Source of the DNA: Oceanispirochaeta sp.
GTDB taxonomy: Bacteria; Spirochaetota; Spirochaetia; DSM-2461
DNA length: 64,000 nt
Reading direction: 5' to 3'
NCBI GenBank assembly: GCA_963666275.2
Contig: CAXXOA010000001.1
Location: 1,024,001-1,088,000, forward strand
Position numbers and translations under genes: made by a program
The notes under the pieces: model-generated
Told to the model about the DNA's origin: nothing
The model's input: only the letters and a program-made list of their open reading frames with translations
The model's database searches: none
In this document: one piece after another, positions 1-64,000 of the stretch
Position numbering within the stretch: position 1 is the stretch's first letter
Layout of the letters: the number at the start of each line of letters is the position of its first letter

Positions 1-2
1 AG

Positions 3-3000
3 AAGGGTTACTACAGCGATGCCGGCATGGATGTTGATATTCTCGAATACCATAACGGTGTGAATATTATTTCGGAAGTCACATCGGGGGATGTGGATTT
101 CGGCATCTGGGGCAGCGGCATTATAGAACTGGGCATGGAGGGAGAGCCTCTTGTCCTGCTGGCAAACTATTTCAAGCGCTCCCCCCTGGCTCTGGTGACG
201 CAGCCCGATATTCGGCTTCCATCCGAGCTGGCAGGTAAAACAGTGATGATCTCCGATGTGGATTTCAAGAATGCCAATTATACGCAGATGTTCAGGACTT
301 TCAAAATTGACATGGACAGTATCAATACGGTTCCTCTCACTTTTACAATGGACGATTTCTTTTCCGGGAAAGTGGATGCTGTTTCCATTTTTCTTACCAA
401 TGAGCCCTTCCTGCTGCAGAAAGAAGGAGTTCCCTACAATATCATCGATCCCAACAACTACGGCCTGGAACTTTATGATGTGAATCTGTTCACTTCCCGG
501 AAGCTCATGGAAACCGATCCTTCCCTGGTGGAGGCTTTTATTGATGCCAGTAACCGGGGATGGGAATATGCCCTGGAGAATCCCGAGGAAATCGTCGATC
601 TCATCCTGAATAAATATAATACACAGAATAAAAGCCGGGAACATCTTCTCTTTGAAGCCCGGCAGACCCTTCGTATGGTGCAGCCCAGAGCCCATCCCCT
701 GGGAAGCCTCGACCTGGATCATATAAAAAGGATCGCCAATCTTTTTACCGAGGTGGGACTCTCCGAACCGGACGGTTCCTACTCCTTTGTTTACTCTGAA
801 GGGCTGCCTGAAATCGGTCTGACTGCGCAGGAGAAGGAGTTTGTCAAATCTCACGGGAATGTCTCTATTGCCATGATGCCGGATTTTACACCCTTCAGTT
901 TTGCCGAGGGTAGCGATGTTATCGGTTTTGAGCATGATCTTCTGGCTCTGCTGAGGGGGCGGACAGGGCTGGATTTTATTCCCCGCTACGGCATCTGGAG
1001 TGAAGGTTTGAATGCCTTCCAACGCCGGGAAGTCGATATGATTGCCAGTATTTCCTATAAGGAAGAACGGCTTCCCTTTACTCTTTTTACCGATCCCTAC
1101 TATGAGATCCCCATTATGATCTACGTGAGGGATGATTTCGGGGACTACAGGAGTCTGCAAAGTCTTGCAGGGTAGAAAGTGGGGGTCCTGAGGGATGTCT
1201 TTTATATCAAGGAGCTGCAGGACCTGGGTACCATGGACCTTGTGGTTTATGAAACATACGATGATTTGACAAAGGCTCTTGTGTACGGCCAGATAGATGC
1301 CCTGATGCAGAACCTGACAAATATCGATGCCCTTATCAAACAGAATGCCTACACCAATCTGCGCCTGGCGGGAGAGCTCCAGCTTCCCACTGTCTCCAGG
1401 GAGGATCTCCGCTTCGGGATCCGTTCCGACGAGCCTCTGCTTCATTCTATTGTCCAGAAAGGTCTGGAGGATATCACACAGGACGAGAAAAGATCTCTGA
1501 CTCAGAAATGGCTGGGAGCCAGAACTGTAGGGGAAGAGAAAAAAGTCGTTTTCACCCGGGAGGAACGGGAATATCTTGAGCAGAAAGGCCCTATCAGAAT
1601 GGCTGTGGACCCTGCCTGGATGCCCCTGGAAGGGATTAATGACAAATCCGAGCATGAGGGCATTGCCGCCGATGTCTTGCAGGAACTCATGAAAAACAGC
1701 GGACTCAACCTGGAACTGGTTCCCACTCAGAGCTGGGAGGAGAGTGTCAATGCGGCAAAGATGCGGCAGATAGATATTTTTTCTCTGGCTATGAGAACAC
1801 CGGAGCGGGAGGAATATATGGATTTCACCACTCCCTATCTCTCCTATCCTTTTGTTATCGCCACACTCAGCAGCAGACTCTTTATTGATGATGTCAAAAC
1901 CCTGTCGGGAGAAAAACTGGCTATGCTGAAGGGCTATGCGGCGGCGGAACTTTTCAGAATAGCCTATCCGGAAATCGAGATCGTAGAAGTGGACACCCTG
2001 ATGGAGGGGATTCAAATGGTCCGTTCCGAAGAGGTTTTCGGTTATGTCGATTCCCTTCCCACACTGACCTCGGCGATTCAGAGAGAGGGGATGACGGATA
2101 TCCGTGTTTCCGGGAAGTTTGATGAAGAGTGGGAGTTGAGCATTGCTGTCAGGAATGATGAGCCTCAGCTGCTGGGGATTATGCAGAAAGCCCTGGACAG
2201 TGTGGATCCCGAAACCATCCGGACAATCAACAACAGATGGCTGGCGGTCCGTTACGATTCACGGGTGGATTATTCTCTCCTTTACAAAGTTATTATAGGT
2301 TTTGTTCTGGTCGCTCTGGTGGGATACTGGCGGCACAGGGAGCTCTATCGGGTTAAGAAAACCATTGAAGAGAAAAATCATCAGCTTCAGGAAGCCTATG
2401 AGAAATATTCCTGGCTGGCTGAGAATATGGATGATGTTGTCTGGGTTATGGGAGTTGACGGGGAACTTATCTATATAAGCCCCTCTGTAGAGAGGATGCG
2501 GGGGTACACTCCCGATGAGGTGATGACCCAGAGTTTTGAAGAGCTTTTCTGTGAAAAATCCCTTCCAAAAGTCAGAGAGGAAATGGAATCGGCCCTGGAG
2601 ACTGTCAGAAGGGGAGAGGTCCCTTCCCTGTCGAGCATACGGGTGGAGCAGCCCTGCCGGGACGGATCCACAGTCTGGACCGAGGTCAATGCCCGTCTGA
2701 TTGTGGACAGGGAAAAGGATCAGATGCGGTTTATCGGGCTGACTCGGAACATCACCGATACTCTCGCCTACGAGGAGGAACTGGAGGAGCTGGCTCTCAC
2801 CGACAGACTGACTGGTTTATACAACCGGCATAAACTGGATGAAATACTGGAGGAACAGCTGGATCTGGCCAACCGCTATCAGGTTCCCTTTGCCGTCATG
2901 ATCATGGATATTGATCATTTCAAACAGGTCAATGATACCTACGGGCATAATATCGGAGACTCCACTCTCATCGATTTTGCCCTGATCCTGGCATCTGCCA

Positions 3001-3272
3001 CAAGGCAGAGCGACATGGTCGGCCGCTGGGGGGGAGAAGAGTTTATGGTGATTATTCCCCAGGCTGAAAAAAATCTGGCCCGGGAGATGGCCGAAAGGCT
3101 GAGGAAAACAATTGAGAGCCATGAGTTTGATACTGTAAAAAAGGTGACAGCCAGTTTCGGTATGGCATTGCACAGGCCCGGTGAAAATATAAGTTCCCTT
3201 ATCTCCCGTTCCGATGCGGCTCTGTATGATTCCAAAAAGAACGGCCGGAACAGGGTCACCTTTTCCTCCTGA
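3..3272 (+). pseudogene. Multi-domain diguanylate cyclase (NMT1/THI5-like SBP, two SBP_bac_3 domains, TM, PAS, GGDEF), split by an in-frame TAG at 1173-1175; 5' end lies outside the window
   Basis: ORFs 27..1175 and 1179..3272 are in the same frame (SLAG*KVGV; LxGKKVGV is the usual SBP motif). GGEEF motif present. The frame is open from base 3 (KGYYSDAG). Confidence 0.8.
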
Positions 3273-3342
3273 AAAATTTCAAGGTACTTTCACACCCTCT
3301 TTCAGCTGTACAGCTACCGGAAAGAGCTGTAAAGTAAACTCT

Positions 3343-3882
3343 ATGAAACAGGGCATTCTCGTAAAAGCCATCCCCCGGGAGAACCGGCATGACATCCATA
3401 TCCCCAATGAACCTTTTGAGCTCTCAGGCCGGCTCAGCCCTTCGTACATTAATGGAAAATGGGACTATGAGGCAGAGTATTTCGAGTCTGATAGGACAGG
3501 CAGCATGTGTTTTCCCGATGAAAACTACGACTACGATGAACTCAAGCGGAACAGTGTGATCCTGGGCGCTTATATGGGGGATATATGCGTTGGAATGGCT
3601 ATTCTGCAGCACCGCTGGAACAGGTATATCTACCTGAGTGATCTGAAAGTCAGGGCGGCGTACAGGGGGCGGGGGATTGCCTCGCACCTCATAGAGGCCT
3701 GCCGAAACACAAGCCGGGAGACGGGATACAGGGGGATCCATACCATTGCCCAGGACAACAACCTGGGGGCCTGTCTTTTCTACCTGAACCGCGGTTTTGT
3801 CCTGGGCGGGCTGGATACGGAAGTGTATCGGGGAACCCGTCAGGAAGGGAAAATCAATCTTCTGTTCTATACAGACAATTAA
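3343..3882 (+). CDS. GNAT acetyltransferase (streptothricin acetyltransferase-like)
   Basis: YRGRGIA acetyl-CoA motif; QDNNLGACLFY..RGF; ATG at 3343. Confidence 0.8.
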   Translation: MKQGILVKAIPRENRHDIHIPNEPFELSGRLSPSYINGKWDYEAEYFESDRTGSMCFPDENYDYDELKRNSVILGAYMGDICVGMAILQHRWNRYIYLSDLKVRAAYRGRGIASHLIEACRNTSRETGYRGIHTIAQDNNLGACLFYLNRGFVLGGLDTEVYRGTRQEGKINLLFYTDN

Positions 3883-3937
3883 AACCCGGGGTACTGGCTG
3901 GCTCTCCATAAACTGGTATCTCCGACTCGGAAATTGT

Positions 3938-5542
3938 CTATAGCATTGCCGAATTCAGTTTCTGACTCTGTTCCAGCAGATCCTTGCAGAGCTTCTCCAT
4001 GGTTTCAGAGGCCTCTTTCAGTTCCCGGGTTTCTTCGGCGGAAGAACGGGAAATGGATGCTGTATTTTCCGAAATCCTCCGGATATCCTGCAGATCCGAA
4101 TTCACCTTTTTAGCGGCTTCCGCCACGCTGTTGACCTGTTCCATCACTTCCTGGGTTATGTGATTCAGATTTCCAACGGAAACCAGGATTTCCCGGCTTC
4201 CCGAATTCAGTTCTTCTGTACTGTGGGAGATCTCCGACATGGATAATTCCACAGTATCAATGCCCTTGGCTATATTCTGAAATGCTGTTCCTGAGGCATC
4301 CACGTGTTTTCCTGTCTGTTCTATGGCCTGGATCATTTCCCTGATTGTTTCTTCAATGCGTTTGGCATTCTGGGAGCTTGATTCGGCCAGTTTTCGGATT
4401 TCAGCCGATACAATGGCAAATCCCCGGCCCGCAGAACCCGCATGGGCGGCTTCGATGGCCGCGTTCATGGCAAGCAGGTTTGTCTGATCGGCAATGCCGG
4501 AGATCATAACGGTTATATTGCTGATCTCATCCAGCAGGGCGCTGGCCCTGTCAAAGGCTCCCCGGGTCCGGGTCATTGTCTTTTCCCCCTGATCGGCCTC
4601 GTTCTTCAGATTTTCCACCGAGGCCGACTTGCTCTGAATGATGGATGAGACATTGTTGATCGAGGCCGCCATTTCTTCAATGGAAGCGCTGGACTGGGTT
4701 ACCTGGGAGGACTGGTCCTGGGAGATCATCCTGAGTTTTTCAATGGATTTGTCCACACTCTGCAGCACCTCACCTGAATTCTCCAGGCGCTGATTCAGCT
4801 GTTCCGTATCTTTTTTCAGACGATCCGTATGATCCTGGATCATATCGCTGACCTTGAGGGTCCGGTTGGCATCGGTCTGGAGCTGCGAGGCTTTGCTGAG
4901 CTGCCGGGCCGATTCGCTTATGAGATTTTTATTCTTCCGGGAAAACTCCTCCAGCTGTTCCATCTTCTCTTTCATATTATCCAGGACGATGTTAACGGTT
5001 CGGCGGATCATCAGGATGCTGAGGCAGACCGAGAGGACGGCCACCATGGTAAAAAGGATCTGTTCGGGAACTGAAATCCCTCCTTCCGCATCCCAGCCCC
5101 ACCGGAACTGGAGCATCAGAATCATACCCAGGTAGCTGGCTATGTATATTCCCGCCTGAATCAGAAGAAAGAGCATTCTGTCGATGAAAACGGAACTGAA
5201 TATAATGAATGCGCCCACAATGGTTGTCAGAACGGGGAGGGTGGCATCGCCGCAATTCCCCCGGGAGAACCGGAGCAGAATAAAACCGATTGTCAGAAGA
5301 AAAAAGAAAGCGGTGCTTACCTGCTGGTAATAGCCTTTCCTCACAAGGACCCAGGAGCTGAATATAATGGCTATCAGCACAAAGTGGGAGATGTATCTTG
5401 AGAGTTCCACCCCTGTAAGGACATCGCTCACAATGATAAGCATGGAGAGTCCCAGAATGGCTAAAAGCACGATAGAGAACATGGAGGCTTTCAGACGAAC
5501 TTCAAAATTTTTCTCTTTGTAAATGTTTCTAACACTTTCCAT
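3938..5542 (-). CDS. Methyl-accepting chemotaxis protein, multi-TM
   Basis: [27 protein letters not shown] signalling hairpin. Confidence 0.92.
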
Positions 5543-5555
5543 AATCTTTCCTTTA

Positions 5556-6344
5556 TTAAGAAACAAAAATTGAAATAGCGCTTAATAGGATGACTGCTGC
5601 CATTAGAGGTATCTGAACAATGGATTTCTGGAAGGATGCAACAAAAGAGGTAAAACCCGGGGTTTTAAGGCCATCTTCCACTTTCTGTTTGTAGGCTATC
5701 TGGAGTACTCCCCCCGAGGTCAGGCTGGTGGCTCTTGCGAGCACCCAGATTCCGGGGTTGAGAAAGGCCAGGCTGATCAGCGCCGGGGTGGCAAGAATCG
5801 CCAGATGATAGAGGCTGACCGAGGGAGAAAATTCCCCGGTCACAAAGTTCCAGTTCCAGAGCGTATAGGCAATGGCCCAGAGGAGGATTCCCCTGGACTG
5901 AATCATATAATAACCGATATGAACCAGCCCCCATTGCTCTCCTTCCAGAACCGTCGTCCACTGGGAGTTGAAAAGCAGATGGGTGGAAGCCAGCATGGCG
6001 ATCCCGGCAATACCGTTCCAGTAACGTTTCTTTTTGAAATCCGAAACGGTAGCTTCGGAGATATTTATGTACATGAGAATAGCAAGGATAATGATCAGGG
6101 CCCGGGGAGGAAGCAGGGTGAATGCTGTGAGAGCTGTCAGGGCCCTTCCTATAATCAGAGTTGAGAGTTTTATCTTTTCAAAGGAAACCATTTTCGTGGT
6201 GATCAGAAGATAAACGGGCAGAAGGATATTCAGGGGGATATTTCCCCAGATCGGGAAATAGACAGAAAGTACTGTTGCGGCTGCGATGGCAGATAACGAC
6301 ATAAGGAAGAAAGGAATTACTGTACCTGAGGATGTCCTGTTCAC
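5556..6344 (-). CDS. Integral membrane protein (possibly DUF5692-like)
   Basis: Hydrophobic 262-aa ORF; W..AY.LWN motif. Confidence 0.6.
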
Positions 6345-6597
6345 TGTATTTCTCCAATGGATTTTTAATTCTTTTTATTAGAGTATCAAATATTATTCCT
6401 CTGGCAAAGATACCGCCAAAAATAAATACACTTTTAAGTTATACATTTCTTCTGCGAAGAGCGGTTCAATCAGATCATTATGTTTGTTTTCAAATAATAA
6501 TCTGAATTTCTCCCCGGGTGGGGATGCCTGTCTCTTGTTTCGCACAGCTCCTTCAGGGTAAGTTGCTTCTCATTGCCATAATATTTCAGGAGCGATT

Positions 6598-8037
6598 TTG
6601 AATATCTCCCCATACGCAGCCCTTAAAGACTATTTCGGATACGAGGATTTCCTGGGTCGCCAGGAAGAAATCATCACCCGGACTCTGGCGGATCCTGACA
6701 ACCACAGCCTGGTGCTGATGCCCACCGGCGGAGGTAAGTCCCTGTGCTACCAGATCCCCGCCCTCTGCCTTAAAGGCAGGACCCTGGTCATCAGTCCTCT
6801 TATCTCCCTGATGAAAGACCAGGTGGACAGCCTGAAGACCCGGGGGATCAAAGCGGGCTTTATCAACTCCACCTTAAGCCGGGACGAGCGGGAGAAGCGT
6901 CTGGAATCCTTTCTCTACGGGGAGTTGAAAATCCTCTATCTGACTCCGGAGCGGCTGAAACAGCCGGATTTTATGGACAGGATAAAACGGGCGGATATTG
7001 ATCTTCTGGCGGTGGATGAAGCTCACTGTATTTCTGCCTGGGGCCATGACTTCCGCCCCGATTACAGCCTGTTAGGTCTCTACAGGGAGCAGCTGGGAAG
7101 CCCCCGGACTCTAGCCCTTACCGCCAGCGCCACGAAAGAGGTGCAGGAGGATATCATCCGCGCTCTTCATCTGGATAAGGAGAACTGTGAAATCTTCCAC
7201 CAGGGCATCCGCAGGCCCAACCTCCATATCCAAGCGGAAGAGGTGATCGATGATGATGCCAGACTGGAGAACATCCTGACCCTTGCGGCTTCCAACCCCG
7301 GCAGCGGGATCGTCTACTTCTCCCTGATCAAAACCCTGGAAGCTTTCTCGTCCATCCTGGACCAGAAGGGGATCAGCCATCTGATGTACCACGGCAAGCT
7401 GGAGCATGGTGAGCGCAAAAGGGTGCAGAACCGCTTTATGGAAGGGCATGAACTGATTCTGGCTACCAACGCCTTCGGCATGGGTATAGACAAGAAGGAT
7501 ATCCGTCTCATTATCCATGCTGAGATGCCCGGCAGCGTAGAGTCCTACTACCAGGAGATCGGCCGTGCCGGACGGGATGGGAAAAAATCCCTCTGTTCCT
7601 TGATTTACAACCAGGAAGATCTGATGATCCATATGGATTTTATCAACTGGTCCAACCCCGAGCCCGCTTTCTATCACAAGCTCTACCTCCTTCTGGAAAA
7701 GGAGATGGATAAGCTCAACAGTTTAGGTCTGGATTACCTGAAGGAACAGCTGGTTTATAAAAACCGCTTTGATTTCCGGCTGGAAACAGCCCTTTCTGTG
7801 CTGGAGCGCCACGAGGTGATCACCGGAAGCCTGCACCAGAAAAATCTGAAGCTTCTGAGTTCCCTGCCTGCCTTTCTGACGGACAGGGACAGCCATGAGA
7901 AGCAGATCTCCCACGCCCGGATGAAGCTCCTGGGAATGGTCAATTTTTTCCGCAGCGAGGATTGCCGTTTTGCCTTTCTGGATGATTACTTTTCTCTTCC
8001 CCGGGGCGGGGACTGCGGAAATTGCGACAGGTGCTGA
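6598..8037 (+). CDS. recQ: RecQ-family ATP-dependent DNA helicase (short form)
   Basis: MPTGGGKSLCYQ, VDEAHCIS.WGHDFRP, QEIGRAGRDG, C-terminal Cys cluster. Confidence 0.92.
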   Translation: MNISPYAALKDYFGYEDFLGRQEEIITRTLADPDNHSLVLMPTGGGKSLCYQIPALCLKGRTLVISPLISLMKDQVDSLKTRGIKAGFINSTLSRDEREKRLESFLYGELKILYLTPERLKQPDFMDRIKRADIDLLAVDEAHCISAWGHDFRPDYSLLGLYREQLGSPRTLALTASATKEVQEDIIRALHLDKENCEIFHQGIRRPNLHIQAEEVIDDDARLENILTLAASNPGSGIVYFSLIKTLEAFSSILDQKGISHLMYHGKLEHGERKRVQNRFMEGHELILATNAFGMGIDKKDIRLIIHAEMPGSVESYYQEIGRAGRDGKKSLCSLIYNQEDLMIHMDFINWSNPEPAFYHKLYLLLEKEMDKLNSLGLDYLKEQLVYKNRFDFRLETALSVLERHEVITGSLHQKNLKLLSSLPAFLTDRDSHEKQISHARMKLLGMVNFFRSEDCRFAFLDDYFSLPRGGDCGNCDRC

Positions 8038-8054
8038 CAGGATGGGAAAAAAAA

Positions 8055-8128
8055 AGCCTTCTGTCAGATTCGAACTGACGACCCCGAGATTACAAGTCAC
8101 GTGCTCTGGCCAGCTGAGCTAAGAAGGC
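8055..8128 (-). tRNA. tRNA-Thr(TGT)
   Basis: Reverse complement folds as a cloverleaf: GCCTTCT/AGAAGGC acceptor stem, CTTGTAA loop, GTTCGAATC T-loop. Confidence 0.95.
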
Positions 8129-8138
8129 ATTTTAAAGA

Positions 8139-8219
8139 TGGGGAGAGAAGGATTTGAACCTACGAAGCCGAAGCAACAGATTTACAGTCTGCCCCCTTTG
8201 ACCACTCGGGAACCTCCCC
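8139..8219 (-). tRNA. tRNA-Tyr(GTA)
   Basis: GGGGAGG/TCTCCCC acceptor stem, CTGTAAA loop, long variable arm, GTTCAAATC. Confidence 0.95.
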
Positions 8220-8272
8220 GTCATATTCAACTGTCATGCTGGTCTGAAGCACTGCTTCAGTCAGCGATTGAG

Positions 8273-8301
8273 ACTTTAAAGAATACTGGAGAAAATGTCA
8301 A
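8273..8301 (-). promoter_or_regulatory. Sigma70-like promoter of the tRNA-Tyr/Thr pair
   Basis: TTGACA (8301-8296), 17-bp spacer, TAAAGT (8278-8273). Confidence 0.65.
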
Positions 8302-8512
8302 TAAATGGCTGGAAGAACAGGGATTGGGCAATATCGAATATCTCTGGTGTTAAGCTCAGGGGTATATTTTATCAAATCAGGATTTTGTTTGCTCCATGGA
8401 GTGAACCGCCTCCGGTCACAGCTTCGCTGTTGCTCGTTTATACTTCCGACCCGTGGAGACCCGCATACTCATTTGGTGTGGGGGGGAGGGTAAAAGCCTC
8501 GGGCTACCCGAT
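8296..8512 (+). mobile_element. Degenerate 3' remnant of a group IIC intron (end of RT ORF, domains V-VI) with a 40-bp insert in domain V
   Basis: Translates NKWLEEQGL.NI.YLWC; ends GGCTACCCGAT like the intact copies. Confidence 0.88.
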
Positions 8513-8552
8513 TTCTACAGCTTTTTCATAATTTGCTGAATTACTCCGTATT

Positions 8553-9392
8553 CTATAGGATTCTGGCACTCCCCCCCACTTGCACACTCTCTATATTGCC
8601 TTGATTATTAGTCACTTTTACAAATATTCTTGAAGGGAGATTCAAAGTATATCCTTGTTCAAACTCGAAAGAACGATCGTTATTATCATCGCTATATTTC
8701 GACAAATAACAGGCTAATGCTCCATTTGATGTTCCTGTTGCAGACTCCTCATCTATTCCATATCTTGGTGCAAAGTTTCTTGTATGTGCATCGGCCTCAT
8801 TTATTGATTCAAGGCAAAAAGCATGTATTCCAACAACATCATATTTTTCACTTATCTTAGAAATACAATTGCTATTGGCTTTAAGCTGATTTAATGTCTT
8901 TAAATTTCGTATTGGAAGAATAATATCCCGTAATCCTGTTGATACAATCTGGATTGGCAAATCCGCATAGAAGTCATTATGATCCATGCTAAAGCAATTC
9001 ATTAATTCTTTTCTATCTATAATATCACCGAATTTAGGAATATTTTGTTCCATATAAACAAGTTTATCATATATTTCAAGCTGTAATACTCCAGCTCTAG
9101 TCTCTTGAGTATAACGACCACTTTTGATCACATGAAGATCTCTTAATAAATTAAAAGTTGCGATTGTTGCATGACCGCATAAATCAACTTCAGAAACAGT
9201 AGTGAAAAATTTGACCTTGAAATCAGCATATAAAGATTTCATAATAAACGCTGTCTCAGAAAAGCCAATGTCTTTCGCAATATTTAGCATTTCGTTCTCT
9301 GATAATATATCTGCATCCAAGACCACGCCAGCAGGATTCCCTCCCATATTATTATATTGAAATGCAGATATTTTATAGATTTGTCTATTCAT
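8553..9392 (-). CDS. PhzF-family isomerase/epimerase (cassette 11)
   Basis: GGNPAGVV, FSETAF, EVDLCGHAT, EESATGTSNG. Confidence 0.92.
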   Translation of the reverse strand: MNRQIYKISAFQYNNMGGNPAGVVLDADILSENEMLNIAKDIGFSETAFIMKSLYADFKVKFFTTVSEVDLCGHATIATFNLLRDLHVIKSGRYTQETRAGVLQLEIYDKLVYMEQNIPKFGDIIDRKELMNCFSMDHNDFYADLPIQIVSTGLRDIILPIRNLKTLNQLKANSNCISKISEKYDVVGIHAFCLESINEADAHTRNFAPRYGIDEESATGTSNGALACYLSKYSDDNNDRSFEFEQGYTLNLPSRIFVKVTNNQGNIESVQVGGSARIL

Positions 9393-9445
9393 AGATCGGT
9401 CCTTATTATCAAGTGAAGGAAATCTTCAATCATATAACTATCCTT

Positions 9446-10150
9446 CTAGTTTGCATATTCCCTTAACCAACTAGTTATTTCTTTTTCGGAATGTAGGTAG
9501 TGCTCACCATTTTTTACTATTGTAAGAGTTGCACTATATTTATTTATAAAGGAATCTATTATATATCGTTCAGTAAGATTGTCCTTCTCACCGTAAATAA
9601 TATGTGATTCAGTGTACCATCCTGAGATTTTGTTTTCCCTTATATATGTTAAATATTGCCAAGAAAGGGTCTCTCCTATTGGTATTGCGATTTCTTTTTT
9701 GGTTTTAAGATCATTTTCTGAAACATTAAACCATCCCATCATATTTTTTATTAATGCTTCCATATCTAATATTGGGGACTCAAATAGGCTTTTTTTAATT
9801 TTATAGTTTTCAAATGCGACTAAGCTAAAGTATGCCCCGATACTTGAAGCATATATCGATATTTCATTCCATTTATTACTTGCAAAAGTATAAACATTTT
9901 TTAATTCAGGCACACAATTTTGAATTATAAACTCTTTATCATTATCTTTTCGTTCACCATGCTTTGGTAAATCAAAACTTATTACTTGAAATCCTTTATA
10001 ATTACCTTCTTCCGCTAATCTCTCAGCATATTCTTTATGACTATCCTTTCCATGAATATATATGTATACTCTATCTGATTTTTCCCCCCATATTATTGCT
10101 GGGATACCATGAATTATCTGTTTATCTTTTTTCATTCCTAGCCTATTCAT
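9446..10150 (-). CDS. Alpha/beta hydrolase (cassette 11)
   Basis: HG, SFDLPKHGER, ASSIGAY nucleophile elbow, GEKD, GEH. Confidence 0.85.
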   Translation of the reverse strand: MNRLGMKKDKQIIHGIPAIIWGEKSDRVYIYIHGKDSHKEYAERLAEEGNYKGFQVISFDLPKHGERKDNDKEFIIQNCVPELKNVYTFASNKWNEISIYASSIGAYFSLVAFENYKIKKSLFESPILDMEALIKNMMGWFNVSENDLKTKKEIAIPIGETLSWQYLTYIRENKISGWYTESHIIYGEKDNLTERYIIDSFINKYSATLTIVKNGEHYLHSEKEITSWLREYAN

Positions 10151-10440
10151 TCTTTTTCTTATTTAACTTTATTTAAGCGCCGAAGGCGTCAGCCTGACGA
10201 GACTGTAGAAACACTCTATTTGAATATTTTTCCCTCTTTTTAAAATAGAATTATTCAGAGAATTATTCATCTCTCCATTTACGAATTTCTATCCATTAAA
10301 CCCGCATATATTCCATTACAATTGAATATATCTCTTAAAACTTCCAATCTCATTGGTTCTTTCGTATTCCTACAGACTATACCGCTGAAATTTCCCGATA
10401 TTATGCACCATGCAATACCGTAACCATTATATTCTGAGTA

Positions 10441-10514
10441 TGCTTCCGACCCGTGCGGACCCGCATGCTCATTTGGTGTGGGGGCTGGAGCTTAAAAGCC
10501 TCGGGCTACCCGAT
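10441..10514 (+). mobile_element. Short group IIC intron 3' remnant (part of DV, plus DVI)
   Basis: CCGTGCGGACCCGCATGC..TGGTGTGGGGGCTGGAG..GGCTACCCGAT, followed by TTACGCAGA (R'' half of the TA cassette). Confidence 0.88.
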
Positions 10515-10532
10515 TTACGCAGATTTTAAATT

Positions 10533-10808
10533 TTATTTATATGCTTCATCATGAGACCCAATGCTTATGGGAATTATAGTATCATCTTGTATCAGGAACT
10601 CAACTGTAATTCGGTATGAAATATTAATTGATATGCTATATAACTCTGATAAATTACCTTTTAATTGATGTAAGCGTAGAGATGGGTGATTGGGGTTTAT
10701 TTCCATTAGCTGCAATGCCTTAGAATACTGTTTTTTTATCTCTGGGTGTTTTTTTAAGAATTTTGCAGCTTTTTTTTCGTAACTATGTGTAAATATAATT
10801 TTAGGCAT
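10533..10808 (-). CDS. RelE/ParE-superfamily toxin (cassette 10)
   Basis: HPSLRLHQLKG..SISINISYRI..IGSHDE; overlaps the antitoxin gene. Confidence 0.88.
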   Translation of the reverse strand: MPKIIFTHSYEKKAAKFLKKHPEIKKQYSKALQLMEINPNHPSLRLHQLKGNLSELYSISINISYRITVEFLIQDDTIIPISIGSHDEAYK

Positions 10809-11058
10809 CAGTTATTCTTTCTATATGGTCTTCTATACTACCGGTATAATATTTTCCTTCTTGTATATCTTTCTTAGCTTCAACCAATGCTGCTTCAAGT
10901 TCACATTCTCTTAAGCGGTTGTATTCATCCATTGAAAGAACAACATATTTACTTTTACCTCGGACAGTTATGACTGCTTCATTCTCCTCTGAGATGACTT
11001 GATCCAGAACAGATACACCTTTAACTTTCAAATCATTGGCTGTTATACTATTAAACAT
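10801..11058 (-). CDS. Phd/YefM-family antitoxin (cassette 10)
   Basis: ITANDLK..VITVRGKSKYVVLSMDEY. Confidence 0.88.
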   Translation of the reverse strand: MFNSITANDLKVKGVSVLDQVISEENEAVITVRGKSKYVVLSMDEYNRLRECELEAALVEAKKDIQEGKYYTGSIEDHIERITDA

Positions 11059-11254
11059 ATTGTTACCTCATTATTAATAGTACTATTAATTGTGCTGTCT
11101 ATCAATTGTTTAACAGTTATATTTTCATATATGTAAGAAAAGTATTTTAAACAACTTCGAAGCATAATCCTCCATCGGAGATTTGAATTTCCTGATAAAT
11201 TTTCTTTCTCTTTTCCAGTAATATCTTTAACGTAAAAAATAAACATTTAATTCT

Positions 11255-11365
11255 GTGTAACATTCTTTTCATTTGCAGACCGTAAACCTGGCGTGAAACT
11301 TGCCTGCGTAGCAGAAAAGCAGGTTTCATGACAGTAGGGCTGTCAATTGCAAAAGCAAGTTAAAT
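11255..11365 (-). other. attC site, intron-free (111 bp)
   Basis: On +: GTGTAAC...imperfect hairpin...GTTAAAT; the R'' matches the GTTAAATAG start of the ATPase cassette at 12672. Confidence 0.85.
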
Positions 11366-11386
11366 AGTGCCCTTAATGCGTTTTTG

Positions 11387-12598
11387 CTAATACAAGAATC
11401 CAAAGAGATGTAATGGGATCTCGTATCTGGATCCGTATAATATATCATCTTTTACTAAATAGCTGTTTTCTAAATTTTCCTTTATCTGTTTTCTGTCCTT
11501 ATTTTTTCCACCGACTTCAAAGAAGTTGTTCTGAATCTTAAAATCACCAATTCTGCTCATGTGAACTTTGAGATTGGCGTTTAAAGTCATTCTGATGAAA
11601 AATATTTCTCTCAATGTTCCAATATTGGATTCAAAGCCGATTTCTTCAGCTACAGATTTATATATGTCCGGATTATCAAGAAATATCTTTTCAGTCTGTT
11701 TAAGAACTGCTGATCCTGATTTGTCCATTGATAAAAGAGTAATCACTCCTGTCTCATGCAGTATATTCAGGTAATTCTGTATTGTTTTGTTATCAAGCCC
11801 AAGATTCTTGGCTATGCTGTTCCTGTTCAATTCTCCGGGGGGGATGGTTGCCAGATAGCTGATAATGCGTTTGAAATTTATCAAATTCTCAGTTTTCAAT
11901 TTATAGTGGTTGGATATATCCTCATAAATTGTCTTATCAATGATCCTTAAGATTTTCTGATTGTATGTGGAAATCCCTTCTTGAGCGAAAGGATAATACC
12001 CACACCCTAAATATTCTTTGAAATGACCCCTGAGTTTTGGCACATCGGCTATTTTCGATTCAAAGTTCGACCTATTGGAGATTAAGTCATTAATAGTAAT
12101 TATACCTGTATCAGCGATATCATTGAAAAGGAGATACTCTCTAAATGATAAACCACCAATTCTGTAAATAACTCCTCTTCTGGATAAATCATATGTACCC
12201 TTGATCAGATCAATGCTGGAACTTCCTGAGAAGATGATTTTAATGTCCGGGTAGGCATCATATATATTTTTTAATTCCTGGTTCCAGTTCGGGTATTTAT
12301 GTATTTCATCCAGGAAAAAGTATTTTATACCATTTTCTTCGTATAGATCATTCACAAAATCTATTAAATTGTTTTGGGTGAAATAAATATGGTCTATAGA
12401 TGCATATATAGCTTCGTCAGGATTTGATATATTTTCTTTGATGTATTGAAGTAATAATGTAGTCTTACCCGTACCTCTTGGGCCAATTAACCCTGTAAGT
12501 CGATTCTCTGTATTAAAACTATCAAATATGTATCGGTGGTGAGGGTAGTTAGTCTGACTGAGAAGTCGTTTATATATAGCGATAAAATTATTCTTCAT
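11387..12598 (-). CDS. AAA ATPase (AAA_14/DUF4143-like) (cassette 9)
   Basis: GPRGTGKTT Walker A, FFLDEIH Walker B, FSGSS. Confidence 0.88.
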   Translation of the reverse strand: MKNNFIAIYKRLLSQTNYPHHRYIFDSFNTENRLTGLIGPRGTGKTTLLLQYIKENISNPDEAIYASIDHIYFTQNNLIDFVNDLYEENGIKYFFLDEIHKYPNWNQELKNIYDAYPDIKIIFSGSSSIDLIKGTYDLSRRGVIYRIGGLSFREYLLFNDIADTGIITINDLISNRSNFESKIADVPKLRGHFKEYLGCGYYPFAQEGISTYNQKILRIIDKTIYEDISNHYKLKTENLINFKRIISYLATIPPGELNRNSIAKNLGLDNKTIQNYLNILHETGVITLLSMDKSGSAVLKQTEKIFLDNPDIYKSVAEEIGFESNIGTLREIFFIRMTLNANLKVHMSRIGDFKIQNNFFEVGGKNKDRKQIKENLENSYLVKDDILYGSRYEIPLHLFGFLY

Positions 12599-12665
12599 TG
12601 GAATATACTCTACCTATATGCGTCATAATTATGATTGTACTCCAATATAAATAAATTTCAAGTCT

Positions 12666-12836
12666 ATTTAACACCCAAATATGATGCGAAGCGGCCTGAC
12701 CGAAGGGCAGGTATAGGCGCTTTTCTTGCTCCTTTATTCTAAACACCAGTTCGTTATTTGAGAAGAACAATTACTTTATCGAAGCTATTTCTGCAAGAAA
12801 TGTGATCTATAGCTTCGACTGCATCATTTGTTATCC
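12666..12836 (-). other. Long attC site, intron-free, apparent 4-nt loss next to R''
   Basis: ATTTAAC...GTTATCC; close homologue of the attC at 32548. Confidence 0.8.
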
Positions 12837-13789
12837 AATTTTCTATATCTTGTCATTCTACCTTTACCTGAAGACACAATCCTCTTTTCTTCTAGTAATT
12901 GCTTTAAATCTCTGCTTGCTGTTGCACTAGATATACCTTTACAGACACTCATGTATTCTTTTCTATCAAACCAATCTTCTAGTTTTGATAAAGCTATTTT
13001 TGATCGTTTTTCATAATCAGGATTAACTGGTTTTGATTCATTAATTGTATTTCTTAGAGCTTCATTTATTACGTTCAACATGAATTCAATAAAAACAGTC
13101 GATTTTCCAGTATTATCCGATATTGATAACACTTTATAATACTCTTGCTGATTATCCTTAATTAACTTTTCTATTGGAACAAATTCAAATATCGGATTCA
13201 CATTCATCAATATCCGTGTTTGCCAAAATCTGCCCATACGACCATTTCCATCTTCAAAAGGGTGAATAAATTCCATTTCATAATGAAATACACAGCTTTT
13301 AATGATTTCTTGATCTTCATCGTGTTTTAAATATTGAAATAAATCTTTCATCAAACCTGGTACCATTTCTGAAGTAGGAGCAATATGTGTAACTTCTTTA
13401 CCTTTCATTATCCCAACTTGAGATTTTCGAAATTCACCAGGATTTGGAACTAAACCCTCCATTAAGATCCTATGTGCGTCTAAGAAATCTTTATTACTAT
13501 GTGGTTTAAAGGAATTTAATCGCTCATATGCGACAATTGCATTTTGAACTTCTAGAATATCTTTACTTGGGGCAATTATTCTTTGATTATCAATCAAGGC
13601 AGTAACATTCTCAATATTTAAAGTGTTACCTTCTATTGATAAGGATGATTGAATTGTTTTAATTCTATTTTGTCTTCTGAGTCTTGCTTCTGGTTTTACA
13701 AGCATTAAACTTTGGCAAATACCCAATCCTTCAGTTATTTGACCATATAATTTTAAAATTCGGTTTGTAATTTCATACGGTGGTTTCAT
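12824..13789 (-). CDS. Fic-domain protein (cassette 8)
   Basis: HPFEDGNGRMGR; C-terminal HTH (SSATASRDL). Confidence 0.93.
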   Translation of the reverse strand: MKPPYEITNRILKLYGQITEGLGICQSLMLVKPEARLRRQNRIKTIQSSLSIEGNTLNIENVTALIDNQRIIAPSKDILEVQNAIVAYERLNSFKPHSNKDFLDAHRILMEGLVPNPGEFRKSQVGIMKGKEVTHIAPTSEMVPGLMKDLFQYLKHDEDQEIIKSCVFHYEMEFIHPFEDGNGRMGRFWQTRILMNVNPIFEFVPIEKLIKDNQQEYYKVLSISDNTGKSTVFIEFMLNVINEALRNTINESKPVNPDYEKRSKIALSKLEDWFDRKEYMSVCKGISSATASRDLKQLLEEKRIVSSGKGRMTRYRKLDNK

Positions 13790-13853
13790 CTCTTAATGAT
13801 AGCATCATTTGATACTATCACCAACAGGTCATAAATATTCTGTGCCGAAGGCT

Positions 13854-14004
13854 GGATAACGTCCGGTTCTGTGGAATGCCGTTAAATGGCGCTTTTCTTG
13901 CTTTACTATGTTAACCAGCTTTTTCATAGCTAAAAATGCTTACCGAATTAATAATAAACCCAAAGCAAGAAATGTGACATAGGCATTTCCATAGCAACCG
14001 TTTG
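13854..14004 (-). other. attC site interrupted by intron A (rest of R'' at 15915-15920)
   Basis: GGATAAC...hairpin...TTTG | TTATGT. Confidence 0.85.
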
Positions 14005-15914
14005 GTACGCCTGACATGGCAATAAACTTATGAGTTGAAAGTCCACTACAGCTACCCACGTATAGTAAACATGCTATACCAACTGTTAGCCGACGGCAAG
14101 GGCAATTCCGTGAGGAATTGTCTGGAGGAAGCCTGAGTGCAAAACCGGGAGCCCATGTATAAGAATGTGATATGGAATGCGAGTCACGCAGCATTCCACC
14201 CCCCAGTTCCGGAGGCTGGTCGCAAACAAGTTTGCTGCTCGCCCATGCAGCCTAGGGCGAGTCAGCCAATGATGACGATGCCCCGTGGGTGAGGGATAGG
14301 GTAAATCACAGGGTTGTCCGGCCCTGGTCGTAAACTTCGCTTGCTGCTCGCCCATGCAACCGGGGCATAGTAGCCAACGCCCGGAGTAATGTCCGGTTCA
14401 TGGTGAAGGCCTGAACATTTCACAAGGAGGAGCCTTATGGTTCTCAAAGGAACAATTTCAGTTTATGCCGGAATCACTTTTGGCGGACCATGGAGAAACA
14501 AGCCTTGAACGAATCTATGATGGATTTGATTTTATCCTCTGAAAATATGCACAAAGCCTGGAAACAGGTCAAACGCAATGGAGGTAGCCCTGGAATCGAC
14601 GGTATCACTGTCGAGAAGTTTCCAGGATATCTGAAAACCAGATGGCCTAGAATCAAACGAGCTTTGCTCAACGGGTACTATGTACCTTCTCCGGTGCTGA
14701 GGGTAGAAATCCCGAAGAAATCCGGAGGCTGGTCGCAAACAAGTTTGCTGCTCGCCCATGCAACCGGGGGAAAACGGATGCTGGGAATCCCGACAGTTCT
14801 AGACAGGGTTATCCAGCAGGCTATTTCACAGGTTCTGAATCCCATATTTGATCCGGATTTCTCGGAGCATAGCTATGGATTCAGACCGGGAAGATCGGCT
14901 CACGGAGCAGTGAAACAGGTAAATCAACATGTCAAATCCGGGTATAGATACGCCGTGGATCTGGACTTGGAAAAGTTCTTTGATACAGTTAATCATGATA
15001 TCCTGATGCATTTTGTGGCTGTAAAAGTCTGGGACAAATCTGTCCTCAGACTCATCGGCCGTTACCTGAGAGCCGGTATTCAGTTGGACAATGGAAAAGT
15101 GATTCCTACAGACATCGGCACACCCCAAGGCGGGCCCTTATCACCTCTGCTTTCCAATATCCTCCTTGATCGGTTGGATATGGAACTGGAGAGAAGAAAT
15201 GTGAGGTTCGCACGGTATGCAGATGACACTATCCTTTTAACGAAGAGATTGTGTGATGCTAGGAAGATCCTACAGGAAGTTTCAATATTTCTGGTAAGGA
15301 AATTGAAATTGGTAGTGAATCAGGAGAAAACGAAAGTTGCAAAGATAAGGGAGTGCAGTTTCCTGGGATTCACATTCAAGGGTAAGAAGATTCGCTGGAC
15401 AGAGTCGTCCTTTGAGGATTTTCGGTATCATCTGAAATATCTGACAAGGCGTTCCTGGGGTGTTTCCATGGAATACAGAATCGGGAAACTCAATGAGTAT
15501 ATCCGGGGCTGGATGAACTACTATGGGATCTCCCAATATTACAGCCCTATACAGAATCTTGATGACTGGCTCCTTAGGAGGATTCGCATGTGCTACTGGA
15601 AACAGTGGCGATATCCCAGAACGAAAGTCAGGAAACTGATGGAACTGGGAATTCCGAAAGATTTTGCCATTATCACCGGTGCCAGTAGTAAATCCTATTG
15701 GCATCTCTCCAAGTCTTACGCTACCAATGCAGCTATGTCCAATAAATGGCTGGAAGAGCAGGGATTGGTCAATATCAAATATCTGTGGTGTAAAGCCCAG
15801 GGATATATCTGATCAAATCAGGATTTCGTTTGCTCCATGGAGTGAACCGCCCCGTGCGGACCCGCATGCGGGGTGGTGTGGGGGCTGGAGGTTAAAAGCC
15901 TCCGGCTACCCGAT
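14005..15914 (+). mobile_element. Group IIC-attC intron, species 1, copy A (internally deleted ribozyme)
   Basis: GTACG 5' end, CCCGAT 3' end; about 230 bp present in the other copies is replaced near 14322-14365. Confidence 0.92.
14490..15812 (+). CDS. ltrA: Group II intron RT/maturase without endonuclease domain, with 14-aa insert
   Basis: GTPQGGPLSP, RYADD, domain X. Confidence 0.95.
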   Translation: MEKQALNESMMDLILSSENMHKAWKQVKRNGGSPGIDGITVEKFPGYLKTRWPRIKRALLNGYYVPSPVLRVEIPKKSGGWSQTSLLLAHATGGKRMLGIPTVLDRVIQQAISQVLNPIFDPDFSEHSYGFRPGRSAHGAVKQVNQHVKSGYRYAVDLDLEKFFDTVNHDILMHFVAVKVWDKSVLRLIGRYLRAGIQLDNGKVIPTDIGTPQGGPLSPLLSNILLDRLDMELERRNVRFARYADDTILLTKRLCDARKILQEVSIFLVRKLKLVVNQEKTKVAKIRECSFLGFTFKGKKIRWTESSFEDFRYHLKYLTRRSWGVSMEYRIGKLNEYIRGWMNYYGISQYYSPIQNLDDWLLRRIRMCYWKQWRYPRTKVRKLMELGIPKDFAIITGASSKSYWHLSKSYATNAAMSNKWLEEQGLVNIKYLWCKAQGYI

Positions 15915-15922
15915 TTATGTGG

Positions 15923-16786
15923 TCAATTATTTATTACCAAGTATTCAGTCAAACATAATTGATCATTCTTTTTTCCAATAACAAATAAGATATTTCTTTC
16001 AAAGTCATAATCTATAGAATATATTCTAGTTTCTTCTGAATTTATATTTTCCATTTTTGTTATACCTTCATCAATATTATAAAGCTTGAAATTGTTAATG
16101 CAAGAAGTTAGAAAACGATTATTACCAATATAAACAGCAGATGTTATAAGTTCTTTTTCATCTATTTTATACTTGTCTTCATTATTAGTTATATAATATT
16201 CATATCCTTTATACGGAATATTAATCCCATAAATGAAGTCTTTTGAATTTAATTTATGATCAAAAACCATTAATTCATTTTCTGTAATAACTGTCTCACA
16301 AAAGCCTGAAATTAATGAGTATTTTTGGATCTTTACTTTTTTTTCTCCAGGAAAATATCTCTCAATAAAAAAAGATGTATCAGTATCCCAGAAAATATTC
16401 CTAATGATTAAGAGTTCATCTTTACTTGTAATTAAAGCATCCAAATTTGAATCCAATCTATTCTCTTCAACTAAAGTAATTCCAGAGAACCAACCCGAAT
16501 GCCCTGAAATAAACAATAATGAATTATCCATGAAACTCATGCTAAAGATTGATAGTTCATCAGGAATAAGTGAGCTTATATTATTCCTTTCACCATTTTC
16601 ATCATAAAAATAGAGAGAATGCCCCATCGAAATATAAAAACCATTATTAGTTCCTGAAACAAGTAGTGGTAATCCTTCTCTATTGAAATAGAATTCATCA
16701 ATTTTCTGTAGTTCTAATGAATATAAATTTGTAAATATCAATATGACTAATAAATATGTAATTGCTTTTTTCATCATTAATTCCAT
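15923..16786 (-). CDS. Secreted protein, putative immunity partner (cassette 7)
   Basis: Signal-peptide-like MMKKAITYLLVILIFTNLYS; start overlaps the upstream stop (TAATG). Confidence 0.6.
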   Translation of the reverse strand: MELMMKKAITYLLVILIFTNLYSLELQKIDEFYFNREGLPLLVSGTNNGFYISMGHSLYFYDENGERNNISSLIPDELSIFSMSFMDNSLLFISGHSGWFSGITLVEENRLDSNLDALITSKDELLIIRNIFWDTDTSFFIERYFPGEKKVKIQKYSLISGFCETVITENELMVFDHKLNSKDFIYGINIPYKGYEYYITNNEDKYKIDEKELITSAVYIGNNRFLTSCINNFKLYNIDEGITKMENINSEETRIYSIDYDFERNILFVIGKKNDQLCLTEYLVINN

Positions 16787-17844
16787 TAAAAGTAAAACGT
16801 TGAAGGATTGATTAATTTTCCATTGATATGCGTTCTAAAATCTAAATGTGGATTGGTAGACATGCCAGTTGAGCCGATAGAACCAATTATCTGACCTTGT
16901 TCAACCCATTGCCCATTTTCAACTGAAACTGTTGATAGATGAGAATATTGTGATGAAACTTTAAAGAAGGGAACATCTTTATCATTAGGAAATTGCTTTG
17001 CATAATCAATAAATAAACTGTTACCATAGGCATCAGATAGAGAACTATCAAATCTTATATAACCAGAATGAGCCGCGTATACTGGATCACCAAGAGGACA
17101 ATCATAATCAATCCCACCATGCCATCGGTTGATTTCTTCTCCTTGATAAAACAGCTTACAAAACCCATAATTTTCCGTTACAATTGGATCATCAACAGGA
17201 ACAATAAAACCTAATTCTAACAAACAAGATGGTCTTGTAATTTCAACATAGTGCCTAACAGGGTCACTTGCCTCCAATTGCTCAAAAGAATTATCATACA
17301 TGTCTTTATAATGATCGCTTACATTCTCGTAACAAGCTTTTTTATTCTCCTTTGGAGCAGGAGCGGGTGGAGTTTCTTCCTTCGGAGCAGATTTCATTAT
17401 CGGCTTATCATCATCTTCTCCATCTAGCCATAAATCTTCATAGATTAATTCTATTCTTTCTACTGCGATACCATTTGCTCTAAAATCTAATGTGGGGCCA
17501 ATCCAACGGCAGGGTAAAGCACGAAAGAAATTCCAACGTTTTACTTCTTCACCGCTTTGATCCATTAAAATAACTGAACCGCTTCTCCTTTCTACTGGCT
17601 TGTCGGAATGAATTACATCATAGTACCAACGGTATAAATCATCACAAGTAGAAATACCTTTTTCGAGAATCAAATTTGGGAAACGAGTTCTTCCCTCAAA
17701 TCGATGAATTCCATACCCGCCTTCTTCCACTTCATAAACATATTTTTCTGATTCGAGACCTTCACAACGAGAAAATGTTGTTGTTATGACTCCATCCAGT
17801 TCTAATGCAAAACAATGTGGTAAATAAGAATCTGATCTATTCAT
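16786..17844 (-). CDS. T4 gp19-like tail tube domain fused to M23 peptidase (cassette 7)
   Basis: N-term F..CEGL..E..EGG..NLILEKG..WNFFRALP.RW.GP; Pro-rich linker; C-term HGGID, YSHL, GSTG.STNPHLDF. Confidence 0.85.
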   Translation of the reverse strand: MNRSDSYLPHCFALELDGVITTTFSRCEGLESEKYVYEVEEGGYGIHRFEGRTRFPNLILEKGISTCDDLYRWYYDVIHSDKPVERRSGSVILMDQSGEEVKRWNFFRALPCRWIGPTLDFRANGIAVERIELIYEDLWLDGEDDDKPIMKSAPKEETPPAPAPKENKKACYENVSDHYKDMYDNSFEQLEASDPVRHYVEITRPSCLLELGFIVPVDDPIVTENYGFCKLFYQGEEINRWHGGIDYDCPLGDPVYAAHSGYIRFDSSLSDAYGNSLFIDYAKQFPNDKDVPFFKVSSQYSHLSTVSVENGQWVEQGQIIGSIGSTGMSTNPHLDFRTHINGKLINPSTFYF

Positions 17845-18128
17845 TACTAATCTCCCCAAATAATGATTTCTTGTTTTACATTTAGTAATTTACGTCATTA
17901 ATATATATTGATTCTTTTAATGATTCTTGTCACTAGATAATATGAATTGTTTTTCTTACAAATAACCCATTTTCTTCGTAGCATAATCCTCCACCGGAGG
18001 TTTCTTCCCAATTTTTCTCCCACTGGGGTTTCTTTCTATTTCATACTTATTCTTCCATCCGGCGGAAGAAATCTAATTCTATCCGTATAGTGTAACATAC
18101 AAAGGTGTATAATGAACAGCCGTAACCC

Positions 18129-18233
18129 ACATAACATCGATTTAACTAGCAGACAGATAGCTGGCGGATTCTGTGCCTGCAAAGCAGATAAGCACAGAAT
18201 GTGACCAGCCTGGCTGACTAGTTCAAATCCTTG
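18129..18233 (-). other. attC site interrupted by intron B
   Basis: ACATAAC...hairpin...CTTG | TTAGAT (20265). Confidence 0.88.
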
Positions 18234-20264
18234 GTACGCCTGACATGGCAATAAACTTATGAGGTGAAAGTCCTCTACAGCTACCCACGTATAGTAAACA
18301 TGCTATACCAACTGTTAGCCGACGGCAAGGGCAATTCCGTGAGGAATTGTCTGGAGGAAGCCTGAGTGCAAAACCGGGAGCCCATGTACAAGAATGTGAT
18401 AGAAGGCCCAGTTCTGGAGGTGAGTCAGCCAATGATGACGATGCCCCGTGGGTGAGGGATAGGGTAAATCACAGGGTTGTCCGGGGAATGTTTATTGTCT
18501 TATTCGGGGAGATCTGTCTGCAAGGCGGTAACACCGGTTTGACCGTGAGAATCCGGAGGATACCGGGGTAACAAATCCAGGCCTATCAGGGGATGACACT
18601 CTGATAAGGAGCCGTTTATACGGAACACAAAGAAGTCGTCACAGCGATTCAAACCGGATGATACAGCGTCAGCAGGAGTAATTCAACTGATAAGCAGACA
18701 GAAGTCAGCAGAAGGCATAGTAGCCAACGCCCGGAGTAATGTCCGGTTCATGGTGAAGGTCTGAACATTTCACAAGGAGGAGCCTTATGGTTCTCAAAGG
18801 AACAATTTCAGTTTATGCCGGAATCACTTTTGGCGGACCATGGAGAAACCAGCCTTGAACGAATCTATGATGGATTTGATTTTATCCTCTGAAAATATGC
18901 ACAAAGCCTGGAAACAGGTCAAACGCAATGGAGGTAGCCCTGGAATCGACGGTATCACTGTCGAGAAGTTTCCAGGATATCTGAAAACCAGATGGCCTAG
19001 AATCAAACGAGCTTTGCTCAACGGGTACTATGTACCTTCTCCGGTGCTGAGGGTAGAAATCCCGAAGAAATCCGGAGGCTGGTCGCAAACAAGTTTGCTG
19101 CTCGCCCATGCAACCGGGGGAAAACGGATGCTGGGAATCCCGACAGTTCTAGACAGGGTTATCCAGCAGGCTATTTCACAGGTTCTGAATCCCATATTTG
19201 ATCCGGATTTCTCGGAGCATAGCTATGGATTCAGACCGGGAAGATCGGCTCACGGAGCAGTGAAACAGGTAAACCAACATGTCAAATCCGGGTATAGATA
19301 CGCCGTGGATCTGGACTTGGAAAAGTTCTTTGATACAGTTAATCATGATATCCTGATGCATTTTGTGGCTGTAAAAGTCCGGGACAAATCTGTCCTCAGA
19401 CTCATCGGCCGTTACCTGAGAGCCGGTATTCAGTTGGACAATGGAAAAGTGATTCCTACAGACATCGGCACACCCCAAGGCGGGCCCTTATCACCTCTGC
19501 TTTCCAATATCCTCCTTGATCGGTTGGATATGGAACTGGAGAGAAGAAATGTGAGGTTCGCACGGTATGCAGATGACACTATCCTTTTAACGAAGAGATT
19601 GTGTGATGCTAGGAAGATCCTACAGGAAGTTTCAATATTTCTGGTAAGGAAATTGAAATTGGTAGTGAATCAGGAGAAAACGAAAGTTGCAAAGATAAGG
19701 GAGTGCAGTTTCCTGGGATTCACATTCAAGGGTAAGAAGATTCGCTGGACAGAGTCGTCCTTTGAGGATTTTCGGTATCATCTGAAATATCTGACAAGGC
19801 GTTCCTGGGGTGTTTCCATGGAATACAGAATCGGGAAACTCAATGAGTATATCCGGGGCTGGATGAACTACTATGGGATCTCCCAATATTACAGCCCTCT
19901 ACAGAACCTTGATGACTGGCTCCGTAGGAGGATTCGCATGTGCTACTGGAAACAGTGGCGATATCCCAGAACGAAAGTCAGGAAACTGATGGAACTGGGA
20001 ATTCCGAAAGATTTTGCCATTATCACCGGTGCCAGTAGTAAATCCTATTGGCATCTCTCCAAGTCTTACGCTACCAATGCAGCTATGTCCAATAAATGGC
20101 TGGAAGAGCAGGGATTGGTCAATATCAAATATCTGTGGTGTAAAGCCCAGGGATATATCTGATCAAATCAGGATTTCGTTTGCTCCATGGAGTGAACCGC
20201 CCCGTGCGGACCCGCATGCGGGGTGGTGTGGGGGCTGGAGGTTAAAAGCCTCCGGCTACCCGAT
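18234..20264 (+). mobile_element. Group IIC-attC intron, species 1, copy B (2031 bp)
   Basis: GTACG...CCCGAT; DV GAACCGCCCCGTGCGGACCCGCATGCGGGGTGGT. Confidence 0.95.
18840..20162 (+). CDS. ltrA: Group II intron RT/maturase with 14-aa insert
   Basis: YADD; near-identical to the other species 1 copies. Confidence 0.95.
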   Translation: MEKPALNESMMDLILSSENMHKAWKQVKRNGGSPGIDGITVEKFPGYLKTRWPRIKRALLNGYYVPSPVLRVEIPKKSGGWSQTSLLLAHATGGKRMLGIPTVLDRVIQQAISQVLNPIFDPDFSEHSYGFRPGRSAHGAVKQVNQHVKSGYRYAVDLDLEKFFDTVNHDILMHFVAVKVRDKSVLRLIGRYLRAGIQLDNGKVIPTDIGTPQGGPLSPLLSNILLDRLDMELERRNVRFARYADDTILLTKRLCDARKILQEVSIFLVRKLKLVVNQEKTKVAKIRECSFLGFTFKGKKIRWTESSFEDFRYHLKYLTRRSWGVSMEYRIGKLNEYIRGWMNYYGISQYYSPLQNLDDWLRRRIRMCYWKQWRYPRTKVRKLMELGIPKDFAIITGASSKSYWHLSKSYATNAAMSNKWLEEQGLVNIKYLWCKAQGYI

Positions 20265-20273
20265 TTAGATTGT

Positions 20274-21299
20274 CTATATATATAAATCAATTCCTCCAAA
20301 TTCTTTTACAAAATCAATAATGGTTTTAATATTTTGTAATGATCTATATTTCTCAAGAAAATCTATTTGTCTTTTATCAAAGTAAATTAACAAAATACAA
20401 GCATGACTACGTGTTTCCTCATGAATTGTTTCATCTGCGATAATTTCTCTTAAATATTCAATTTTATTACTATTACAATTAATAATAGCTTCAACAGACT
20501 GTCCAATACTGCCTCTTTGGATCCCAATCTCTGGATTAATAAATTCTAACAGTTTAATTATTGTTTTTTTGGGGATATTTGCTAATAAAATCTTTGCATA
20601 ATTTCGTGTTTCGTCAGTAAGTTGTGTTCCTGTATAGAAGATATCTGGATGTCCTGGAACATGAGCAATATAATAAATTAGTTGACTTGAAATGTCATAG
20701 ATCGTTGAAGAAGTTATATAATCAATAAAAATATCCCATATAACTTTTTCATTTTTATAATTGCTAAATAGAATCGATGAACCGAGCGAGTGTTCTTGGA
20801 TGATATCGGATTTGAAGAGTTCTATACTTTCCTCTATAGTCAATTCTGGTATCTTTCGAATCATTTGTGGTAGAAATAGATTTGAAAAACTTTTCTTTTC
20901 AATAATATTTGTTCTATTTAGAAATATTTTGATTGAAGTATCATTAGGAAAATCATGCAAATATTTTTTAATGTCAATCCAATATGCTTTATCATTTTGA
21001 TCATCATATACTATTCCATGTACAGGCAAGGAATAATTCGACCAGTAATCACGATGATCTTCAATTTGAAAAAAAGCATAATCACGTTTTTTAGAAAAAT
21101 ATGATTTTCCTGATTTGATCTGATATGCAATAGAAGTATTAGTTGGGGAACCATTTAAAAAGAATTCAATTATACAATCTATTCCAAAATCATTTTCTTG
21201 TTCAATTTTATGGAAAATAGATCCAGATTCTTCCACTAGTGACTTAATAAAGTTTATTCCACGTTTTGCTGTTATTGATGATGGTTTCAATTTACCCAA
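20274..21299 (-). CDS. DUF4365-like (PD-(D/E)XK) protein (cassette 6)
   Basis: ENDFGIDCIIE...QIKSG N-terminal motif. Confidence 0.78.
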   Translation of the reverse strand: MGKLKPSSITAKRGINFIKSLVEESGSIFHKIEQENDFGIDCIIEFFLNGSPTNTSIAYQIKSGKSYFSKKRDYAFFQIEDHRDYWSNYSLPVHGIVYDDQNDKAYWIDIKKYLHDFPNDTSIKIFLNRTNIIEKKSFSNLFLPQMIRKIPELTIEESIELFKSDIIQEHSLGSSILFSNYKNEKVIWDIFIDYITSSTIYDISSQLIYYIAHVPGHPDIFYTGTQLTDETRNYAKILLANIPKKTIIKLLEFINPEIGIQRGSIGQSVEAIINCNSNKIEYLREIIADETIHEETRSHACILLIYFDKRQIDFLEKYRSLQNIKTIIDFVKEFGGIDLYI

Positions 21300-21327
21300 A
21301 ATTTACCCTTTCCGTTTCTTGCAATAA

Positions 21328-22032
21328 TTATTTCTTTTTCCCTTTATAATAAAATCCTAATATTTTGTAGAAATGATCTCTATAATCATCATTCTCAGGA
21401 ATATTATAATTTTTTTTATCGAATTTCGCTGCATAAAAAACTTTCAATTCCCAGCATACATTAGCTGTGTTTAACGATTTTAAATGACCTTTATATTTAT
21501 TGAAAACTTTTTTTATCTTAATCTTATTGTCCATAATATTTGTGATATCAACAACAAATGGTAAATAAGCTTCTTTAAAACAATTTTCACCTGTTCTATC
21601 CTGAAAATCGAAAAGTTCAGTCATTCTTTTTAAGTCTTTCAAAATTTCTTTTTTGGAAGGGGAATCTCTTTTCACTTCAATACAATATCTCGAATGATTA
21701 ATTCCTTGAATATTTTCATAGATGCAAATATCCATATTCCCATTTCTTTTTGTATTCTTAATTTTTGAAATAATCATCTTTGCAAAACCAAATTCATCTC
21801 CTTTATCCTCTGTTGATAACAGCGGTACACAACTTCTTGCGAATTTTTTTGTTGATTCTTCAACTTTTATAATCCATGGGTCTATTGGACAATCTTTGAT
21901 TTCAGCGACCGATTTAGCTATATTTACAGTCAATAAATACTCAGGGAAATCATAATTATTTATTTCACCAGTAAATAACTCTAAATCACTGTATGTGTTT
22001 TTTATTCCCTTTTTAATTTTGTCTTCAATCAT
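21328..22032 (-). CDS. Putative PD-(D/E)XK nuclease-fold protein (cassette 6)
   Basis: PEYLLT..DICIYE..CIEVKR..DLKRM. Confidence 0.6.
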   Translation of the reverse strand: MIEDKIKKGIKNTYSDLELFTGEINNYDFPEYLLTVNIAKSVAEIKDCPIDPWIIKVEESTKKFARSCVPLLSTEDKGDEFGFAKMIISKIKNTKRNGNMDICIYENIQGINHSRYCIEVKRDSPSKKEILKDLKRMTELFDFQDRTGENCFKEAYLPFVVDITNIMDNKIKIKKVFNKYKGHLKSLNTANVCWELKVFYAAKFDKKNYNIPENDDYRDHFYKILGFYYKGKKK

Positions 22033-22048
22033 TTTTATACCTTTATCA

Positions 22049-22144
22049 ATCTAACTATCTTTTAAGTAGCAGATCGTAAACTGGCGAGATCGTTGCCAAA
22101 GCAAGGATCATGACAGTAGAACTGACTACTTCAAAAGCTCGTTA
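22049..22144 (-). other. attC site interrupted by intron C
   Basis: ATCTAAC...hairpin...GTTA | TAT (24119). Confidence 0.85.
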
Positions 22145-24118
22145 GTACGCCCGGCATGGGTATCAACTTATGGGGTGAAAGTCCCCTGCAGGTTCTCACA
22201 GATAGTTAATGCTATCCAAACTGCTAGCCAGAGGCAAGGGCATCTTCGTGAGGAGTTGTCTGAAGGAAGCCCGACGGCAAAACCGGGAACCGATGAACAA
22301 AAATGTGATATAAGGCCTAGTTTCAGAGACGAGTTAGCTAACGATAACGATGTCCGGTGAGAGTGAAACAGGGTAAATCACACGGTTGTCCGGGGAAAGC
22401 TGATACCCTTATCCGGGGAGGCCTGTTTGCACGGCGATTTTGATGAAGACCTTTCGGAATAATCGGCAGAAGGATGCCGATCAAAGCAAATCCCGGCTGT
22501 TCACAAGGTGGCAATTGTGAAACGGAGCCATCATCCGATGGAACACAAAATGATGTCACAGAAAGTTCTTCATGGAAAGCATTAGTGGTAGCAATTTCAC
22601 TGATTAGCAGACAGGAGTCAGCAGAAGGCATAGTAGCCAACGCCCGGAGTAATGCCCGGTTCACGGCGAAGGCCTGAACATTTCACAAGGAGGAGCCTTA
22701 TGGTTCTCAGGAACAAAACTATTTCTGGCGGATCATGGAGAAACCAGCCTTGAACAACACCTTGATGGATCTGATTCTTACATCGGAAAACATGCACAAA
22801 GCCTGGAAGCAGGTGAAGAGCAACGGAGGAAGTCCCGGAGTTGACGGCATAACCGTCGAAGAATTCCCGGCATACCTTCGGAATCGATGGGAAAGGGTCA
22901 GGCGAGCTTTGCTTTTTGGGTACTACGTGCCCTCTCCGGTTAAACGGGTCGAAATCCCCAAGAAATCCGGAGGAAAACGAATACTGGGTATCCCGACAGT
23001 ACTCGACCGGGTTATCCAGCAAGCCATTACACAGGTTCTGAGTCCGATCTTCGATCCCGATTTTTCGGATTGCAGTTTTGGATTCAGGCCGGGAAAATCG
23101 GCTCATGGAGCAGTGAAGAAGGTTCAGAGCTATGTTGTATCAGGATATGGCTATGCTGTGGATCTGGACTTGGAAAAGTTCTTTGATACAGTCAATCATG
23201 ATATTCTGATGCATCTGGTCGGCCGGAAAGTCCGGGACAAGAAAGTCCTCAGGTTGATCGGTCGGTACCTTAGAGCCGGAATTCTGGATAAAGAAGGAAA
23301 TAACCTTCCAACTGTTGTTGGGACTCCTCAAGGAGGCCCTCTTTCTCCGCTTCTTTCAAATATCCTTTTGGATCAGTTTGATAAGGAGCTGGAAAGACGT
23401 AAGTTATTGTTTTCCCGATATGCTGATGATGCCATAATTTTGGTCCGAAATCAGCATGAAGGATCTCGACTTCTATCAGAGGTCTCCAGCTTCCTGAGCA
23501 GGAAACTGAAACTCATTGTCAATGAGGAAAAGAGTAAGGTTGCACCGATAAGAGATTGTTCATTCCTGGGTTTTACCTTCATCGGGGGAAAGATCCGCTG
23601 GACAGAAAAGGCGTACCAGGATTTCCGTTACAACATCAGACGTTTGACTGGACGATCATGGGGTGTTTCCATGAAATACCGCTATAGCAAACTGAATCAA
23701 TACTTGAGAGGCTGGATGAATTACTATGGTATTTCCGAATACTACAGGCCGATTCCGGGACTTGAAGAATGGCTCAGAAGGAGAATCCGTATGTGCTACT
23801 GGAAACAGTGGCGCAGATGTCGAACAAAAGTCAACAACTTGATCAAACTAGGGATTCCGGTGCGTGCTGCTATACCTGCCGGTACATGCAGCCACTCTTA
23901 CTGGAAGATGTCGAAGACTTACACAACGAATGCAGGTCTATCCAATAAATGGCTGGAAGAGCAGGGACTAGTCAGTATTAAAGCCCTTTGGTGCAAAGCC
24001 CAAGGGTATACTTGACCAGATTGAGGAAGCTGTTTGCTTCATGAAATGAACCGCCCTGTGCGGATCCGCTTGCAGGGTGGTGTGGGGACTGGGGGAGAGA
24101 AACCCCCGGTTACCCGAT
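22145..24118 (+). mobile_element. Group IIC-attC intron, species 2 (1974 bp)
   Basis: GTACGCCCGGCATGG 5' end, TACCCGAT 3' end; sequence clearly diverged from species 1. Confidence 0.93.
22735..24015 (+). CDS. ltrA: Group II intron RT/maturase, species 2
   Basis: GTPQGGPLSP, RYADD. Confidence 0.95.
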   Translation: MEKPALNNTLMDLILTSENMHKAWKQVKSNGGSPGVDGITVEEFPAYLRNRWERVRRALLFGYYVPSPVKRVEIPKKSGGKRILGIPTVLDRVIQQAITQVLSPIFDPDFSDCSFGFRPGKSAHGAVKKVQSYVVSGYGYAVDLDLEKFFDTVNHDILMHLVGRKVRDKKVLRLIGRYLRAGILDKEGNNLPTVVGTPQGGPLSPLLSNILLDQFDKELERRKLLFSRYADDAIILVRNQHEGSRLLSEVSSFLSRKLKLIVNEEKSKVAPIRDCSFLGFTFIGGKIRWTEKAYQDFRYNIRRLTGRSWGVSMKYRYSKLNQYLRGWMNYYGISEYYRPIPGLEEWLRRRIRMCYWKQWRRCRTKVNNLIKLGIPVRAAIPAGTCSHSYWKMSKTYTTNAGLSNKWLEEQGLVSIKALWCKAQGYT

Positions 24119-24122
24119 TATT

Positions 24123-24310
24123 TCATATAGTTTTTAGCCTAAATCTAATTGATGAAGGGCTAAAACCCATTTTTTCATAAAAACCAATTGCATTACTGTT
24201 GTTTGCAAATACTGATAGACGTATATCAGTCAACCCTTTTTCTCTTATCCATTCTAATCCATGCATGAATAAGCTTTTCCCAATTCCTCGTTTACGTATT
24301 CCTTCGGTTA
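24123..24310 (-). pseudogene. 3' half of a GNAT acetyltransferase cassette gene (cassette 5), truncated by IS3
   Basis: Manual translation: RKRGIGKSLF..IRLSVFANNSNAIGFYEKMGF..KTI*. Confidence 0.85.
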
Positions 24311-24340
24311 TGAACCACCCCGAGAATCCCGGAGACAGAT

Positions 24341-25246
24341 TTACTTGAGTCCGGCTGTTACTGCCAGACTAATTTCCTGTTCATAATACATCATTTCAAA
24401 CTCTTGTGGAGAAATATATCCCAGAGGTTCCATGATCCGTTTGTTATTATACCAATCCACCCAGTCTAAAGTAGCCAGTTCAACCTGTTCAATCGAGCGC
24501 CAGGGACCATCTTTGTGAATGACTTCTGCCTTGTATAGACCGTTTATTGTCTCTGCCAGAGCATTGTCATAAGAGTCACCTTTACTCCCAACTGATGGAT
24601 CAATTCCTGCTTCAATAAGTCGTTCTGTATAGGAAATAGCCAGATATTGAGAACCACGATCACTATGATGGATCAGCTTTTCTGTTACCTGTCTTGCCCA
24701 CAATGCCTGATTGAGTGCATCCAAAGTAAAATCCGTTTTCATTGACGTTGATGCCCGCCACCCGACAATCATTCTTGAAAATACATCAATTATGAAAGCA
24801 ACATAAACAAATCCCCTCCAAGTGGAAACATAGGTGAAGTCAGCCACCCACAGCTCGTTTGGCCTGGAAGCAGTGAAATCCCGGTTTACAAGATCATCAG
24901 GCCTGTTATCTTTCGTCGGAATCGTTGTCCTGACTTTCTTACCACGAATTACACCACGAAGCCCCATGGCACGCATTAAACGCTCTACAGTGCATCTGGC
25001 GACGGGGATTCCTTCTTTATTCATGGCCTGCCAGACTTTTTTAGCTCCATATACACATCTATTCTCAAACCAGACCCGTTTGATTTCATCTTTCAGGTGG
25101 TTATCCCTTTTTACTCTTGGAGGCTCTCTGTCTGGATCTGATTGCCGTGATTTCATTTCGTAATAGGTTGATGGAGCTATCTGAATATTCTTACAGAGAG
25201 GCTCGACTCCATGATTTTCCCTATTCTTATCAATGAAATTGACCAT
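24341..25246 (-). CDS. IS3 transposase OrfB (DDE)
   Basis: WVADFTYV, HHSDRGSQY, DNALAE. Confidence 0.95.
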   Translation of the reverse strand: MVNFIDKNRENHGVEPLCKNIQIAPSTYYEMKSRQSDPDREPPRVKRDNHLKDEIKRVWFENRCVYGAKKVWQAMNKEGIPVARCTVERLMRAMGLRGVIRGKKVRTTIPTKDNRPDDLVNRDFTASRPNELWVADFTYVSTWRGFVYVAFIIDVFSRMIVGWRASTSMKTDFTLDALNQALWARQVTEKLIHHSDRGSQYLAISYTERLIEAGIDPSVGSKGDSYDNALAETINGLYKAEVIHKDGPWRSIEQVELATLDWVDWYNNKRIMEPLGYISPQEFEMMYYEQEISLAVTAGLK

Positions 25247-25566
25247 TATTTCTTTCGGCGGTCGAGCTCCGCCTGGGCGAAATATGCTGATGCCTTACGC
25301 AATATCTCATTGGCTTCTCTTAGCTCACGAACTTCTCTTTCAAGTTCCTTTATTCTTGCCCGTTCTTCACTGGAGACGCCTTCCTTGATACCACGGTCTA
25401 TCTCGGTTTGTTTTACCCATTTTCTCAGAGACTCCGGAGTACACCCGGTTTTTGAGGCTATTGAAATTATTGCTGCCCACCGTGATTCATAGTCTTTTTC
25501 ATGATCAAAGACCATCCTGACTGCCCGCTCTTTAACTTCTTGAGCATACCTGATTCTTTTTCCCAT
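25246..25566 (-). CDS. IS3 transposase OrfA (HTH, leucine zipper)
   Basis: [27 protein letters not shown]. Confidence 0.93.
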
Positions 25567-25616
25567 AACACAATCCTCTCATATAATTGTGTCTCCGGGA
25601 AACCCGGGGTGGTTCA

Positions 25617-26318
25617 CGGTATGCAGATGACACTATCCTTTTAACGAAGAGATTGTGTGATGCTAGGAAGATCCTAAAGGAAGTTTCAATATTTCTGGTA
25701 AGGAAATTGAAATTGGTAGTGAATCAGGGAAAAACGAAAGTTGCAAAGATAACGGAATGCAGCTTCCTGGGGTTCACATTCAAGGGTAAGAAGATTCGCT
25801 GGACTGAGTCGTCTTTTGAGGATTTTCGGTATCAACTGAAATATCTGACAAGGCGTTCCTGGGGTGTTTCCATGGAATACAGAATCGGGAAACTCAATGA
25901 GTATATCCGGGGCTGGATGAACTACTATGGGATCTCCCAATATTACAGCCCTCTACAGAACCTTGATGACTGGCTCCGTAGGAGGATTCGCATGTGCTAC
26001 TGGAAACAGTGGCGATATCCCAGAACGAAAGTCAGGAAACTGATGGAACTGGGAATTCCGAAAGATTTTGCCATTATCACCGGTGCCAGTAGTAAATCCT
26101 ATTGGCATCTCTCCAAGTCTTACGCTACCAATGCAGCTATGTCCAATAAATGGCTGGAAGAGCAGGGATTGGTCAATATCAAATATCTGTGGTGTAAAGC
26201 CCAGGGATATATCTGATCAAATCAGGATTTCGTTTGCTCCATGGAGTGAACCGCCCCGTGCGGACCCGCATGCGGGGTGGTGTGGGGGCTGGAGGTTAAA
26301 AGCCTCCGGCTACCCGAT
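25617..26318 (+). mobile_element. 5'-truncated species 1 intron (copy D'), starting at the RYADD codons
   Basis: Carries the same variants as the 3' part of copy D; ends CCCGAT before TTATATGT. Confidence 0.92.
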
Positions 26319-27893
26319 TTATATGTCATCTTTTATGTAATTTTGATTAATGACTACTTTGTATTTTCCTTTTAAATATTCTTTTCCAGAATAAATATTT
26401 GGCACATTTATCCTTTTAATTCGCTTTACCTCAAGAGTTCCAATTAATTTCTTTCCTAACCCATGATTATTTAATTTTCTTTCTCTCATGTCTTCATTAA
26501 AAATATTTATTCTGCAATATCCTAGTTGTAAAAAATTTATAGCACTTCTCTTTTGATATTTAGCTTTTCTTAAGCATTTTCTTATTATTTTTCGTTTCAG
26601 TTCAAAAAGCATATTTTCATTGATGTTTGAATGATTAATTATAATATTTGCATTTAATATTAGAGACATTTTATTTCTATGTATCTTAGCATCTCTAACA
26701 CTGATATCAATTGGGTTTAAATTCTTTTTAATTTCATCAAATGCTAATGGCATGTGTAACTTAAATGAATGATAAAGGCTATTTATTTTGTATACAATTT
26801 TTGGGAGTTTATATTTTAATAATGCAAAAACTCCACCATCAAGAAAAACTCCTTCATAATTATCCATAGAGACATTTTTTGACTTTCTATTTTTCCGTAA
26901 TAGTTTACCATCTAATCTTGCCCAACCTGGTCCTTTTATCACTTTAGAACGTATTGATATAAAATATACATCAAATCCTTTTAAAAAGAATTCAGAATAT
27001 AAAGCTGTTAGAAAAGAATAAAACTGTAATTTGCTTATATCTGTTGTATGTGATTCGCAAAATATAATTAGCTGGTTTTTATTATTTATAATTTTAGATT
27101 CAAGAATTCCTTCAACACTCCACCAAGGAGAATCTAACTCCTTCTTTATTTCTTGAACAGTAAAATGCTTTGAAATAGTTAAATCTGGATTATTTAACAA
27201 ATATATTTTCATTGCCAAGCAAAATGCGTTACATACATCAATAAGATCATCAAACAGTCTTATAAAATTTGATATATCTTGTTTAACCCTTTTTCCTTTT
27301 TTATCATAGAATTCAATCTCATCTTTATAGAAGAGTATTTTTCCATGTGCAATACCATTCCGAATTGTGTTATTGTAATTGCCTTGAATATCTTTAAAAT
27401 CTGTTTGCTTCAATTCGTCATTACAATTATATATATCTAAGTTATCAGTACCTTTTTTTCGTTGTCTCCTAGAATTTAGAGCAATGAAGTAAATAAAAAT
27501 ATGGTAGATACTTTCTAGAGTTTTTAGATATTGTGGTACTATGCTATCATTTATGTATAAAGCACTTTGGAATTCATTTGTACTTTTACTATTTTCATGG
27601 ATATCTTTTGAATTGATTTCTGACATCGTTTTTATTGCAATATCAATTTCTGTGCTTTTTTCATTTATGTCTTTTTTTGAACATGAACTCTTTAGAAAAG
27701 CATAATATTTATAAAATAATTCCTTATTGTAGTATTTCTCTGGTGATTTTTGAATATATCTTTGCAGAGAAACACCTTGATTTAATATTGGCTCAGTCAA
27801 TTCCGGAAAATATTCTTTAATTTTTTCTTTCAATTGTCTATTGAGTGTATGAGTAAGATTGTTTCCAAAAAGACTTAAAATTCTATTATCCAT
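26319..27893 (-). CDS. Hypothetical protein with HEPN-like RxxxxH motif (cassette 4)
   Basis: NTIRNGIAHG; stop codon overlaps the R'' box. Confidence 0.6.
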   Translation of the reverse strand: MDNRILSLFGNNLTHTLNRQLKEKIKEYFPELTEPILNQGVSLQRYIQKSPEKYYNKELFYKYYAFLKSSCSKKDINEKSTEIDIAIKTMSEINSKDIHENSKSTNEFQSALYINDSIVPQYLKTLESIYHIFIYFIALNSRRQRKKGTDNLDIYNCNDELKQTDFKDIQGNYNNTIRNGIAHGKILFYKDEIEFYDKKGKRVKQDISNFIRLFDDLIDVCNAFCLAMKIYLLNNPDLTISKHFTVQEIKKELDSPWWSVEGILESKIINNKNQLIIFCESHTTDISKLQFYSFLTALYSEFFLKGFDVYFISIRSKVIKGPGWARLDGKLLRKNRKSKNVSMDNYEGVFLDGGVFALLKYKLPKIVYKINSLYHSFKLHMPLAFDEIKKNLNPIDISVRDAKIHRNKMSLILNANIIINHSNINENMLFELKRKIIRKCLRKAKYQKRSAINFLQLGYCRINIFNEDMRERKLNNHGLGKKLIGTLEVKRIKRINVPNIYSGKEYLKGKYKVVINQNYIKDDI

Positions 27894-27913
27894 TTTACCT
27901 CATACCTTTGTAC

Positions 27914-28016
27914 ATATAACGCCCGCATAACCTGTTTTCCGTACATGGCGGAAATCCTGCCTGCGAAGCAGAAAAAGCAGGATTTGTGACATAGGAAAAT
28001 CTGGTTCATGCGTTTG
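27914..28016 (-). other. attC site interrupted by intron D
   Basis: ATATAAC...hairpin...TTTG | TTATGT (30006). Confidence 0.88.
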
Positions 28017-30005
28017 GTACGCCTGACATGGCAATAAACTTATGAGGTGAAAGTCCTCTACAGCTACCCACGTATAGTAAACATGCTATACCAACTGTTA
28101 GCCGACGGCAAGGGCAATTCCGTGAGGAATTGTCTGGAGGAAGCCTGAGTGCAAAACCGGGAGCCCATGTACAAGAATGTGATAGAAGGCCCAGTTCTGG
28201 AGGTGAGTCAGCCAATGATGACGATGCCCCGTGGGTGAGGGATAGGGTAAATCACAGGGTTGTCCGGGGAATGTTTATTGTCTTATTCGGGGAGATCTGT
28301 CTGCAAGGCGGTAACACCGGTTTGACCGTGAGAATCCGGAGGATACCGGGGTAACAAATCCAGGCCTATCAGGGGATGACACTCTGATAAGGAGCCGTTT
28401 ATACGGAACACAAAGAAGTCGTCACAGCGATTCAAACCGGATGATACAGCGTCAGCAGGAGTAATTCTACTGATAAGCAGACAGAAGTCAGCAGAAGGCA
28501 TAGTAGCCAACGCCCGGAGTAATGTCCGGTTCATGGTGAAGGTCTGAACATTTCACAAGGAGGAGCCTTATGGTTCTCAAAGGAACAATTTCAGTTTATG
28601 CCGGAATCACTTTTGGCGGACCATGGAGAAACCAGCCTTGAACGAATCTATGATGGATTTGATTTTATCCTCTGAAAATATGCACAAAGCCTGGAAACAG
28701 GTCAAACGCAATGGAGGTAGCCCTGGAATCGACGGTATCACTGTCGAGAAGTTTCCAGGATATCTGAAAACCAGATGGCCTAGAATCAAACGAGCTTTGC
28801 TCAACGGGTACTATGTACCTTCTCCGGTGCTGAGGGTAGAAATCCCGAAGAAATCCGGAGGAAAACGGATGCTGGGAATCCCGACAGTTCTAGACAGGGT
28901 TATCCAGCAGGCTATTTCACAGGTTCTGAATCCCATATTTGATCCGGATTTCTCGGAGCATAGCTATGGATTCAGACCGGGAAGATCGGCTCACGGAGCA
29001 GTGAAACAGGTAAATCAACATGTCAAATCCGGGTATAGATACGCCGTGGATCTGGACTTGGAAAAGTTCTTTGATACAGTTAATCATGATATCCTGATGC
29101 ATTTTGTGGCTGTAAAAGTCTGGGACAAATCTGTCCTCAGACTCATCGGCCGTTACCTGAGAGCCGGTATTCAGTTGGACAATGGAAAAGTGATTCCTAC
29201 AGCAATCGGCACACCCCAAGGCGGGCCTTTATCACCTTTGCTTTCCAATATCCTCCTTGATCGGTTGGATATGGAACTGGAAAGAAGAAATGTACGGTTT
29301 GCACGGTATGCAGATGACACTATCCTTTTAACGAAGAGATTGTGTGATGCTAGGAAGATCCTAAAGGAAGTTTCAATATTTCTGGTAAGGAAATTGAAAT
29401 TGGTAGTGAATCAGGGAAAAACGAAAGTTGCAAAGATAACGGAATGCAGCTTCCTGGGGTTCACATTCAAGGGTAAGAAGATTCGCTGGACTGAGTCGTC
29501 TTTTGAGGATTTTCGGTATCAACTGAAATATCTGACAAGGCGTTCCTGGGGTGTTTCCATGGAATACAGAATCGGGAAACTCAATGAGTATATCCGGGGC
29601 TGGATGAACTACTATGGGATCTCCCAATATTACAGCCCTCTACAGAACCTTGATGACTGGCTCCGTAGGAGGATTCGCATGTGCTACTGGAAACAGTGGC
29701 GATATCCCAGAACGAAAGTCAGGAAACTGATGGAACTGGGAATTCCGAAAGATTTTGCCATTATCACCGGTGCCAGTAGTAAATCCTATTGGCATCTCTC
29801 CAAGTCTTACGCTACCAATGCAGCTATGTCCAATAAATGGCTGGAAGAGCAGGGATTGGTCAATATCAAATATCTGTGGTGTAAAGCCCAGGGATATATC
29901 TGATCAAATCAGGATTTCGTTTGCTCCATGGAGTGAACCGCCCCGTGCGGACCCGCATGCGGGGTGGTGTGGGGGCTGGAGGTTAAAAGCCTCCGGCTAC
30001 CCGAT
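28017..30005 (+). mobile_element. Group IIC-attC intron, species 1, copy D (1989 bp)
   Basis: GTACG...CCCGAT; no RT insert. Confidence 0.95.
28623..29903 (+). CDS. ltrA: Group II intron RT/maturase (426 aa)
   Basis: YADD. Confidence 0.95.
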   Translation: MEKPALNESMMDLILSSENMHKAWKQVKRNGGSPGIDGITVEKFPGYLKTRWPRIKRALLNGYYVPSPVLRVEIPKKSGGKRMLGIPTVLDRVIQQAISQVLNPIFDPDFSEHSYGFRPGRSAHGAVKQVNQHVKSGYRYAVDLDLEKFFDTVNHDILMHFVAVKVWDKSVLRLIGRYLRAGIQLDNGKVIPTAIGTPQGGPLSPLLSNILLDRLDMELERRNVRFARYADDTILLTKRLCDARKILKEVSIFLVRKLKLVVNQGKTKVAKITECSFLGFTFKGKKIRWTESSFEDFRYQLKYLTRRSWGVSMEYRIGKLNEYIRGWMNYYGISQYYSPLQNLDDWLRRRIRMCYWKQWRYPRTKVRKLMELGIPKDFAIITGASSKSYWHLSKSYATNAAMSNKWLEEQGLVNIKYLWCKAQGYI

Positions 30006-30050
30006 TTATGTCGCCTCCATCTACCATCAATTTTATCATTTATGTTATGT

Positions 30051-31736
30051 CTAAATTGCCTCGAAAAATATCAACTCTACATCGTAGCCAATCATATCTA
30101 ATCTTTCGTAGAACATATTTAAATTTATCTTACTAAATAATGGAATTGAAAAACTTCCACTTCTATCCTTTTTTGTTATGATACCATATGCAATAATATA
30201 GTTGCTTTTATCAAAACGGTCTAAAGTTGAAAAATGAAGTACTGTATTTGAGATTATAGTATTGGCCTCAATCCTAAAATTCTTATCGTTTAATCTTTCA
30301 CCAGAAACAAGTCCTTGGCTAAACAAATGACTTAATGCACTTGAACCATATTTGAATTTATTATGTAGTAATACAATTTTTCCATTTTCTTTAAAAATCA
30401 CATCACAAATTTCAGTTTTCTTTATAAGTTTTGTATCTAGAAGATCTGCATCATATGAGTTTTTCAAAAATGATGATAAATCTGAGTTATAAACGAATTC
30501 TTTATTCTTATTTTGTTTTTTTGCCTTAAGCCCAATTGCAGATATATTATATGGAAAACTAATATTACGACTTTGACTGATAATGCTTTGATATTTTGCA
30601 TCTACAACTGATATAAAATCATTATTTACTTTGTACCAAACCCCACTTTCTATAAAATAATGTGTATTTTGGTGATTTATATCAAAATAAAGACATTGAT
30701 ATACCTTTTGGGAGAATCTATCTCTATTTGTATTTATATCAACAGCAATTACCTGTTGTCTTTTTATATCATCGACTGATAATGTTAAGTTTTGAACTTT
30801 CGGATAATACTGATCGATTATGTCTAACTCTGGATATCTTGATGTATCAGACCGTCTGGGGGTAATACTTGAATAGCGATAGTAAATTGGTGCATTTTTA
30901 TCTAGGGTTTCAGGAAATGAGAGTAATATGTTTTGATTTTTCTTATTTAATTCATCGACTAATAATTCATCAAGCTTTGAAATCAATCCTTTATCCTTTA
31001 TGATTCGGAAATTATCTACCCAATCAAAACCTTTCCTTCTATAGTCATCAAGTTGATACTTTTCTATTAACATATTAACTATTGATAACAGCTCACTCGA
31101 ATCTCCTGAGTATGAAAACTTAATACTATCTGCACCATCAATATTCTTAAAATAGTCTTCAAATTCGGCTTTTACTTTTCCAGCAATATTTTTTAGTAAT
31201 GAGTTATATATATTTATTTCGTACTCATCAAATTTCGTTTGTTTTCCTGATTGTTTTCTTGTACGTAAAGCTATTTCAGATGGTGTAAATAGATCGGCTG
31301 ATTTTATTTTCTCTTCATCTAATAAGTTTAATGCTGTTTTCAATCCGAAATCATATTCTATTGCTATGGGATTAATTAAAAAGCGGCCGTGCCCATGTGC
31401 AATAATTACTTTTTTTCCATTTATCTCTTTCAAGATAATTAAATCCGTTGATTTATTTTCTAGATTTGGTTCTGGAATTTGCCAAAAATCTTTCCACCAA
31501 GGATTTGGATTATCAGAATTACGGTAATAAACATTATGTGTTGAGGTCGACTTATGAATCGGCCTAAATTCTATTTTTCTATCCACTAGGAATCTATGTA
31601 TTAAGTTGTCATTATTTGTTGAGACACCATTATTGAAGACGCTTCTATTGTTTACAATTACTGAGCTATTCTGAACAGAATATCGTTCATTAAAATTATA
31701 TCCATCTTTTACGAGGTAAATAGTAAATCTAGGCAT
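30051..31736 (-). CDS. DUF6119/TIGR04141-like sporadically distributed protein (cassette 3)
   Basis: DFGLKTALN, EICD..H.K..GSSALSHLFSQG.VS, IPLFSKINL. Confidence 0.78.
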   Translation of the reverse strand: MPRFTIYLVKDGYNFNERYSVQNSSVIVNNRSVFNNGVSTNNDNLIHRFLVDRKIEFRPIHKSTSTHNVYYRNSDNPNPWWKDFWQIPEPNLENKSTDLIILKEINGKKVIIAHGHGRFLINPIAIEYDFGLKTALNLLDEEKIKSADLFTPSEIALRTRKQSGKQTKFDEYEINIYNSLLKNIAGKVKAEFEDYFKNIDGADSIKFSYSGDSSELLSIVNMLIEKYQLDDYRRKGFDWVDNFRIIKDKGLISKLDELLVDELNKKNQNILLSFPETLDKNAPIYYRYSSITPRRSDTSRYPELDIIDQYYPKVQNLTLSVDDIKRQQVIAVDINTNRDRFSQKVYQCLYFDINHQNTHYFIESGVWYKVNNDFISVVDAKYQSIISQSRNISFPYNISAIGLKAKKQNKNKEFVYNSDLSSFLKNSYDADLLDTKLIKKTEICDVIFKENGKIVLLHNKFKYGSSALSHLFSQGLVSGERLNDKNFRIEANTIISNTVLHFSTLDRFDKSNYIIAYGIITKKDRSGSFSIPLFSKINLNMFYERLDMIGYDVELIFFEAI

Positions 31737-31844
31737 ACATCCTCCAATAAACTGCTAAACAATATTGTCTTTCTATTTGCCCTTTGTCGACATAACGCAT
31801 TCCTTAACACAAATATTTGTATAGAATGTATTTAACAGCTAATT

Positions 31845-32465
31845 TTATCTTAGCCTGTCAAAGCTTTCTGCTAGCCAGTAATCCTTAAAAACCAATGATA
31901 ATAATTGCTCAGGAATTTCATCCGATATTTTTACAAATGAAATTTCCCAATATTCAATCCCATTAGAATTATCAAGGTTAAAATTATATAATCGCCCAGA
32001 ATCAATCTCTTTTTCGTTATATTGCATGTAAATATCATAATCATAAGAGAAGTCCCTATAATGTGTAACTGGTTTCGTCGGGAATCTCATAATCATTTTC
32101 GAATCGGTGATTATTCTTTGATTAATACTTGTTTCTGAAAGATTACCAGGAGATAAAGTCGCTTGATCTTCAAATATTTGATGCATCTCATTAGCGGAAA
32201 ATTGAAAAATAGCGACAACTGTATGAAAATCTTCATATTTATAACGGTAGTAATCTTCTAATTGAGGATGACATACATGATTGTAAACTAAAAAAACGTT
32301 CTGTATACCTGCCAAATCAAAATTCAACTTCCCTTCAGATCTCATCTGATAAAATTTCTGAAGACTTTCGTCACTAATGACATAGAGTCCATTAACATTT
32401 TGTGCAGATAAATAATTTGATAGAATTATTGAGAATGTGATGAATAATAATATACTTCTTTTCAT
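31845..32465 (-). CDS. Secreted hypothetical protein (cassette 3)
   Basis: Signal-peptide-like N-terminus; GGAGAG RBS. Confidence 0.7.
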   Translation of the reverse strand: MKRSILLFITFSIILSNYLSAQNVNGLYVISDESLQKFYQMRSEGKLNFDLAGIQNVFLVYNHVCHPQLEDYYRYKYEDFHTVVAIFQFSANEMHQIFEDQATLSPGNLSETSINQRIITDSKMIMRFPTKPVTHYRDFSYDYDIYMQYNEKEIDSGRLYNFNLDNSNGIEYWEISFVKISDEIPEQLLSLVFKDYWLAESFDRLR

Positions 32466-32547
32466 ATATATCTCTCTCCAAAATTATTTTATATTTTCCA
32501 TATTTCACAAAAACTAATTTCTTGAACAAACACGGTACTTTCTGTCG

Positions 32548-32713
32548 ACATAACACCAAAATATGCTGCGAAGCGACCTGGCTTGCCAGGTATAGGCGCT
32601 TTTCTTGCACCTTTATTCTAAACAGCAATTCCTTTTTTGAGAAGGACAATTCCTTTGACGAAGCCGTTTCTGCAAGAAATGTGATCTATAGCTTCGACTG
32701 CATCATTTTTTTG
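32548..32713 (-). other. Long attC site (~172 bp reconstituted) interrupted by intron E
   Basis: ACATAAC...branched hairpin...TTTG | TTATGC (34703). Confidence 0.85.
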
Positions 32714-34702
32714 GTACGCCCGACATGGCAATAAACTTATGAGGTGAAAGTCCTCTACAGCTACCCACGTATAGTAAACATGCTATACCAACTGTTAGCC
32801 GACGGCAAGGGCAATTCCGTGAGGAATTGTCTGGAGGAAGCCTGAGTGCAAAACCGGGAGCCCATGTACAAGAATGTGATAGAAGGCCCAGTTCTGGAGG
32901 TGAGTCAGCCAATGATGACGATGCCCCGTGGGTGAGGGATAGGGTAAATCACAGGGTTGTCCGGGGAATGTTTATTGTCTTATTCGGGGAGATCTGTCTG
33001 CAAGGCGGTAACGGCGGTTTGACCGTGAGAATCCGGAGGATACCGGGGTAATAAATCCAAGCCTATCAGGGGATGACACTCTGATAAGGAGCCGTTTATA
33101 CGGAACACAAAGAAGTCGTCACAGCGATTCAAACCGGATGATACAGCGTCAGCAGGAGTAATTCTACTGATAAGCAGACAGAAGTCAGCAGAAGGCATAG
33201 TAGCCAACGCCCGGAGTAATGTCCGGTTCATGGTGAAGGTCTGAACATTTCACAAGGAGGAGCCTTATGGTTCTCAAAGGAACAATTTCAGTTTATGCCG
33301 GAATCACTTTTGGCGGACCATGGAGAAACCAGCCTTGAACGAATCTATGATGGATTTGATTTTATCCTCTGAAAATATGCACAAAGCCTGGAAACAGGTC
33401 AAACGCAATGGAGGTAGCCCTGGAATCGACGGTATCACTGTCGAGAAGTTTCCAGGATATCTGAAAACCAGATGGCCTAGAATCAAACGAGCTTTGCTCA
33501 ACGGGTACTATGTACCTTCTCCGGTGCTGAGGGTAGAAATCCCGAAGAAATCCGGAGGAAAACGGATGCTGGGAATCCCGACAGTTCTAGACAGGGTTAT
33601 CCAGCAGGCTATTTCACAGGTTCTGAATCCCATATTTGATCCGGATTTCTCGGAGCATAGCTATGGATTCAGACCGGGAAGATCGGCTCACGGAGCGGTG
33701 AAACAGGTAAATCAACATGTCAAATCCGGGTATAGATACGCCGTGGATCTGGACTTGGAAAAGTTCTTTGATACAGTTAATCATGATATCCTGATGCATT
33801 TTGTGGCTGTAAAAGTCTGGGACAAATCTGTCCTCAGACTCATCGGCCGTTACCTGAGAGCCGGTATTCAGTTGGACAATGGAAAAGTGATTCCTACAGA
33901 CATCGGCACACCCCAAGGCGGGCCCTTATCACCTCTGCTTTCCAATATCCTCCTTGATCGGTTGGATATGGAACTGGAGAGAAGAAATGTGAGGTTCGCA
34001 CGGTATGCAGATGACACTATCCTTTTAACGAAGAGATTGTGTGATGCTAGGAAGATCCTACAGGAAGTTTCAATATTTCTGGTAAGGAAATTGAAATTGG
34101 TAGTGAATCAGGAGAAAACGAAAGTTGCAAAGATAAGGGAGTGCAGTTTCCTGGGATTCACATTCAAGGGTAAGAAGATTCGCTGGACAGAGTCGTCCTT
34201 TGAGGATTTTCGGTATCATCTGAAATATCTGACAAGGCGTTCCTGGGGTGTTTCCATGGAATACAGAATCGGGAAACTCAATGAGTATATCCGGGGCTGG
34301 ATGAACTACTATGGGATCTCCCAATATTACAGCCCTTTACAGAACCTTGATGACTGGCTCCGTAGGAGGATTCGCATGTGTTACTGGAAACAGTGGCGAT
34401 ATCCCAGAACGAAAGTCAGGAAACTGATGGAACTGGGGATTCCGAAAGATTTTGCCATTATCACCGGTGCCAGTAGTAAATCCTATTGGCATCTCTCCAA
34501 GTCTTACGCTACCAATGCAGCTATGTCCAATAAATGGCTGGAAGAGCAGGGATTGGTCAATATCAAATATCTGTGGTGTAAAGCCCAGGGATATATCTGA
34601 TCAAATCAGGATTTCGTTTGCTCCATGGAGTGAACCGCCCCGTGCGGACCCGCATGCGGGGTGGTGTGGGGGCTGGAGGTTAAAAGCCTCCGGCTACCCG
34701 AT
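32714..34702 (+). mobile_element. Group IIC-attC intron, species 1, copy E (1989 bp)
   Basis: GTACG...CCCGAT. Confidence 0.95.
33320..34600 (+). CDS. ltrA: Group II intron RT/maturase (426 aa)
   Basis: YADD. Confidence 0.95.
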   Translation: MEKPALNESMMDLILSSENMHKAWKQVKRNGGSPGIDGITVEKFPGYLKTRWPRIKRALLNGYYVPSPVLRVEIPKKSGGKRMLGIPTVLDRVIQQAISQVLNPIFDPDFSEHSYGFRPGRSAHGAVKQVNQHVKSGYRYAVDLDLEKFFDTVNHDILMHFVAVKVWDKSVLRLIGRYLRAGIQLDNGKVIPTDIGTPQGGPLSPLLSNILLDRLDMELERRNVRFARYADDTILLTKRLCDARKILQEVSIFLVRKLKLVVNQEKTKVAKIRECSFLGFTFKGKKIRWTESSFEDFRYHLKYLTRRSWGVSMEYRIGKLNEYIRGWMNYYGISQYYSPLQNLDDWLRRRIRMCYWKQWRYPRTKVRKLMELGIPKDFAIITGASSKSYWHLSKSYATNAAMSNKWLEEQGLVNIKYLWCKAQGYI

Positions 34703-34809
34703 TTATGCCTCTCTATTCTACGAGGTAAATTAATAATGCACAAATAAATTCATTTGGTAATTATTGTAAAAGGCAAAGATGTTTCAGTGACGCATCATAT
34801 AAATTTTTG

Positions 34810-35337
34810 TTATGTGCTGAACCGTTCACGCGTTATATCAAGCAGTTGTGTAACAGGTATCTTCTCATTAGTCTCATCATTGAAAACATATTCATCTACC
34901 ATTCTATCGATAAACAAAACCCCATCTAAATGGTCAATTTCATGTTGAAAGCACCGAGCCATTTGATCATTTGTCACAATTATATGAAAATCTCCGAATC
35001 TATCCTGATATTTGACTGTTATTTCTTTATAGCGAATGACCTTTCCCCAAAAACCTGGCAGCGAAAGACATCCTTCAAGATCTGATTGTTCTCCTGATTT
35101 CTCCAATATTTCAGGATTAATTAATTCATAATGCTCTCCCATATAATCAATCACTGTTATTCTTTTTAAAATAGATATTTGTGGTGCTGCCAGTGCTGCA
35201 CCACCAGCGTGATTTCTTAATGTATTTGATATAATATCAATCTTATTGTGTAGTCCTTTATGAAATATATTGATAAGCGAACATTGAGCTCTTAAACGAC
35301 TATCTCCGAATAGTATAATATTTCTTTGTTTACTCAT
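34810..35337 (-). CDS. def: Peptide deformylase (cassette 2)
   Basis: GAALAAPQ, EGCLS, HEIDHLDG; start uncertain (35337, 35355 or 35373). Confidence 0.92.
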   Translation of the reverse strand: MSKQRNIILFGDSRLRAQCSLINIFHKGLHNKIDIISNTLRNHAGGAALAAPQISILKRITVIDYMGEHYELINPEILEKSGEQSDLEGCLSLPGFWGKVIRYKEITVKYQDRFGDFHIIVTNDQMARCFQHEIDHLDGVLFIDRMVDEYVFNDETNEKIPVTQLLDITRERFST

Positions 35338-35433
35338 ATAAAGTCTATCCTTCATGTCTAAACGGCTTTGCACATAACGTCCAAGACTATACTAAGTATT
35401 TACCAAATAGGGGTAAATATCCAGCTCTTGTAG

Positions 35434-35528
35434 GCATAACACCGACTTAAGTAGCAGACCGTTAGCTGGCGCACTTTTTGCGGATAGCAAAAATGTGTGA
35501 CAGTAGGGCTGACTACTTCAAGTCAATG
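35434..35528 (-). other. attC site interrupted by intron F
   Basis: GCATAAC acc GACTT AAGTAG...CTACTT c AAGTC aat G | TTATGT (37560), with extrahelical bases. Confidence 0.9.
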
Positions 35529-37559
35529 GTACGCCTGACATGGCAATAAACTTATGAGGTGAAAGTCCTCTACAGCTACCCACGTATAGTAAACATGCTA
35601 TACCAACTGTTAGCCGACGGCAAGGGCAATTCCGTGAGGAATTGTCTGGAGGAAGCCTGAGTGCAAAACCGGGAGCCCATGTACAAGAATGTGATAGAAG
35701 GCCCAGTTCTGGAGGTGAGTCAGCCAATGATGACGATGCCCCGTGGGTGAGGGATAGGGTAAATCACAGGGTTGTCCGGGGAATGTTTATTGTCTTATTC
35801 GGGGAGATCTGTCTGCAAGGCGGTAACGGCGGTTTGACCGTGAGAATCCGGAGGATACCGGGGTAATAAATCCAGGCCTATCAGGGGATGACACTCTGAT
35901 AAGGAGCCGTTTATACGGAACACAAAGAAGTCGTCACAGCGATTCAAACCGGATGATACAGCGTCAGCAGGAGTAATTCTACTGATAAGCAGACAGAAGT
36001 CAGCAGAAGGCATAGTAGCCAACGCCCGGAGTAATGTCCGGTTCATGGTGAAGGTCTGAACATTTCACAAGGAGGAGCCTTATGGTTCTCAAAGGAACAA
36101 TTTCAGTTTATGCCGGAATCACTTTTGGCGGACCATGGAGAAACCAGCCTTGAACGAATCTATGATGGATTTGATTTTATCCTCTGAAAATATGCACAAA
36201 GCCTGGAAACAGGTCAAACGCAATGGAGGTAGCCCTGGAATCGACGGTATCACTGTCGAGAAGTTTCCAGGATATCTGAAAACCAGATGGCCTAGAATCA
36301 AACGAGCTTTGCTCAACGGGTACTATGTACCTTCTCCGGTGCTGAGGGTAGAAATCCCGAAGAAATCCGGAGGCTGGTCGCAAACAAGTTTGCTGCTCGC
36401 CCATGCAACCGGGGGAAAACGGATGCTGGGAATCCCGACAGTTCTAGACAGGGTTATCCAGCAGGCTATTTCACAGGTTCTGAATCCCATATTTGATCCG
36501 GATTTCTCGGAGCATAGCTATGGATTCAGACCGGGAAGATCGGCTCACGGAGCGGTGAAACAGGTAAATCAACATGTCAAATCCGGGTATAGATACGCCG
36601 TGGATCTGGACTTGGAAAAGTTCTTTGATACAGTTAATCATGATATCCTGATGCATTTTGTGGCTGTAAAAGTCTGGGACAAATCTGTCCTCAGACTCAT
36701 CGGCCGTTACCTGAGAGCCGGTATTCAGTTGGACAATGGAAAAGTGATTCCTACAGACATCGGCACACCCCAAGGCGGGCCCTTATCACCTCTGCTTTCC
36801 AATATCCTCCTTGATCGGTTGGATATGGAACTGGAGAGAAGAAATGTGAGGTTCGCACGGTATGCAGATGACACTATCCTTTTAACGAAGAGATTGTGTG
36901 ATGCTAGGAAGATCCTACAGGAAGTTTCAATATTTCTGGTAAGGAAATTGAAATTGGTAGTGAATCAGGAGAAAACGAAAGTTGCAAAGATAAGGGAGTG
37001 CAGTTTCCTGGGATTCACATTCAAGGGTAAGAAGATTCGCTGGACAGAGTCGTCCTTTGAGGATTTTCGGTATCATCTGAAATATCTGACAAGGCGTTCC
37101 TGGGGTGTTTCCATGGAATACAGAATCGGGAAACTCAATGAGTATATCCGGGGCTGGATGAACTACTATGGGATCTCCCAATATTACAGCCCTATACAGA
37201 ATCTTGATGACTGGCTCCGTAGGAGGATTCGCATGTGCTACTGGAAACAGTGGCGATATCCCAGAACGAAAGTCAGGAAACTGATGGAACTGGGAATTCC
37301 GAAAGATTTTGCCATTATCACCGGTGCCAGTAGTAAATCCTATTGGCATCTCTCCAAGTCTTACGCTACCAATGCAGCTATGTCCAATAAATGGCTGGAA
37401 GAGCAGGGATTGGTCAATATCAAATATCTGTGGTGTAAAGCCCAGGGATATATCTGATCAAATCAGGATTTCGTTTGCTCCATGGAGTGAACCGCCCCGT
37501 GCGGACCCGCATGCGGGGTGGTGTGGGGGCTGGAGGTTAAAAGCCTCCGGCTACCCGAT
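35529..37559 (+). mobile_element. Group IIC-attC intron, species 1, copy F (2031 bp)
   Basis: GTACG...CCCGAT. Confidence 0.95.
36135..37457 (+). CDS. ltrA: Group II intron RT/maturase with 14-aa insert
   Basis: YADD. Confidence 0.95.
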   Translation: MEKPALNESMMDLILSSENMHKAWKQVKRNGGSPGIDGITVEKFPGYLKTRWPRIKRALLNGYYVPSPVLRVEIPKKSGGWSQTSLLLAHATGGKRMLGIPTVLDRVIQQAISQVLNPIFDPDFSEHSYGFRPGRSAHGAVKQVNQHVKSGYRYAVDLDLEKFFDTVNHDILMHFVAVKVWDKSVLRLIGRYLRAGIQLDNGKVIPTDIGTPQGGPLSPLLSNILLDRLDMELERRNVRFARYADDTILLTKRLCDARKILQEVSIFLVRKLKLVVNQEKTKVAKIRECSFLGFTFKGKKIRWTESSFEDFRYHLKYLTRRSWGVSMEYRIGKLNEYIRGWMNYYGISQYYSPIQNLDDWLRRRIRMCYWKQWRYPRTKVRKLMELGIPKDFAIITGASSKSYWHLSKSYATNAAMSNKWLEEQGLVNIKYLWCKAQGYI

Positions 37560-39314
37560 TTATGTCTTATCTTCAATTAATAATGAATCTTTAACGATCT
37601 CGACATAATTAACTTTGTCTTTTTTTAAATCTTTCAAATATTGGTCTAGCTTCATTTTATAAATAAACAAAATATCATTTATATTGTAATTATTTTTAAG
37701 ATCTTTAGAGATACAAGTAAGAATTACATCATAATAATAGTGTAGATTTTCAATCAATGTTTCCAATTGATACGGTGTCTTTCCTGAGTGAACAATAAGG
37801 TTTCTAGCACGATAAATTCTTTTAATCTGCCAGTGAACTCTTTTAATATGATTTTCAACAATTCTGGACAATTTTTTCCCATCTTTAAAAATATCAGAAT
37901 AATACTTGATTCTTTCCTGAAGTAAAATGTTATTATCTAGAAGACTAATAATCTCAGAGTATTCTGAAACTTCATCACCTCTGATTAGAATTTTGATTAC
38001 AGCAATGTTATTAAACTTATCAATTCGTTTTAGTGCTTGATTTAACTTATTTTTATTTATTGAGTTATCAATAGATTGTCTAATATTATTAACAATCTTA
38101 AAAACATAATTGTCTGTTATGATAGGAATTATTGACTCTGACAATTGTTCAATCTTAGCCTTATCTCCTTTTGTTATTATTGGAATAAGAACTTCAATTC
38201 CACTCCATAAATTAATTAATTGATTTTCATATGATGATGACTTAATTGCAGAAAAATGATTTTGAATTGATAAATCTACACGCTGTTGGGAATTTGGATC
38301 AATTTTCTGATTTGCAAAAGGATAAAGCAATTTTTCAAAAGATTTTTCAAATGAAACTTTATTTATTTTATCTGGTCTTCGAAAAATAGGACTTACAATG
38401 TCATTTACTAAATAGTTGTTTCCTTTCTCATTAAATACAATTGCTTTACTACTAATACTGAAATTATCTTTATGTACTAAGAAACAGGAATTTGAATAAA
38501 TACTTTCAAGAATATATCTTGCCTTAATATAAGCTTTAAATCTATCTAAAGATTCAAATTTAAATTTGTAATAAGTTTTACTCTTTTTGAAGAAATTTTG
38601 GTTAATCCGATCTGATAAATCAATATCTGTTTGAGAAATATCTTCAATTAATTCAACGAAATCATTATTAAGAAATTTCTTAATTTTTCTTATATCTTTA
38701 CTAACTTCAATATAAACAATGAAATCCTTACTTTCCAAATCAAATTCATCTATAAAAGCTATGTAAGATTCAATATTTTTTACTTTTTTCTGTTGAAAAA
38801 TTATATCCAGTGTTAAGTTTATGAATTCTGTTGAGTAACCAAAAGCTTTAAGCTGAATTAAAAGATATTTTGTTAATCGTCTAATTTCTTCATAATTCTT
38901 TGAAATAATATTTTCTTTTAAAAGTTCGACTATCGTTTGGTAATAAATACTGTCAAGTTTTCTTTTTATAAATGAAAAATAATTTTTAAGTTCGTTAATT
39001 GACATTTTAGAGTTTAGCTTTGAAATTAGTGAATTATAATTTATTCCAAAAACCTTTTTTACTACTGAGTCTTTTATCACAATGTCTTGTAATTCATTTA
39101 CAATGCTTTTAATTGCATTTTCATTAATCATTTCAGCTTCAATATGTTCGATAGTCTTTATTGCTTCATCTAAAAGAGTTATAAAATTGTGGGCTGGAAG
39201 TTTGAAACTATCTATTGTGTAATAAAATAAAAGTTCTTCAGAAATCTGATAAAAATAGAGCAATCCAATATTTGCATCTTTATTATCCCAGTTGTCAATA
39301 TTCTTTTCTTTCAT
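37560..39314 (-). CDS. ApeA-like HEPN-domain protein (cassette 1)
   Basis: LINLWSGIE.L..IYRARNLIVHSG (RxxxxH); stop overlaps R''. Confidence 0.7.
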   Translation of the reverse strand: MKEKNIDNWDNKDANIGLLYFYQISEELLFYYTIDSFKLPAHNFITLLDEAIKTIEHIEAEMINENAIKSIVNELQDIVIKDSVVKKVFGINYNSLISKLNSKMSINELKNYFSFIKRKLDSIYYQTIVELLKENIISKNYEEIRRLTKYLLIQLKAFGYSTEFINLTLDIIFQQKKVKNIESYIAFIDEFDLESKDFIVYIEVSKDIRKIKKFLNNDFVELIEDISQTDIDLSDRINQNFFKKSKTYYKFKFESLDRFKAYIKARYILESIYSNSCFLVHKDNFSISSKAIVFNEKGNNYLVNDIVSPIFRRPDKINKVSFEKSFEKLLYPFANQKIDPNSQQRVDLSIQNHFSAIKSSSYENQLINLWSGIEVLIPIITKGDKAKIEQLSESIIPIITDNYVFKIVNNIRQSIDNSINKNKLNQALKRIDKFNNIAVIKILIRGDEVSEYSEIISLLDNNILLQERIKYYSDIFKDGKKLSRIVENHIKRVHWQIKRIYRARNLIVHSGKTPYQLETLIENLHYYYDVILTCISKDLKNNYNINDILFIYKMKLDQYLKDLKKDKVNYVEIVKDSLLIEDKT

Positions 39315-39330
39315 AATTATTCCTATATAG

Positions 39331-39374
39331 ACATAACATAACTTATTATGCTGTTCAGTATAATAATACTGAAC
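39331..39374 (-). other. attI region; crossover G|TTATGT at 39337/39336
   Basis: GTTATGTCT matches the cassette 1 R'' at 37560; adjacent to intI; no attC hairpin. Confidence 0.8.
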
Positions 39375-39407
39375 TCCCTTTTACCCTCTGTCAATAACGA
39401 AAAAATA

Positions 39408-39463
39408 ATAGTTATCTAGACATTGAAGCAGTGATAACATTCTCAGCGTATAGTTATCTAGAC
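39408..39463 (+). repeat. Two perfect 14-bp direct repeats ATAGTTATCTAGAC upstream of intI
   Basis: 39408-39421 and 39450-39463. Confidence 0.85.
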
Positions 39464-39486
39464 GTCTATATAATTATGAGGTTGGC

Positions 39487-40710
39487 ATGAATTTCAGGGA
39501 GTATTTACAGAAAAAGGCCGGGATTCCGCAAAAGCAGATTCCTTTTTTTGAGCATTGGATAACACGGTACAACAACTATCAGAATCAGTTTCCTGATTCT
39601 TTCAGTCTGTCCGGATTTGAGAAGACCCTTCTCAGGGACTGTCAGGACTGGCAGATCAATCAGGCTGTCAGTGCGGTAAAGCATTATGAATATTTTATCC
39701 ATCACTATCAGCAGGGGAGTTCCGGTCAAGCGGAGGGGCAATCCGACTGGGAAACAGCTATCACCAGGATGAAAGAGATGCTGCGGCTCAGGCACCGTTC
39801 TTTTCAAACGGAAAAAGCCTATCTGCATTGGGTAGACTCGTTTAAAGATTTTACTGGTAATAAATCTCCCGATGAGCTGGATGAGAAGGATTTTAGATCT
39901 TTTTTAACTTATCTGGCGGTGGAGCGGAAGGTTTCCATGTCTACTCAGAATCAGGCGTTTAATGGAATCCTTTTTCTTTACAGGTCTGTACTGGACAGGG
40001 AGGTTCAAGACCTTCAGGATTCTGTACGGTCAAAAATACCCGCCAGACTGCCTGTGGTTCTCTCCAAAGAGGAAATTTCCCGGATCCTTTCGGTATTGAA
40101 TCCTCCCTATAGGCTTATGGCTTCCCTTATTTATGGATCCGGACTTCGACTGGACGAGTGCCTTTCATTGAGAATCAAAGATCTGGATTTTTATAAACCC
40201 TCCCTCACTGTCCGGATGGGGAAGGGAGGGCGGGACAGGACGACTCTTCTGCCTTCGGGGTTAATCCCCCCCCTGCAGAAGCATCTGGAGGATGTTAAAA
40301 TACTTTACGACAGGGACAGACGGGAGAAAAATCCGGGAGTTTCCCTGCCCGAAGCGCTGGCAGGAAAGTATCCCCATGCTCCGGAAGAGTGGAACTGGTT
40401 CTGGCTGTTTCCCTCTTCCGGGTTCTGTGAAAGTCCCTACGATCAGAAACAGGTTCGCTTCCATCAGCATCCTACAGGACTGCAAAGGGCTTTTAAAAAT
40501 GCCGTTTCCCGTGGGGGAATCACAAAAAAAGCCAGCGTTCATACCCTGCGGCACAGTTTTGCTACCCATCTGCTGGAAGCGGGGTACGACATCCGGACCA
40601 TTCAGGAACTGATGGGCCACTCTTCTGTGCAGACCACCATGATCTATACCCATGTGGCGGGTAAAAACAGAATGGGAGTTGTCAGCCCCGCCGATTCTCT
40701 GTTTCTCTGA
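39487..40710 (+). CDS. intI: Integron integrase with N-terminal extension
   Basis: YGSGLR, HTLRHSFATHLL, ELMGHS..TTMIYTHV; integron-specific insert LPEALAGKYP..EWNWFWLFPS. Confidence 0.95.
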   Translation: MNFREYLQKKAGIPQKQIPFFEHWITRYNNYQNQFPDSFSLSGFEKTLLRDCQDWQINQAVSAVKHYEYFIHHYQQGSSGQAEGQSDWETAITRMKEMLRLRHRSFQTEKAYLHWVDSFKDFTGNKSPDELDEKDFRSFLTYLAVERKVSMSTQNQAFNGILFLYRSVLDREVQDLQDSVRSKIPARLPVVLSKEEISRILSVLNPPYRLMASLIYGSGLRLDECLSLRIKDLDFYKPSLTVRMGKGGRDRTTLLPSGLIPPLQKHLEDVKILYDRDRREKNPGVSLPEALAGKYPHAPEEWNWFWLFPSSGFCESPYDQKQVRFHQHPTGLQRAFKNAVSRGGITKKASVHTLRHSFATHLLEAGYDIRTIQELMGHSSVQTTMIYTHVAGKNRMGVVSPADSLFL

Positions 40711-40713
40711 TTT

Positions 40714-41697
40714 CTACACTTCCGGATGAAAGCACGCGGCGTTATGTTTCTCCGACAGTTCCCTCATGGCGGGCATCTTCCCGCACTCTTCTGTGCGTTT
40801 GGGGCAGCGGTGGTAGAAGGGGCAGCCCTCCAGGGGCTTTGTGGAGTCAAAGGGTTCGAACCCCTTCAGGTTCAGCTCCCTGTCCATCCGGGAGGGAATG
40901 CTGTCGTAAAGGAGCCTGGTATAGGGGTGGAAGCGCTTTTCCACCAAATCCTCGGCGGGGGCTTCCTCCATAAGGCGGCCCCGGTACATCACGCCGATGC
41001 GGTCGCAGAAATAGGTGGTCACAGTCAGGTCGTGGGCAATGAAAAGCATGGTCAGATTGAACTTGTCCTTCAGTTCCAGCAGCAGGTTCAGGATCTGGCT
41101 CTGAATGGACACATCCAGGGCCGACACAACCTCGTCGCAGATCAGAAGCTCCGGCCGCATCATCAGGGCTCTTGCTATGGAGATCCTCTGGCGCTGACCG
41201 CCGGAAAAGTCCGAGGGCCGTCTGTCCAGATCCTCCGGGTTGAGACCGACGGTCTTCATCATTTCGGCGGTTTCCTCCCTAGCCTGTTTCTCTCCGGGCC
41301 AGCCGGGAGACTGTCTGTAGCCGGCTGTGAGGATCTTGTAGATCGTCATCCGGGGGTTCAGGGACCTGGCGGGGTCCTGAAACACGTATTTTACCTTTGT
41401 TCTGTAGTCAAAGAGCTCTTTTCTGTCCAGTTTGACAATATTCAGGGGCACTTCGCTTTTCCCTTCCGGGTGGAACAGGATATCTCCCTGGTCCTGCTGA
41501 TACATCTGTACGGCCAGACGGGCCAAGGTGGTTTTGCCGCATCCCGACTCTCCCACAAGGCCGTAGGTTTCGCCCCGGTGGAGCCGGATAGATACATCGT
41601 TGACCGCATAGACAAAGCGGCCGTACCGGGCAAAAAGTCCTGCTTCCAGGGGAAAGCGTTTTTCCAGGTTGTTCATTTCCAGAAGTAGTTTACCCAT
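40714..41697 (-). CDS. Oligopeptide ABC transporter ATP-binding subunit (OppF/DppF-like)
   Basis: GESGCGKT, FSGGQRQR, C-terminal Cys cluster. Confidence 0.9.
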   Translation of the reverse strand: MGKLLLEMNNLEKRFPLEAGLFARYGRFVYAVNDVSIRLHRGETYGLVGESGCGKTTLARLAVQMYQQDQGDILFHPEGKSEVPLNIVKLDRKELFDYRTKVKYVFQDPARSLNPRMTIYKILTAGYRQSPGWPGEKQAREETAEMMKTVGLNPEDLDRRPSDFSGGQRQRISIARALMMRPELLICDEVVSALDVSIQSQILNLLLELKDKFNLTMLFIAHDLTVTTYFCDRIGVMYRGRLMEEAPAEDLVEKRFHPYTRLLYDSIPSRMDRELNLKGFEPFDSTKPLEGCPFYHRCPKRTEECGKMPAMRELSEKHNAACFHPEV

Positions 41698-41698
41698 C

Positions 41699-42670
41699 TC
41701 AGATCTCCTCCAGTGTATCCAGAATGCAGCGGCTGCTGCGTTCGTCCACAAGGCGGACATCGGGTATTTTCTTTACGCACACTTCCTGTTTATAGGGGCA
41801 GCGGGGCGCAAAGGGGCAGCCCGGTTCGGGGTGGATCGGATTGGGAACATTCCCCGGTATGGTCACAAGGCGGTCCCGGCTGTAGTGGGTGCCGAAGGCG
41901 GGCATCGCATGGAGCAGGCCCCGGCTGTAGGGATGGACCGGGTTCCGGTAGAGTGTCTTTGCCTCTCCCTCTTCCATCACCAGGCCGCCGTACATCACAA
42001 GGATCCTGTCGGCCACCCGGCTCACAAGATCCAGATCGTGGCTTATAAAAATGATTCCCATGCCCCGGGAGGCTTTGAGTTTCAAAAGGAGCTCTATGAT
42101 CTGGGCCTGAATGGTCACATCCAGGGCCGTGGTGGGTTCATCTGCAATCAGAAGGTCCGGATCCGACGCCAGGGCCAGGGCTATCATCATCCTCTGGAGC
42201 TGGCCGCCCGAAAACTGATGGGGGTAGTTGCCCATCCTGTCCTCGGGCTGGGGAATCTGAACCTCCCGCATCAGATCCAGGGTCCGCTCCCGGAGCTGTT
42301 GGTCTGTCTCTTCGGGATGCCGCAGCTTCAGGGTCTCCCGGAATGTCTTTTCCATGTTGTACAGGGGGTCGAAGGACCGGCCGGGTTCCTGAAAGATCAT
42401 GGCGATCCGGCTGCCCCGGAAGGGGGGCAGATCCTTTTTGCCCAGCTTCATCACATCCTGATCCTGAAAGAGGATATCCCCGGAAATCTGAGTGTATCCC
42501 GGCAGAAGGCGCATCAGGGCCTGGGCGGTGACGGATTTGCCCGAACCGCTCTCTCCTACGATGCCCAGAACTTCTCCTTTGGTCATGGTAAAGCTCACGC
42601 CCCTGACCGCCTGGAGGGCTCCCCGGCGCAGTGGGAAGGTGACTTTCAGGTTTCTCACATCCAGCATCAT
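41699..42670 (-). CDS. Oligopeptide ABC transporter ATP-binding subunit (OppD/DppD-like)
   Basis: [24 protein letters not shown]. Confidence 0.92.
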
Positions 42671-43734
42671 CTGAGGCCTCCCTTGTCGTTATGCCAGGGA
42701 TCCATAAAGTCCCGGAGCAGGTCTCCGATAAAGTTGAAAGCCAGGGTGGTGATCAGCAGGAACAGACCGGGAATGAGGAACCAGGGAAAGGTCCGCAGAT
42801 TGCTCAACGTCGAGATTTCCCTGTTTATAAGACTTCCCCAGCTGACCGCAGGGTCCACAATCCCCAGGCCCAGATAGGAGAGCACGGTCTCTCCCAGAAT
42901 AAACCCGGGAATCCCCAGGGCGATGCTGACGATGATGATCGACGACATCTGGGGAATGATCTGCTTAAAGATGATCGCCAGGGTGGGGATTCCTTCCAGG
43001 ATCGCATTGGAGATAAAGTCCTCCCGTTTGATGCTGTGCACAAGCCCCCGGATCAGCCGGGCCGAGCCGGGCCATCCCACAAAGGAGAGGATCACCACAA
43101 TCACCATATAGGACTGGCCGCTGGTCATGCTCCTCGACAGGATCGACCGGAGAAAGAGGATCAGATAGAGCCCGGGGATCAGGATGAAGAACTCGCTGAA
43201 CCGCATAATCAGCCAGTCTACCTTGCCGCCGTAGAACCCCGCCAGGCCGCCGAAGGTGATCGCCAGGGTCATGGAAATGGCTATTCCTATAAACCCGATG
43301 GTCAGACTGATCCGGCTGCCGTAGAGGATCCGGGAGAACAGGTCCCGTCCCAGATTGTCCGATCCCATTAAAAAGACAGGATAGGCCCCGTCGGCCACGC
43401 CGAAAAGGTGCCGTTCCAGGGGAATGAAACCCCACATTTTATAGGGTTCTCCCTTTACAAAGAGTTTCACCCTGTGGTTCTGTCCCTTTAATCGGACATA
43501 CTGCCAGTTGATCTCGTTCACAACGGTCCGTTCCTGCACCTGCGGGCCGAACCCCAGATCGCTGCTGTACCAGCTGAGTCCCGGCGGATGATAGGAGTAC
43601 TGGGCCACCGATGTGTTGGGACTGTAGGGGGCGATAAACTCCGCAAAGAGCATCATCAGATAGAGCAGCACCAGTACGATAAAGGATACCAGGGCGACGG
43701 GTTTGTATGTGAGGGCTTTCAGAAACTGTTTCAT
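42667..43734 (-). CDS. ABC permease (OppC-like)
   Basis: GSDNLGRDLFSRILYG, LSYLGLG. Confidence 0.92.
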   Translation of the reverse strand: MKQFLKALTYKPVALVSFIVLVLLYLMMLFAEFIAPYSPNTSVAQYSYHPPGLSWYSSDLGFGPQVQERTVVNEINWQYVRLKGQNHRVKLFVKGEPYKMWGFIPLERHLFGVADGAYPVFLMGSDNLGRDLFSRILYGSRISLTIGFIGIAISMTLAITFGGLAGFYGGKVDWLIMRFSEFFILIPGLYLILFLRSILSRSMTSGQSYMVIVVILSFVGWPGSARLIRGLVHSIKREDFISNAILEGIPTLAIIFKQIIPQMSSIIIVSIALGIPGFILGETVLSYLGLGIVDPAVSWGSLINREISTLSNLRTFPWFLIPGLFLLITTLAFNFIGDLLRDFMDPWHNDKGGLR

Positions 43735-44807
43735 TTTTTTGAGTACCTTATCCGGGGATCAACCACAGCCAGCAGGATATCCGCCAGAACCATGCCCAGC
43801 AGAACCAGAAAAGAGATAAACATGATATTGGCCAGAACCAGATAGATGTCCTCCTGCAGGACCGCTTCGTACATGAGCCGTCCGATTCCGGGATAGGAGA
43901 AGATAATCTCCAGGATCAGGGACCCCGAAAACAGGCTGGCAAGGAGGTTGGCGCTGCTTGTGATATAGGGGTTCAGGGTGTTCCGGAAGGCATGGGCAAA
44001 GTAGATCCGCCCTTCCGAAATGCCCCGGGCCCTGAGGGCTGTAATATAGGGCTGGCCCAGCTGATCCAGCATGGTGGCCCGGATCATCCTCATGGTCCCG
44101 CCGATTCCTCCCAGGAAGGCGCCGATCAGAGGGAGGGCAATGTGGTGCATATAGCTGAACACAAATCCCGTGGGATCCTCCGCCATGGGAAATCCCGGAT
44201 AGGCTGTTACAGGAAAGAGACCGGAGACCGCTGCAAAGAGCTGCAGCAGAATCAGCAGGAGCAGGCCGGGGAAGGAGTGCAGAAACAGGGCGATAAAGGT
44301 GGCCGCCAGGTCTGTGCGGGTTCCCACTTTGCTCGAAAAATAGATGCCCAGAGCAAAGGAGATGAAGGTCAGCAGAAACAGGGATATCAGGTTCAGAATG
44401 ATCGAGTTGATCAGCCTTGTTTTGATAAGAAAGAGGATCGGCGCCCGGCTGATCATGGATCGTCCCAGATCCCGCTCCACAAAGACCTGATGGAGCCAGT
44501 GCATGTACTGGCTGTAAAAGGGTCTGTCCAGGCCCAGTTCGGCCTTTTTCGCGGCAATCTGCTCTTCCGAAAAGAGCTCCTGATCTCCCGATTCTCCCGA
44601 TCCGTCGGACATGGAGAGGAGCTGCTGCTTCACATAGTTGTCCACAATGTCTCCCGGGGCCAGTTCCATCAGGCCGAATACGGCAAACCCCAGGATAAAA
44701 AGGATCACGATCATAGAGAGAAACCGGCCCGTGATAAAGTGAGTCAGGGGATGGGAGTTCCGGAACCTGTAGGAGAGTCCTGTCAGAGCATGAAGCAGAT
44801 TTTTCAT
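43731..44807 (-). CDS. ABC permease (OppB-like)
   Basis: LGLDRP..QY, DLGRS, IFSYPGIG. Confidence 0.92.
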   Translation of the reverse strand: MKNLLHALTGLSYRFRNSHPLTHFITGRFLSMIVILFILGFAVFGLMELAPGDIVDNYVKQQLLSMSDGSGESGDQELFSEEQIAAKKAELGLDRPFYSQYMHWLHQVFVERDLGRSMISRAPILFLIKTRLINSIILNLISLFLLTFISFALGIYFSSKVGTRTDLAATFIALFLHSFPGLLLLILLQLFAAVSGLFPVTAYPGFPMAEDPTGFVFSYMHHIALPLIGAFLGGIGGTMRMIRATMLDQLGQPYITALRARGISEGRIYFAHAFRNTLNPYITSSANLLASLFSGSLILEIIFSYPGIGRLMYEAVLQEDIYLVLANIMFISFLVLLGMVLADILLAVVDPRIRYSKK

Positions 44808-44809
44808 CC

Positions 44810-46639
44810 CTACTCCTTCAGATAGAGGTACTGGGACTGAAGTCCTCCCAGGGTATCGTAATAGACATTTTCCCACTTGTCCCTCACAGCCAGGAAGCTG
44901 TTGGACTGGACCAGATAGATCAGGGGAAGCTGTTCCAGGATAATCTGCTGGTATTCGTCCCAGTAGGGACGGGCCTTCTCCCTGTCGGGGGTATAGGCCG
45001 CTTCGTTATAGAGATAGTCCATCCGGGCTTCCCAGTCGGTCACAGGGGATTCCTGCAGGGGATGCCAGATATGGAGATTGCCGTCGGACTGCCATACATT
45101 GGATCCCTGTATAGGAAAGTAGGGGAGTCCTCCGAAAGAGAGGAGCACCGCATGCCAGTCGTAGCTCTGGGTCAGCATGTCCACCATCTTCTGAAAGTCC
45201 AGGGGCTTCAGGTTGACCTTGATCCCCAGCTTGCTGCACTCGTCAATAAAAATATTGGCCGTATCGATCCTGGTATTGTTGTCCGAGTTGGTGATGATAT
45301 CAAACTCCACCGCATTGCCATCAGAGTCACGCAGAACCCCCTGGTCATCTTTGGTCATACCGATGGAATTCAGCAGTTCCAGAGCCTTCTCGGGGGAGTA
45401 GGTATAATCCAGCTTTATATCGGGGTTGTGAAACATATTGGCTTCCAGAAAGAAGTGGGAAAAAGGAGTGCCCAGGCCTCTCTGGATCTGTTTGATGATC
45501 CGGGGCCGGTTTACAAGGCAGCTCATGGCCTGACGGAACTCCTTCTGTATAAACCACTTCTGCATGTATTCGGGAAGGGCCTGGGGATTCTGGTTGAACG
45601 AGATAAACTCGGCATTGAAGGTGGCCCCGCCGTTATAGACCGTATAGTCCTTCTCTTCCTGATTGACCATCTCCTCCAGATCTTCAGCCCGCACATTGTA
45701 GGCGTCTTTTTCCCCGTTTTTAAAAAGAAGGAATTCCGTGTTCAGGTCGGGAACGATCTTGCTGATGCTCTTCTGTATATAGGGAATCTTATTCCCCGCC
45801 GCATCTTTGTCGTAGTAATTGGGATTTTCTTCATAGACAAGCCTCACACCGGGGGTGTACTCAACCAGGTACATGCTGCCGCCGCTGGGCAGATCCTTCA
45901 CATCCATATCTATGGTGAAGATCTCTTTGACTCCCTCGGGGCCTCCCTCTTTCAGGGCCGGTTCGAAAAGGAACCGGGGCCCGAACTCCATGTTGGATCT
46001 CAGAAGGGGGTCCGCCACTGTCCGGGGATAGTGGAACACAAAAGTCCGCTCATCAATTTTCTCAATATCGATATGTTCTACCGAGCCGTCTTCCATATCC
46101 ACAAACTGGCTGTTGTAGGCCCGTCTCTGCATATCCGGGTTTCCATCTATTTCGTTGTACCAGAAAACCACATCGTCCGAGGTGATCTTCACCCTCTCGT
46201 CCCTGTCGTAATAGGTCCAGTACAGATCGTCCCTGAGGGTAAAGAACACATCCATCCGTCCCTCATCCTCATAGACCCGGATATCATGGGTGGCGATTTC
46301 AGGTTCCCACTCTCTGGTATAGGGATCGTAATCGGAAAAACCCGCGGGAAAAAGGGGAGCGATGATGCCCGAAGAGGTTCCGTCATTCTCCGAGACGATC
46401 AGATTGAAGGTCTTCGGATCATTGGTCACAGAGGTATTCCATGTTCCTCCTGAAACGCCTATGGAAAAGGGGTCTTCTCCTCCGGGGCGGCTCACTGTTC
46501 TGGACAGGATATCTCCCCGGTTTTCCTCTTTCAGGGCCTGGGCTTCCTCCATGGTCAGTTCTTCTCCTCCGCCGCCGCAGCTCAGGAGCAGAACCAGAAG
46601 CAGGAGCTGGGAAAACAGGATAGTGAAATGTTTTTTCAT
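44810..46639 (-). CDS. ABC substrate-binding lipoprotein, family 5 (OppA-like)
   Basis: LLSC lipobox; DPKTFN; FRQAMS. Confidence 0.9.
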   Translation of the reverse strand: MKKHFTILFSQLLLLVLLLSCGGGGEELTMEEAQALKEENRGDILSRTVSRPGGEDPFSIGVSGGTWNTSVTNDPKTFNLIVSENDGTSSGIIAPLFPAGFSDYDPYTREWEPEIATHDIRVYEDEGRMDVFFTLRDDLYWTYYDRDERVKITSDDVVFWYNEIDGNPDMQRRAYNSQFVDMEDGSVEHIDIEKIDERTFVFHYPRTVADPLLRSNMEFGPRFLFEPALKEGGPEGVKEIFTIDMDVKDLPSGGSMYLVEYTPGVRLVYEENPNYYDKDAAGNKIPYIQKSISKIVPDLNTEFLLFKNGEKDAYNVRAEDLEEMVNQEEKDYTVYNGGATFNAEFISFNQNPQALPEYMQKWFIQKEFRQAMSCLVNRPRIIKQIQRGLGTPFSHFFLEANMFHNPDIKLDYTYSPEKALELLNSIGMTKDDQGVLRDSDGNAVEFDIITNSDNNTRIDTANIFIDECSKLGIKVNLKPLDFQKMVDMLTQSYDWHAVLLSFGGLPYFPIQGSNVWQSDGNLHIWHPLQESPVTDWEARMDYLYNEAAYTPDREKARPYWDEYQQIILEQLPLIYLVQSNSFLAVRDKWENVYYDTLGGLQSQYLYLKE

Positions 46640-46795
46640 GATGATTTACCTCTCAGAATGGGAGTCTTTCTATATTCTAGTGGATTTTTCTGTTTTTATC
46701 GGTGTTCCCGGGGCTTTTTTTTAGATTTTCAGAGTCTCCCCGGGGGATTCCTCTCTTCCGGGAGCGATTCTCCTCCGATTTATACCGGTCCTTCT

Positions 46796-48829
46796 TCAGC
46801 TGAGAATCTCCAGGGGAATCCGTATCCGGAATTCGCTTCCCCCCTCTTCGGTTTCCCTGTGCTGTATGTTTCCATTGAGCTTTTCCGTGACGGTCCTGTA
46901 TACCTGATGCAGACCCAGACCCACCCGGCCCCGGTTCCTTTTGGTGGTTGTAAAGGGTTCAAAGATTACCTTGACAATTTCTCCGGGGATCCCCGTACCG
47001 TTGTCCTGCAGACGGATCTCAGGCATCTGACTTTCCAGTCCCACGGTTATCCGTATAATTTTTTTCTGATCCTCTCTTCCGGAAAAGGCATGTTCCCGGG
47101 AGTTATTCAGGATCTGGGAGATCACCGAATAGATCATGTCCTTGTAGGAAATCACTTCCACCGGCTCAGTCTCCAGTACTATGTCAATTTTCTCTTCGGA
47201 AAACTTATGCGAGAATATCTCGACCACTTCGGCTATGTATCTATCCAGACTGAAACGCTGGGGTGAGCTGTTCCGGGAGGAAAGGGATATGGCTTTGAAG
47301 TTATTCACAAGGCCTGCCACGCGCTGGAGATTGCTGATGGTGAGATTCATTCCTTCCGTTATGATCTTTAGAGCCTCTTCCAGCTCTTCATAGCTCAGTT
47401 CCTCGGCTTCCATATGCTGCTGAACCGTTTCAATCCTGCTCCGGATATGGGATGAGCTTGTGATGCTGATTCCCAGGGGGGTATTGATTTCGTGGGCCAT
47501 CCCGGCCAGGAGGGATCCCAGTGCGGCCTGCCTTTCGTTGCGGACCAGTTCATCCTGGGCATTTTTCAGAGAGGCCGTCCTCTCCTCCACCCGTTTGTCC
47601 AGGGTATCCTTCTCTTGTTTCAATAGAATCTGGGTTTTATGGAGCTGACTGTTTCGGTTCTGCAGTATCACTATAAAGATCAGGAGCATGATGAAGACCA
47701 CGAACAGCGAGATAATCTGAAAGCGGTAGGTGTAGTAGAATGACTGGGGCTGGTTTGTCAGGATATAGCCCGGCGGCAGGATATTGTGGCTGATGGCGTG
47801 TTTTTTCAGGAGTTCATAGTCGAAAATATCCGTATGGGGACTCTCCCGGAGGATCGGAACCTCCCCGGGACCTCCCAGGCGGAAAACCTCAAGAGCCTTT
47901 TCCGCTGCCGACCGCCCCTGGTCGTAGCCGCTTAAAAGATGCCCCCCTATAATGCCGTATCCCAGGGAGAAGTCCCAGGTTCCGAAGACAGGCACATTTC
48001 CGGCGGCTTCTGTTATCCTTCTGGCACTTTCGTCGTATTCATAGTAATTCCCCAGGCTGTCCTGGGAGAAAATGGTATAGAGCACAACCCAGGAATCCTC
48101 CAGATTTTTCAGCTCCTCCTCCATTTCCTCCATGGAAACATCCTGAAGGATTCGGACGGTCTGAAAGTCCTCCTGCATAGGGGCTGTCAAATCCGCCATC
48201 TCTTTTGCCAGAATCTCACCCGTGGAAGTTTTATCTGTAATGAAAATGAGATTGGTTCTTAAAGGGAACAGCTTCCTGATAAGAGCCATGTTTTTTTTCA
48301 GATCCGCATGTTCATCGACGCCGGTCATGGAGGGCCCCTGCTTTATTAAAAGGGGATCCCGTCCGTTGATGCCGCAGAATACAGCGGGGGTGTCGGGAAA
48401 AAGGTCCTTTCCCCACTGTCTGAAGAAATCGAAGGCATCGTTATCGGATAGGAAAATCAGGTCGATTTTCTTTCTGCTGTATTTGATTTCAAGAAAATGG
48501 CTGTACCGGGAAAAGTAGTCGTTCCTGTCCAGACCCCGGGGGCCCAGGAATCTTTTGGTGTCCATATATTCAATCTGTACTGTCATCTCATCTCCCAGGG
48601 TATCGCTGATCCCCCGGGTAATTTCATCTGTCCATTTATACCCCTGATGGTAGGAGTGAAGCAGAAGCACCCTTCGTTCCGTCTCTTCCCCGGTCAGGGG
48701 AAAGAGGGAGAACAGGAAGCCTATGGACAGGAAAATTGTACAGGCTGTTTGTCGAAATTTTTGATTCACAGAATTACTATAAAATAAATATTCTTTTTTT
48801 TTAATGATTTTCTGATATTTTCCCAACAA
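46796..48829 (-). CDS. Sensor histidine kinase with periplasmic SBP-like domain
   Basis: AHEINTPLG H-box, DNGTG, GLGL. Confidence 0.9.
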   Translation of the reverse strand: MLGKYQKIIKKKEYLFYSNSVNQKFRQTACTIFLSIGFLFSLFPLTGEETERRVLLLHSYHQGYKWTDEITRGISDTLGDEMTVQIEYMDTKRFLGPRGLDRNDYFSRYSHFLEIKYSRKKIDLIFLSDNDAFDFFRQWGKDLFPDTPAVFCGINGRDPLLIKQGPSMTGVDEHADLKKNMALIRKLFPLRTNLIFITDKTSTGEILAKEMADLTAPMQEDFQTVRILQDVSMEEMEEELKNLEDSWVVLYTIFSQDSLGNYYEYDESARRITEAAGNVPVFGTWDFSLGYGIIGGHLLSGYDQGRSAAEKALEVFRLGGPGEVPILRESPHTDIFDYELLKKHAISHNILPPGYILTNQPQSFYYTYRFQIISLFVVFIMLLIFIVILQNRNSQLHKTQILLKQEKDTLDKRVEERTASLKNAQDELVRNERQAALGSLLAGMAHEINTPLGISITSSSHIRSRIETVQQHMEAEELSYEELEEALKIITEGMNLTISNLQRVAGLVNNFKAISLSSRNSSPQRFSLDRYIAEVVEIFSHKFSEEKIDIVLETEPVEVISYKDMIYSVISQILNNSREHAFSGREDQKKIIRITVGLESQMPEIRLQDNGTGIPGEIVKVIFEPFTTTKRNRGRVGLGLHQVYRTVTEKLNGNIQHRETEEGGSEFRIRIPLEILS

Positions 48830-48846
48830 TTCCCCTCAGGCGGGAG

Positions 48847-50184
48847 ATGTATGTTCCGGACATGAATATATCAATTATAGGAACGGGATATGTGGGACTG
48901 GTTCAGGGTGTCATTCTGGCTGATTTCGGCCTGGATGTAACCTGTATGGATATAGATCGGGAAAAAATCCGCCGTCTGAATAACGGGCAGGTCCCCCTGT
49001 ACGAGCCGGGACTGGCAGAACTGCTTCAGAAGAATCTTTCAGACGGGCGTCTTACATTCACCTGTGAAATGGAAGAGGCTGTCAAAAATGCCGAAGTGAT
49101 TTTTCTGGCCGTGGGGACACCACCGGCAGAAGACGGATCGGCTGATCTGCAGTATGTCCTCGGGGCTGCCCGGTCCATAGGCCGGTATCTGGAGGGGTAT
49201 AAGGTTATTGTCAATAAATCCACCGTCCCCGTTGGAACCGCCAGGCAGGTAAAAGAGACGATCCGGGGGGAACTGGAAAAGAGGGGAGTCGATTTTGCCT
49301 TCGATGTGGCCTCCAATCCTGAGTTTCTAAGAGAAGGCCGGGCTGTGAAAGACTGTCAGATCCCCGACAGGGTTGTGATCGGGACCGATTCGGAAAGGGC
49401 CAGGGAGCTTCTTAAAAAGGTCTACAATGTTCTGTATATCAATCAGACCCCTTTTATTTTTACAGAGATAGAAACCGCAGAGCTGACCAAATACGCGGCC
49501 AATGCCTTCCTGGCTGTAAAGATCTCCTTTATCAACGAGATGGCGCTTCTGGCGGAAAAAGCCGGGGCCAATGTCCAGGAGATCGCCCGGGCCATGGGGA
49601 TGGACGGAAGGATCAGTCCCAAATTCCTTCATGCAGGACCGGGCTTCGGGGGAAGCTGCTTTCCCAAAGACACAAGAGCCATCGCCGATATGGCCAGGAA
49701 AATGGGGGAACAGACCCTGGTAATCGAAGCGGCTATCGAGGCCAATGAAAAACAGAAAATCAGGATGGTTGAAAAAATTGAAACCGCCATGGGAGATCTG
49801 CAGGGAAAAAACATAGGCGTACTGGGTCTCTCGTTCAAACCCGATACGGATGATATGCGCGATGCCCCCTCCCTGGCTATTCTCAGAGGACTGGCATCCC
49901 GGAAAGCCCGGATCCAGGCCTACTGTCCCGAAGGAATCGACGAGGCCAAATGGCGTCTGGAAGACATCGAAGAGGCCGTCATGTACTGTCATGACAGCTA
50001 TGATGCTGTCAAACAGGCGGATGCGCTTATTATCATGACCGAATGGAATCAGTTCCGGGGGATCGATCTGAACAGAGTCAGAAAACTCATGGCAGGGAAC
50101 TCTCTTTTTGATCTGAGAAACATCTATGCCAAGGACCAGCAGGTCAGATCCCTCTTCCGGTATTATCCGGTCGGAAGAACCTGA
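48847..50184 (+). CDS. ugd: UDP-glucose 6-dehydrogenase
   Basis: GTGYVG, SNPEFLREG, GFGGSCFPKD. Confidence 0.93.
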   Translation: MYVPDMNISIIGTGYVGLVQGVILADFGLDVTCMDIDREKIRRLNNGQVPLYEPGLAELLQKNLSDGRLTFTCEMEEAVKNAEVIFLAVGTPPAEDGSADLQYVLGAARSIGRYLEGYKVIVNKSTVPVGTARQVKETIRGELEKRGVDFAFDVASNPEFLREGRAVKDCQIPDRVVIGTDSERARELLKKVYNVLYINQTPFIFTEIETAELTKYAANAFLAVKISFINEMALLAEKAGANVQEIARAMGMDGRISPKFLHAGPGFGGSCFPKDTRAIADMARKMGEQTLVIEAAIEANEKQKIRMVEKIETAMGDLQGKNIGVLGLSFKPDTDDMRDAPSLAILRGLASRKARIQAYCPEGIDEAKWRLEDIEEAVMYCHDSYDAVKQADALIIMTEWNQFRGIDLNRVRKLMAGNSLFDLRNIYAKDQQVRSLFRYYPVGRT

Positions 50185-50240
50185 GTCCTCCCTGACCGGG
50201 CCAATCCGGCAGCCCCGGAGGACTGACGGATCGTCCCGAA

Positions 50241-52280
50241 TCAGAATTCGTCAAACTCTTCCTCGTTGTCATTGGTCGGGGGAAGTGTTTCTATGATGGA
50301 CGTCTCAACCGCTTGGGTGTAGGCGGGAGCAGGGGCCTCTAAGCGTTCGGGCCGGGCTTTTTTATCACTCAGATACATGCCCATGTCCAGTTGGAAAAAA
50401 GAAACCTCGTTGTTAAGCAGCAGTGCCTGAGAGGCCAGTTCCTCCGAGGTGGAGGCAATCTGTTCCGAAGCGGAGGCATTGTGCTGGGTCACCGTATCCA
50501 GCTGCATCAGAGCCGTATTGATCTGGCTCATTCCCTGATTCTGCTCCTGGCTGGAGGCGCTGATCTCCTGAATCAGATCGGTGGTCTTCTGAAACTCCTC
50601 CAGAAGGCTGACAATCATTTCGCCGGCCTGTTCGGCGATATCCAGAGACCCGGTAGACAGCTCTGTGATGGTTTTGGCCGATCCCTGGCTTATCTCCGCC
50701 AGTTTGCGGATTTCCGCGGCCACCACGGCAAATCCCTTGCCCGCTTCGCCTGCCCGGGCGGCTTCAATGGCCGCATTCAGTGCCAGCATATTGGTCTGCC
50801 TGGCAATTTCACTGACCACACCGATTTTCGTGGCGATCTCTTTCATGGCGTCTACAGTCTGTTTGACCGCTTCGCCGCTCTTCTGGGCTTTGATCGATAC
50901 ATCGCTGGCAATATTTTTCGTTGTCAGGGCATTTTCCGAGTTCTGCTGTATGGTGGAAGACATCTGCTCCATAGAGGCGGAAACCTCTTCGGCGCTGCTG
51001 GCCTGTTCGGAGGCTCCCGACGAAAGGGTCTGGGCGCTGCTCGAGAGCTGCTGACTGCCTGTGGACACATTGGTGCTGCTGTCTTTCACTTTGGTAATCA
51101 CATCGCTGAGCTTGCTTGTCATCTCGTTGAGTACATTTGTCAGGTCTCCCATCTCATCCCGGCGGGTACTGCTGATCGAGAGGGTGAGGTTCCCTTTGCT
51201 GATCTCTTCTGCCAGATGGATATTCTCTCTAATGGAAGCCAGGAGAGACCGGGACAGAACAATCGCCAGAATGACAGAGACTGTCAGGAAGAGGAGAACC
51301 GAAATAATATAGATGGAGATCATCCTCTGGACAAGTTCCGCCATATCCGCACTCTCCTGTACAGCCAGTTCGTCCTGCATATCTCCCAGAAGGCTGATGG
51401 CTTCCCTGGTCCCTGTGAAATGGGTGAGGCTTTCCTCGTAGGTTGTTTCCCGTTCCTGAACTTCCTGAAAAACATCTATGGTTGTCTCAAGGACGGTCCG
51501 GCTCTGCCTGCTCCATTCATCAAAGAAAGGCAGGAACTCATCCACCAGGGTAAGGGCGGCGCCGCCGCTGATCCGGGCGGCTTCCTGAAACCTGTCAGTG
51601 GTCTGCTGTATGTTCTCAATACTCGAACTGTTCAGATTGTTCAGATCTTCCATCGTACTGGCTTCAAATGCCGACAGCTGAGCTACATAGGCCTGATAGG
51701 CGTCCCTGTCTCCGTTCAGTACCAGTGACAGGGCGTTTTCAAGGTCCCGTCTCCGGGCGGTCGAAAGGTTACCATTCAGCTGACCGTTTATTCTTTCTCC
51801 CAGACTGTCGATTCTGTTGCGCATTTCATCAAACGCGGCATTCGCTTCGTTCGAAGCGATCCTGGCAGACTCGAGCTTTTCATTGATCACCAGTGAGGAC
51901 TCAATCACAAATCGTGTGTCTTCCTCCCAGTTGGAGTACTGGGATTTGAAATCTTCATAATAGGGACGCATCTGGTCGGTAAAGATCCCGCTGGCCTGCT
52001 CTATCCTGTCGAATGTCTGGGCCAGGTTTTCCGCATTTTCCGCATCGAAGCCCTTCTGCTCTTCAATGTCCGTACTCCTCATGGCATTGATCTGCGCCAC
52101 CTGGGCCTGGTAAGCGTCCCGGTCGGCATTGAGGATGGAGGCTCTGGTATTCTGAAGATCCATTACGTAATCCAGACTACTCCTCAGAGTCGTGAATCCG
52201 TAAACTCCCAGGAGGAGTATGAGAATGATGCCCAGTAAGGGGATTCCTGCAATAAGTATGAATTGATATTTTAATTTCAT
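50241..52280 (-). CDS. Methyl-accepting chemotaxis protein with a duplicated periplasmic helical bundle
   Basis: LN(A/G)DRDAYQA occurs twice; [21 protein letters not shown]. Confidence 0.92.
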
Positions 52281-52360
52281 TATTAACCCTCTTTAAACGA
52301 ATTGTCTTACCTAAAAGATAAGGCAGTCAAAGAAGGGAATTCCATGATTTCATTCAATCT

Positions 52361-53455
52361 TCATAGAGAACACATGAGTACTATAAATCGGGAGCCTTCT
52401 GCCTTTTTTTCCACACATTTAAAGTGCTTTTTCAGGGTATTCGTATACCCCAGATGCTTATTGGCAACCAGAATCAGCCGTCCCCCCGGCTTCAGAACCC
52501 GGGCGGATTCCCGTATAAACTGAAGGCCCCGCTCCACCGAAACCCGGTTCTGATGATGAAAGGGAGGGTTGCAGATCACAAGGTCCATGGACGCGGATTC
52601 CACAGCTTCCAGAATATTCGTGTGTACCGCCCGGATCCTGCCGGCAAACCCGTTCTTTTCCGCCGAGAGTCTGGTGCTCTCCACGGCGTTCAGTGAATCA
52701 TCGGTGGCTGTAATTTGGGCTTCCGGCCAGCGGGCCGCCGCAGCCAGAGAGAGTATACCCGAACCGCAGCCGGGATCGGCCGCCCTTTCGGGAGCGGGGA
52801 TTTCAGGAAAGTAGTCCAGCAGGAATCTGGTTCCGGGATCAAGCTTTCCAAAGGAGAACACTCCCGGCAGAGTTACCAGGGTAAAATCCTTCCACTGGTA
52901 GGTCTGCAGCGGCAGTTCCTGCTCTTCTTTTCGCGTGATGCCGAAGTAGTAGCGGCTTTTTTTCCAGATCCGCGAATACGAGGGATCCTCTGTCTGCTCT
53001 TCGAAGGACTGATAGAACGAGGGCGGCAGGAGTGCGGACCGGGAGACGCCTATCAGAGGGGTACCTTCAGGGACCCTGGCAGAGATTTTTTTCAGGAGAC
53101 TTATGAAATACTCGATAGACCGGGGAATCTTCAGGAGCACCAGGTCCGTCTCCAGAGGCCGGGAATCCAGAGAGTCAGTCAGTGCGGGAACGTCCTGTCC
53201 GTTACGGATTCTGTTCTCCCTGATATTCCTGCCGTGGGTAAACGAATCGGTCCAGCAGGCGGTGACTTTCTCTTCCAGGCCGCAGGCCAGGGCGCCGAAG
53301 GTTTCATTCACAATGAGGATTTTCCGTTTATTGTTCAGTATTTCATCCAGAGTCAGCAGGTATTCGTCTCCGCTGTCCCAGGGGCGCAGAGAGCGGTCCT
53401 CTGTCTCGATGGCCAGAGTTCTGTCTCCCAGGGGGGATTCCCATGTGTAAATCAT
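52361..53455 (-). CDS. rRNA guanine-N2 methyltransferase (RlmG/RsmC-like)
   Basis: LRPWDSGDEY, PGVFS..KLD.GT, DPGCGSG, CNPPFH. Confidence 0.82.
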   Translation of the reverse strand: MIYTWESPLGDRTLAIETEDRSLRPWDSGDEYLLTLDEILNNKRKILIVNETFGALACGLEEKVTACWTDSFTHGRNIRENRIRNGQDVPALTDSLDSRPLETDLVLLKIPRSIEYFISLLKKISARVPEGTPLIGVSRSALLPPSFYQSFEEQTEDPSYSRIWKKSRYYFGITRKEEQELPLQTYQWKDFTLVTLPGVFSFGKLDPGTRFLLDYFPEIPAPERAADPGCGSGILSLAAAARWPEAQITATDDSLNAVESTRLSAEKNGFAGRIRAVHTNILEAVESASMDLVICNPPFHHQNRVSVERGLQFIRESARVLKPGGRLILVANKHLGYTNTLKKHFKCVEKKAEGSRFIVLMCSL

Positions 53456-53539
53456 ATCCCAATTATAGAGGGGAAAACCCGCCGTGCCTATCTATGGTAT
53501 AAAAGGGCATTTATGGTATGATCACTTCCGGATGGCCCT

Positions 53540-55069
53540 ATGTATGATCTGAAAATTCCACTGGACAATGTCTCTCTCCGTGCGTTCCTCTATCTGATTG
53601 ATCTGCGGAATCTGAAAAAAGAACTGAGCAACACCACTATCTGCGATTATATCCTTGAAACCTTCAACGATGTGTTTACAAAACGATACAAGGATATGAA
53701 GTCCTTCCGTTCGGGCTACGCGGGAAATCTTGCCCTGATTTTCGACTCGGACGAAGCCCTGTCGGGAAATCTGAACCGTTACTCCAAAGTGCTGGATCCT
53801 CTTCTGAAAAAAACAGTGGAGAACCTCAGAACCGTCCGGATCCGCTTTGACGGAGAGTTCTGTTTTATCGAACGGATTCCCACGGAAGAGGACTTTCAGC
53901 TGCTCTGTGTCTTCTTCAATCTCAAACCCATCAATGCGGCGATCAACCGGAAGGTGAATCTGAAAAACCCCGAGAAGGGGTGGCTCTCTCTGCTGTGCCG
54001 CCGTTTCGGCCTGATTCTGGAGGACCTCCCCGCCCATCCGGCTCTTGAAACCGGCCGCGGCCAGGCCGGAACAGCGGCTATCCTGAACCGTTATACCCTC
54101 TACAACAGAGGGAATGTCTGGTTTGATCTGCTCAAGCCGCACTACTACAACTTTAAAAATCTCCGGTATAAACTCTATCTGAGAAGCCTACTGATTGAGC
54201 AGGACAACCTTTTCTACTGCATCCTCCGCAACAGGGAGTTCGATTTTGACTACCAGAAGATCTTCGACAGCTGCATCACCCTCGAAGAGGGGACTCCTGT
54301 TCTCAATTCCAAGGCTCTGGGAGAGCTCCTGGAGCTGGAGGATCTGATTCTGATTTCCAAAGACAGACTGAAAAAGGCCATACTCGACTGTGTGGAAATC
54401 CCCAGGAACTATCAGTTCATGTTTACCCTGCTGGACGACTTTCTTGTTTTTCAGGACGGCACCATGGTGGATATCTCCTCTCTGACTGTCAGGGAGGCCG
54501 GGGAGTTCCTCCGCATGGCAAATTTCAACCCCAATATTACCATCGACAGCCGGGAGGAACAGAGGATCCGGGAGGAACTCTCCCGGGAGACCAGGGGAAC
54601 TGTGGATTTCACCCTGAGGCGGATCTCCCGGAGCGGGGAAGAGAGCCATACTGTGATGAAATTCATCGAAAAGAGCAATAAGGGGCTCCTGAAAATCCGG
54701 GATTACAGCCGCTCCTCCCAGGGGTTTATTGAGTACGGCGAAGAGAAAACCTGTCTGATTGTCTTCAACGGGACCCGGTATCCCGATTTTCTCTGTATTT
54801 TTCTGGAAGATGCGGAAAAGGTAGAAAAAAAAGGGAACAGGAGTTATTTTGATTACTCATCCTATGTCCTCAGTGAGAGCAGCCGATTCAGACATCTCTT
54901 TTTCCAGGTGGAAGCGGAATACAATCAGTCCTCTTTCAAATCTCATGACACCTCGGCGGAGAGTCTGAAAAAGTGCAAGTATATTTTCTGTGAGAACAAA
55001 ACCTCCGACCTGTATCAGTCTCGTTTTAAGGTTTCGATTCCGGTCATCGGTATAAGGGAGATTAAATGA
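53540..55069 (+). CDS. Hypothetical protein, translationally coupled to the DNA methyltransferase
   Basis: 509-aa ORF; ATGA overlap at 55066-55069. Confidence 0.7.
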   Translation: MYDLKIPLDNVSLRAFLYLIDLRNLKKELSNTTICDYILETFNDVFTKRYKDMKSFRSGYAGNLALIFDSDEALSGNLNRYSKVLDPLLKKTVENLRTVRIRFDGEFCFIERIPTEEDFQLLCVFFNLKPINAAINRKVNLKNPEKGWLSLLCRRFGLILEDLPAHPALETGRGQAGTAAILNRYTLYNRGNVWFDLLKPHYYNFKNLRYKLYLRSLLIEQDNLFYCILRNREFDFDYQKIFDSCITLEEGTPVLNSKALGELLELEDLILISKDRLKKAILDCVEIPRNYQFMFTLLDDFLVFQDGTMVDISSLTVREAGEFLRMANFNPNITIDSREEQRIREELSRETRGTVDFTLRRISRSGEESHTVMKFIEKSNKGLLKIRDYSRSSQGFIEYGEEKTCLIVFNGTRYPDFLCIFLEDAEKVEKKGNRSYFDYSSYVLSESSRFRHLFFQVEAEYNQSSFKSHDTSAESLKKCKYIFCENKTSDLYQSRFKVSIPVIGIREIK

Positions 55070-56742
55070 ACCTGGACCATCCCTATCTGATTCGTCAGAT
55101 CATTGCCTACATAGGAAATAAAAGGAAACTCCTGGGACTGATTGAAAAATCCGTGGACTCCCTGGGACTCTCGGGAAAACAGGGTCTGAAGTTTTTTGAT
55201 GTGTTTGCCGGAAGCGGTGTGGTTTCCCGTCTGGCTAAATTTCTGAACTTCGAGGTCTACACCAACGACTGGGAGTACTACTCCTATGTGCTCAGCCGGG
55301 GATTCATTCTGAATAACAGAAGGGACCTGGAAGATCTTTTCGGGAGTCTGGAAGCCTTTCAGGAGGAGCTGGATTTTCTGAACAATCTGCCCTCTCCGCC
55401 TCCGGAGGAACAGTACATCGCCCGGTATTACGCCCCGTCCTCTTTTGAACTGCAGGATGTGGACTATAAAACCCAGAGACTTTTCTATACCCGGGACAAT
55501 GCCCTTATCATCGATAAAATCCGGAACGCCGTGGACCGGCGCTATCCTGCGGATTCCGGGGATACCCGGACAGGGCTGAAACGGGACCTTCTTATCAGTA
55601 TGCTGATCTATGAAGCGGCTACCCATACCAATACTTCCGGTGTTTTCAAGGCCTTTCACAAGGGCTTCGGAGGCCACAGCAGGGACGCCCTGACAAGGAT
55701 CCTGGCGCCCATCAGACTCAGAATGCCCGAGCTTATCGATTCGGACTATCCCGTTCATGTCTACAGGGAGGATGCGAACCATCTTGTCAGAAATATAGGT
55801 CCGGTGGATATTGCCTATCTGGATCCTCCCTACAATCAGCATCAGTACGGCAGCAATTACCATATGCTCAATACCATAGCCCGTTGGGACAAGATCGCCG
55901 CTCCTCTGGATCTGAACGAGAAGGGGGAACTCAAAGAGAAGGCGGCCATTCGGAAAGACTGGAGAGAAACAAAATCCGATTACTGCTACAGGGACTCGGC
56001 GGCATCGGCTTTTGCAGACCTGCTTGAAAACCTGGACGCACGGTATATCCTTATCAGCTACAGTACCGACGGCATTATCCCCTTTGAGCAGATGAAAGAG
56101 ATCTGCCGGCGGAAAGGCCGTTTGAGCATCGTCACCAATGAGTATACCAAGTACCGCGGGGGAAAACAGAGCAACTCCAGGGTCAATACGAATATTGAAT
56201 TCATACTCAGCATCGATACGCAGAAAGAAACAACCGCCGCTTCCATCCGTAAGGTCGACAGGGTCATCAGCCTCAACCGGCTGAGGCTCCTTTTCAAAAA
56301 TAACTTTTCCGGGAGCAAGCTCAGAGAGCAGGCCCATTCCATCGAAGGGGATCAGGTCGTTTTCAAGGTGGTAGACAGGCTTGTTCCCATCCCGTCCCGG
56401 TACCTTTTTGAACTGCAGCCGCCGGAAATCCTGGAAGAACTGGGTCTGGATGAGGTGGATCTTCTCTATAACAAGCTCCACAGGTCCATGTGCCTTACCA
56501 AAGAGGAGGAGCTGGATGAGATCCTGGGCAGGATCGACGGTGATACGGACAGGAACCTTTTCTTTATCCGGCTGATCCCGGACCGGCTGAAAAAGCTGGC
56601 CCATAAGAAAAACCGCAGCCGCTTCTATCACTACCTTGAACGAATCAGAGCCATAGAGGCCCGGCATAAAGAGCTTTACTCTATAATCAAAAAGAGAATA
56701 GACACCATTGAGCAGCTGGCCGAAAAAAGGTTTAATAATTGA
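55066..56742 (+). CDS. D12-class N6-adenine DNA methyltransferase with C-terminal extension
   Basis: YIGNKRKL, FDVFAGSG, YLDPPYN. Confidence 0.9.
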   Translation: MNLDHPYLIRQIIAYIGNKRKLLGLIEKSVDSLGLSGKQGLKFFDVFAGSGVVSRLAKFLNFEVYTNDWEYYSYVLSRGFILNNRRDLEDLFGSLEAFQEELDFLNNLPSPPPEEQYIARYYAPSSFELQDVDYKTQRLFYTRDNALIIDKIRNAVDRRYPADSGDTRTGLKRDLLISMLIYEAATHTNTSGVFKAFHKGFGGHSRDALTRILAPIRLRMPELIDSDYPVHVYREDANHLVRNIGPVDIAYLDPPYNQHQYGSNYHMLNTIARWDKIAAPLDLNEKGELKEKAAIRKDWRETKSDYCYRDSAASAFADLLENLDARYILISYSTDGIIPFEQMKEICRRKGRLSIVTNEYTKYRGGKQSNSRVNTNIEFILSIDTQKETTAASIRKVDRVISLNRLRLLFKNNFSGSKLREQAHSIEGDQVVFKVVDRLVPIPSRYLFELQPPEILEELGLDEVDLLYNKLHRSMCLTKEEELDEILGRIDGDTDRNLFFIRLIPDRLKKLAHKKNRSRFYHYLERIRAIEARHKELYSIIKKRIDTIEQLAEKRFNN

Positions 56743-56932
56743 GACCTGATATTATTGGGAATTGCGAAGCAATGGGCCCCAATATATATTCAGAGCTCCG
56801 GGAGCGTGTAAGACCTGATATTATTGGGAATTGCGGAGCAATGGTCCCCAATATATATTCAGAGCTCCGGGAGCGTGTAAGACCTGATATTATTGGGAAT
56901 TGCAAAGCAATGGTCCCCAATATATATTCAGA
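56742..56932 (+). repeat. 69-bp palindromic tandem repeat, about 2.8 copies (REP/BIME-like)
   Basis: Units start at 56742, 56811 and 56880. Confidence 0.92.
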
Positions 56933-56958
56933 AGAAGCAGCATTTTATGATTTAAGGA

Positions 56959-57807
56959 GTGTTCATGTATTTACCCTCTGTTCCGGTATTTAAAGTAACA
57001 GAAAATTTCTCTTTTATTATACAGGACGGATGGGACCGCATCCGGAAACACAGCGGTTTTCTGGCAATGGTCTGGGCTATCTTCAATATACCTACAAACC
57101 TGTTCCTCTATTTCAGGCTGGAACCCTATATGAACCGGGTGGATATCGCCGCAGGCGGGCAGGGCGTCTTCTTTGCCATGATCCTTCTGAAAATCCTGGG
57201 GTACATACCCATGATCGCCATGGCTGTGCTCATAAGGAATGACAGAAACGGAGAGGAGCTGGAAGACTACAACGAACTTCTCTTGGATTCGGTAAAGAGG
57301 ATTCCTCTTTTTGTAACAACCTCCCTGACCATGATGATCAGCATGTTTTTCCCGGCGGTGATCCTGATGATCCCTGTCTCTCTTCTTTCCATTCCCCTGG
57401 CATCCATGGGCATAGGCGAGCAGTCCCTTATGATTCTGTACGTGGCCTATTTTACTGTGGTGCTCTCTTTCCTGACACTCCGGTACTATCCGGCCGGTCT
57501 GTTTTATCTGATGCTGGACATCAGTAACTTCAGAGCCGTGGCCTATAGTGTGTCCCTGTTCAAAAGGAACAGAAAAACACTTTTTCAGGTTCTGGGTCTC
57601 TGTTTTCTACTGCCTATGCTCCTCAACTACGGGGCTGTGTTTCTGATGGAAAACAGTTTCAGGTATATGATTGTCAGTCTGTTTCTGGAAGGGGCCATTT
57701 TTATAGGAACGGGAATCCTCGCCAATCTTTTCCGGTACATAGAGTTAGAAAAATCTCCGGAAAACGGGGGAAATAATATACAAGTTGATATGGATAAAGA
57801 GGGCTGA
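56959..57807 (+). CDS. Membrane protein
   Basis: Several hydrophobic segments; AAGGAG RBS. Confidence 0.7.
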   Translation: MFMYLPSVPVFKVTENFSFIIQDGWDRIRKHSGFLAMVWAIFNIPTNLFLYFRLEPYMNRVDIAAGGQGVFFAMILLKILGYIPMIAMAVLIRNDRNGEELEDYNELLLDSVKRIPLFVTTSLTMMISMFFPAVILMIPVSLLSIPLASMGIGEQSLMILYVAYFTVVLSFLTLRYYPAGLFYLMLDISNFRAVAYSVSLFKRNRKTLFQVLGLCFLLPMLLNYGAVFLMENSFRYMIVSLFLEGAIFIGTGILANLFRYIELEKSPENGGNNIQVDMDKEG

Positions 57808-57836
57808 GAGAAGTATACTTCAGCATAGGCGCAAAA

Positions 57837-58844
57837 ATGGTTGTTAAAAAGAAAGAGAAGTGGGTTCCTGTAAGGAAATCCAACCTGAAATACTACGATG
57901 ACCTGGATCTGTATTATAAGAACAAGACTTCGGGAAATGTCCTTCTATACAAATCTTCGGGAATGAAAATCTCAGATGAAAGGTTGAAAGACAAACCTTA
58001 TTCGGGAGATCTCTATATCCGTCCGGAAGACAAAAACAAATGTTTGAGAGCCGCTCAGAGAGGTTTCGGCCTGGATCTGACCCATAAAATCATGAAAGAA
58101 GGGGTTTCAAAAGTCAAAGAGGGGCTTATCAGTCTCGTTGATGAAACCCTCAATGAACCCCGGTCCGGGGGTCTTGAAGTTATCCCGGACACCATGGAAT
58201 CCATTGTTGACGGCTATTCCCGGCAGCCCGAGATTATCAAGAATCTGGCAAGAATCTCCCACAGCGATTACTCCACAACCATCCACTCCATCAATGTGAT
58301 GGCCCTGACCATCGGCTACTGTTTCTATACCGAAAGAAGCTTTTCCCAGACCGTAGACTACGGACTGGCTGCCCTGTTCCATGACATAGGAAAGACGGAA
58401 ATTCCCATAGAAATCCTGGCATCCCCCAAAAAACTGACCGAGATGGAATTCATGACAATGAAAAACCATACCGTGCTGGGAGGGGAAATCCTACAGTCCA
58501 ACGGACCCTCTGTTCATACAGCTATTCCCGGCGCCATGGAACATCATGAAAAGCTGGACGGCAGCGGTTACCCGGCGGGACGGAATTCCATCTCGGAAAT
58601 CGGACAGATCCTTGGGATTATCGACTCTTATGAAGCCATTACCAATGACGAGAGGCTCTACCGTATGGCCATGGATCCCCTGGATGCTCTGGCTATGCTG
58701 AAAGACGAAGTCGACCGGAGAAGGCTGGATCAGAAGATCTTTGTGGATTTTGCCTACAGCCTTACGGATTTTTCAAAAAACAGCCACAAAAGCAAACATA
58801 AAAAAATCTTTCAGGGATGGAATCTGACAGAAGTCCCCGGTTAA
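57837..58844 (+). CDS. HD-GYP domain phosphodiesterase
   Basis: HDIGK, HHEKLDGSGYP. Confidence 0.9.
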   Translation: MVVKKKEKWVPVRKSNLKYYDDLDLYYKNKTSGNVLLYKSSGMKISDERLKDKPYSGDLYIRPEDKNKCLRAAQRGFGLDLTHKIMKEGVSKVKEGLISLVDETLNEPRSGGLEVIPDTMESIVDGYSRQPEIIKNLARISHSDYSTTIHSINVMALTIGYCFYTERSFSQTVDYGLAALFHDIGKTEIPIEILASPKKLTEMEFMTMKNHTVLGGEILQSNGPSVHTAIPGAMEHHEKLDGSGYPAGRNSISEIGQILGIIDSYEAITNDERLYRMAMDPLDALAMLKDEVDRRRLDQKIFVDFAYSLTDFSKNSHKSKHKKIFQGWNLTEVPG

Positions 58845-58903
58845 GACCCCTCTGCATTCCGGGATTTCTGAAGAATTCTTGAAAATCTTTCCTGAATATT
58901 GAA

Positions 58904-58932
58904 TTGTCATGTATTTTTTATGGGTATATACT
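58904..58932 (+). promoter_or_regulatory. Sigma70-like promoter
   Basis: TTGTCA-17 bp-TATACT. Confidence 0.55.
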
Positions 58933-59008
58933 TGTATAACCTGTTCGGGCTTTCAGACTATCAGACCAAGGTCGGCAGCAGGTTAAAAAACTAACAGAAC
59001 ATGAGGAC

Positions 59009-59752
59009 TTGCATATGGTGGATGAGTATTTTCTATTCCTTCACAGGGACCTGCCGAGACAGGGGCCTGGTTCTTCCCGTTCCACCAGAATGCCTATGGA
59101 TCTGCTTCCCCCCCGGGAGTATTCCCATATCCTGGACATCGGATGCGGACCGGGAATGCAGACCATCGATCTGGCTCAAAGATATCCCATGAGCCGTGTG
59201 ACGGCTCTGGACAAGTACAATGTCTTTCTCAGTCAGCTTGAAGACAGCTGTATTGAAAAAAATATCAATAACATCGTGACCACCCGGGGCGATATGATGG
59301 AACTGCCTTTCAAACCCGATTCTTTTGATCTGATCTGGTCCGAAGGGGCTGTTTATATCATCGGTTTTGAAGAGGGGCTGAAAGAGTGGCGGAGATTCCT
59401 TAAAAAGGACGGCTGCCTGGTCGTATCCGAACTCTCCTGGCTAACAGGCTCCCGCCCTCCGCTGATCCAGGCCTACTGGGACGATACCTATCCGGATATG
59501 CTGGATATCTACGAGAATATCCGGATCATCGAACAGACAGGATACAATCTGAAGGGGCTCTATATCCTTCCTTCCGAGGACTGGTTCACCCACTACTATG
59601 ATCCTCTTCTGAAGAACCTGAAAAAGGAGCAGGGACGGCCTCTGACTGAAGATCAGATGACCTGCCTTGAACTGGAATTCCTGGAGATTCAGATGCATCA
59701 GAAGTACTCCCGTTACTACGGCTATGTTTTCTATGTAATGGAGAAAGCCTGA
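59009..59752 (+). CDS. Class I SAM-dependent methyltransferase
   Basis: LPRQGPGS, LDIGCGPG, DLIWSEG. Confidence 0.9.
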   Translation: MHMVDEYFLFLHRDLPRQGPGSSRSTRMPMDLLPPREYSHILDIGCGPGMQTIDLAQRYPMSRVTALDKYNVFLSQLEDSCIEKNINNIVTTRGDMMELPFKPDSFDLIWSEGAVYIIGFEEGLKEWRRFLKKDGCLVVSELSWLTGSRPPLIQAYWDDTYPDMLDIYENIRIIEQTGYNLKGLYILPSEDWFTHYYDPLLKNLKKEQGRPLTEDQMTCLELEFLEIQMHQKYSRYYGYVFYVMEKA

Positions 59753-59768
59753 TACCGGGGATGTTTGT

Positions 59769-60581
59769 ATGACCTATTCTTCTGACCGGGGAAATCTTCA
59801 CTATACAATCGCAGGAACCGGGCGGCTTTTTCTGATGGTCCATGGATTTGCGGTGGATCATACCATGATGGAAGCCGTGCTGGAGCCGTTCTTTGAAAAA
59901 AGCGGCGGATCCTGCAAAAGGGTTTACATCGATCTGCCCGCTATGGGGATGAGCGATCCCCCCGGTGACAGGGACTATGCCGACCGGACCTGCCGGATCC
60001 TGGCCCGCTTTATGGATGAGGTTTTTCCGGGCGAACAATACGGGATTATCGCCCACTCCTATGGGGCCTATCTGACACGCCGGCTTTTATATGAACAACC
60101 CGAAAAAATAACAGGCGCCTTTTTCATAGCCCCTGTGGTGTTTCCCATGAAAGAGGACAGAACCATAGCAGAATTTGAAAAACTCTCCTCTCTTCCCCGT
60201 CTGGAAAAGGAAGATCCGAAGATCTACAAGGCTTACAGTGAAACCGCCGCTGTGGAGACCCTATGGGGATGGGAGTGCTACAGAGAAACCATCTATCCCG
60301 TATTGAAGAGACGGAACAGAGAAAATCTCCGGTTTTATCAGAACCAGGGGTACTCCTTTTCTCTGGATATAAACAGCTGTGATCATATCTATAACGGACC
60401 TGTGCTGTTTCTGATGGGCCGGCAGGATCAAGTCACAGGTTATGAGGACCCTCTCATCCTGAAAAAGGATTTTCCCCGGGGGGATTTTATCATTCTCGAC
60501 GGGGCAGGGCATTACCTCTTTTATGAGCAGTATCCTCTGTTCTGTAATCTTCTGGGCCATTGGCTGGACAGAATCAAATAA
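59769..60581 (+). CDS. Alpha/beta hydrolase
   Basis: HGF, DLPAMG, HSYG, GAGH. Confidence 0.88.
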   Translation: MTYSSDRGNLHYTIAGTGRLFLMVHGFAVDHTMMEAVLEPFFEKSGGSCKRVYIDLPAMGMSDPPGDRDYADRTCRILARFMDEVFPGEQYGIIAHSYGAYLTRRLLYEQPEKITGAFFIAPVVFPMKEDRTIAEFEKLSSLPRLEKEDPKIYKAYSETAAVETLWGWECYRETIYPVLKRRNRENLRFYQNQGYSFSLDINSCDHIYNGPVLFLMGRQDQVTGYEDPLILKKDFPRGDFIILDGAGHYLFYEQYPLFCNLLGHWLDRIK

Positions 60582-60582
60582 A

Positions 60583-60610
60583 AAGGGACCTGCCCGAGAG
60601 CAGATCCCTT
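60583..60610. terminator. Hairpin between convergent genes, possible terminator
   Basis: AAGGGA-C-CTGC..GCAG-A-TCCCTT. Confidence 0.45.
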
Positions 60611-60675
60611 CATTTATGGATTCTATATTGACAAAAAGGCCTTCCGGCCTTTTCGGGGAACCGGTTTAAAAAGGA

Positions 60676-61104
60676 TTAACCTTTTACCTTGATGCTCAGA
60701 GGGGCGGGTTTTGCCTTTTTCGGAAGAACCAGTGTGAGCAGTCCGTTTTTCATCTCCGCTTCAATGGCAGCCCTGTCAAAATCTTCAGGAAGGACGAAGC
60801 TCCTTTCAAAAGCGGCTTTTCTTTCCTCTTCTTTTCCCTCTTCATTGAGCTCCGCCTGGTGAAGCGCCCTGATTGTAAGGAGATTTTCCTTTACCTGGAT
60901 ATCCAGATCTTCCGAACCGAAGCCGGGAAGTTCCACTGTCATGGTAAGGCCGTTTTCAGCCTTTTCCACGTTGACTTTCGGTTTTCTCGGTTCTGCCGCT
61001 TCGGCTCTATAGGGTGTTTCAAAAAATGAGTGGAAAACTCTGTCCATCTGATCCCAGGGATTCACGGCCATTTCGGGTTTTCTTCTTACTACAATATTTG
61101 TCAT
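60676..61104 (-). CDS. Hsp20/alpha-crystallin small heat-shock protein
   Basis: VELPG, FERSFVLP, AEMKNGLLTLVLPK. Confidence 0.92.
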   Translation of the reverse strand: MTNIVVRRKPEMAVNPWDQMDRVFHSFFETPYRAEAAEPRKPKVNVEKAENGLTMTVELPGFGSEDLDIQVKENLLTIRALHQAELNEEGKEEERKAAFERSFVLPEDFDRAAIEAEMKNGLLTLVLPKKAKPAPLSIKVKG

Positions 61105-61148
61105 ATCTGACCTCCAGATTTTTGTTTACAAGTTCTGCCTTCTATAAA

Positions 61149-61164
61149 GCAATGACTGTGCCAA
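61149..61164 (-). promoter_or_regulatory. Sigma54 (-24/-12) promoter of hsp20
   Basis: TTGGCAC-AGTCA-TTGC on the - strand, 44 bp upstream of the ATG. Confidence 0.7.
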
Positions 61165-61531
61165 AATACATAAAGATATTTTTAAATATTTACAATTTAT
61201 GGAAATAAATGATTTTAAAAAAGAAATTCGTCTCTATTGCTTCTCAAAGGATACGATCTCCTGGCCGCTTGTTCCCCCCAGAGAGGCCGCAATGTGTCAA
61301 ATTGACCCTAACAAGGGAAAATCTGCCGATTCGGATGTATCATTTTTGCTGATACCAGGGAAATCCGGAGGGAGTTCTGTCTGAGAACGGGGATATGACT
61401 CCCCTGAAACAGGTCTGTTGCCCGCCGCTGAGGTTCCGGGAATCCTGAAAAACGGATTTTTTTTTAAAAGAGTGACCCCCGGAGCTTTATCCTATTAACG
61501 GTTTTTCAGTTTTTTTATATTATAGGGCATT

Positions 61532-62146
61532 ATGAAATACCAGGTAAAACAGGATATGCACATTCACACCGTCTACTCTTCAGGCGATCGAGCTGTGGTT
61601 CCCCAGCAGACCATGTCTCTTATTGATGAAATCGATCATGCGGAAATCCGGGGGATCAGTGATCATTTCGAGTATCTGGAGGGGCCGGTGTTCGAAACCT
61701 ACAGGGAGGAAGCCCACTCCCTGGGATTTTACTGCGGCTGTGAAGTCAATGACAGCAGCGACGCCATCAGAGCGACAGAATATCCCTTCGACTACTACAT
61801 CTATCATTGCAGAGACACTCTGTCGGAATACAACGGAGCGGAAATCCTTCTCAATACAGGTAAGCCCGTTATTATCTCCCATCCCATTGCCATCGGAGCG
61901 GATCTGAAGAAGGTGCCCACTGACTGTCTGATCGAGCTGAACAACCGCTATATCTGGAAGGCCGATTACATGAGTTATTTTACGCCCTTTCTGGAGCGTT
62001 TTCAGTTTGTCATCGGGTCGGATGCCCATCAGCCGAACTGGCTGAATCAGGTTGTGGCCCGCCATGCGGCGGAAAAGCTGGGGATCCGGGAAACTCTTGT
62101 TTTCCCCGGGCGTTACGGCAGCGAAGCCATATTGAAAAGGGCCTGA
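61532..62146 (+). CDS. PHP-domain protein
   Basis: DMHIHT, ISDH, SHP, GSDAH. Confidence 0.85.
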   Translation: MKYQVKQDMHIHTVYSSGDRAVVPQQTMSLIDEIDHAEIRGISDHFEYLEGPVFETYREEAHSLGFYCGCEVNDSSDAIRATEYPFDYYIYHCRDTLSEYNGAEILLNTGKPVIISHPIAIGADLKKVPTDCLIELNNRYIWKADYMSYFTPFLERFQFVIGSDAHQPNWLNQVVARHAAEKLGIRETLVFPGRYGSEAILKRA

Positions 62147-62233
62147 AACCCCTTCTATTCACAAACACCCAGCCTTTGAATATAATTTATCTATAAGGGA
62201 AGACTCTCCGCTTAAGGGGAGAAGGAGCAGGGA

Positions 62234-63526
62234 ATGAGCATCAGAGAAAGGGCTATAGAAGCCAGAAAAGCATCTCTCAGGCTGGCGGCACTGGACGGAC
62301 AGACCAAGAACCGGGCCCTGGAAAGTATGGCAAAGGGACTGGAGGACCGGAAGGACGAGATTATCCGGGCCAACAGAGAAGACTATGAACGAAGTGAAAA
62401 AGAGAATGTCCCCGCTCCTCTTCTGAAAAGGCTTAAATTCGAAGGCGACAAGATTACGCAGGTCATTGAAGGGATCCTCAGTCTCAGGGATCTGGATGAA
62501 CCCGTAGGGCAGACCCTTCTGGCCACAGAGCTGGACGATGACCTTGAACTGTACAGGATCAGCTGTCCTATCGGGGTGGTGGGGATCATATTCGAATCCC
62601 GTCCGGATGCTCTGGTTCAGATCTCCTCTCTCTGCCTGAAGAGCGGCAATGCCCTCCTGCTGAAGGGGGGATCCGAAGCGGCTCGGACAAACCGAATCCT
62701 TGCGGAGATCATCAGCCGGGCGACGGTTGATGCGGGAATTCCCGAGGGCTGGATTCAGCTTGTGGAAACCCGCTCCGATGTGAACGAGATGTTCAAGCTG
62801 AGTGAACAGATCGACCTGCTGATCCCCAGGGGCTCCAATGCCTTTGTCAAATATATCATGGACAATTCCAGCATCCCCGTGCTGGGGCATTCGGACGGCG
62901 TCTGCCATATCTTTGTGCATAAAGATGCGGATCCTGAAAAAGTGGTTCCCATCGTGGTGGATTCCAAAACCCAGTATGTTGCTGCCTGCAACACTCTGGA
63001 AACACTCCTTGTCCATAAGGATTCGATCTCTCTTCTGCCGGCCATAAGGAAGGCTCTGGAGGAAAAGAACGTAGAGCTCTGCGGTTGTGAAAGAACAAGA
63101 GAGGTGATTGATATTGCTCCGGCCGGTGAAGAAGACTGGTCAACCGAGTATGTGGACTATAAACTCTCCATCAGGGTCGTCGATTCCATGGAGGAGGCGG
63201 TCCAGCATATCAATACCTACGGTTCCAGGCACACCGATGCCATCCTGACGGAAAACCGGGAGGATGCGGCTTTCTTTATGGATCAGGTCGATGCCGCCAG
63301 TGTCTTCTGGAACTGTTCCACCAGGTTCAGCGACGGTTTCCGTTACGGATTCGGGGCGGAAATCGGAATCAGTACCAGTAAAATCCATGCCAGAGGTCCT
63401 GTAGGGCTGGAGGGACTCCTGATCTACAAGTACAAAGTTCTGGGAAACGGTCAGACCGTTGCCATGTACAGCAGCAGGGAAAAAACCTTCAAGCACAATC
63501 CTCTGAACAGGGATTGTCCCCTTTAA
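62234..63526 (+). CDS. proA: Gamma-glutamyl phosphate reductase
   Basis: IFESRP, CLKSGN, ACNTLETLL, STRFSDG, KIHARGPVGL. Confidence 0.95.
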   Translation: MSIRERAIEARKASLRLAALDGQTKNRALESMAKGLEDRKDEIIRANREDYERSEKENVPAPLLKRLKFEGDKITQVIEGILSLRDLDEPVGQTLLATELDDDLELYRISCPIGVVGIIFESRPDALVQISSLCLKSGNALLLKGGSEAARTNRILAEIISRATVDAGIPEGWIQLVETRSDVNEMFKLSEQIDLLIPRGSNAFVKYIMDNSSIPVLGHSDGVCHIFVHKDADPEKVVPIVVDSKTQYVAACNTLETLLVHKDSISLLPAIRKALEEKNVELCGCERTREVIDIAPAGEEDWSTEYVDYKLSIRVVDSMEEAVQHINTYGSRHTDAILTENREDAAFFMDQVDAASVFWNCSTRFSDGFRYGFGAEIGISTSKIHARGPVGLEGLLIYKYKVLGNGQTVAMYSSREKTFKHNPLNRDCPL

Positions 63527-63741
63527 ACCGTATTTTTATTCAAAAATCAGGGGTACATCTGCAGGAAAAGGGAATGTCCTGTCTCATTATGAAAAATGAT
63601 TTTCCTTTTCCTCCCGCCCTTGGTATAATAATTGGACATCAGAAAGAGACGATTTCACTATAAAGGGTGGATTCTCACTATCCCCCTCAAGACCCGCCGC
63701 CCGGATAGAGTTCAGAATCCGGGAATATGAAGGAGAACAGC

Positions 63742-64000
63742 ATGAACAGTAAACCCTGGGATTTTCTGGATGAATATAAAGGAACTTTTTTCAAAGGGGA
63801 GTGGCCGACACTGCCGGAAGTATTGAAAATAACCGTGGACCGGTATCCTAAAAGAAGAGCTTTTACAGCTTTTTCACCTGCCCTCCTTGAGTTCAATTAC
63901 AGCGAGGTCCTGGAAAAATCGGAAATGCTCGGTCAGTATCTTCACTCCCTGGGTGTGAAGAAGGGAGACCGGGTAGGGGTTACAGGCAAGAACTCTCCCG
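63742..64000 (+). CDS. AMP-dependent (long-chain fatty acid-CoA) ligase, 5' part
   Basis: Manual translation MNSKPW..WPTLPE..LGVKKGDRVGVTGKNSP; AAGGAG RBS; runs off the window. Confidence 0.75.
   Translation, partial: MNSKPWDFLDEYKGTFFKGEWPTLPEVLKITVDRYPKRRAFTAFSPALLEFNYSEVLEKSEMLGQYLHSLGVKKGDRVGVTGKNSP

Follow-up and report, generated by a model that had tools for sequence, protein, structure and literature searches.

The closest described relatives of the introns reported here are the group IIC-attC introns (S.ma.I2, G.s.I1, Sh.ba.I2 and N.e.I1; PMC3001079; PMC7923331), with which they share a class C IEP without an endonuclease and antisense insertion into the R'' box of the attC bottom strand; a candidate for the P1out promoter lies in domain I. 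The introns of the present genome (G000) have the same GUACGCC 5' end as G.s.I1 and Sh.ba.I2, and terminator targeting is also retained, in one copy of a congener (G003). IEPs of intron copies from class 1 integrons are 50–52% identical to those of G000 and group with them, whereas the insertion registers, G/TT and GTTA/T, differ from the consensus TTGT/T, which is used by most relatives from deltaproteobacteria and by both class 1 references. Terminator-targeting group IIC introns of Firmicutes belong to the same ribozyme class, recognize a hairpin plus EBS1, and likewise favour the lagging strand and reach high copy numbers (PMC8919778), but they form a separate IEP clade (100/100 split) and insert after terminators, not in attC. 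IS1111-attC elements, in the part of PMC3001079 that covers them, are mobile, attC-targeting and antisense to cassettes like the G000 introns, but are DNA transposons without ribozyme or RT. Sedentary chromosomal integrons (PMC5371416) have in common with the present array a chromosomal intI, attI, an attC array and satellite arrays; bottom strands on the lagging template, as in this array, are the minority among them (5/30, the other 25 having the opposite orientation), and introns go unmentioned in that study (0 occurrences). The rarity of attC-targeting introns in integrons has been called perplexing, their role being left open (PMC3001079). We found no paper on the kind of saturation described below or on its orientation dependence, but older multi-intron accounts may exist.

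A sedentary chromosomal integron lies in the window, a stretch of 64,000 nucleotides; most of its attC sites hold one of two group IIC-attC retro-introns, a kind of intron that is already known, in their R'' box (Table 1). Its IntI (39487–40710, + strand, 407 aa, open frame) scored 389 bits in a profile search with TIGR02249 (cut-off 265), and a motif check found all of the catalytic R-K-H-R-H-Y residues; this was the only match over the cut-off in G000, and hence the sole integron integrase of the genome. An attI adjoins it, followed by co-oriented attC cassettes with their ORFs on the - strand, opposite to the introns and IntI. By blastn, the attI core has four further copies in the genome, each heading a satellite array. 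A promoter listing gave no consensus promoter that could serve as Pc on the - strand of 39250–39560. The distal end of the array, at the outermost intron tail, adjoins tRNA-Tyr/Thr. Two joints in read contigs were set aside: one at attI, first taken for an alternative first cassette, is the satellite attI copy at C3:279775, and another (12829–14001) is the paralogous attC at 32548.

Table 1. Features of the integron array, from the attI side to the distal end (positions in the window).
Feature	Position	Strand	Details
attI core	39331..39362	-	crossover G/TTATGT at 39337; from sequence
Cassette 1	37560..39336	-	584-aa ORF, no family
Type A IIC-attC intron, whole	35529..37559	+	440-aa IEP, 42-nt insert in frame
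attC bottom strand, R' to G of R'', occupied	35434..35528	+	5' exon end AATG
Cassette 2	34703..35433	-	internal core sites flank a peptide deformylase gene
Type A intron, whole	32714..34702	+	426-aa IEP
attC, long type, occupied	32548..32713	+	
Cassette 3	30006..32547	-	206-aa ORF and DUF6119/TIGR04141 protein
Type A intron, whole, reference copy	28017..30005	+	EBS1 loop GCCAAUGA; YADD; DV-DVI fold z -4.7
attC, occupied	27914..28016	+	
Cassette 4	26319..27913	-	524-aa ORF, no family
Type A intron, 3' 702 bp	25617..26318	+	adjoins IS3; 5' part and attC gone
IS3-family element	24311..25616	-	terminal inverted repeats of 39 nt without target duplication; probable adjacent deletion
Cassette 3' remnant	24119..24310	-	80% like a C2 cassette with type A intron
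Type B IIC-attC intron, whole	22145..24118	+	EBS1 loop GCUAACGA; inserted GTTA/T; single genome copy
attC occupied by type B	22049..22144	+	R box AAC/GTT kept
Cassette 6	20265..22048	-	Tin-like and DUF4365 genes
Type A intron, whole	18234..20264	+	440-aa IEP
attC, occupied	18129..18233	+	
Cassette 7	15915..18128	-	gp19 tail-tube/M23 fusion and 287-aa ORF
Type A intron, both ends present	14005..15914	+	5' RNA domains with deletion and small inserts
attC, long type, occupied	13854..14004	+	
Cassette 8	12831..13853	-	Fic (SoFic-like) gene
Empty attC	12666..12836	+	good type A target TTTG/T; L box folds poorly in model
Cassette 9	11360..12665	-	AAA_14/DUF4143 (PDC-S01-like) gene
Empty attC	11255..11365	+	no type A target (CAAG/T)
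Cassette 10	10515..11254	-	Phd/YefM-RelE toxin-antitoxin pair
Intron tail, 69 bp	10446..10514	+	domain V broken
Distal block	8513..10445	-	hydrolase-like and PhzF-family genes
Intron tail, 217 bp	8296..8512	+	domain V broken, small repeat interrupts

Near-saturation of this array by antisense introns, proposed in a preliminary description, is confirmed. The nine junctions named there (8512, 10514, 15914, 20264, 24118, 26318, 30005, 34702 and 37559) are all exact intron 3' ends (…ACCCGAT), and every intron is indeed antisense to the cassette ORFs. Intron-derived sequence makes up 12,912 of 31,042 bp (41.6%), in agreement with the earlier figure of about 13 of 31 kb, and the count of nine occupied junctions among 11 holds as six attC directly before an intron, two empty attC and three remnants whose attC is lost. 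These nine 3' ends comprise six whole-length introns, with 5' ends (GTACGCC) at 14005, 18234, 22145, 28017, 32714 and 35529, one IS3-truncated intron and two old tails; whole-length introns thus account for only 6/9, and the copy at 14005 is missing part of domains I–III. A covariance model trained on 15 attC arms, seven of them from the window, recovered eight attC there, six followed at once by an intron and two empty (11255–11359 and 12666–12830); the second of these empty sites, absent from the training set, was found with an E of 3.6e-11. Four more attC-like traces (near 9431, 31791, 35372 and 34735–34815) fold poorly, were missed by the model and were left out of the count, which would otherwise be about 9/15. 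Attachment-site length was rejected as the sole cause of emptiness, since long sites at 32548 and 13854 are occupied. Missing from the preliminary description were the two-lineage structure and what probably led to saturation, namely replication orientation together with an EBS1 match.

It is extremely improbable that the array is an assembly artefact of its 2-kb repeats. Depth is uneven among cassettes in contigs of the sample, but the five whole type A copies are distinct (6–34 differences between pairs) and have unique flanks, and exactly complementary core hexamers stand at the start and end of 8/9 testable cassettes. Short-read contigs from one sample carry every listed cassette into an intron end, mostly by only 23–29 letters, and thus back the junctions but not their order. 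Depth in these contigs was 45–87 for the intron versus 2–15 for the cassettes, and G003 shows the same architecture.

The identification of the elements as IIC-attC introns stands. The 426-aa IEP matches TIGR04416 above its cut-off and has only RVT_1 and GIIM, with a YADD motif and no endonuclease domain. The ribozymes show class C DI motifs, DV, a DVI with bulged A and GUNYG...AY ends (Rfam RF02001 and RF01998), with DV-DVI folds at z -4.7 and -5.7, and the insertions fall within R'' on the bottom strand of attC. In the IEP tree, grouping with two class 1 integron IEPs versus one Firmicutes-type outgroup clade received 100/100. Two lineages are present, A and B, with IEPs 73% identical and insertion at different R'' bases: type A inserts at G/TT and type B at GTTA/T, each at a fixed base and antisense. 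Neither matches the majority target TTGT/T (type A uses TTG/T), but PMC7923331 describes that consensus as a majority rather than a rule.

Target choice appears to combine an attC hairpin, which stands in for IBS2, with a short EBS1–IBS1 pairing (3–4 bp) downstream of it, as the attC hairpins and EBS1 covariation indicate. The EBS1 loops match their own 5' exons by complementarity: loops CAAU, UAAC, ACAA and ACCA accompany exons NTTG, GTTA, TTGT and TGGT, and of the 22 introns in which a loop was found (52 examined), 20 pair at the first three positions, compared with a mean of 13.5 and a maximum of 18 in shuffles. Type B occupies a site with which type A cannot pair. The 3' exon begins with T at 17/18 intron ends, EBS3–IBS3 being judged from the exon side.

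Occupancy in G000 follows orientation relative to replication, a correlation that is probably causal. Replication polarity is fixed by the coincidence of dnaA (C2:470385) with the skew minimum (471579); orientation by GC skew had the wrong sign in 1/124 80-kb and 12/256 40-kb windows of G000. All four intron-bearing arrays have the attC bottom strand on the G-rich strand, which is the lagging-strand template. In these arrays, type A filled 10/12 sites with at least 3/4 EBS1 pairs, leaving two good targets empty, and 0/7 with fewer (Fisher p 0.0007, or 0.003 with three identical cassettes counted once). A fifth array (C1:1290222–1304916) is reversed, and none of its six attC, four of them with TTG/T, is occupied (10/12 versus 0/4 good targets, p 0.008). 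Sites share arrays, so that the true sample is five arrays in G000 plus four in G003 and these p-values overstate the effect. One weak C2 attC match was excluded before counting, and two sites followed by an element end of IS type, one in the control array of G000 and the other in G003, were left out of the target counts. IIC introns use lagging strands at replication forks (PMC10190682; PMC8919778), and the array is likely saturated because its bottom strands, lying on the lagging-strand template, expose folded single-stranded hairpins.

Related genomes repeat this contrast in part. In G003, whose architecture is the same and whose intron is 81% identical, 4/4 attC of the main array are occupied and five additional 3' ends are present, while three leading-template satellites have 2/17 occupied; skew at the main array is slightly negative over the left 40 kb and positive over 120 kb. 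The integrons of G003 and the window lack flank synteny and common flanking genes, and a common locus was rejected. In intron-free congeners TTG/T is found at 48/53 attC, so the empty non-target sites of G000 look like survivors. Two fragmented congeners fit the two occupancy rules poorly: in G001, introns fill 1/4 sites of a probably lagging array and 1/3 of a probably leading one (skew over 20 kb only), and G004, a genome in which only one tail was found, has 0/4 occupied in a main array that looks lagging. It is very improbable that orientation is coincidental and that occupancy was set instead by the age of an array, its distance from an active donor or antisense transcription nearby. The independent arrays are few and G001 and G004 would suit such an account, but introns occur in arrays on three G000 contigs and are absent from the reversed array only 230 kb from the window, and G003 repeats the contrast at a different locus.

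The intron copies are recombinant mosaics, two blocks occurring in all four haplotype combinations; the copies exchange sequence, probably by homologous recombination between them. Such exchange raises the alternative that, after a few retrohomings, recombination, gene conversion or multiplication of cassette-plus-intron units populated the junctions at the DNA level. A domain-V-broken allele, which would be unable to retrohome, occupies three G000 junctions and a single G003 junction, in keeping with this alternative. We nevertheless consider it improbable: the attC flanks of whole copies are precise and unrelated to one another, and their exons match EBS1. That occupied duplicates of one G003 cassette, compared as a test of the cassette-plus-intron unit, have no private variants in common may also count against it. 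G003 also carries five identical intron copies, one of them after a terminator outside any array, which would imply recent mobility.

Of 80 GTDB loci of related IEPs, many on short contigs, those of at least 9 kb or with more than one end had at most three co-oriented 3' ends each, and no close IntI. A class-wide scan counted 16 ends in G000 and at most three, dispersed, in each of 160 other genomes (a draw without G003). The two high-count genomes consist of three and four contigs, and G017 has intron pieces at contig ends, which suggests that short-read assemblies hide such arrays.

Occupation need not freeze the array, as had been proposed, at every site. The earlier reasoning, that the intron separates R'' from the rest of attC, is not quite right: the intron leaves R' and the L box together on one side and the hairpin still forms, the first bases of the intron taking the place of R''. 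With type A, the partner of AAC becomes GGT, a position-2 mismatch; with type B, GTT is kept and pairing is as good as in the empty site. A position-2 mismatch in attC-aadA7 reduced recombination from 2.2e-3 to 6e-6 (PMC2811028; IntI1, mismatch on the AAC side). Type A is thus predicted from sequence to lower IntI excision strongly at its site, and type B is not. The proposal is only partly supported: attI and integrase look intact, two empty attC remain, and attI is predicted to accept new cassettes still. The short-read contigs contain no precise intron-removing joint; they drop rare variants and so say nothing either way.

The proposed interference with read-through transcription has a precedent in the 72% loss reported for S.ma.I2, but the same paper shows that the intron supplies outward promoters (PMC3001079). 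Every whole copy contains a candidate outward promoter, TTGCC(G/T)-N17-TAGCAT, on the - strand at intron positions 65–95 (TTGCCG, positions 67–95, in the reference copy, 28017–30005), identical in types A and B and homologous in position to the published P1out range of 66–119 in domain I. It has 8/12 consensus bases, below the scanner threshold, and its -35 overlaps conserved ribozyme sequence; generic promoter scans of the two introns gave nothing above shuffles (4 versus 2.9; 1 versus 2.5).

Functional outward promoters in related introns (PMC3001079), with the same candidate in both lineages here, could also point to selected domestication, in which the host keeps introns that lock useful, largely defence-like cassettes whose orientation favours excision, each with its own promoter. 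The cassettes include Tin-like, SoFic-like, PDC-S01-like, DUF4365 and toxin-antitoxin genes, excision is raised in the lagging orientation (PMC5371416), and intron tails are retained at one cassette in two species (cassette 10 is 91% identical to a G003 cassette bearing the same tail). This explanation seems rather unlikely, as target match and orientation explain occupancy with no need for selection, decay or IS insertion affects many copies, three congeners keep arrays without any group II RT, and type B does not lock.

We think it likely that, given lagging-template attC hairpins and an EBS1 match, IIC-attC retro-introns filled nearly every matching site. A IIC intron that lacks an endonuclease would encounter attC hairpins, folded and single-stranded, on the template of the lagging strand, inserting antisense at its fixed base, G/TT for type A and GTTA/T for type B, until nearly all EBS1-matching sites were filled. 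Type A would give the R box an A.G mismatch, with a strong reduction of IntI excision at that site, type B would not, and attI would continue to take new cassettes. Whole copies are predicted to damp Pc read-through and to give the next cassette its own weak outward promoter, and recombination between copies together with IS3/IS66 deletions would erode and rearrange the array without IntI.

More tentatively, orientation might decide whether an integron is overrun by introns; the leading-template bias of sedentary integrons might then be partly a defence, explaining the rarity of such introns, and an overrun array might switch regime. If so, type A would stop IntI excision site by site, intron promoters would express the cassettes, recombination between intron copies would reshuffle them, and the register-shifted type B would ride a cassette that is still excisable. 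G000 provides built-in controls in arrays facing both ways, attC with and without the target, and two registers with predicted opposite effects on the R box, so that orientation gating of invasion, recombination of occupied attC and takeover of cassette expression by intron promoters are testable in this organism.

The intron-saturated array is real, an extreme variant of a known system. It carries two group IIC-attC intron lineages, types A and B. The nine intron junctions of the preliminary description were recovered as nine 3' ends and six 5' ends at exact positions, all on the + strand, and its figure of about 13 kb of intron DNA in a 31-kb array agrees with the measured 12,912 of 31,042 bp. 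Its count of nine junctions in 11 also holds, as six occupied attC sites (intron present in R'') and three attC-less remnants versus two empty sites; the eight attC were found with a covariance model built from 15 attC arms, leaving out four attC-like traces with poor folding. Six introns are whole-length (1910-2031 bp), the five of type A being 6-34 substitutions apart; a 702-bp 3' part and two tails (69 and 217 bp, domain V broken in both) are also present. Short-read contigs from one sample, whose three runs may be those behind the assembly, reach from cassettes into intron ends, mostly by 23-29 letters, which supports the junctions but not the cassette order; depth of the longest intron contig was 45-87 versus 2-15 for cassettes. 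The preliminary description proposed comparing related strains; in the congener G003, an 81% identical intron has nine 3' ends next to that genome's own IntI, at a locus with no flanking genes in common with the window integron.

Features of the integron array and its introns (window positions)
Feature	Position	Strand	Remarks
IntI integron integrase	39487-40710	+	TIGR02249 389 bits, cut-off 265
attI	39331-39362		crossover at 39337; head of array
Cassette genes	attI (39337) to tRNA-Tyr/Thr at 8055-8219	-
Type B intron	22145-24118
702-bp intron 3' part			adjoins IS3 24311-25616, which lacks a target duplication
Cassettes with inner gene	34703-35433; 30006-32547		peptide deformylase; DUF6119
Cassette gene	16786-17859		T4 gp19/contractile-injection tube domain fused to M23 peptidase
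Defence-like cargo	11387-13789; 20274-22032		PDC-S01-like ATPase, SoFic-like, Tin-like, DUF4365
~42-nt repeat	14729-14770; 19079-19120; 36374-36415; 14216-14249; 14325-14365; 8410-8450		at CCGG sites inside intron copies

The genome has no other integrase gene like IntI, whose catalytic motifs are retained. Core hexamers at cassette start and end were exactly complementary in eight of nine testable cassettes, as expected of integrase-inserted circles. Against this one integrase stand five copies of attI (the others at C1:1288087, C2:1179975, C3:205218 and C3:279775, on three contigs), as satellite arrays bear their own. In the two cassettes with inner genes, each inner gene has matched core sites of its own, along with decayed attC stems; these are fused or nested cassettes. 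The ~42-nt repeat adds 14 aa in frame to the RT gene of five copies, three in the window and two on contig C3; it also occurs in domain I, and one tail has it in domain V; its relatives elsewhere in the genome are partly tandem. Internally deleted mini-introns retaining both ends were seen at two other loci (L032:1876-2112 and L034:10122-10702).

The intron-encoded proteins (IEPs) belong to the group II RT/maturases and have no endonuclease; their closest named relatives are in Spirochaetaceae and Spirochaetia assemblies (79-84% identity), which makes a spirochaete the probable host. A 27-row tree, with one outgroup clade only and partial matches < 330 aa excluded, united both types with these relatives (100/100) and placed them with two attC introns from class 1 integrons, apart from Firmicutes-type IIC introns. 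Type B has one copy in the genome and is 73% identical to type A. Removing the introns in silico gave back a normal attC hairpin and revealed registers of G/TT (type A) and GTTA/T (type B), unlike the TTGT/T of class 1 integron reference introns, the majority register of attC introns in print (PMC7923331). These registers differ because of the EBS1 loop, which pairs with the 5' exon: CAAU in type A, UAAC in type B, and, in two relatives, ACAA with a TTGT exon and ACCA with a TGGT exon. Pairing at the first three positions held in 20 of the 22 introns with a loop found (52 examined; most of the 22 type A), versus a mean of 13.5 and maximum of 18 with shuffled exons. A 12.5-kb Desulfocapsaceae contig with three co-oriented 3' ends (register TGGT/T) is possibly another crowded array.

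As to the cause of saturation, correlational evidence supports a role for orientation to replication together with target match. Genome-wide, there are 18 intron 3' ends in four arrays and 25 attC matches in five. Since dnaA (C2:470385) sits at the GC-skew minimum, the G-rich strand is leading-strand sequence, and the attC bottom strand lies on it (lagging template) in 4/4 intron-bearing arrays. The fifth array (C1:1290222-1304916) is reversed; no intron sequence was found in it, and 4/6 of its sites end TTG/T. After one weak attC match followed by an IS was dropped, 19 sites on the lagging template were compared: those with at least three EBS1 pairs held type A in 10/12, though sites share arrays and are not independent; those with fewer held type A in 0/7 and type B in one. 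In G003, occupancy was 4/4 of recognisable attC in the main array versus 2/17 in three leading-template satellites; skew of the main-array flank was +0.052 (120 kb), +0.060 (80 kb) and -0.016 (nearest 40 kb left). Main arrays of G002, G006 and G008 are on the leading template (G006 from dnaA position and weak skew); no group II RT was found in these congeners, and TTG/T was present at 48/53 attC sites checked. Other cases fit poorly: two G001 arrays of apparently opposite orientation are 1/4 and 1/3 occupied, the G004 main array looks lagging yet has 0/4, and one lagging G002 satellite has 0/8. No whole intron was found in these three genomes, and orientation can thus be a necessary condition at most, not a sufficient one. 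In published work, lagging-template bottom strands fold more often and 25/30 sedentary integrons avoid that orientation (PMC5371416), IIC IEPs, which lack an endonuclease, make use of lagging strands (PMC10190682), and class C introns show strong strand bias (PMC8919778). Our pattern fits this published mechanism, in which lagging-template bottom strands would give more folded attC and endonuclease-less IIC introns could exploit the lagging strand. At C1:1295356, C2:1166314-1166478 and L121 13216-13306, the sequence that follows attC at TTG/ is not an intron end; it begins ATACT and probably belongs to an IS that inserts at this same position.

Already known are the type of intron, its antisense placement, the loss of read-through and the outward promoter. 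Our literature search found nothing on near-complete occupancy of arrays, orientation-dependent occupancy or excision of intron-bearing cassettes, parts of which key papers from 2008-2009 may cover. The scarcity of attC introns in integrons has been called perplexing (PMC3001079). The exact 3'-end pattern occurred 17 times in this genome and 14 times in G003 versus at most four in 27 other family members, and at most three times in a pattern scan of 160 class members; fragmented assemblies would hide intron repeats.

In PMC3001079, S.ma.I2 cut downstream expression by 72%, and its internal outward promoters, including P1out in domain I (positions ~66-119), drive the next cassette. Types A and B share TTGCC(G/T)-N17-TAGCAT at intron positions 65-95 (8/12 consensus bases), by positional match a candidate outward promoter; the weak mapped promoter of G.s.I1 is TTGCCG-N16-TACCCT at 73-100. 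One G003 copy identical to array copies follows a terminator hairpin outside any array (L030:9526); no copy after a terminator was found in the window genome.

Intron copies are mosaics, with two blocks of differences in all four combinations, and one allele with a broken domain V occupies three junctions in this array and recurs in G003, where it sits at the same toxin-antitoxin cassette. Together these show DNA-level exchange between intron copies, by which cassettes may also be lost. An ORF-less 224-bp G003 cassette has six copies (L029:13225-13450 and five other places), the first in the main array and two intron-occupied.

The preliminary description held that the introns should freeze the array; this has partial support only. 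The intron does not separate R' and the two L arms from the G of R'', which leaves the hairpin able to form, with the first bases of the intron taking the place of R''. In five sites occupied by type A, the partner of AAC has become GGT, which removes the middle pair and lowers the outer pairs from 0.83-1.0 to 0.08-0.9. Recombination of attC x attI1 dropped from 2.2e-3 to 6e-6 when the middle position was non-complementary (PMC2811028), in a case where the AAC side was altered and IntI1 was the integrase; by this analogy, type-A junctions are expected to be mostly inactive. The type-B site keeps GTT opposite AAC (0.78-0.80 versus 0.52-0.54 with the intron removed). Since attI, this site and two empty attC remain, one of which folds poorly, block excision and new insertion would still be allowed, and the array appears only partly frozen.

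What the first reader, a model, noticed from the sequence alone, without database searches (positions are those of the whole stretch)
14216..14770. A ~42-bp structured mini-element that repeatedly invades the group II introns
Seen: related inserts at 14216-14257, 14324-14365 and 14729-14770 (copy A), 19079-19120 (B), 36374-36415 (F) and 8411-8450 (domain V of the remnant), with a possible tail at 10441-10450. These represent four independent positions in the intron, and the empty sites are visible in other copies. Consensus: GGTC-[hairpin]-TGCTCG-YYYA-TRC-NN-CC(G). The hairpin varies but keeps its pairing (GCAAAC-aa-GTTTGC; GTAAAC-ttc-GCTTGC, imperfect; ACAGC-ttc-GCTGT). Each insert follows a CCG-containing motif. 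The site at 14216 reads TCCGGAGG in the invaded copy and TCTGGAGG in the uninvaded ones. By eye I found no copy outside intron DNA. Inference: a non-autonomous micro-element, possibly captured by RT template switching or mobilised by a REP-type HUH enzyme, acting as a parasite of the intron.
Basis: partly seen in the sequence, partly recalled or inferred. Interest (0 to 1): 0.8.

Follow-up and report, generated by a model that had tools for sequence, protein, structure and literature searches.

The report
Self-guided 42-base jumping DNA hairpin
The inserts are copies of a roughly 42-base mobile DNA hairpin, found in several bacterial phyla, that seems to pick where it lands by base-pairing a short internal guide with the target; it hits this intron often but is not confined to it, and the enzyme that moves it is unknown.

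Summary
The inserts are real, but the element is not intron-specific. A covariance model finds 36 copies in the genome: 11 in group II introns and 25 elsewhere (REP-like hairpins, 23S-5S spacers, beside tRNA-Met). The family also occurs in other spirochaetes, Bacillota and phages, in tandem arrays and nested in itself. Empty alleles show precise insertion with no obligatory target duplication. An internal guide pairs with the element's first two bases (113 and 114 of 116 copies) and with its last base (94 of 116; 52 expected), so one helix spans the joined ends. Guide variants tend to land at matching dinucleotides. Loops and wobble pairs mark the minus strand as folded single-stranded DNA. 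This logic resembles IS200/IS605 transposition, yet Y1 transposases are missing from most element-rich genomes tested, and no autonomous partner was found. The intron is still a hotspot: 7 sites across relatives, all in one orientation. Copy A's 'imperfect' insert is most likely a hybrid of two inserts that deleted 229 bp. The CCG / TCCGGAGG target claim fails. No Rfam family, paper or earlier scan note for this sequence was found; the closest kind is the cyanobacterial SDR micro-repeats.

The parts
14214..14255 (-). Micro-element copy at intron site S1 (5' part of the intron RNA, copy A); folded strand is minus
   Evidence: the same site is filled in C3 copy J and empty in 9 of 11 copies
14322..14363 (-). 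Hybrid element: 5' half of a site-S2 insert joined to the 3' half of a site-S5 insert, with 229 bp of intron RNA between the two sites deleted
   Evidence: site S5 is filled in L017 and in a contig of run X4 that matches the window from 14335 on; the hybrid junction itself was not seen bridged in the listed contigs
14727..14768 (-). In-frame element at site S3 in the RT ORF of copy A (adds 14 aa; 440 vs 426 aa)
   Evidence: clean 42-nt empty allele in a contig of run X3, filled allele in X1
19077..19118 (-). Same S3 insertion in intron copy B (spread with the intron, not a new event)
36372..36413 (-). Same S3 insertion in intron copy F
8410..8449 (-). Decayed element at site S4 in domain V of an intron 3' remnant
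   Evidence: (weak, E 0.28); clean copy at the same site in G004, L292
10436..10449 (-). 3' end (guide plus tail) of a site-S4 element at the start of another intron 3' remnant
   Evidence: guide and tail resemble those of L292
14005..15914 (+). Group II intron copy A (host; probably crippled by the deletion). Other window copies: 18234-20264, 22145-24118, 28017-30005, 32714-34702, 35529-37559
   Evidence: Rfam D1-D4 hits, ends, RT-maturase family hits; class IIC-attC is inferred from context, not tested by phylogeny
39487..40710 (+). Integron integrase gene; the window is its cassette array (context)
   Evidence: TIGR02249, 390 bits, over cut-off; ORF

Best explanation
A gene-less mobile element of about 41-43 nt (longer when the hairpin is longer) that moves as folded single-stranded DNA by strand exchange at a site set by its own internal guide. 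On the window's + strand it reads N1 N2 C TGGTC [variable hairpin P2] TGCTC G g0 g1 g2 N TGCA N CC N(N) N0. SHOWN: g0 and g1 pair with N2 and N1, g2 pairs with the last base N0, P2 covaries, the minus strand carries the DNA-type loops, insertion is precise, and the flank often matches the head. INFERRED: on the minus strand the guide lies at the 5' foot of the hairpin and pairs both with the element's own 3' end and with the target bases just 5' of the cut (usually CC|Y). An unidentified trans-acting nicking-joining enzyme cuts at both places and releases a small dumbbell circle, which rejoins at a new guide-matched single-stranded site. Because the element's own junction is such a site, it builds head-to-tail arrays and nests in itself. 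The intron is hit often because it is multicopy, tolerant and passes through single-stranded stages; its first-strand cDNA is the element's folded strand. Recombination between two inserts then deletes intron segments (copy A; probably also G241).
For: Guide pairing in 116 unique single copies: g0 with base -1, 113 (shuffle mean 69.6); g1 with base -2, 114 (76.9); g2 with the last base, 94 (51.7); g2 with the flank base -3 only 43 (49.0). Covariation score 0.472 vs 0.114 shuffled, 68 sequences. A compensated T-A subfamily at the otherwise fixed C-G pair. Of 184 distinct P2 hairpins, 77 have C(GNA)G or C(GNNA)G loops on the minus strand vs 1 on the plus strand; G-T wobbles 24 minus vs 5 plus. 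Such loops are far more stable in DNA than in RNA (PMC13037366, passages). Empty/filled pairs: intron, 4 REP hairpins, dynamin-like gene, 3 filled and 13 empty of 16 loci, nested copies. Targeting: for non-GG heads the right flank equals the head in 21 of 54 vs 6.8 shuffled. In Paenibacillaceae, guide GG gives flank CC in 18 of 21 and guide CC gives flank GG in 5 of 8, never CC. Tandem arrays: 17 with identical and 9 with mixed P2. A guide 5' of the hairpin foot is the IS200/IS605 and REP arrangement (PMC6006769, PMC8266576, passages).
Against: No enzyme was identified. Y1_Tnp was found in only 1 of 5 element-rich spirochaete genomes and as one fragment in 1 of 5 Paenibacillaceae, but in 2 of 5 element-poor controls. 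No recurrent transposase among 146 of 210 neighbouring ORFs scanned, and no gene-bearing version in 119 orphan-half loci (25 examined for a distant left end). No circle or junction read was observed; only contigs were available. Pairing across the ends could serve recognition in the chromosome without a free circle. Guide matching is partial: 33 of 54 non-GG heads do not match, and 20 of 54 sit at GG anyway. The 18 Paenibacillaceae matches reduce to about 5 independent site types. Copies are related, so shuffle values overstate significance. In the canonical systems the guide lies outside the stem; here it is part of the stem.
Confidence: 0.55

Rival explanations
1. RT-dependent mobility: a group II intron RT (or another RT) copies a transcript of the element into the folded minus-strand DNA, or template-switches across it, and the cDNA is then integrated. 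Introns are hit most because they are copied by the same enzyme.
For: Group II RT matches in 17 of 22 element-positive vs 6 of 19 element-negative relatives (p 0.005); intact in 7 of 22 vs 1 of 19. Intact RT in 5 of 5 positive Paenibacillaceae. All 7 intron sites are in the orientation where the folded strand is the cDNA. 15 of 115 loci have an SD and start codon right after the tail vs 1 on the control side.
Against: Kin share both traits, and one search had no negative control. No RT match in nearly complete G006 and G008 or in G058 and G108. The 7 of 7 orientation is weak once target composition is allowed for (p 0.045). Copies lie antisense to rRNA and, by eye, to tRNA 3' ends. Template switching alone does not explain guide-matched targets.
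Confidence: 0.2
2. A gene-less, attC-like minimal cassette recombined as folded ssDNA by a tyrosine recombinase (integron integrase or Xer-type).
For: Two helices separated by an unpaired spacer with a variable terminal loop, and an end-joining helix, as in a circular cassette (by analogy, recalled). The window holds an integron integrase; it is over cut-off in 16 of 22 positive vs 8 of 19 negative relatives (p 0.06).
Against: No fixed GTT/AAC core: the junction helix varies freely. The crossover is on the opposite arm relative to the GNA strand (inference from recalled attC anatomy). No integrase in G024 (one contig, 4 copies) or 5 other positives. Targets are not att sites.
Confidence: 0.1
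3. The folded DNA is itself catalytic (self-nicking and joining), perhaps helped by a universal host topoisomerase or ligase, so no dedicated mobiliser exists.
For: About 18 near-invariant positions kept across phyla (the search pattern fixed them, so this is partly circular), and no co-occurring enzyme found. The invariant bases can form an alternative three-way junction.
Against: No natural precedent known to me (recall). The extra helices show no variation, so they are untested. The patchy distribution (5 of 201 phylum genomes) fits either a patchy partner or patchy invasion.
Confidence: 0.07
4. An ordinary passive repeat or host-binding site that spreads only by hitchhiking in larger repeats and by slippage.
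For: About 12 of 36 copies sit in or beside one REP-like family, 4 are homogenised rRNA spacers, and many copies in G081, G157 and G256 sit at a fixed place in a larger repeat.
Against: Precise empty alleles at unrelated targets, in-frame gene insertions, nested insertions and different variants at different sites.
Confidence: 0.05

Closest known systems
Small dispersed repeats (SDR) of cyanobacteria (Elhai et al. 2008; primary paper not held; one passage seen in PMC4390886, and a mention in PMC3116915)
   Same: Very small gene-less repeat inserted precisely at a short target (SDR5 in HIP1, passage seen); conserved fold, nesting and unknown mobiliser (recalled).
   Different: Longer (41-43 nt vs 21-27 nt, recalled), in Spirochaetota and Bacillota; the target appears to be set by a variable internal guide that also pairs the two ends. 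No sequence comparison with SDRs was possible.
IS200/IS605 peel-and-paste elements and their non-autonomous PATEs (PMC6006769, PMC10055086, passages)
   Same: Folded ssDNA; a guide 5' of the hairpin; target recognised 5' of the cut and resembling the element's own 3' end; no obligatory duplication.
   Different: One hairpin serves both ends instead of two subterminal hairpins; the guide is Watson-Crick paired inside the stem; TnpA is missing from most hosts tested; no autonomous relative found.
REP / REPIN with RAYT (TnpA-REP) (PMC3116915, PMC8266576, PMC3733652, passages)
   Same: Short dispersed imperfect palindrome with a conserved internal mismatch and a conserved sequence at the 5' foot; tandem clusters.
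   Different: No GTAG or CGTC tag; moves as a single unit with exact ends rather than as an inverted doublet; not clustered round a RAYT; it inserts into REP-like hairpins.
MITEs and Rickettsia palindromic elements (PMC3733652, PMC3184786, passages)
   Same: Non-autonomous, dispersed, can sit in frame in genes and next to ribosome-binding sites.
   Different: MITEs are 70-300 bp with 15-30 bp terminal inverted repeats; this element is smaller and has none.

Membership tests
REP/REPIN-RAYT | GTAG (or CGTC) tetranucleotide at the 5' foot of the hairpin | tested here: not met
   The foot on the folded strand is GG-N-TGCA-N plus a variable guide
REP/REPIN-RAYT | Copies cluster beside a RAYT gene, and hosts encode one | tested here: not met
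   7 RAYT-like genes in G000, none seen flanked by the element; the nearest is about 1.6 kb from one degenerate copy. Y1 absent in 4 of 5 and 4 of 5 positive genomes
REP/REPIN-RAYT | Inverted doublet as the mobile unit | tested here: not met
   Single units with exact empty alleles; arrays are head-to-tail; one inverted pair seen among the GTDB loci (L048)
IS200/IS605 PATE | Insertion 3' of a short target that resembles the element's 3' end, chosen by a guide, without duplication | tested here: met
   On the minus strand; partial match. The head is element-borne where head and target differ (site S2)
IS200/IS605 PATE | Two subterminal hairpins shared with an autonomous tnpA element | tested here: not met
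   Single hairpin; no gene-bearing version in 119 loci; Y1 mostly absent
IS200/IS605 PATE | ssDNA circle intermediate and 5'-phosphotyrosine chemistry | not testable with these tools
   Only contigs were available
MITE | Terminal inverted repeats of 15-30 bp and target-site duplication | tested here: not met
   Only the first 3 bases pair, and with an internal strand; no duplication at S2 or S7
SDR (cyanobacteria) | Very small repeat with conserved fold, precise and nested insertion | tested here: met
   the definition itself is partly recalled
SDR (cyanobacteria) | Sequence or structure homology to SDR1-8 | not testable with these tools
   Primary paper not held
attC / integron cassette | Fixed GTT/AAC core in the R box and a host integrase | tested here: not met
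   Junction helix freely variable; integrase absent in 6 of 22 positives
Described structured RNA or ribozyme (Rfam 15) | Match to a family model over the element | tested here: not met
   No gathering-level hit in the window; only chance-level hits at E<=10; none over the element in 12 loci, apart from a host-intron model spanning it in L017
Intron-specific parasite | Copies confined to group II introns | tested here: not met
   11 of 36 in introns

The most novel reading that the evidence does not exclude
A new class of minimal transposon: a 42-nt ssDNA dumbbell that carries its own variable guide, uses one helix to align both of its ends and to choose its target, and is moved by an enzyme outside the known Y1, Y2 and integron families (or by its own chemistry). 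It would be among the smallest target-programmable mobile elements, and its partner a new ssDNA recombinase.
Probability: 0.35. Interest if true: 0.9.

Novelty: new variant of a known kind. Interest (0 to 1): 0.72.

Why it matters
How very small bacterial repeats (REPs, SDRs) spread is an open question; PMC8266576 (2021) calls their dissemination poorly understood. This family gives exact ends, a predicted active strand, a predicted cut position and natural guide variants with matching targets, so mobility can be tested with one synthetic oligonucleotide and a cell extract. It also shows a route of intron decay (deletion between two inserts) and of 14-residue in-frame additions to proteins (an RT, a dynamin-like protein). 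If the partner enzyme is new, it would be a compact DNA-guided insertion tool.

Tried and rejected
RAYT/Y1 as mobiliser: disfavoured. IS91-type Y2: absent from G000; 10 of 22 vs 4 of 19; two copies lie next to IS91-like fragments (L096, L189), taken as chance. DUF559: 7 of 41 genomes, tied to the host REP and not to the element. Autonomous partner: none in the orphan-half metagenome scan; many of those hits are chance matches in coding DNA. Rfam: nothing. My first reading that the rRNA copies were sense and upstream of 23S was wrong; they are antisense in the 23S-5S spacer. An empty allele for the rRNA spacer site was not found, because the spacers are too divergent. Replication-strand bias: by hand from GC skew, non-intron sites split about 11 to 10, so none seen; contig orientation is unverified. 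Transcription bias: 23 vs 7 sense in co-directional contexts with crude ORF calls, largely explained by SD-adjacent copies. HDV, hammerhead, twister, pistol and hairpin ribozyme folds were compared by eye from recall and did not fit. Copy A's region 14184-14227 had almost no contig cover in the best runs; contigs drop variants, so this is no evidence either way. Literature: a 14-nt core string found 0 papers; two core heptamers with 'repeat' and 'Paenibacillus' gave 2 unrelated papers (listing only); topic searches found no description of this family. The library lacks most subscription journals, and supplements were not read, so a listing in a supplementary motif table cannot be excluded. A 2026 preprint on noncoding clusters (10.64898/2026.10.21.760802, passages) showed nothing relevant in its main text; its supplements are closed.

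Full report
Context. The window is an integron cassette array: an integrase lies at 39487-40710 (TIGR02249, 390 bits), and six near-full group II introns lie on the + strand, opposite to most of the genes between them. Eleven near-full copies exist in the genome. Insertion opposite to cassette genes is typical of IIC-attC introns (PMC3001079, passages); I infer that class but did not test it by phylogeny. The host is probably a spirochaete: the intron's closest named match is a Spirochaetaceae MAG (77%), and an earlier scan note on this genome says the same (unchecked).

Observation. All inserts are present, and empty alleles are visible in other copies. The three ORF inserts (A, B, F, plus H and I on C3) are one event spread by the intron; they add 14 residues in frame. 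Contigs from public runs show the clean 42-nt empty allele (X3) and the filled allele (X1), and inserts at sites S2 and S5 in a different organism (X4). The family is therefore not an assembly artefact.

Not intron-specific. nhmmer gave 33 hits at E<0.01 against 0 in the reversed genome. A covariance model found 36 copies at E<0.001 among the 150 best of 1181 candidates scored: 11 in introns and 25 outside. By their flanks the 25 are about 12 in or beside a CCCCTCTCC-type REP-like hairpin, 4 antisense in 23S-5S spacers, 2 in tandem before tRNA-Met, 1 in a duplicate of a tRNA 3' end and 6 at other intergenic sites. The pattern occurs in 22 of 41 relatives and in 5 of 201 genomes of the phylum, with 16 and 38 copies in two of them. 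About ten of these hits lack the hairpin and are chance matches; I dropped 20 of 213 matches for a weak stem or missing flank before counting.

Anatomy. On the + strand: head N1 N2 C, TGGTC, a variable hairpin P2, TGCTC, guide G g0 g1 g2, then N TGCA N CC and a 1-3 nt tail ending in N0. In 116 unique single copies, g0 pairs with N2 in 113 and g1 with N1 in 114 (shuffle means 69.6 and 76.9). g2 pairs with the base two places after CC in 94 (51.7) but not with the flank base before N1 (43 vs 49.0). So the third pair of the outer helix is made with the element's last base: the helix is complete only across the end-to-start junction. At the 34 tandem junctions listed, 30 show three such pairs, counting two G-T wobbles. 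On 68 aligned sequences the covariation score is 0.472 against 0.114 shuffled and at most 0.106 for slid partners. A subfamily swaps the fixed C-G pair for T-A. Among 184 distinct P2 hairpins, 63 have C(GNA)G and 14 C(GNNA)G loops on the minus strand against 1 on the plus strand, and G-T wobbles fall 24 to 5 on the minus strand. GNA and GNNA mini-hairpins are extraordinarily stable in DNA and much less so in RNA (PMC13037366, abstract and passages). The folded molecule is therefore most likely the minus strand as ssDNA, with a pseudo-symmetric GAGCA/GACCA internal loop.

Insertion and targeting. Exact filled/empty pairs exist for four REP hairpins (insertion at TG|GGAG), for a dynamin-like gene in the genus of L081 (3 filled, 13 empty of 16 loci aligned from 37 genomes; in frame) and for copies nested in another copy. 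Where head and target differ (S2: head CC into G|GG; S7 in L018), the head is not duplicated target, so there is no obligatory duplication; the usual 2-bp direct repeat arises when guide and target match. For heads other than GG the right flank equals the head in 21 of 54 last or single copies against 6.8 after shuffling (copies embedded in the G081 and G157 repeats were left out; 20 of 54 are at GG regardless). In five Paenibacillaceae genomes, guide GG goes with flank CC in 18 of 21 copies and guide CC with flank GG in 5 of 8, never CC. The 18 reduce to about five independent site types. 15 of 115 loci have a Shine-Dalgarno sequence and start codon right after the tail, against 1 on the control side, as expected for an R|GG target.

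The intron as a hotspot. Seven sites are known in this intron family: S1, S2, S5, S3, S6, S7 and S4 in DV. All are in the same orientation, with the folded strand on the cDNA side (p 0.045 given target composition). Four events in 22 kb are more than expected from non-coding plus intron DNA (p 0.002-0.02 for 14-26 assumed events; a rough, post-hoc test). Copy A's second insert joins S2 to S5 and lacks the 229 bp between them. Its head does not match its guide, and its 3' part matches the S5 insert seen in run X4, so it is best read as a recombinant of two inserts; that explains the 'imperfect' hairpin. G241 shows a similar S1-S3 fusion. The junction in copy A was not itself bridged by a listed contig.

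Mechanism. Read on the folded strand, the guide lies at the 5' foot of the hairpin, and both the element's 3' end and the target bases 5' of the cut match it. That is the polarity described for IS200/IS605 and TnpA-REP (PMC6006769, PMC8266576, passages), compressed into one hairpin. I therefore favour guide-directed ssDNA excision and reinsertion through a small circle (0.55). The circle, the chemistry and the enzyme are inferred, not shown. The obvious enzymes fail a presence test. Y1 is in 1 of 5 element-rich spirochaete genomes, 1 of 5 Paenibacillaceae (a fragment) and 2 of 5 element-poor controls (one control, G005, has a one-mismatch copy). Y2 is absent from this genome, and the integron integrase is missing from 6 of 22 positives. 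Group II RT co-occurs best (17 of 22 vs 6 of 19; 5 of 5; any RT in 3 of 5), but this is confounded by kinship and RT is missing from two nearly complete positive genomes. An RT route is the main rival (0.2). No neighbouring gene recurs (146 of 210 ORFs scanned), and no gene-bearing version was found.

Novelty. No Rfam family, no paper in the held library (and topic searches) and no earlier scan note for this sequence was found. The kind is known: very small mobile repeats such as the SDRs, whose primary paper I could not read. What seems new is the cross-phylum family, the end-joining helix and the guide-matched targets without a Y1 partner.

Noticed in passing
window 14173-14201 (also C3 copy J): A second, unrelated hairpin insertion (29 nt in place of 5) in the intron's 5' region; no other full copy in the genome; a sediment contig covers it with a few changes.
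   Followed up: partly
G000:C3, about 187770-187870, 270085-270185, 273995-274095: A roughly 101-bp multi-hairpin insertion in three intron copies, with no other copy in the genome.
   Followed up: partly
G000:C1, about 8620-8670 and 974230-974280 (23S-5S spacer): A roughly 52-bp indel between otherwise similar rRNA spacers; possibly another small insertion.
   Followed up: no
L185-L214 (G081, G157) and L438-L464 (G256): Larger genome-specific intergenic repeats that carry the element at a fixed position; in G081 different element variants occupy the same site.
   Followed up: partly
L081 / L465-L467: In-frame 14-codon insertion in a dynamin-like gene in 3 of 16 Paenibacillus-genus loci aligned.
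   Followed up: yes
L001-L007: Seven RAYT-like Y1 genes in this genome, most with GGGACGGAGG-type repeats nearby; two are tandem duplicates and one of those is truncated.
   Followed up: partly
G000:C2:1193012-1193935: CCCCTCTCC-type REP-like hairpins next to a DUF559 gene, two of them carrying the element.
   Followed up: partly
window 24341-26318: An insertion sequence with an ALIL frameshift pseudoknot (25172-25288) next to a 5'-truncated intron fragment.
   Followed up: no
L367, near 2577-2615: An element whose hairpin is interrupted by a roughly 48-nt copy of its own downstream flank, suggesting element-linked rearrangement.
   Followed up: no
L313 (G003): A 5'-truncated intron fragment with two inserts of 41 and 40 nt (counted by eye), together a multiple of three.
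   Followed up: partly

Follow-up and report, generated by a model that had tools for sequence, protein, structure and literature searches.

An integron cassette with two coupled genes

The 64,000-nt stretch of DNA analysed here (the window) carries on its minus strand a two-gene cassette of an integron array, with group II introns in the attC sites on either side. The features are as follows.

13855..14004, minus strand: remaining part of the cassette's own attC, with the R' complement GGATAAC (13854-13860), L boxes and a long imperfect hairpin
14005..15914, plus strand: group II intron A (Rfam RF02001; ends from alignments), in the cassette's attC and antisense to the cassette
14490-15812, plus strand: RT/maturase of intron A (Pfam RVT_1 and GIIM)
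15915..15922, minus strand: R'' remnant of this cassette's attC, reading TTATGTGG on the plus strand, separated from the remaining attC by intron A
15915..18134, minus strand: the gene cassette, single copy, bounded by the TT of the R' crossover and by the R'' remnant
15923..16786, minus strand: ORF2, 287 aa, with a signal-peptide-like N-terminus; putative periplasmic immunity protein
16786..17844, minus strand: ORF1, 352 aa, tube domain, linker and M23 peptidase; putative specialised effector
16789..17235, minus strand: M23 (LytM-type) peptidase domain of ORF1, residues ~204-352 (H242xxxD246, H302, H333xD335)
17236..17430, minus strand: acidic/proline-rich linker of ORF1, residues ~139-203, predicted disordered (AlphaFold2 pLDDT <50 at residues 137-208)
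17431..17844, minus strand: tube domain of ORF1, residues 1-138, gp19/TIGR02241 type, Cis5-like
17845..18134, minus strand: non-coding leader 5' of ORF1, 290 nt, with the SD sequence GGGGAG 7 nt before ATG 17844
18127..18233, minus strand: attC of the upstream cassette (from fold and alignment), whose R' gives the G of G/TTATGTGG; intron B follows
18234..20264, plus strand: group II intron B, which splits the upstream attC, antisense to the cassettes
39487..40710, plus strand: intI, the integron integrase, divergent from the array (TIGR02249 and Pfam), with attI at about 39337-39486

The edges of the cassette are defined by the pairing of its ends. On the minus strand, GTTATGTGG spans 18135 to 18127; GTTATGTGG at 18135 pairs with the inverted TTATGTGG, and CCACATAAC is re-formed across intron A. 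The first 8-9 nt of the cassette match its own R'', a relationship that alignments also reveal in five other cassettes of the array, and attI obeys the same start/R'' rule (AGACATAAC at 39329-39337). The cassette therefore has both G/TTRRRY crossover boundaries and a start complementary to its own R''. Folded as DNA, the attC at 13855-14004 reaches -22.2 kcal/mol (z -3.6), with 0 of 200 shuffles equally good, while the upstream attC (18127-18236) reaches -28 kcal/mol (z -7.1); counting this site, three attC sites of the array have bottom strands that fold into long, imperfect hairpins, with z of -7.1, -4.8 and -3.9. IntI (39487-40707, plus strand) scores 389.4 bits on the TIGR02249 'integron integrase' profile (cut-off 265), and the array is a real integron. 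About 21 kb with five antisense introns separate the cassette from attI, and alignment shows the attC sites of the array to resemble one another, which fits a lineage-specific cassette pool. Defence-like genes are present elsewhere in the same array. A short-read contig of 2369 nt (15891-18259), recovered in three runs of one sample, covers the cassette with 0 differences and terminates inside both introns.

The crossover/R'' pairing, the IntI profile and the attC hairpins bear out the original prediction that one cassette holds two coupled ORFs, and the start of the second gene indeed overlaps the stop of the first, by 1 nt at TAATG (16786-16788). The GC content of 25-38% within the cassette, compared with ~50% genome-wide and 47% in the host tube gene, suggests that this is probably foreign DNA. 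Both flanking attC sites are split inside the R box by group II introns of about 1.9-2.0 kb, from which we infer a loss of mobility: the cassette appears to be locked at present and probably no longer excisable by IntI. The proposal that the pair is exchanged as an integron cassette holds for the past and probably no longer for today.

A tube domain fused to an M23 peptidase

ORF1 likely starts at ATG 17844 behind GGGGAG (352 aa) rather than at TTG 17859 (357 aa), and its database copy, P0001, is also 352 aa long. Nothing resembling a sigma-70 site appears in the 290-nt leader (17845..18134) when its minus strand is scanned, and inspection of the translation reveals no signal peptide in ORF1. 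A Pfam scan of ORF1 found gp19 and M23 domains only, with no Hcp domain, and the PADLOC defence families gave no match for ORF1 or ORF2.

Several lines of evidence identify the N-terminal domain as a tube fold, as had been claimed. Pfam Phage_T4_gp19 (PF06841) matches residues 17-143 (357-aa numbering) at 8.4e-28 (97.3 bits, cut-off 28.2), with the profile covered nearly whole (positions 5-133 of 134), and TIGR02241 scores 93.9 bits (cut-off 62.4). Residues about 2-141 match the solved tubes of contractile injection systems (CIS), including Pvc5 (1.5e-10), AlgoCIS (2.7e-9) and Afp1 (1.9e-7, slightly ahead of Afp5 at 8.2e-7), as well as cyanobacterial CIS tubes, and Foldseek likewise matches the N-terminal half to CIS tube chains. 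ORF1 lies below the cut-offs of both CIS5_fam (NF053770; 57.4 bits, cut-off 260) and CIS1_fam (28.8, cut-off 220), and the plain tube paralogue of the host is also under the CIS5_fam cut-off (64.5 bits); the label 'Cis5-like' thus derives from relative, sub-threshold scores together with synteny. By these sequence comparisons, the fused domain seems to resemble the Cis5/Pvc5 tube adaptor paralogue more closely than the bulk tube.

The predicted architecture of tube, linker and M23 peptidase is upheld by the two Pfam domains, the disordered linker and Foldseek matches on both halves. The linker includes the stretch PKEETPPAPAPK at residues 154-165 (352-aa numbering). Pfam Peptidase_M23 (PF01551) matches residues 247-352 (357-aa numbering) at 5.6e-22 (78.2 bits, cut-off 28.7), and residues 204-350 match Pgp3 (6jmx) at 1e-15. 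AlphaFold2 pLDDT is 73-96 in blocks covering residues 241-340, and Foldseek gives probability 1.0 to many M23 structures, with TMt of 0.71-0.81 to LytM-domain chains; the degenerate LytM domains of EnvC and SpoIIQ are also among the fold and sequence matches. HGGID lies at 242-246, YSHL at 300-303 and PHLDF at 332-336, all in 352-aa numbering. The last of these motifs contains the departure flagged in the original prediction, HLD in place of HxH: D335 replaces the canonical second histidine, a zinc ligand in LytM enzymes, such that 4 of 5 catalytic or ligand positions are retained and the full active-LytM motif is incomplete. The column of D335 is H in 46 rows of alignment A3, and by inspection ORF1 is the sole non-H among the M23 rows, the other non-H rows carrying non-M23 C-termini. 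PHLDF is also found in the two nearest M23 relatives, P0127 and P0128 (38-39% identity), which suggests that HxD is a trait of a subfamily and no lone lesion.

The partner, the host locus and related fusions

The signal-peptide-like start of ORF2 was read by eye from MKKAITYLLVILIFTNLYS and is putative. ORF2 belongs to no Pfam, NCBIfam or PADLOC family; a word-seeded search of the whole database returned its self match alone, and HMMER, run in full over 1.84 billion representatives, gave only five weak partial matches (E 1e-7 to 5e-4, 27-113 residues), which we regard as compositional. Modelled by AlphaFold2 without an alignment, ORF2 has a pLDDT of 39.7. Its Atlas look-alikes are beta-propeller, WD40 and DUF4221 clusters with scores of 0.91-0.92 and a recognition value of 2064 against a mark of 2300; that ORF2 may be beta-propeller-like is taken as a lead only.

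Co-folding the M23 domain (196-352) with ORF2 (25-287), the check proposed for the pair, came out in its favour, with a median ipSAE of 0.85 compared with 0.20 for the best of three controls. Of 157 solved complexes, 116 attain this mark, as do 2 of 215 mismatched pairs; the counts apply only approximately, since our own alignment was used. The runs share at least 93% of contacts, with ORF2 at pLDDT of at least 83, and the predicted interface takes in D246, 304-306, 325-333 and D335, which together make up the M23 catalytic cleft. The models thus support a placement of ORF2 over the active site. The gene layout is that of an effector and its immunity protein: adjacent, co-oriented and coupled genes, with a hydrophobic N-terminus (by inspection) on the partner.

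A full set of eCIS-like components is encoded elsewhere in the host genome, as the tube-fusion idea had called for. This eCIS-like locus (G000:C1, about 2.184-2.222 Mb) is 1.14 Mb from the cassette and contains FHA, VWA, a 511-aa sheath, a tube, a LysM protein, a VgrG-related hub, an AAA ATPase, three eCIS_core/DUF4157 proteins, a second sheath, a second tube, Baseplate_J, gp25, Tail_P2_I and Phage_base_V+PAAR. The order of sheath, tube, LysM and VgrG-related genes around the plain tube paralogue mirrors pvc4-5-7-8. The N-terminus of the fusion has 60% identity over 139 aa with the host tube next to the sheath, and 26% with the other. Set against the fusions of Treponema, which share 79-80% of residues with their own resident tube, the value for the tube domain and the host tube is 61%. 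In the tube tree, the fusion occupies a long branch (0.54), sister to the host-family tubes (97/83) and outside them. The lower identity and the long branch make the fit to the host CIS uncertain; among 5.8 billion database proteins, no tube is closer to the tube domain of the fusion. Within the window, where no other tail gene had been noticed, the fusion is the sole gp19 or sheath match of the genome, and the 20 ORFs scanned, from roughly 6.6 to 41.8 kb, include no other tail gene. A prophage remnant was considered and rejected, as the gene lies between attC sites and a third sheath match (C1:1.64 Mb) is without a gp19-type tube.

ORF1 is one of a polymorphic family. Among the 120 matches listed, 68 carry PF06841, mostly from Treponema, and their second domain is M23 in 9, NlpC/P60 in 34, DUF6883 in 1 and without a Pfam family in 24; by inspection, these 24 comprise six further classes and two truncated NlpC/P60 domains. 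The family therefore has about nine unrelated C-terminal modules among the matches listed, and in the tree different C-termini occur on near-identical tube domains. Fused tubes are present in 3 of 401 genomes sampled from the phylum (G000, the host, with G189 and G307), each of which also has a plain tube, that of G307 within a sheath-tube-LysM-VgrG-related locus; across 38 genomes of the order, no fused tube other than that of the cassette occurs. The expectation of gp19-like proteins with variable C-termini beside attC sites was thus correct for the variable C-termini, which are plentiful, but not for their setting, since most relatives are located in effector islands that are not integrons.

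In all seven fused genes for which the downstream gene was read (that of the window, one each at L011, L012 and L040, and three at L036), a gene follows that begins no more than about 25 nt away and encodes a hydrophobic, signal-like N-terminus. Two Treponema M23-type toxins that are 69% identical have homologous partners (E 1.4e-8); in this single comparison of two related M23-type pairs, the partner follows the toxin type. For the NlpC/P60 type, an orphan paralogue of the partner (46% identity) is encoded nearby, and the G307 island holds orphan partner genes and truncated N-terminal remnants.

A candidate effector-immunity pair and its alternatives

We propose that the two genes specify an effector and its immunity protein belonging to a contractile injection system, a tube-fused M23 peptidase with its antidote, and assign this reading a probability of about 0.65. 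ORF1 would be a specialised inner-tube subunit whose complete, Cis5/Pvc5-like gp19-type domain of 138 residues replaces one subunit in the stack of a CIS encoded elsewhere, with the disordered linker of about 65 residues tethering a LytM/M23 peptidoglycan endopeptidase. Contraction would drive the tube and its covalently attached enzyme into an adjacent diderm cell, and in its periplasm the M23 domain would cleave peptidoglycan cross-links. ORF2, exported to the periplasm of the producer, would block the cleft of enzyme arriving from sister cells. The pair would have been captured as an integron cassette and now stands among conflict genes with intron-invaded attC sites. We infer co-assembly, delivery, lytic activity and protection, along with a limit of at most six copies per particle if a single adaptor ring is replaced. 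The tube fold, the host locus, the C-terminal variants and the co-fold all favour the original prediction of an eCIS counterpart to evolved Hcp proteins. That spirochaete CIS more generally use polymorphic toxins, with a Cis5-like single-ring adaptor as the delivery handle onto which peptidoglycan hydrolases and other modules are swapped, a class not described before, is a more tentative extension, to which we give a little under even odds.

The pair may instead be a genuine family member that came from a low-GC lineage and is mismatched to the host CIS, silent, intron-locked and without effect in this cell, with ORF2 at most an acquired immunity gene. The 61% identity to the host tube, compared with about 80% in the Treponema genomes, agrees with such an origin, as do the low GC of the cassette, a leader without a promoter-like site, the splitting of both attC sites and the lack of other fused tubes among the 38 genomes of the order. 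However, neither ORF1 nor ORF2 is disrupted and their coupling is kept, the tree joins the tube domain to host-family tubes (97/83) with no closer tube among the 5.8 billion proteins, and the attC sites of the array are alike, as in a lineage-specific cassette pool; we consider this origin unlikely, though deserving of some weight.

Two further alternatives assign the M23 domain a role other than killing. It could be a tail-associated lysin, like the T4 gp5 lysozyme or T6SS TagX-type enzymes, that opens peptidoglycan locally for tube passage or assembly and is restrained by ORF2. At least two C-terminal classes are peptidoglycan hydrolases (M23 and NlpC/P60, 43 of 68 among the matches listed), and the enzyme is covalently joined to a structural subunit, both as this explanation would have it. 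A structural lysin would nonetheless be expected inside the CIS locus and conserved, whereas the C-termini vary on near-identical N-termini, the G307 island holds orphan partners and truncated remnants, and the co-fold places a putatively exported partner over the cleft. As we take polymorphism, orphans, remnants and a cleft-blocking partner to be hallmarks of effector-immunity systems, a lysin is improbable. It is harder still to credit that ORF1 has no connection with a CIS, its gp19 fold serving as the oligomerisation or wall-binding module of a secreted or regulatory LytM factor (such as an amidase activator) with ORF2 as a periplasmic partner. Against the absence of a signal peptide by inspection, a gp19 profile matched nearly end to end, fused tubes accompanying a resident CIS in 3 of 3 genomes, and the retention of 4 of 5 catalytic or ligand positions with HxD in the two nearest full-length M23 relatives, this idea can draw on the departure of HxD from the canonical motif and on EnvC and SpoIIQ among the matches.

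The preferred reading, a tube-fused effector with its immunity protein, invites comparison with the T6SS, where the immunity gene lies directly downstream of specialised Hcp effectors. In Hcp-ET1-5 of Enterobacteriaceae, as in ORF1, an N-terminal tube subunit carries a C-terminal toxin in an auxiliary module away from the main locus. The domain of ORF1 is gp19/PF06841 (TIGR02241) and not Hcp, which places it outside the Hcp-ET group even though both would work in a similar way; the fused paralogue resembles the single-ring adaptor (Cis5), the module sits on an integron cassette, and the machine found in the host is eCIS-like (Cis15-type AAA ATPase, DUF4157/eCIS_core and a LysM initiator) and not a T6SS. 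PMC8262886 defines the 'specialised Hcp' category by more than 60 extra C-terminal residues. Compared with the Cis1/Cis5 tubes (Afp1/Afp5, Pvc1/Pvc5, and the AlgoCIS, Anabaena and Streptomyces CIS), ORF1 aligns over about 120-135 residues with a matching fold, but those tubes are 140-152 aa without an extension, whereas ORF1 adds about 214 residues with an enzyme, is encoded 1.14 Mb from the locus and misses the NCBIfam equivalog cut-offs (57 of 260 bits). Its M23 domain shares the fold, HxxxD, the SHL histidine and the first HxH histidine with LytM/M23 endopeptidases (Pgp3 of C. jejuni, Csd3 of H. pylori, ShyA, lysostaphin and LytM), and differs in having Asp for the second HxH histidine, no signal peptide, no Csd3-type N-domains and a tube fusion.

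Known eCIS cargo (DUF4157/PVC-metallopeptidase-linked toxins, Pvc payloads with an N-terminal signal tag, and lumen cargo such as Mif1) is loaded non-covalently or marked by DUF4157, unlike the covalently fused toxin of ORF1. PMC8213781 describes some eCIS payloads as antibacterial, including the peptidoglycan hydrolase EAT10, and PMC3482391 notes that many PVC-type toxins are without adjacent immunity genes, whereas ORF1 has a neighbouring partner. The family also resembles polymorphic toxins (CDI, Rhs and VgrG/PAAR-linked) in its constant N-terminal trafficking domain, its swappable C-terminal toxins, its immunity genes, both cognate and orphan, and its displaced N-terminal remnants, with the difference that its trafficking domain is a CIS tube subunit. 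In the first 300,000 characters of the 2012 survey of such toxins (PMC3482391), 'tail tube' has 0 occurrences and gp19 is named solely as a part of the machine. Searches of open full-text literature, and passages of PMC8213781, PMC12210884 and PMC3482391, turned up neither a tube-fused eCIS effector nor a CIS effector carried by an integron cassette, in agreement with the earlier impression that the architecture had not been described on a cassette.

How payloads are loaded is the part of eCIS function about which least is known, and it limits the re-engineering of these particles as protein-delivery tools. If the proposal is correct, covalent fusion of cargo to a tube or tube-adaptor subunit with interchangeable C-termini would be a simple loading rule. 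Under the broader extension to spirochaete CIS, exchanging a single six-subunit ring would be enough to reprogramme the payload of a particle. eCIS-type machines would then wage peptidoglycan-targeted interbacterial warfare with periplasmic immunity, as the T6SS does, and integrons (in the host) and recombination islands (in Treponema) would be platforms for payload exchange. A tube piece fused to a cell-wall enzyme, beside its likely antidote on one cassette, suggests that payloads of such syringes are exchanged like plug-in modules, and an effector module of a secretion system moving as an integron cassette would widen the known trade of integrons.

The introns, which are not part of the effector itself, have features of their own. 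Insertion antisense after the attC hairpin is a habit of Group IIC-attC introns, and those of this array are likewise antisense to the cassettes and inserted after the bottom-strand hairpin, inside the R'' complement (..TTG/TTATGT). They differ from the usual Group IIC-attC introns in number, occupying at least seven attC sites of one chromosomal array.

The cassette and its tube–peptidase fusion

We read the cassette as a putative specialised contractile injection system (CIS) effector, in which a tube or tube-adaptor domain is fused to an M23 peptidase, captured on an integron cassette together with a periplasmic immunity protein (probability about 0.65). The low-GC block that holds it (~8.5–39.4 kb of the window, G000:C1:1024001–1088000) is interleaved with segments of 42–50% GC in a genome of ~50% GC; 1-kb windows made mostly of cassette DNA (8500–39400) have 23–34% GC. 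From the platform at its right end, cassettes extend leftwards on the minus strand:

39487–40707, plus strand: integron integrase, a tyrosine recombinase (TIGR02249 "integron integrase", 389 bits, cut-off 265)
39329–39337: attI core AGACATAAC, integron platform, right end of the low-GC block
37560–39314 and 26319–27893: large orphan cassette genes
34810–35373: peptide deformylase cassette
30051–31736: DUF6119 cassette
20274–22032 and 11387–13789: neighbouring cassettes matching anti-phage defence models (SoFic, 2.2e-48; PDC-S01, AAA_14/DUF4143, 1.9e-30; Tin, 6.9e-41)
18135/18134, minus strand: start of the studied cassette, G|TTATGTGG
15923–16786, minus strand: ORF2
15915–15922: eight bases left attached of the studied cassette's own R'', which reads CCACATAAC once the intron is ignored
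13855–14004: remainder of the studied cassette's attC, beyond intron A (14005–15914)

A DUF4365 protein in a neighbouring cassette also matches the Aga REase domain model (1.3e-20). Because the same rule, that a cassette's start equals its own R'', holds in five other cassettes and attI, the boundaries of the studied cassette are not due to chance. The bottom strands of four attC sites fold strongly (z −7.1, −4.8, −3.9 and −3.6), and the attC sites of the array are mutually similar, with common GGCG...TGTGAC arms, despite the foreign composition of the cassettes. An independent 2369-nt short-read contig (three runs of one sample) spans 15891–18259 with 0 differences and ends within both flanking introns; its depth is ~10, compared with 45–130 for most intron bins. 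According to a 2013 paper (PMC3607928), Treponema is the sole spirochaete clade found with integrons. In our phylum sample, the host of this integron carries one family code (f1) and the genomes with Treponema-type fusions another (f2).

ORF1 encodes 352 aa, most likely from the ATG at 17844 behind GGGGAG, the same form as its database copy, P0001. Residues ~1–138 match Phage_T4_gp19 nearly end to end (Pfam, 8.4e-28) and score 93.9 bits on TIGR02241 (cut-off 62.4); residues 137–208, including PKEETPPAPAPK at 154–165, are predicted to be disordered; and residues 204–352 form the M23 domain (Pfam, 5.6e-22; Pgp3 structure 6jmx, 1e-15). In the ORF1 model, pLDDT is 73–96 in blocks covering residues 241–340, and Foldseek returned M23 enzymes at probability 1.0, then tube chains of CIS from Streptomyces, PVC and AlgoCIS. 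ORF2, which has a hydrophobic, signal-like N-terminal segment by reading, lacks a family match in Pfam, NCBIfam and PADLOC, and neither of two whole-database searches found a homologue. The coupled pair of the original prediction is confirmed on one cassette, with both domains, their boundaries and a one-base overlap of ORF2 with the ORF1 stop. That prediction also knew of no description of this architecture on a cassette, and the parts of the full-text literature that were searched describe neither an eCIS-type machine with tube-fused effectors nor a module of this type carried by an integron cassette. ORF1 would work as T6SS specialised Hcp effectors do, but it lies outside their family.

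The HxH motif was noted earlier to read HLD, and the Asp at its second His position is confirmed (D335). That position is His in 46 rows of alignment A3 and, judged by reading the listed non-His rows, whose C-termini are not M23, ORF1 is the sole M23 row without it. Since the closest M23 relatives among 5.8 billion proteins searched, P0127 and P0128 (38–39% identity; Csd3-type N-domains), also read GPHLDF, the Asp is a trait of the subfamily. Zinc is often bound by Asp, and this, together with retention of a predicted cleft-binding partner, leads us to think that the putative enzyme is probably active.

The partner gene

All seven fused genes whose downstream neighbour was read are followed by a co-oriented ORF that begins no more than ~25 nt away and opens with a hydrophobic segment. 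Two Treponema M23-type toxins with 69% identical toxin domains have homologous partners (E 1.4e-8), and an NlpC/P60-type partner has an orphan copy nearby (46% identity). The M23 domain of the window shares merely 26–29% identity with the Treponema M23 modules and ORF2 is unrelated to their partners, as expected of a different toxin lineage.

A co-fold of the M23 domain (196–352, using alignment A3) and ORF2 (25–287, without an alignment), as the original prediction had proposed, gave a median score of 0.85, against 0.20 for the best of three controls. Among solved complexes, 116 of 157 reach the mark used, against 2 of 215 mismatched pairs; both counts are rough because our own alignment was used. 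Contacts agreed at 93% or above among runs, with a partner pLDDT of at least 83. On the enzyme, the confidently modelled interface includes D246 (HxxxD), residues 304–306 (beside H302), 325–333 and D335 (the HxD strand and preceding loop). The model supports, but does not show, binding of ORF2 to the M23 domain, and predicts that ORF2 would plug the catalytic cleft. Because no solved M23–inhibitor complex of this kind is known to us and ORF2 has no relatives, the score probably does not stem from a structure that the folding model had already learned.

Fused tubes and the host injection machinery

The expected gp19-like proteins with variable C-termini proved plentiful. PF06841 was present in 68 among the best 120 of 146 proteins passing threshold; their second domains are M23 (9, query included), NlpC/P60 (34) and DUF6883 (1, P0015, confirmed with Pfam), and the other 24 have no second Pfam domain. 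By reading of their C-termini, these 24 comprise six further unrelated classes (5, 4, 6, 3, 3 and 1 members) and two truncated NlpC/P60 proteins; Pfam runs on nine of them gave the tube domain alone, bar two sub-threshold matches in P0022. Among the matches listed, source-named relatives are Treponema/Spirochaetales "phage tail proteins", except P0011, a Clostridiaceae-labelled MAG protein. In a maximum-likelihood tree of 43 tube domains, one near-zero-branch clade carries M23, NlpC/P60 and three unknown C-termini, which means that the handle stays constant and the toxins on it are exchanged. The ORF1 tube domain falls outside the Treponema clade, on a long branch (0.54) as sister to plain tubes of the host's family (support 97/83).

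Plain tubes occur in 6 of 38 genomes of the order and a fused tube in the host (G000) only; across the phylum sample, 4 of 401 genomes have a close tube match, and three (G000, G189 and G307) carry a fused copy, each beside a plain one. In G307 the plain tube lies within a CIS locus on the second contig, and its three fused genes share an island on the first with two N-terminal remnants, a signal-peptide-like ORF after each fused gene and extra partner-like ORFs interspersed. Locus L011 has a single M23-type pair between arginine-biosynthesis genes. Locus L013 has two fused genes. A strong hairpin repeat lies ahead of the first gene and recurs where the locus begins (z −6.9 and −5.0), and a weaker hairpin (z −2.35) sits directly upstream of the second gene. 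An integron cassette is an unusual setting for this family, not its rule. Elsewhere on the first contig of G307 (L037:9341–14228), far from the CIS locus, are two paralogues (579 and 525 aa) with N-termini like its VgrG-related hub (578 aa, L039:12273–14009), and small ORFs, several of them opening with a hydrophobic stretch, come after each. Like the tube fusions, the two paralogues may represent effector modules, here of a "specialised hub/spike" type.

The proposed search for eCIS genes in the host yielded a sheath, tube and baseplate set. The cap family PF14065 gave no match in the host genome, and its control gave none either. The genome has three gp19 matches, the fusion and two at C1:2.20–2.21 Mb, the latter adjoined by two sheath matches. 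Judged by gene content, this region (~40 kb annotated, two gene groups) is eCIS-type:

Group 1: FHA, VWA, sheath (511 aa), tube, LysM protein (206 aa), VgrG-related hub (349 aa), radical-SAM-like protein, AAA ATPase, pentapeptide-repeat protein, three eCIS_core (DUF4157) proteins
Group 2: gp25, Baseplate_J (1006 aa), 183-aa ORF, sheath (407 aa), tube (142 aa), Tail_P2_I, two Phage_base_V proteins, of which one also matches PAAR weakly, below threshold (25.3 bits, cut-off 27)

In this host locus (L007:13415–13969 and 17624–19176; G000:C1 ~2.199–2.205 Mb), the radical-SAM-like protein (Fer4_12) sits between hub and ATPase, and the FHA and VWA proteins upstream of the sheath have FHA-like and VWA-sized counterparts likewise placed in G307:C2. 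A third host sheath match (PF04984, 35.9 bits) lies among 24 co-oriented ORFs (L009, G000:C1:1630000–1649999), a run that looks like a myovirus-type prophage.

The fusion N-terminus shares 60% identity (139 aa) with the sheath-adjacent tube of group 1 and 26% with the 142-aa tube. Every family score falls well short of its equivalog cut-off. CIS5_fam (inner tube adaptor) outscores CIS1_fam (NCBIfam) for the fusion (57 vs 29 bits), the host sheath-adjacent tube (65 vs 37), the G307 plain tube (76 vs 51) and Treponema-type fusions (75 vs 48–51, 69 vs 47); the 142-aa tube is reversed (CIS1 53, CIS5 43). Genes of the plain paralogue run sheath–tube–LysM–VgrG-related in both the host and G307:C2, which we take to be the pvc4-5-7-8 order. 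Solved structures were divided (Pvc5 1.5e-10 vs Pvc1 5.9e-6; Afp1 1.9e-7 vs Afp5 8.2e-7). From these relative scores, gene order and divided matches, we would call the tube domain "Cis5-like" with moderate confidence.

Group II introns and the standing of the cassette

The higher-GC segments of the block are group II introns, at least seven of which lie in consecutive attC sites of one chromosomal array (14005–37560):

~14005–15914 (A), 18234–20264 (B, splitting the upstream attC), 22150–24120, 24150–26270, 28020–30005, 32715–34700 and 35530–37555, plus strand: introns, antisense to the cassettes
24341–25600: IS3-family element breaking the fourth intron (rve integrase, 24341–25246; ALIL frameshift pseudoknot RF01497, 25172–25288)

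By alignment of intron ends, the insertion point is identical in every attC (..TTG / TTATGT), and the bottom strand of attC, here the plus strand, reads RYYYAAC, hairpin, ..TTG / intron / TTATGT.., a position after the hairpin that splits the R'' box. Five antisense introns separate the studied cassette from attI, and the split R boxes should prevent its excision.

This arrangement bears on the main rival, a rather improbable one to us, in which the same tube–M23 module would be stranded here as a passenger. The fusion shares 61% identity with the host plain tube, which does not exceed the figure between host and Treponema (61%), and Treponema fusions reach 79–80% with their resident tube. GC is far lower in the cassette (37% in its tube domain vs 47% for the host tube gene), and a promoter search found no sigma-70-like site on the coding strand of the leader. 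A specialised effector with its putative immunity protein is the reading that we prefer.

RF02001 (D1–D4 model, Rfam) matched six times, the 3' part of the introns is present in seven copies (repeat finder), and six RT/maturase ORFs are intact (426–440 aa). Six introns are 96–100% alike across most compared stretches. Copy A has 69–70% identity in its 5' 300 nt, its RF02001 match spans 232 nt instead of 166, and RF01998 does not match it (Rfam); the third intron (C) shows merely 61–79% identity. After the IS3 insertion, the fourth retains a 209-aa RT/maturase fragment (25587–26216).

Follow-up and report, generated by a model that had tools for sequence, protein, structure and literature searches.

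Group IIC introns are defined, among other features, by a short EBS1-IBS1 pairing of 3-4 bp, an EBS3-IBS3 pairing and a stem-loop upstream of the target (PMC7923331). The group IIC-attC introns, which insert into the attC recombination sites of integrons, include S.ma.I2, E.c.I7, Kl.pn.I1, Sh.ba.I2, G.s.I1 and N.e.I1, and introns of this kind have been described with an outward promoter (Pout) in domain I or II (PMC3001079). TTGT|T, where the bar marks the insertion site, is given as the target of the majority (PMC7923331), and since that source speaks of a majority, exceptions may already be published. Two departures are a IIC intron of Enterobacter cloacae that lies in the top strand of attC and an intron of Shewanella algae that has the orientation of the cassettes (PMC7923331, PMC9229058). 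These alter strand or orientation, whereas the introns described below keep the bottom strand and shift the base position, and both cases indicate that attC targeting varies. Terminator-targeting IIC introns, such as the O.i. and E.r. introns, resemble those studied here in having four bases of EBS1 behind the delta C, an EBS3 adenine that pairs with T, an upstream DNA stem-loop and a covarying EBS1-IBS1 (PMC3669008, PMC10190682), and in the E.r. structure the stem is likewise followed by a spacer (PMC10190682). In contrast, their stem is a terminator, whereas the stem of the introns described here belongs to attC and insertion takes place within the R box, which gives the register of insertion consequences for the recombination site.

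The window, the whole stretch of 64,000 nucleotides that was analysed, contains a complete integron in which intI (39487..40710, plus strand, 407 aa, with Pfam Phage_integrase and Phage_int_SAM_4 domains), the sole close copy in the genome, adjoins an array of attC-bounded cassettes. The array runs leftwards on the minus strand, divergent from intI, with its cassette ORFs on the minus strand, and is interrupted by plus-strand copies of two introns, here called species 1 and species 2. Species 1 is found at 18234..20264 (CTTG|TTAG; RT ORF at 18840-20162 with a 42-bp in-frame insert), 14005..15914 (TTTG|TTAT; ribozyme part with deletions and small inserts), 28017..30005 (TTTG|TTAT; without the insert and taken as the reference copy), 32714..34702 (TTTG|TTAT; contig C3 holds an empty copy of the attC arm used) and 35529..37559 (AATG|TTAT; the sole copy mismatched at -3). 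A 5'-truncated copy with 3' exon TTAT (25615..26318) adjoins an IS3-family element (ORFs 24341-25566, minus strand). Species 2 occupies 22145..24118 (GTTA|TAT), and the RT encoded by its ORF (22735-24015) is 73% identical to that of species 1. The attC bottom strand split by the species 1 intron at 18234 has its 5' part at 18129..18233 and its remaining R'' (TTAGAT) at 20265-20270, and the joined exons fold with the AAC of R' paired to the GTT of R''. The attC targeted by species 2 extends over 22049..22144, from R' (ATCTAAC) through GTTA. Two R'' elements are empty, one at 11359..11365 with CAAG before TT, which does not match species 1, and the other at 12830..12836 with TTTG before TT, which matches but is unoccupied; all four attC segments are read on the plus strand.

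Both species belong with the group IIC-attC introns by several features. Both start with GTACGCC, as in the Sh.ba.I2 primer, and end with ACCCGAT, which fits the GUNCG start and AY end of group II ribozymes; Rfam model RF02001 matches five copies of species 1 as well as species 2, and RF01998 matches five of these six. The CGC triad was read from the sequence in what we take to be a class C domain V. The three RT ORFs scanned carry only the Pfam domains RVT_1 and GIIM, that is, RT and maturase with no endonuclease domain, and the short EBS1-IBS1, the EBS3-IBS3 and the upstream DNA stem-loop of the class are all present. As in described members, the introns are about 2 kb long, lie on the bottom strand of attC within R'' and run against the direction of cassette transcription. 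In nine of ten folded G000 targets AAC pairs with GTT without any energy penalty, in the tenth (C3 187455) only if forced, and target C3 190780 folds likewise. In an RT tree built without S.ma.I2 itself, the two species form a 100/100 clade inside a 100/100 attC clade that includes the introns L032 and L033 of class 1 integron plasmids, with terminator-type introns apart (support 97 in another tree), as the initial annotation had proposed to check; within it, both nest among introns inserted at GT|T. The species 1 RT is 50-52% identical to those of the class 1 integron plasmid introns. Nearer protein relatives of species 2 are P0002 (90%) and P0005 (80%), and among viral contigs 19 loci were 41-49% identical, with none close to species 2. 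Since near-identical species 1 copies occupy 10 different attC sites, recent mobility of species 1 is implied.

The difference from described IIC-attC introns lies in EBS1 (CAAU or UAAC instead of ACAA) and in the insertion site, which is G|TT or GTTA|T instead of TTGT|T (PMC7923331), in agreement with the initial annotation, which had given the same consensus. Species 1 inserts at G|TT in 10/10 genomic copies with a 5' end (9 TTG, 1 ATG), including the five in the window (14005, 18234, 28017, 32714 and 35529, with 5' exons TTTG, CTTG, TTTG, TTTG and AATG), whose 3' exons all begin with TTA. Species 2, present in one copy in the genome, inserts at GTTA|T, which is borne out by an empty homologous attC (L275, in same-genus genome G006) that reads CTCGTTATAT, exactly the joined species 2 exons with no duplication. 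TTGT|T, a typical rather than absolute target, is thus not used at any of these eleven sites, and nevertheless most attC sites hit here contain TTGTT. Contigs of sequencing run X1 cross the junctions at 18234, 22145 and 24118 with 0 differences; these contigs are not independent evidence, because X1 is probably the source sample. Among 15 joints listed (of 46) from contigs aligned to the window, none skips either intron exactly. In run X5, from another organism, four contigs extend across 22141-24174 with 19-26 differences each, the first beginning four bases ahead of the intron, which hints at a third GTTA junction, not counted here.

Other genomes of the spirochaete group and unrelated lineages from metagenomes also have the G|TT register, which is therefore not peculiar to this genome. 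NTTA|T was found in two sister introns, species 2 and L169, the latter having EBS1 TAAG with exon CTTA|T in an attC-like hairpin, outside any visible array, in which AAG/CTT replaces AAC/GTT. A pattern search of 38 genomes from the family, a protein search of 401 from the phylum and a DNA search of 401 from the class turned up no further T-first attC intron. In the Shewanella-, Geobacterales- and Desulfobacterium-titled record groups, 49 of 50 introns with both ends lie at GT|T and one is a tandem copy, with neither G|TT nor GTTA|T among them. Neither register was found in the literature searched.

The initial annotation had pointed to a domain I loop as the candidate EBS1, reading AGTCAGC-CAAT-GATGAC in species 1 and AGTTAGC-TAAC-GATAAC in species 2, and its letters and coordinates are correct. 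In species 1, CAAU (18430..18433, plus strand) follows the delta C in an 8-nt loop, that of the domain Id3 hairpin, whose stem is 18424-18427/18436-18439, and in species 2, UAAC (22339..22342, plus strand) lies in the homologous loop (stem 22333-22336/22345-22348). EBS3 is an adenine in both, at 18466 (plus strand), where it pairs with the T at +1, and at 22375 (plus strand). The folding stability of the Id3 region falls within that of shuffled sequences (z -1.27 to +1.37), so the fold alone is no evidence, and it is fold, alignment and covariation together that place EBS1 in this loop, as proposed. The identical gap-free columns read ACAA in class 1 integron introns inserted at TTGT|T (L032, L033, L288 and L289), and ACAA is visible in L286 and L287 too. 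Judged from these comparisons, the loop at 18430-18433 and 22339-22342 is EBS1. The claimed pairings hold as well: CAAT forms three of four pairs in 10/10 species 1 copies, and TAAC pairs 4/4 with GTTA and fails to pair with TCGT. The fourth species 1 pair is formed in 1/10 copies only, and its recognition is therefore effectively 3 bp plus EBS3.

Covariation between EBS1 and IBS1 is a textbook principle, and it was followed across 78 introns of 24 lineages, EBS1 being called by a hairpin anchor that dropped 13 of 91 records. Watson-Crick pairs occur at EBS1 positions 1-4 in 72, 77, 64 and 43 of the 78. With one draw per lineage, 80.8 of 96 pairs form compared with 43.3±5.2 in 10,000 shuffles (maximum 62), a test inflated by kin among the introns, and pairing thus exceeds chance. 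Slid exon windows give 1.15-1.57 of 4 pairs versus 3.48 in the true window, and slid intron windows 0.64-1.76 versus 3.28. Among relatives, each of the four EBS1 positions has compensatory changes, and EBS3 has one; some examples of EBS1/exon pairs are ACCA/TGGT, CACA/TGTG, CATT/AATG, CCTC/GAGG, TAAG/CTTA and ACTA/TAGT, and the poor pairers are L155 (2/4), L198 and one L092 copy. Among 45 introns with both ends, a table that holds many near-identical copies from the source genome and G003 and for which the metagenome search pattern left out A-first loops, 21 combine a C-first loop with G|TT, 16 an A-first loop with GT|T, 1 a G-first loop with GT|T and 2 a T-first loop with NTTA|T, with 5 others, and EBS3/+1 is A/T in 40 and C/G in 1, with 4 uncalled. 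The first EBS1 base thus predicts the register: A gives GT|T, C gives G|TT and U gives NTTA|T. The hypothesis that all C- and T-first loops share one origin is rejected (p-AU 0.003), and C-first loops arose more than once.

These observations on junctions, loop identity, covariation, tree position and site occupancy, all made directly, describe how a known intron family has been retargeted in nature, in a case where two sister introns in one array use different registers. The reading preferred here, to which we assign a probability of roughly 0.85, is that both are group IIC-attC introns in which RNA-DNA pairing through EBS1 and EBS3 fixes the exact bond, the attC hairpin being found by its shape. 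The RNP of such endonuclease-less retroelements would locate the folded attC bottom strand through its shape, most likely in the single-stranded lagging-strand template at a replication fork, where EBS1 would read the 3-4 bases before the site and the EBS3 adenine would require a T after it. Because the attC end is TTGTTAT, EBS1 can slide along it: ACAA would lead to the published GT|T, CAAN to G|TT one base earlier and UAAN to GTTA|T two bases later, and the missing GTT|A register would be closed by the EBS3 adenine as long as EBS3 remains A. One transition separates CAA from UAA, which may in principle be enough for a three-base move of the site. The suggestion that specificity was reprogrammed by an EBS1 change is supported by loop identity, compensatory changes and tree position, and we infer that this change caused the register shift with no protein change needed. 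The RTs of the two species differ at 27% of sites, and protein changes could co-determine the register.

The best surviving alternative, although improbable, is that protein and hairpin together set the distance to the site, EBS1 having adapted afterwards to the local bases. In the E.r. structure the RT thumb and DNA-binding domain hold the DNA stem and spacer (PMC10190682), the two RTs here are just 73% identical, and register is constant within each RT clade of the tree. Such a ruler is hard to reconcile with the covariation of loop and exon inside single domain I lineages, one cluster holding L031 (ACAA/TTGT), L141 (CAAC/CTTG) and L136 (CACA/CGTG), or with species 1 skipping attC sites that have the wrong -3 to -1 bases at equal distance. 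For attC sites taken from a profile search (the profile being derived from occupied sites, and a fold-based genome scan with 385 mostly false matches having been dropped), species 1 fills, on the inferred lagging template, 9/11 sites with TTG and 1/8 of the rest (Fisher p 0.005). On the other strand it fills 0/6 TTG sites, two of these six leading-template sites being weak matches (E 0.25 and 0.58) and five lying in one array. TTG|T is also kept at empty matching sites and at non-attC insertions in G003. The species 2 site is as far from the L box as the species 1 sites are, and the stem is therefore no fixed ruler. Taken together, these comparisons say that base pairing, not a hairpin-based protein ruler, would fix the site.

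Far less probable is a link with IntI, in which species 1 would, for example, attack an integrase-bound or nicked hairpin. IntI cuts the attC bottom strand at AA|C (PMC5027507), and in the folds G|TT lies exactly opposite this bond (PMC5027507, PMC2727003), so that the geometry pointed out in the initial annotation stands; as a mechanism it finds no support, even with the more than one origin of C-first loops counted in its favour. G|TT is just one of three T-followed positions in TTGTTAT, copies are also found in arrays on contigs C2 and C3, where a second intI was not found, and the G003 sister has a copy (L015) without an attC candidate. Moreover, when IntI cleaves, what remains is a 3' phosphotyrosine, carried by the other arm of that strand, and this is not a primer. 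That species 2 sits at the published GT|T with two extra bases, from a TA duplication or a 5' extension, is the least credible of all: TA does stand on both sides of the intron and shifted splice sites are known for other group II introns (PMC4424553), but the empty homologue equals the joined exons with no bases removed, pairing fits GTTA, not TCGT, and the sister L169 has TAAG with CTTA|T.

If pairing through EBS1 and EBS3 does fix the site, the register is predicted to decide how much of the attC core survives insertion. In the fold, R'' after species 2 insertion becomes GTTAGTA, with 5 bp still paired to R', and GTTA|T is thus predicted to keep the AAC/GTT core paired, while the other registers would each break one pair, G|TT the middle one. 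It is possible, but rather doubtful, that GTTA|T is an attC-sparing strategy, with the R box fully paired (5 bp, better in the fold than before) and IntI still excising the cassette with its intron, whereas introns at G|TT would disrupt the core, tend to lock their cassettes in place and abolish the species 2 site. Were this true, introns sharing a host would contend for a single six-base box and push integron shuffling in opposite directions, and the effect would be switchable through a single EBS1 base. Length may also play a part in excision, which can be lower for cassettes of at least 1,500 bp (PMC5371416). Base-pair control of the site offers a directly testable point for group IIC, a class that a 2021 paper states was never used for gene targeting (PMC7923331). 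The TTGT|T rule is widened, which matters for the annotation of intron ends and attC sites. Finally, how much of the core survives has a bearing on whether cassettes are frozen by introns or carry them along, and on the role proposed for these introns in cassette formation, and the register may decide whether a captured gene stays mobile.

The window holds a complete integron, as read from Pfam matches and the array itself, with an integrase gene, intI (39487-40710; Phage_integrase and Phage_int_SAM_4), and a cassette array whose genes occupy the minus strand, so that the plus strand is the bottom strand of attC. All six group II introns that retain a 5' end (Rfam matches, ends read) lie on the plus strand, five being species 1 and one species 2 (22145-24118, plus strand; 73% identity to species 1 in both DNA and RT). 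These sister introns sit at different registers, that is, bonds of the attC R'' box: G|TT for species 1 and GTTA|T for species 2. The closest named introns, with RT identities of 79-84%, come from records titled Spirochaetaceae, Spirochaetia and Oceanispirochaeta, which makes a free-living spirochaete the probable host. Toward the tRNA-proximal side of the array, two 3' intron remnants spanning domain V-VI (8295-8512, with TTC next, and 10446-10514, with TTA next) lie at cassette ends and have lost both their 5' portions and their attC arms. A 5'-truncated species 1 copy adjoins an IS3-family element. This element, which has an ALIL pseudoknot, interrupts an acetyltransferase-like ORF, whose 3' piece, read by translation, is the cassette beside species 2 (24119-25617). 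Genes for a Phd/YefM antitoxin paired with a RelE-like toxin lie toward the distal array end (10533-11058; toxin matches below Pfam cut-offs). In one cassette gene (16786-17859) a T4 gp19-like tail tube domain is fused with an M23 peptidase; marine metagenome run X4 has a 97% similar copy of this gene. A 42-bp element lies in frame within an RT ORF at 19077-19118 (440 versus 426 aa; five genome copies) and recurs in two further RT ORFs (14490 and 36135) and in copies on contig C3; related forms occur in domain I of other copies, including that at 14005, and C1:1664512-1664580, which belongs to no intron, has two related units. It looks like a small repeat invading CCGG-rich spots of the introns.

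The four-base loops of domain I that the initial annotation proposed as EBS1, CAAT in species 1 (18430-18433) and TAAC in species 2 (22339-22342), proved correct in letters and coordinates, and its claim that species 1 always inserts at G|TT holds for all 10 copies with a 5' end in the whole genome (5' exon TTG in nine, ATG in one). Genome-wide, seven further species 1 3' ends lack a 5' end, and TT comes next in six; species 2 has a single copy. The joined exons fold into attC hairpins in which AAC of R' pairs with GTT of R'' and the 3' arm carries extrahelical bases. The junctions are fixed by two empty sites. The one for species 1, on contig C3, is an intron-free copy of the attC arm at 32714 and matches it at 95.5% over 67 bases spanning the junction; the one for species 2 is L275, a locus in the same-genus genome G006 that reads CTCGTTATAT. 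Contigs of sequencing run X1, probably the source sample, span three junctions without a difference. At the sequence level, the reality of both shifted registers is well supported. Several attC sites are 157-175 bases long (e.g., 13854-14004 and 32548-32713), exceeding the range of 57-141 quoted in PMC5027507.

In both species the candidate EBS1 is predicted to be the eight-base loop of a short hairpin, whose stability does not exceed that of shuffled sequence. It aligns without gaps to the ACAA loop of class 1 integron plasmid introns, where the junction is TTGT|T (= GT|T), the consensus that the annotation named and that PMC7923331 describes as the 'majority' site. In all, 91 intron 5' ends were parsed from loci in genomes, metagenomes, viral contigs and plasmids; 13 were dropped because the loop call was not clean or the exon was lacking, leaving 78 introns, which fall into 24 lineages when domain I is grouped at 85% identity. 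Between EBS1 and exon positions -1 to -4, Watson-Crick pairs number 72, 77, 64 and 43 of 78, counts inflated by kinship; with one intron per lineage, 80.8 of 96 pairs form versus 43.3±5.2 in 10,000 shuffles (maximum 62). Shifting the exon window leaves 1.15-1.57 of 4 pairs versus 3.48 in place, and shifting the intron window 0.64-1.76 versus 3.28. Two-sided changes, with compensatory cases on separate branches, include ACCA/TGGT (L042, L309), ACTA/TAGT (L307), CACA/TGTG (L102), CATT/AATG (L190, L191), CCTC/GAGG (L200) and TAAG/CTTA (L169). The alignment, the pairing above shuffles and these changes all bear out the loop as EBS1. A C directly precedes it in 78 of 78, partly a product of call scoring, and resembles the delta base of the E.r. 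intron (PMC10190682). EBS3, the single base pairing with exon +1, is A with T in 40 of 45 introns and C with G in one (four uncalled). Palindromic inserts of 25-45 bases lie inside the EBS1 loop of other IIC-attC introns (L034:897, L052:1883, L349, L351, L046) and should disable targeting.

The 45 introns for which both ends are present comprise 21 with a C-first loop at G|TT (including many near-identical copies from the host genome and G003), 16 with an A-first loop at GT|T, one with a G-first loop at GT|T, two with a T-first loop at NTTA|T and five others. A metagenome scan of 100 stretches, whose search pattern excluded A-first loops, yielded six both-ended G|TT introns (L155, L164, L176, L178, L191, L207) and one species 2 sister, L169, with loop TAAG at CTTA|T. 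Its target has an attC-like fold, but with AAG paired to CTT rather than AAC to GTT, and is a lone hairpin (2649-2566, minus strand) outside any visible array; it sits between genes of the same strand as the intron. An unselected survey by RT protein covered the genomes around records titled Geobacterales (201), Desulfobacterium (401) and Parashewanella (151), with 62 loci read (L305-L366). Of the 50 introns with both ends, 49 were at GT|T, one was in tandem and none was at G|TT or GTTA|T; the published site is thus the one used in the groups from which this family was described. Head-to-tail tandems, in which a 3' end is followed at once by a new 5' end, are seen at L355:132-2094 (a G745-family genome), and the joint of 24115 to 22145 in run X5 has the same form.

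RT tree, strand and target identify both introns as IIC-attC; of the traits compared, the two species lack only the typical TTGT|T site. The phylogeny suggested in the initial annotation (25 of 51 rows of an earlier, larger tree) places them together in one clade (100/100) that is surrounded by GT|T introns and nested in the attC clade (100/100), with species 2 and L169 as sisters (100/99). A single group of all C- and T-first attC rows, a constraint chosen after the first tree was seen, is rejected (p-AU 0.003), and the first EBS1 base requires four changes. The simplest reading is that the ancestral state was ACAA with GT|T.

IntI cleaves between A and C of R' AAC (PMC5027507 and PMC2727003), so the geometry noted in the annotation stands and G|TT is opposite the cut, but no sign of a functional tie beyond it was found. 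After species 1 insertion R'' reads GGTACGC, the middle core pair is lost in nine of nine folded sites and the attC fold loses 0.5-4.6 kcal/mol; after species 2 insertion it reads GTTAGTA, with five bases paired and the fold better by 1.9 kcal/mol.

Site choice by EBS1 and EBS3 would follow from the end of the attC bottom strand, TTGTTAT: sliding a window over the complement of this end yields the three loops, while the sites used are the three positions with T next, as an EBS3 that is A demands. No GTT|A register was seen among the introns compared. L box and GTT are equally far apart in the targets of both species, which means that the spacer following the stem varies by three bases. On the lagging-strand template as inferred from GC skew, where attC folding has been described (PMC8946536 and PMC5371416), species 1 occupies nine of 11 TTG sites (one unanchored and added by eye) versus one of eight others (p 0.005), and on the other strand none of six TTG sites (one added by eye, two weak), a pattern that fits TTG recognition. 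A separate minus-strand attC cluster (host genome contig C1, about 1,290,000-1,305,000), whose bottom strands would by the same reasoning belong to the leading-strand template, contains no intron copies; every intron-bearing array is oriented opposite to it. Immediately before TT, the single species 2 site carries TCG, a triplet that species 1 should recognise poorly. GTTAT is offered by 20 of 24 anchored attC sites and yet species 2 occupies one, so it is a rare or recent resident. Neither G|TT nor GTTA|T was found in the passages of the IIC-attC literature that were searched, and the two are probably best regarded as variant registers of this known intron family.
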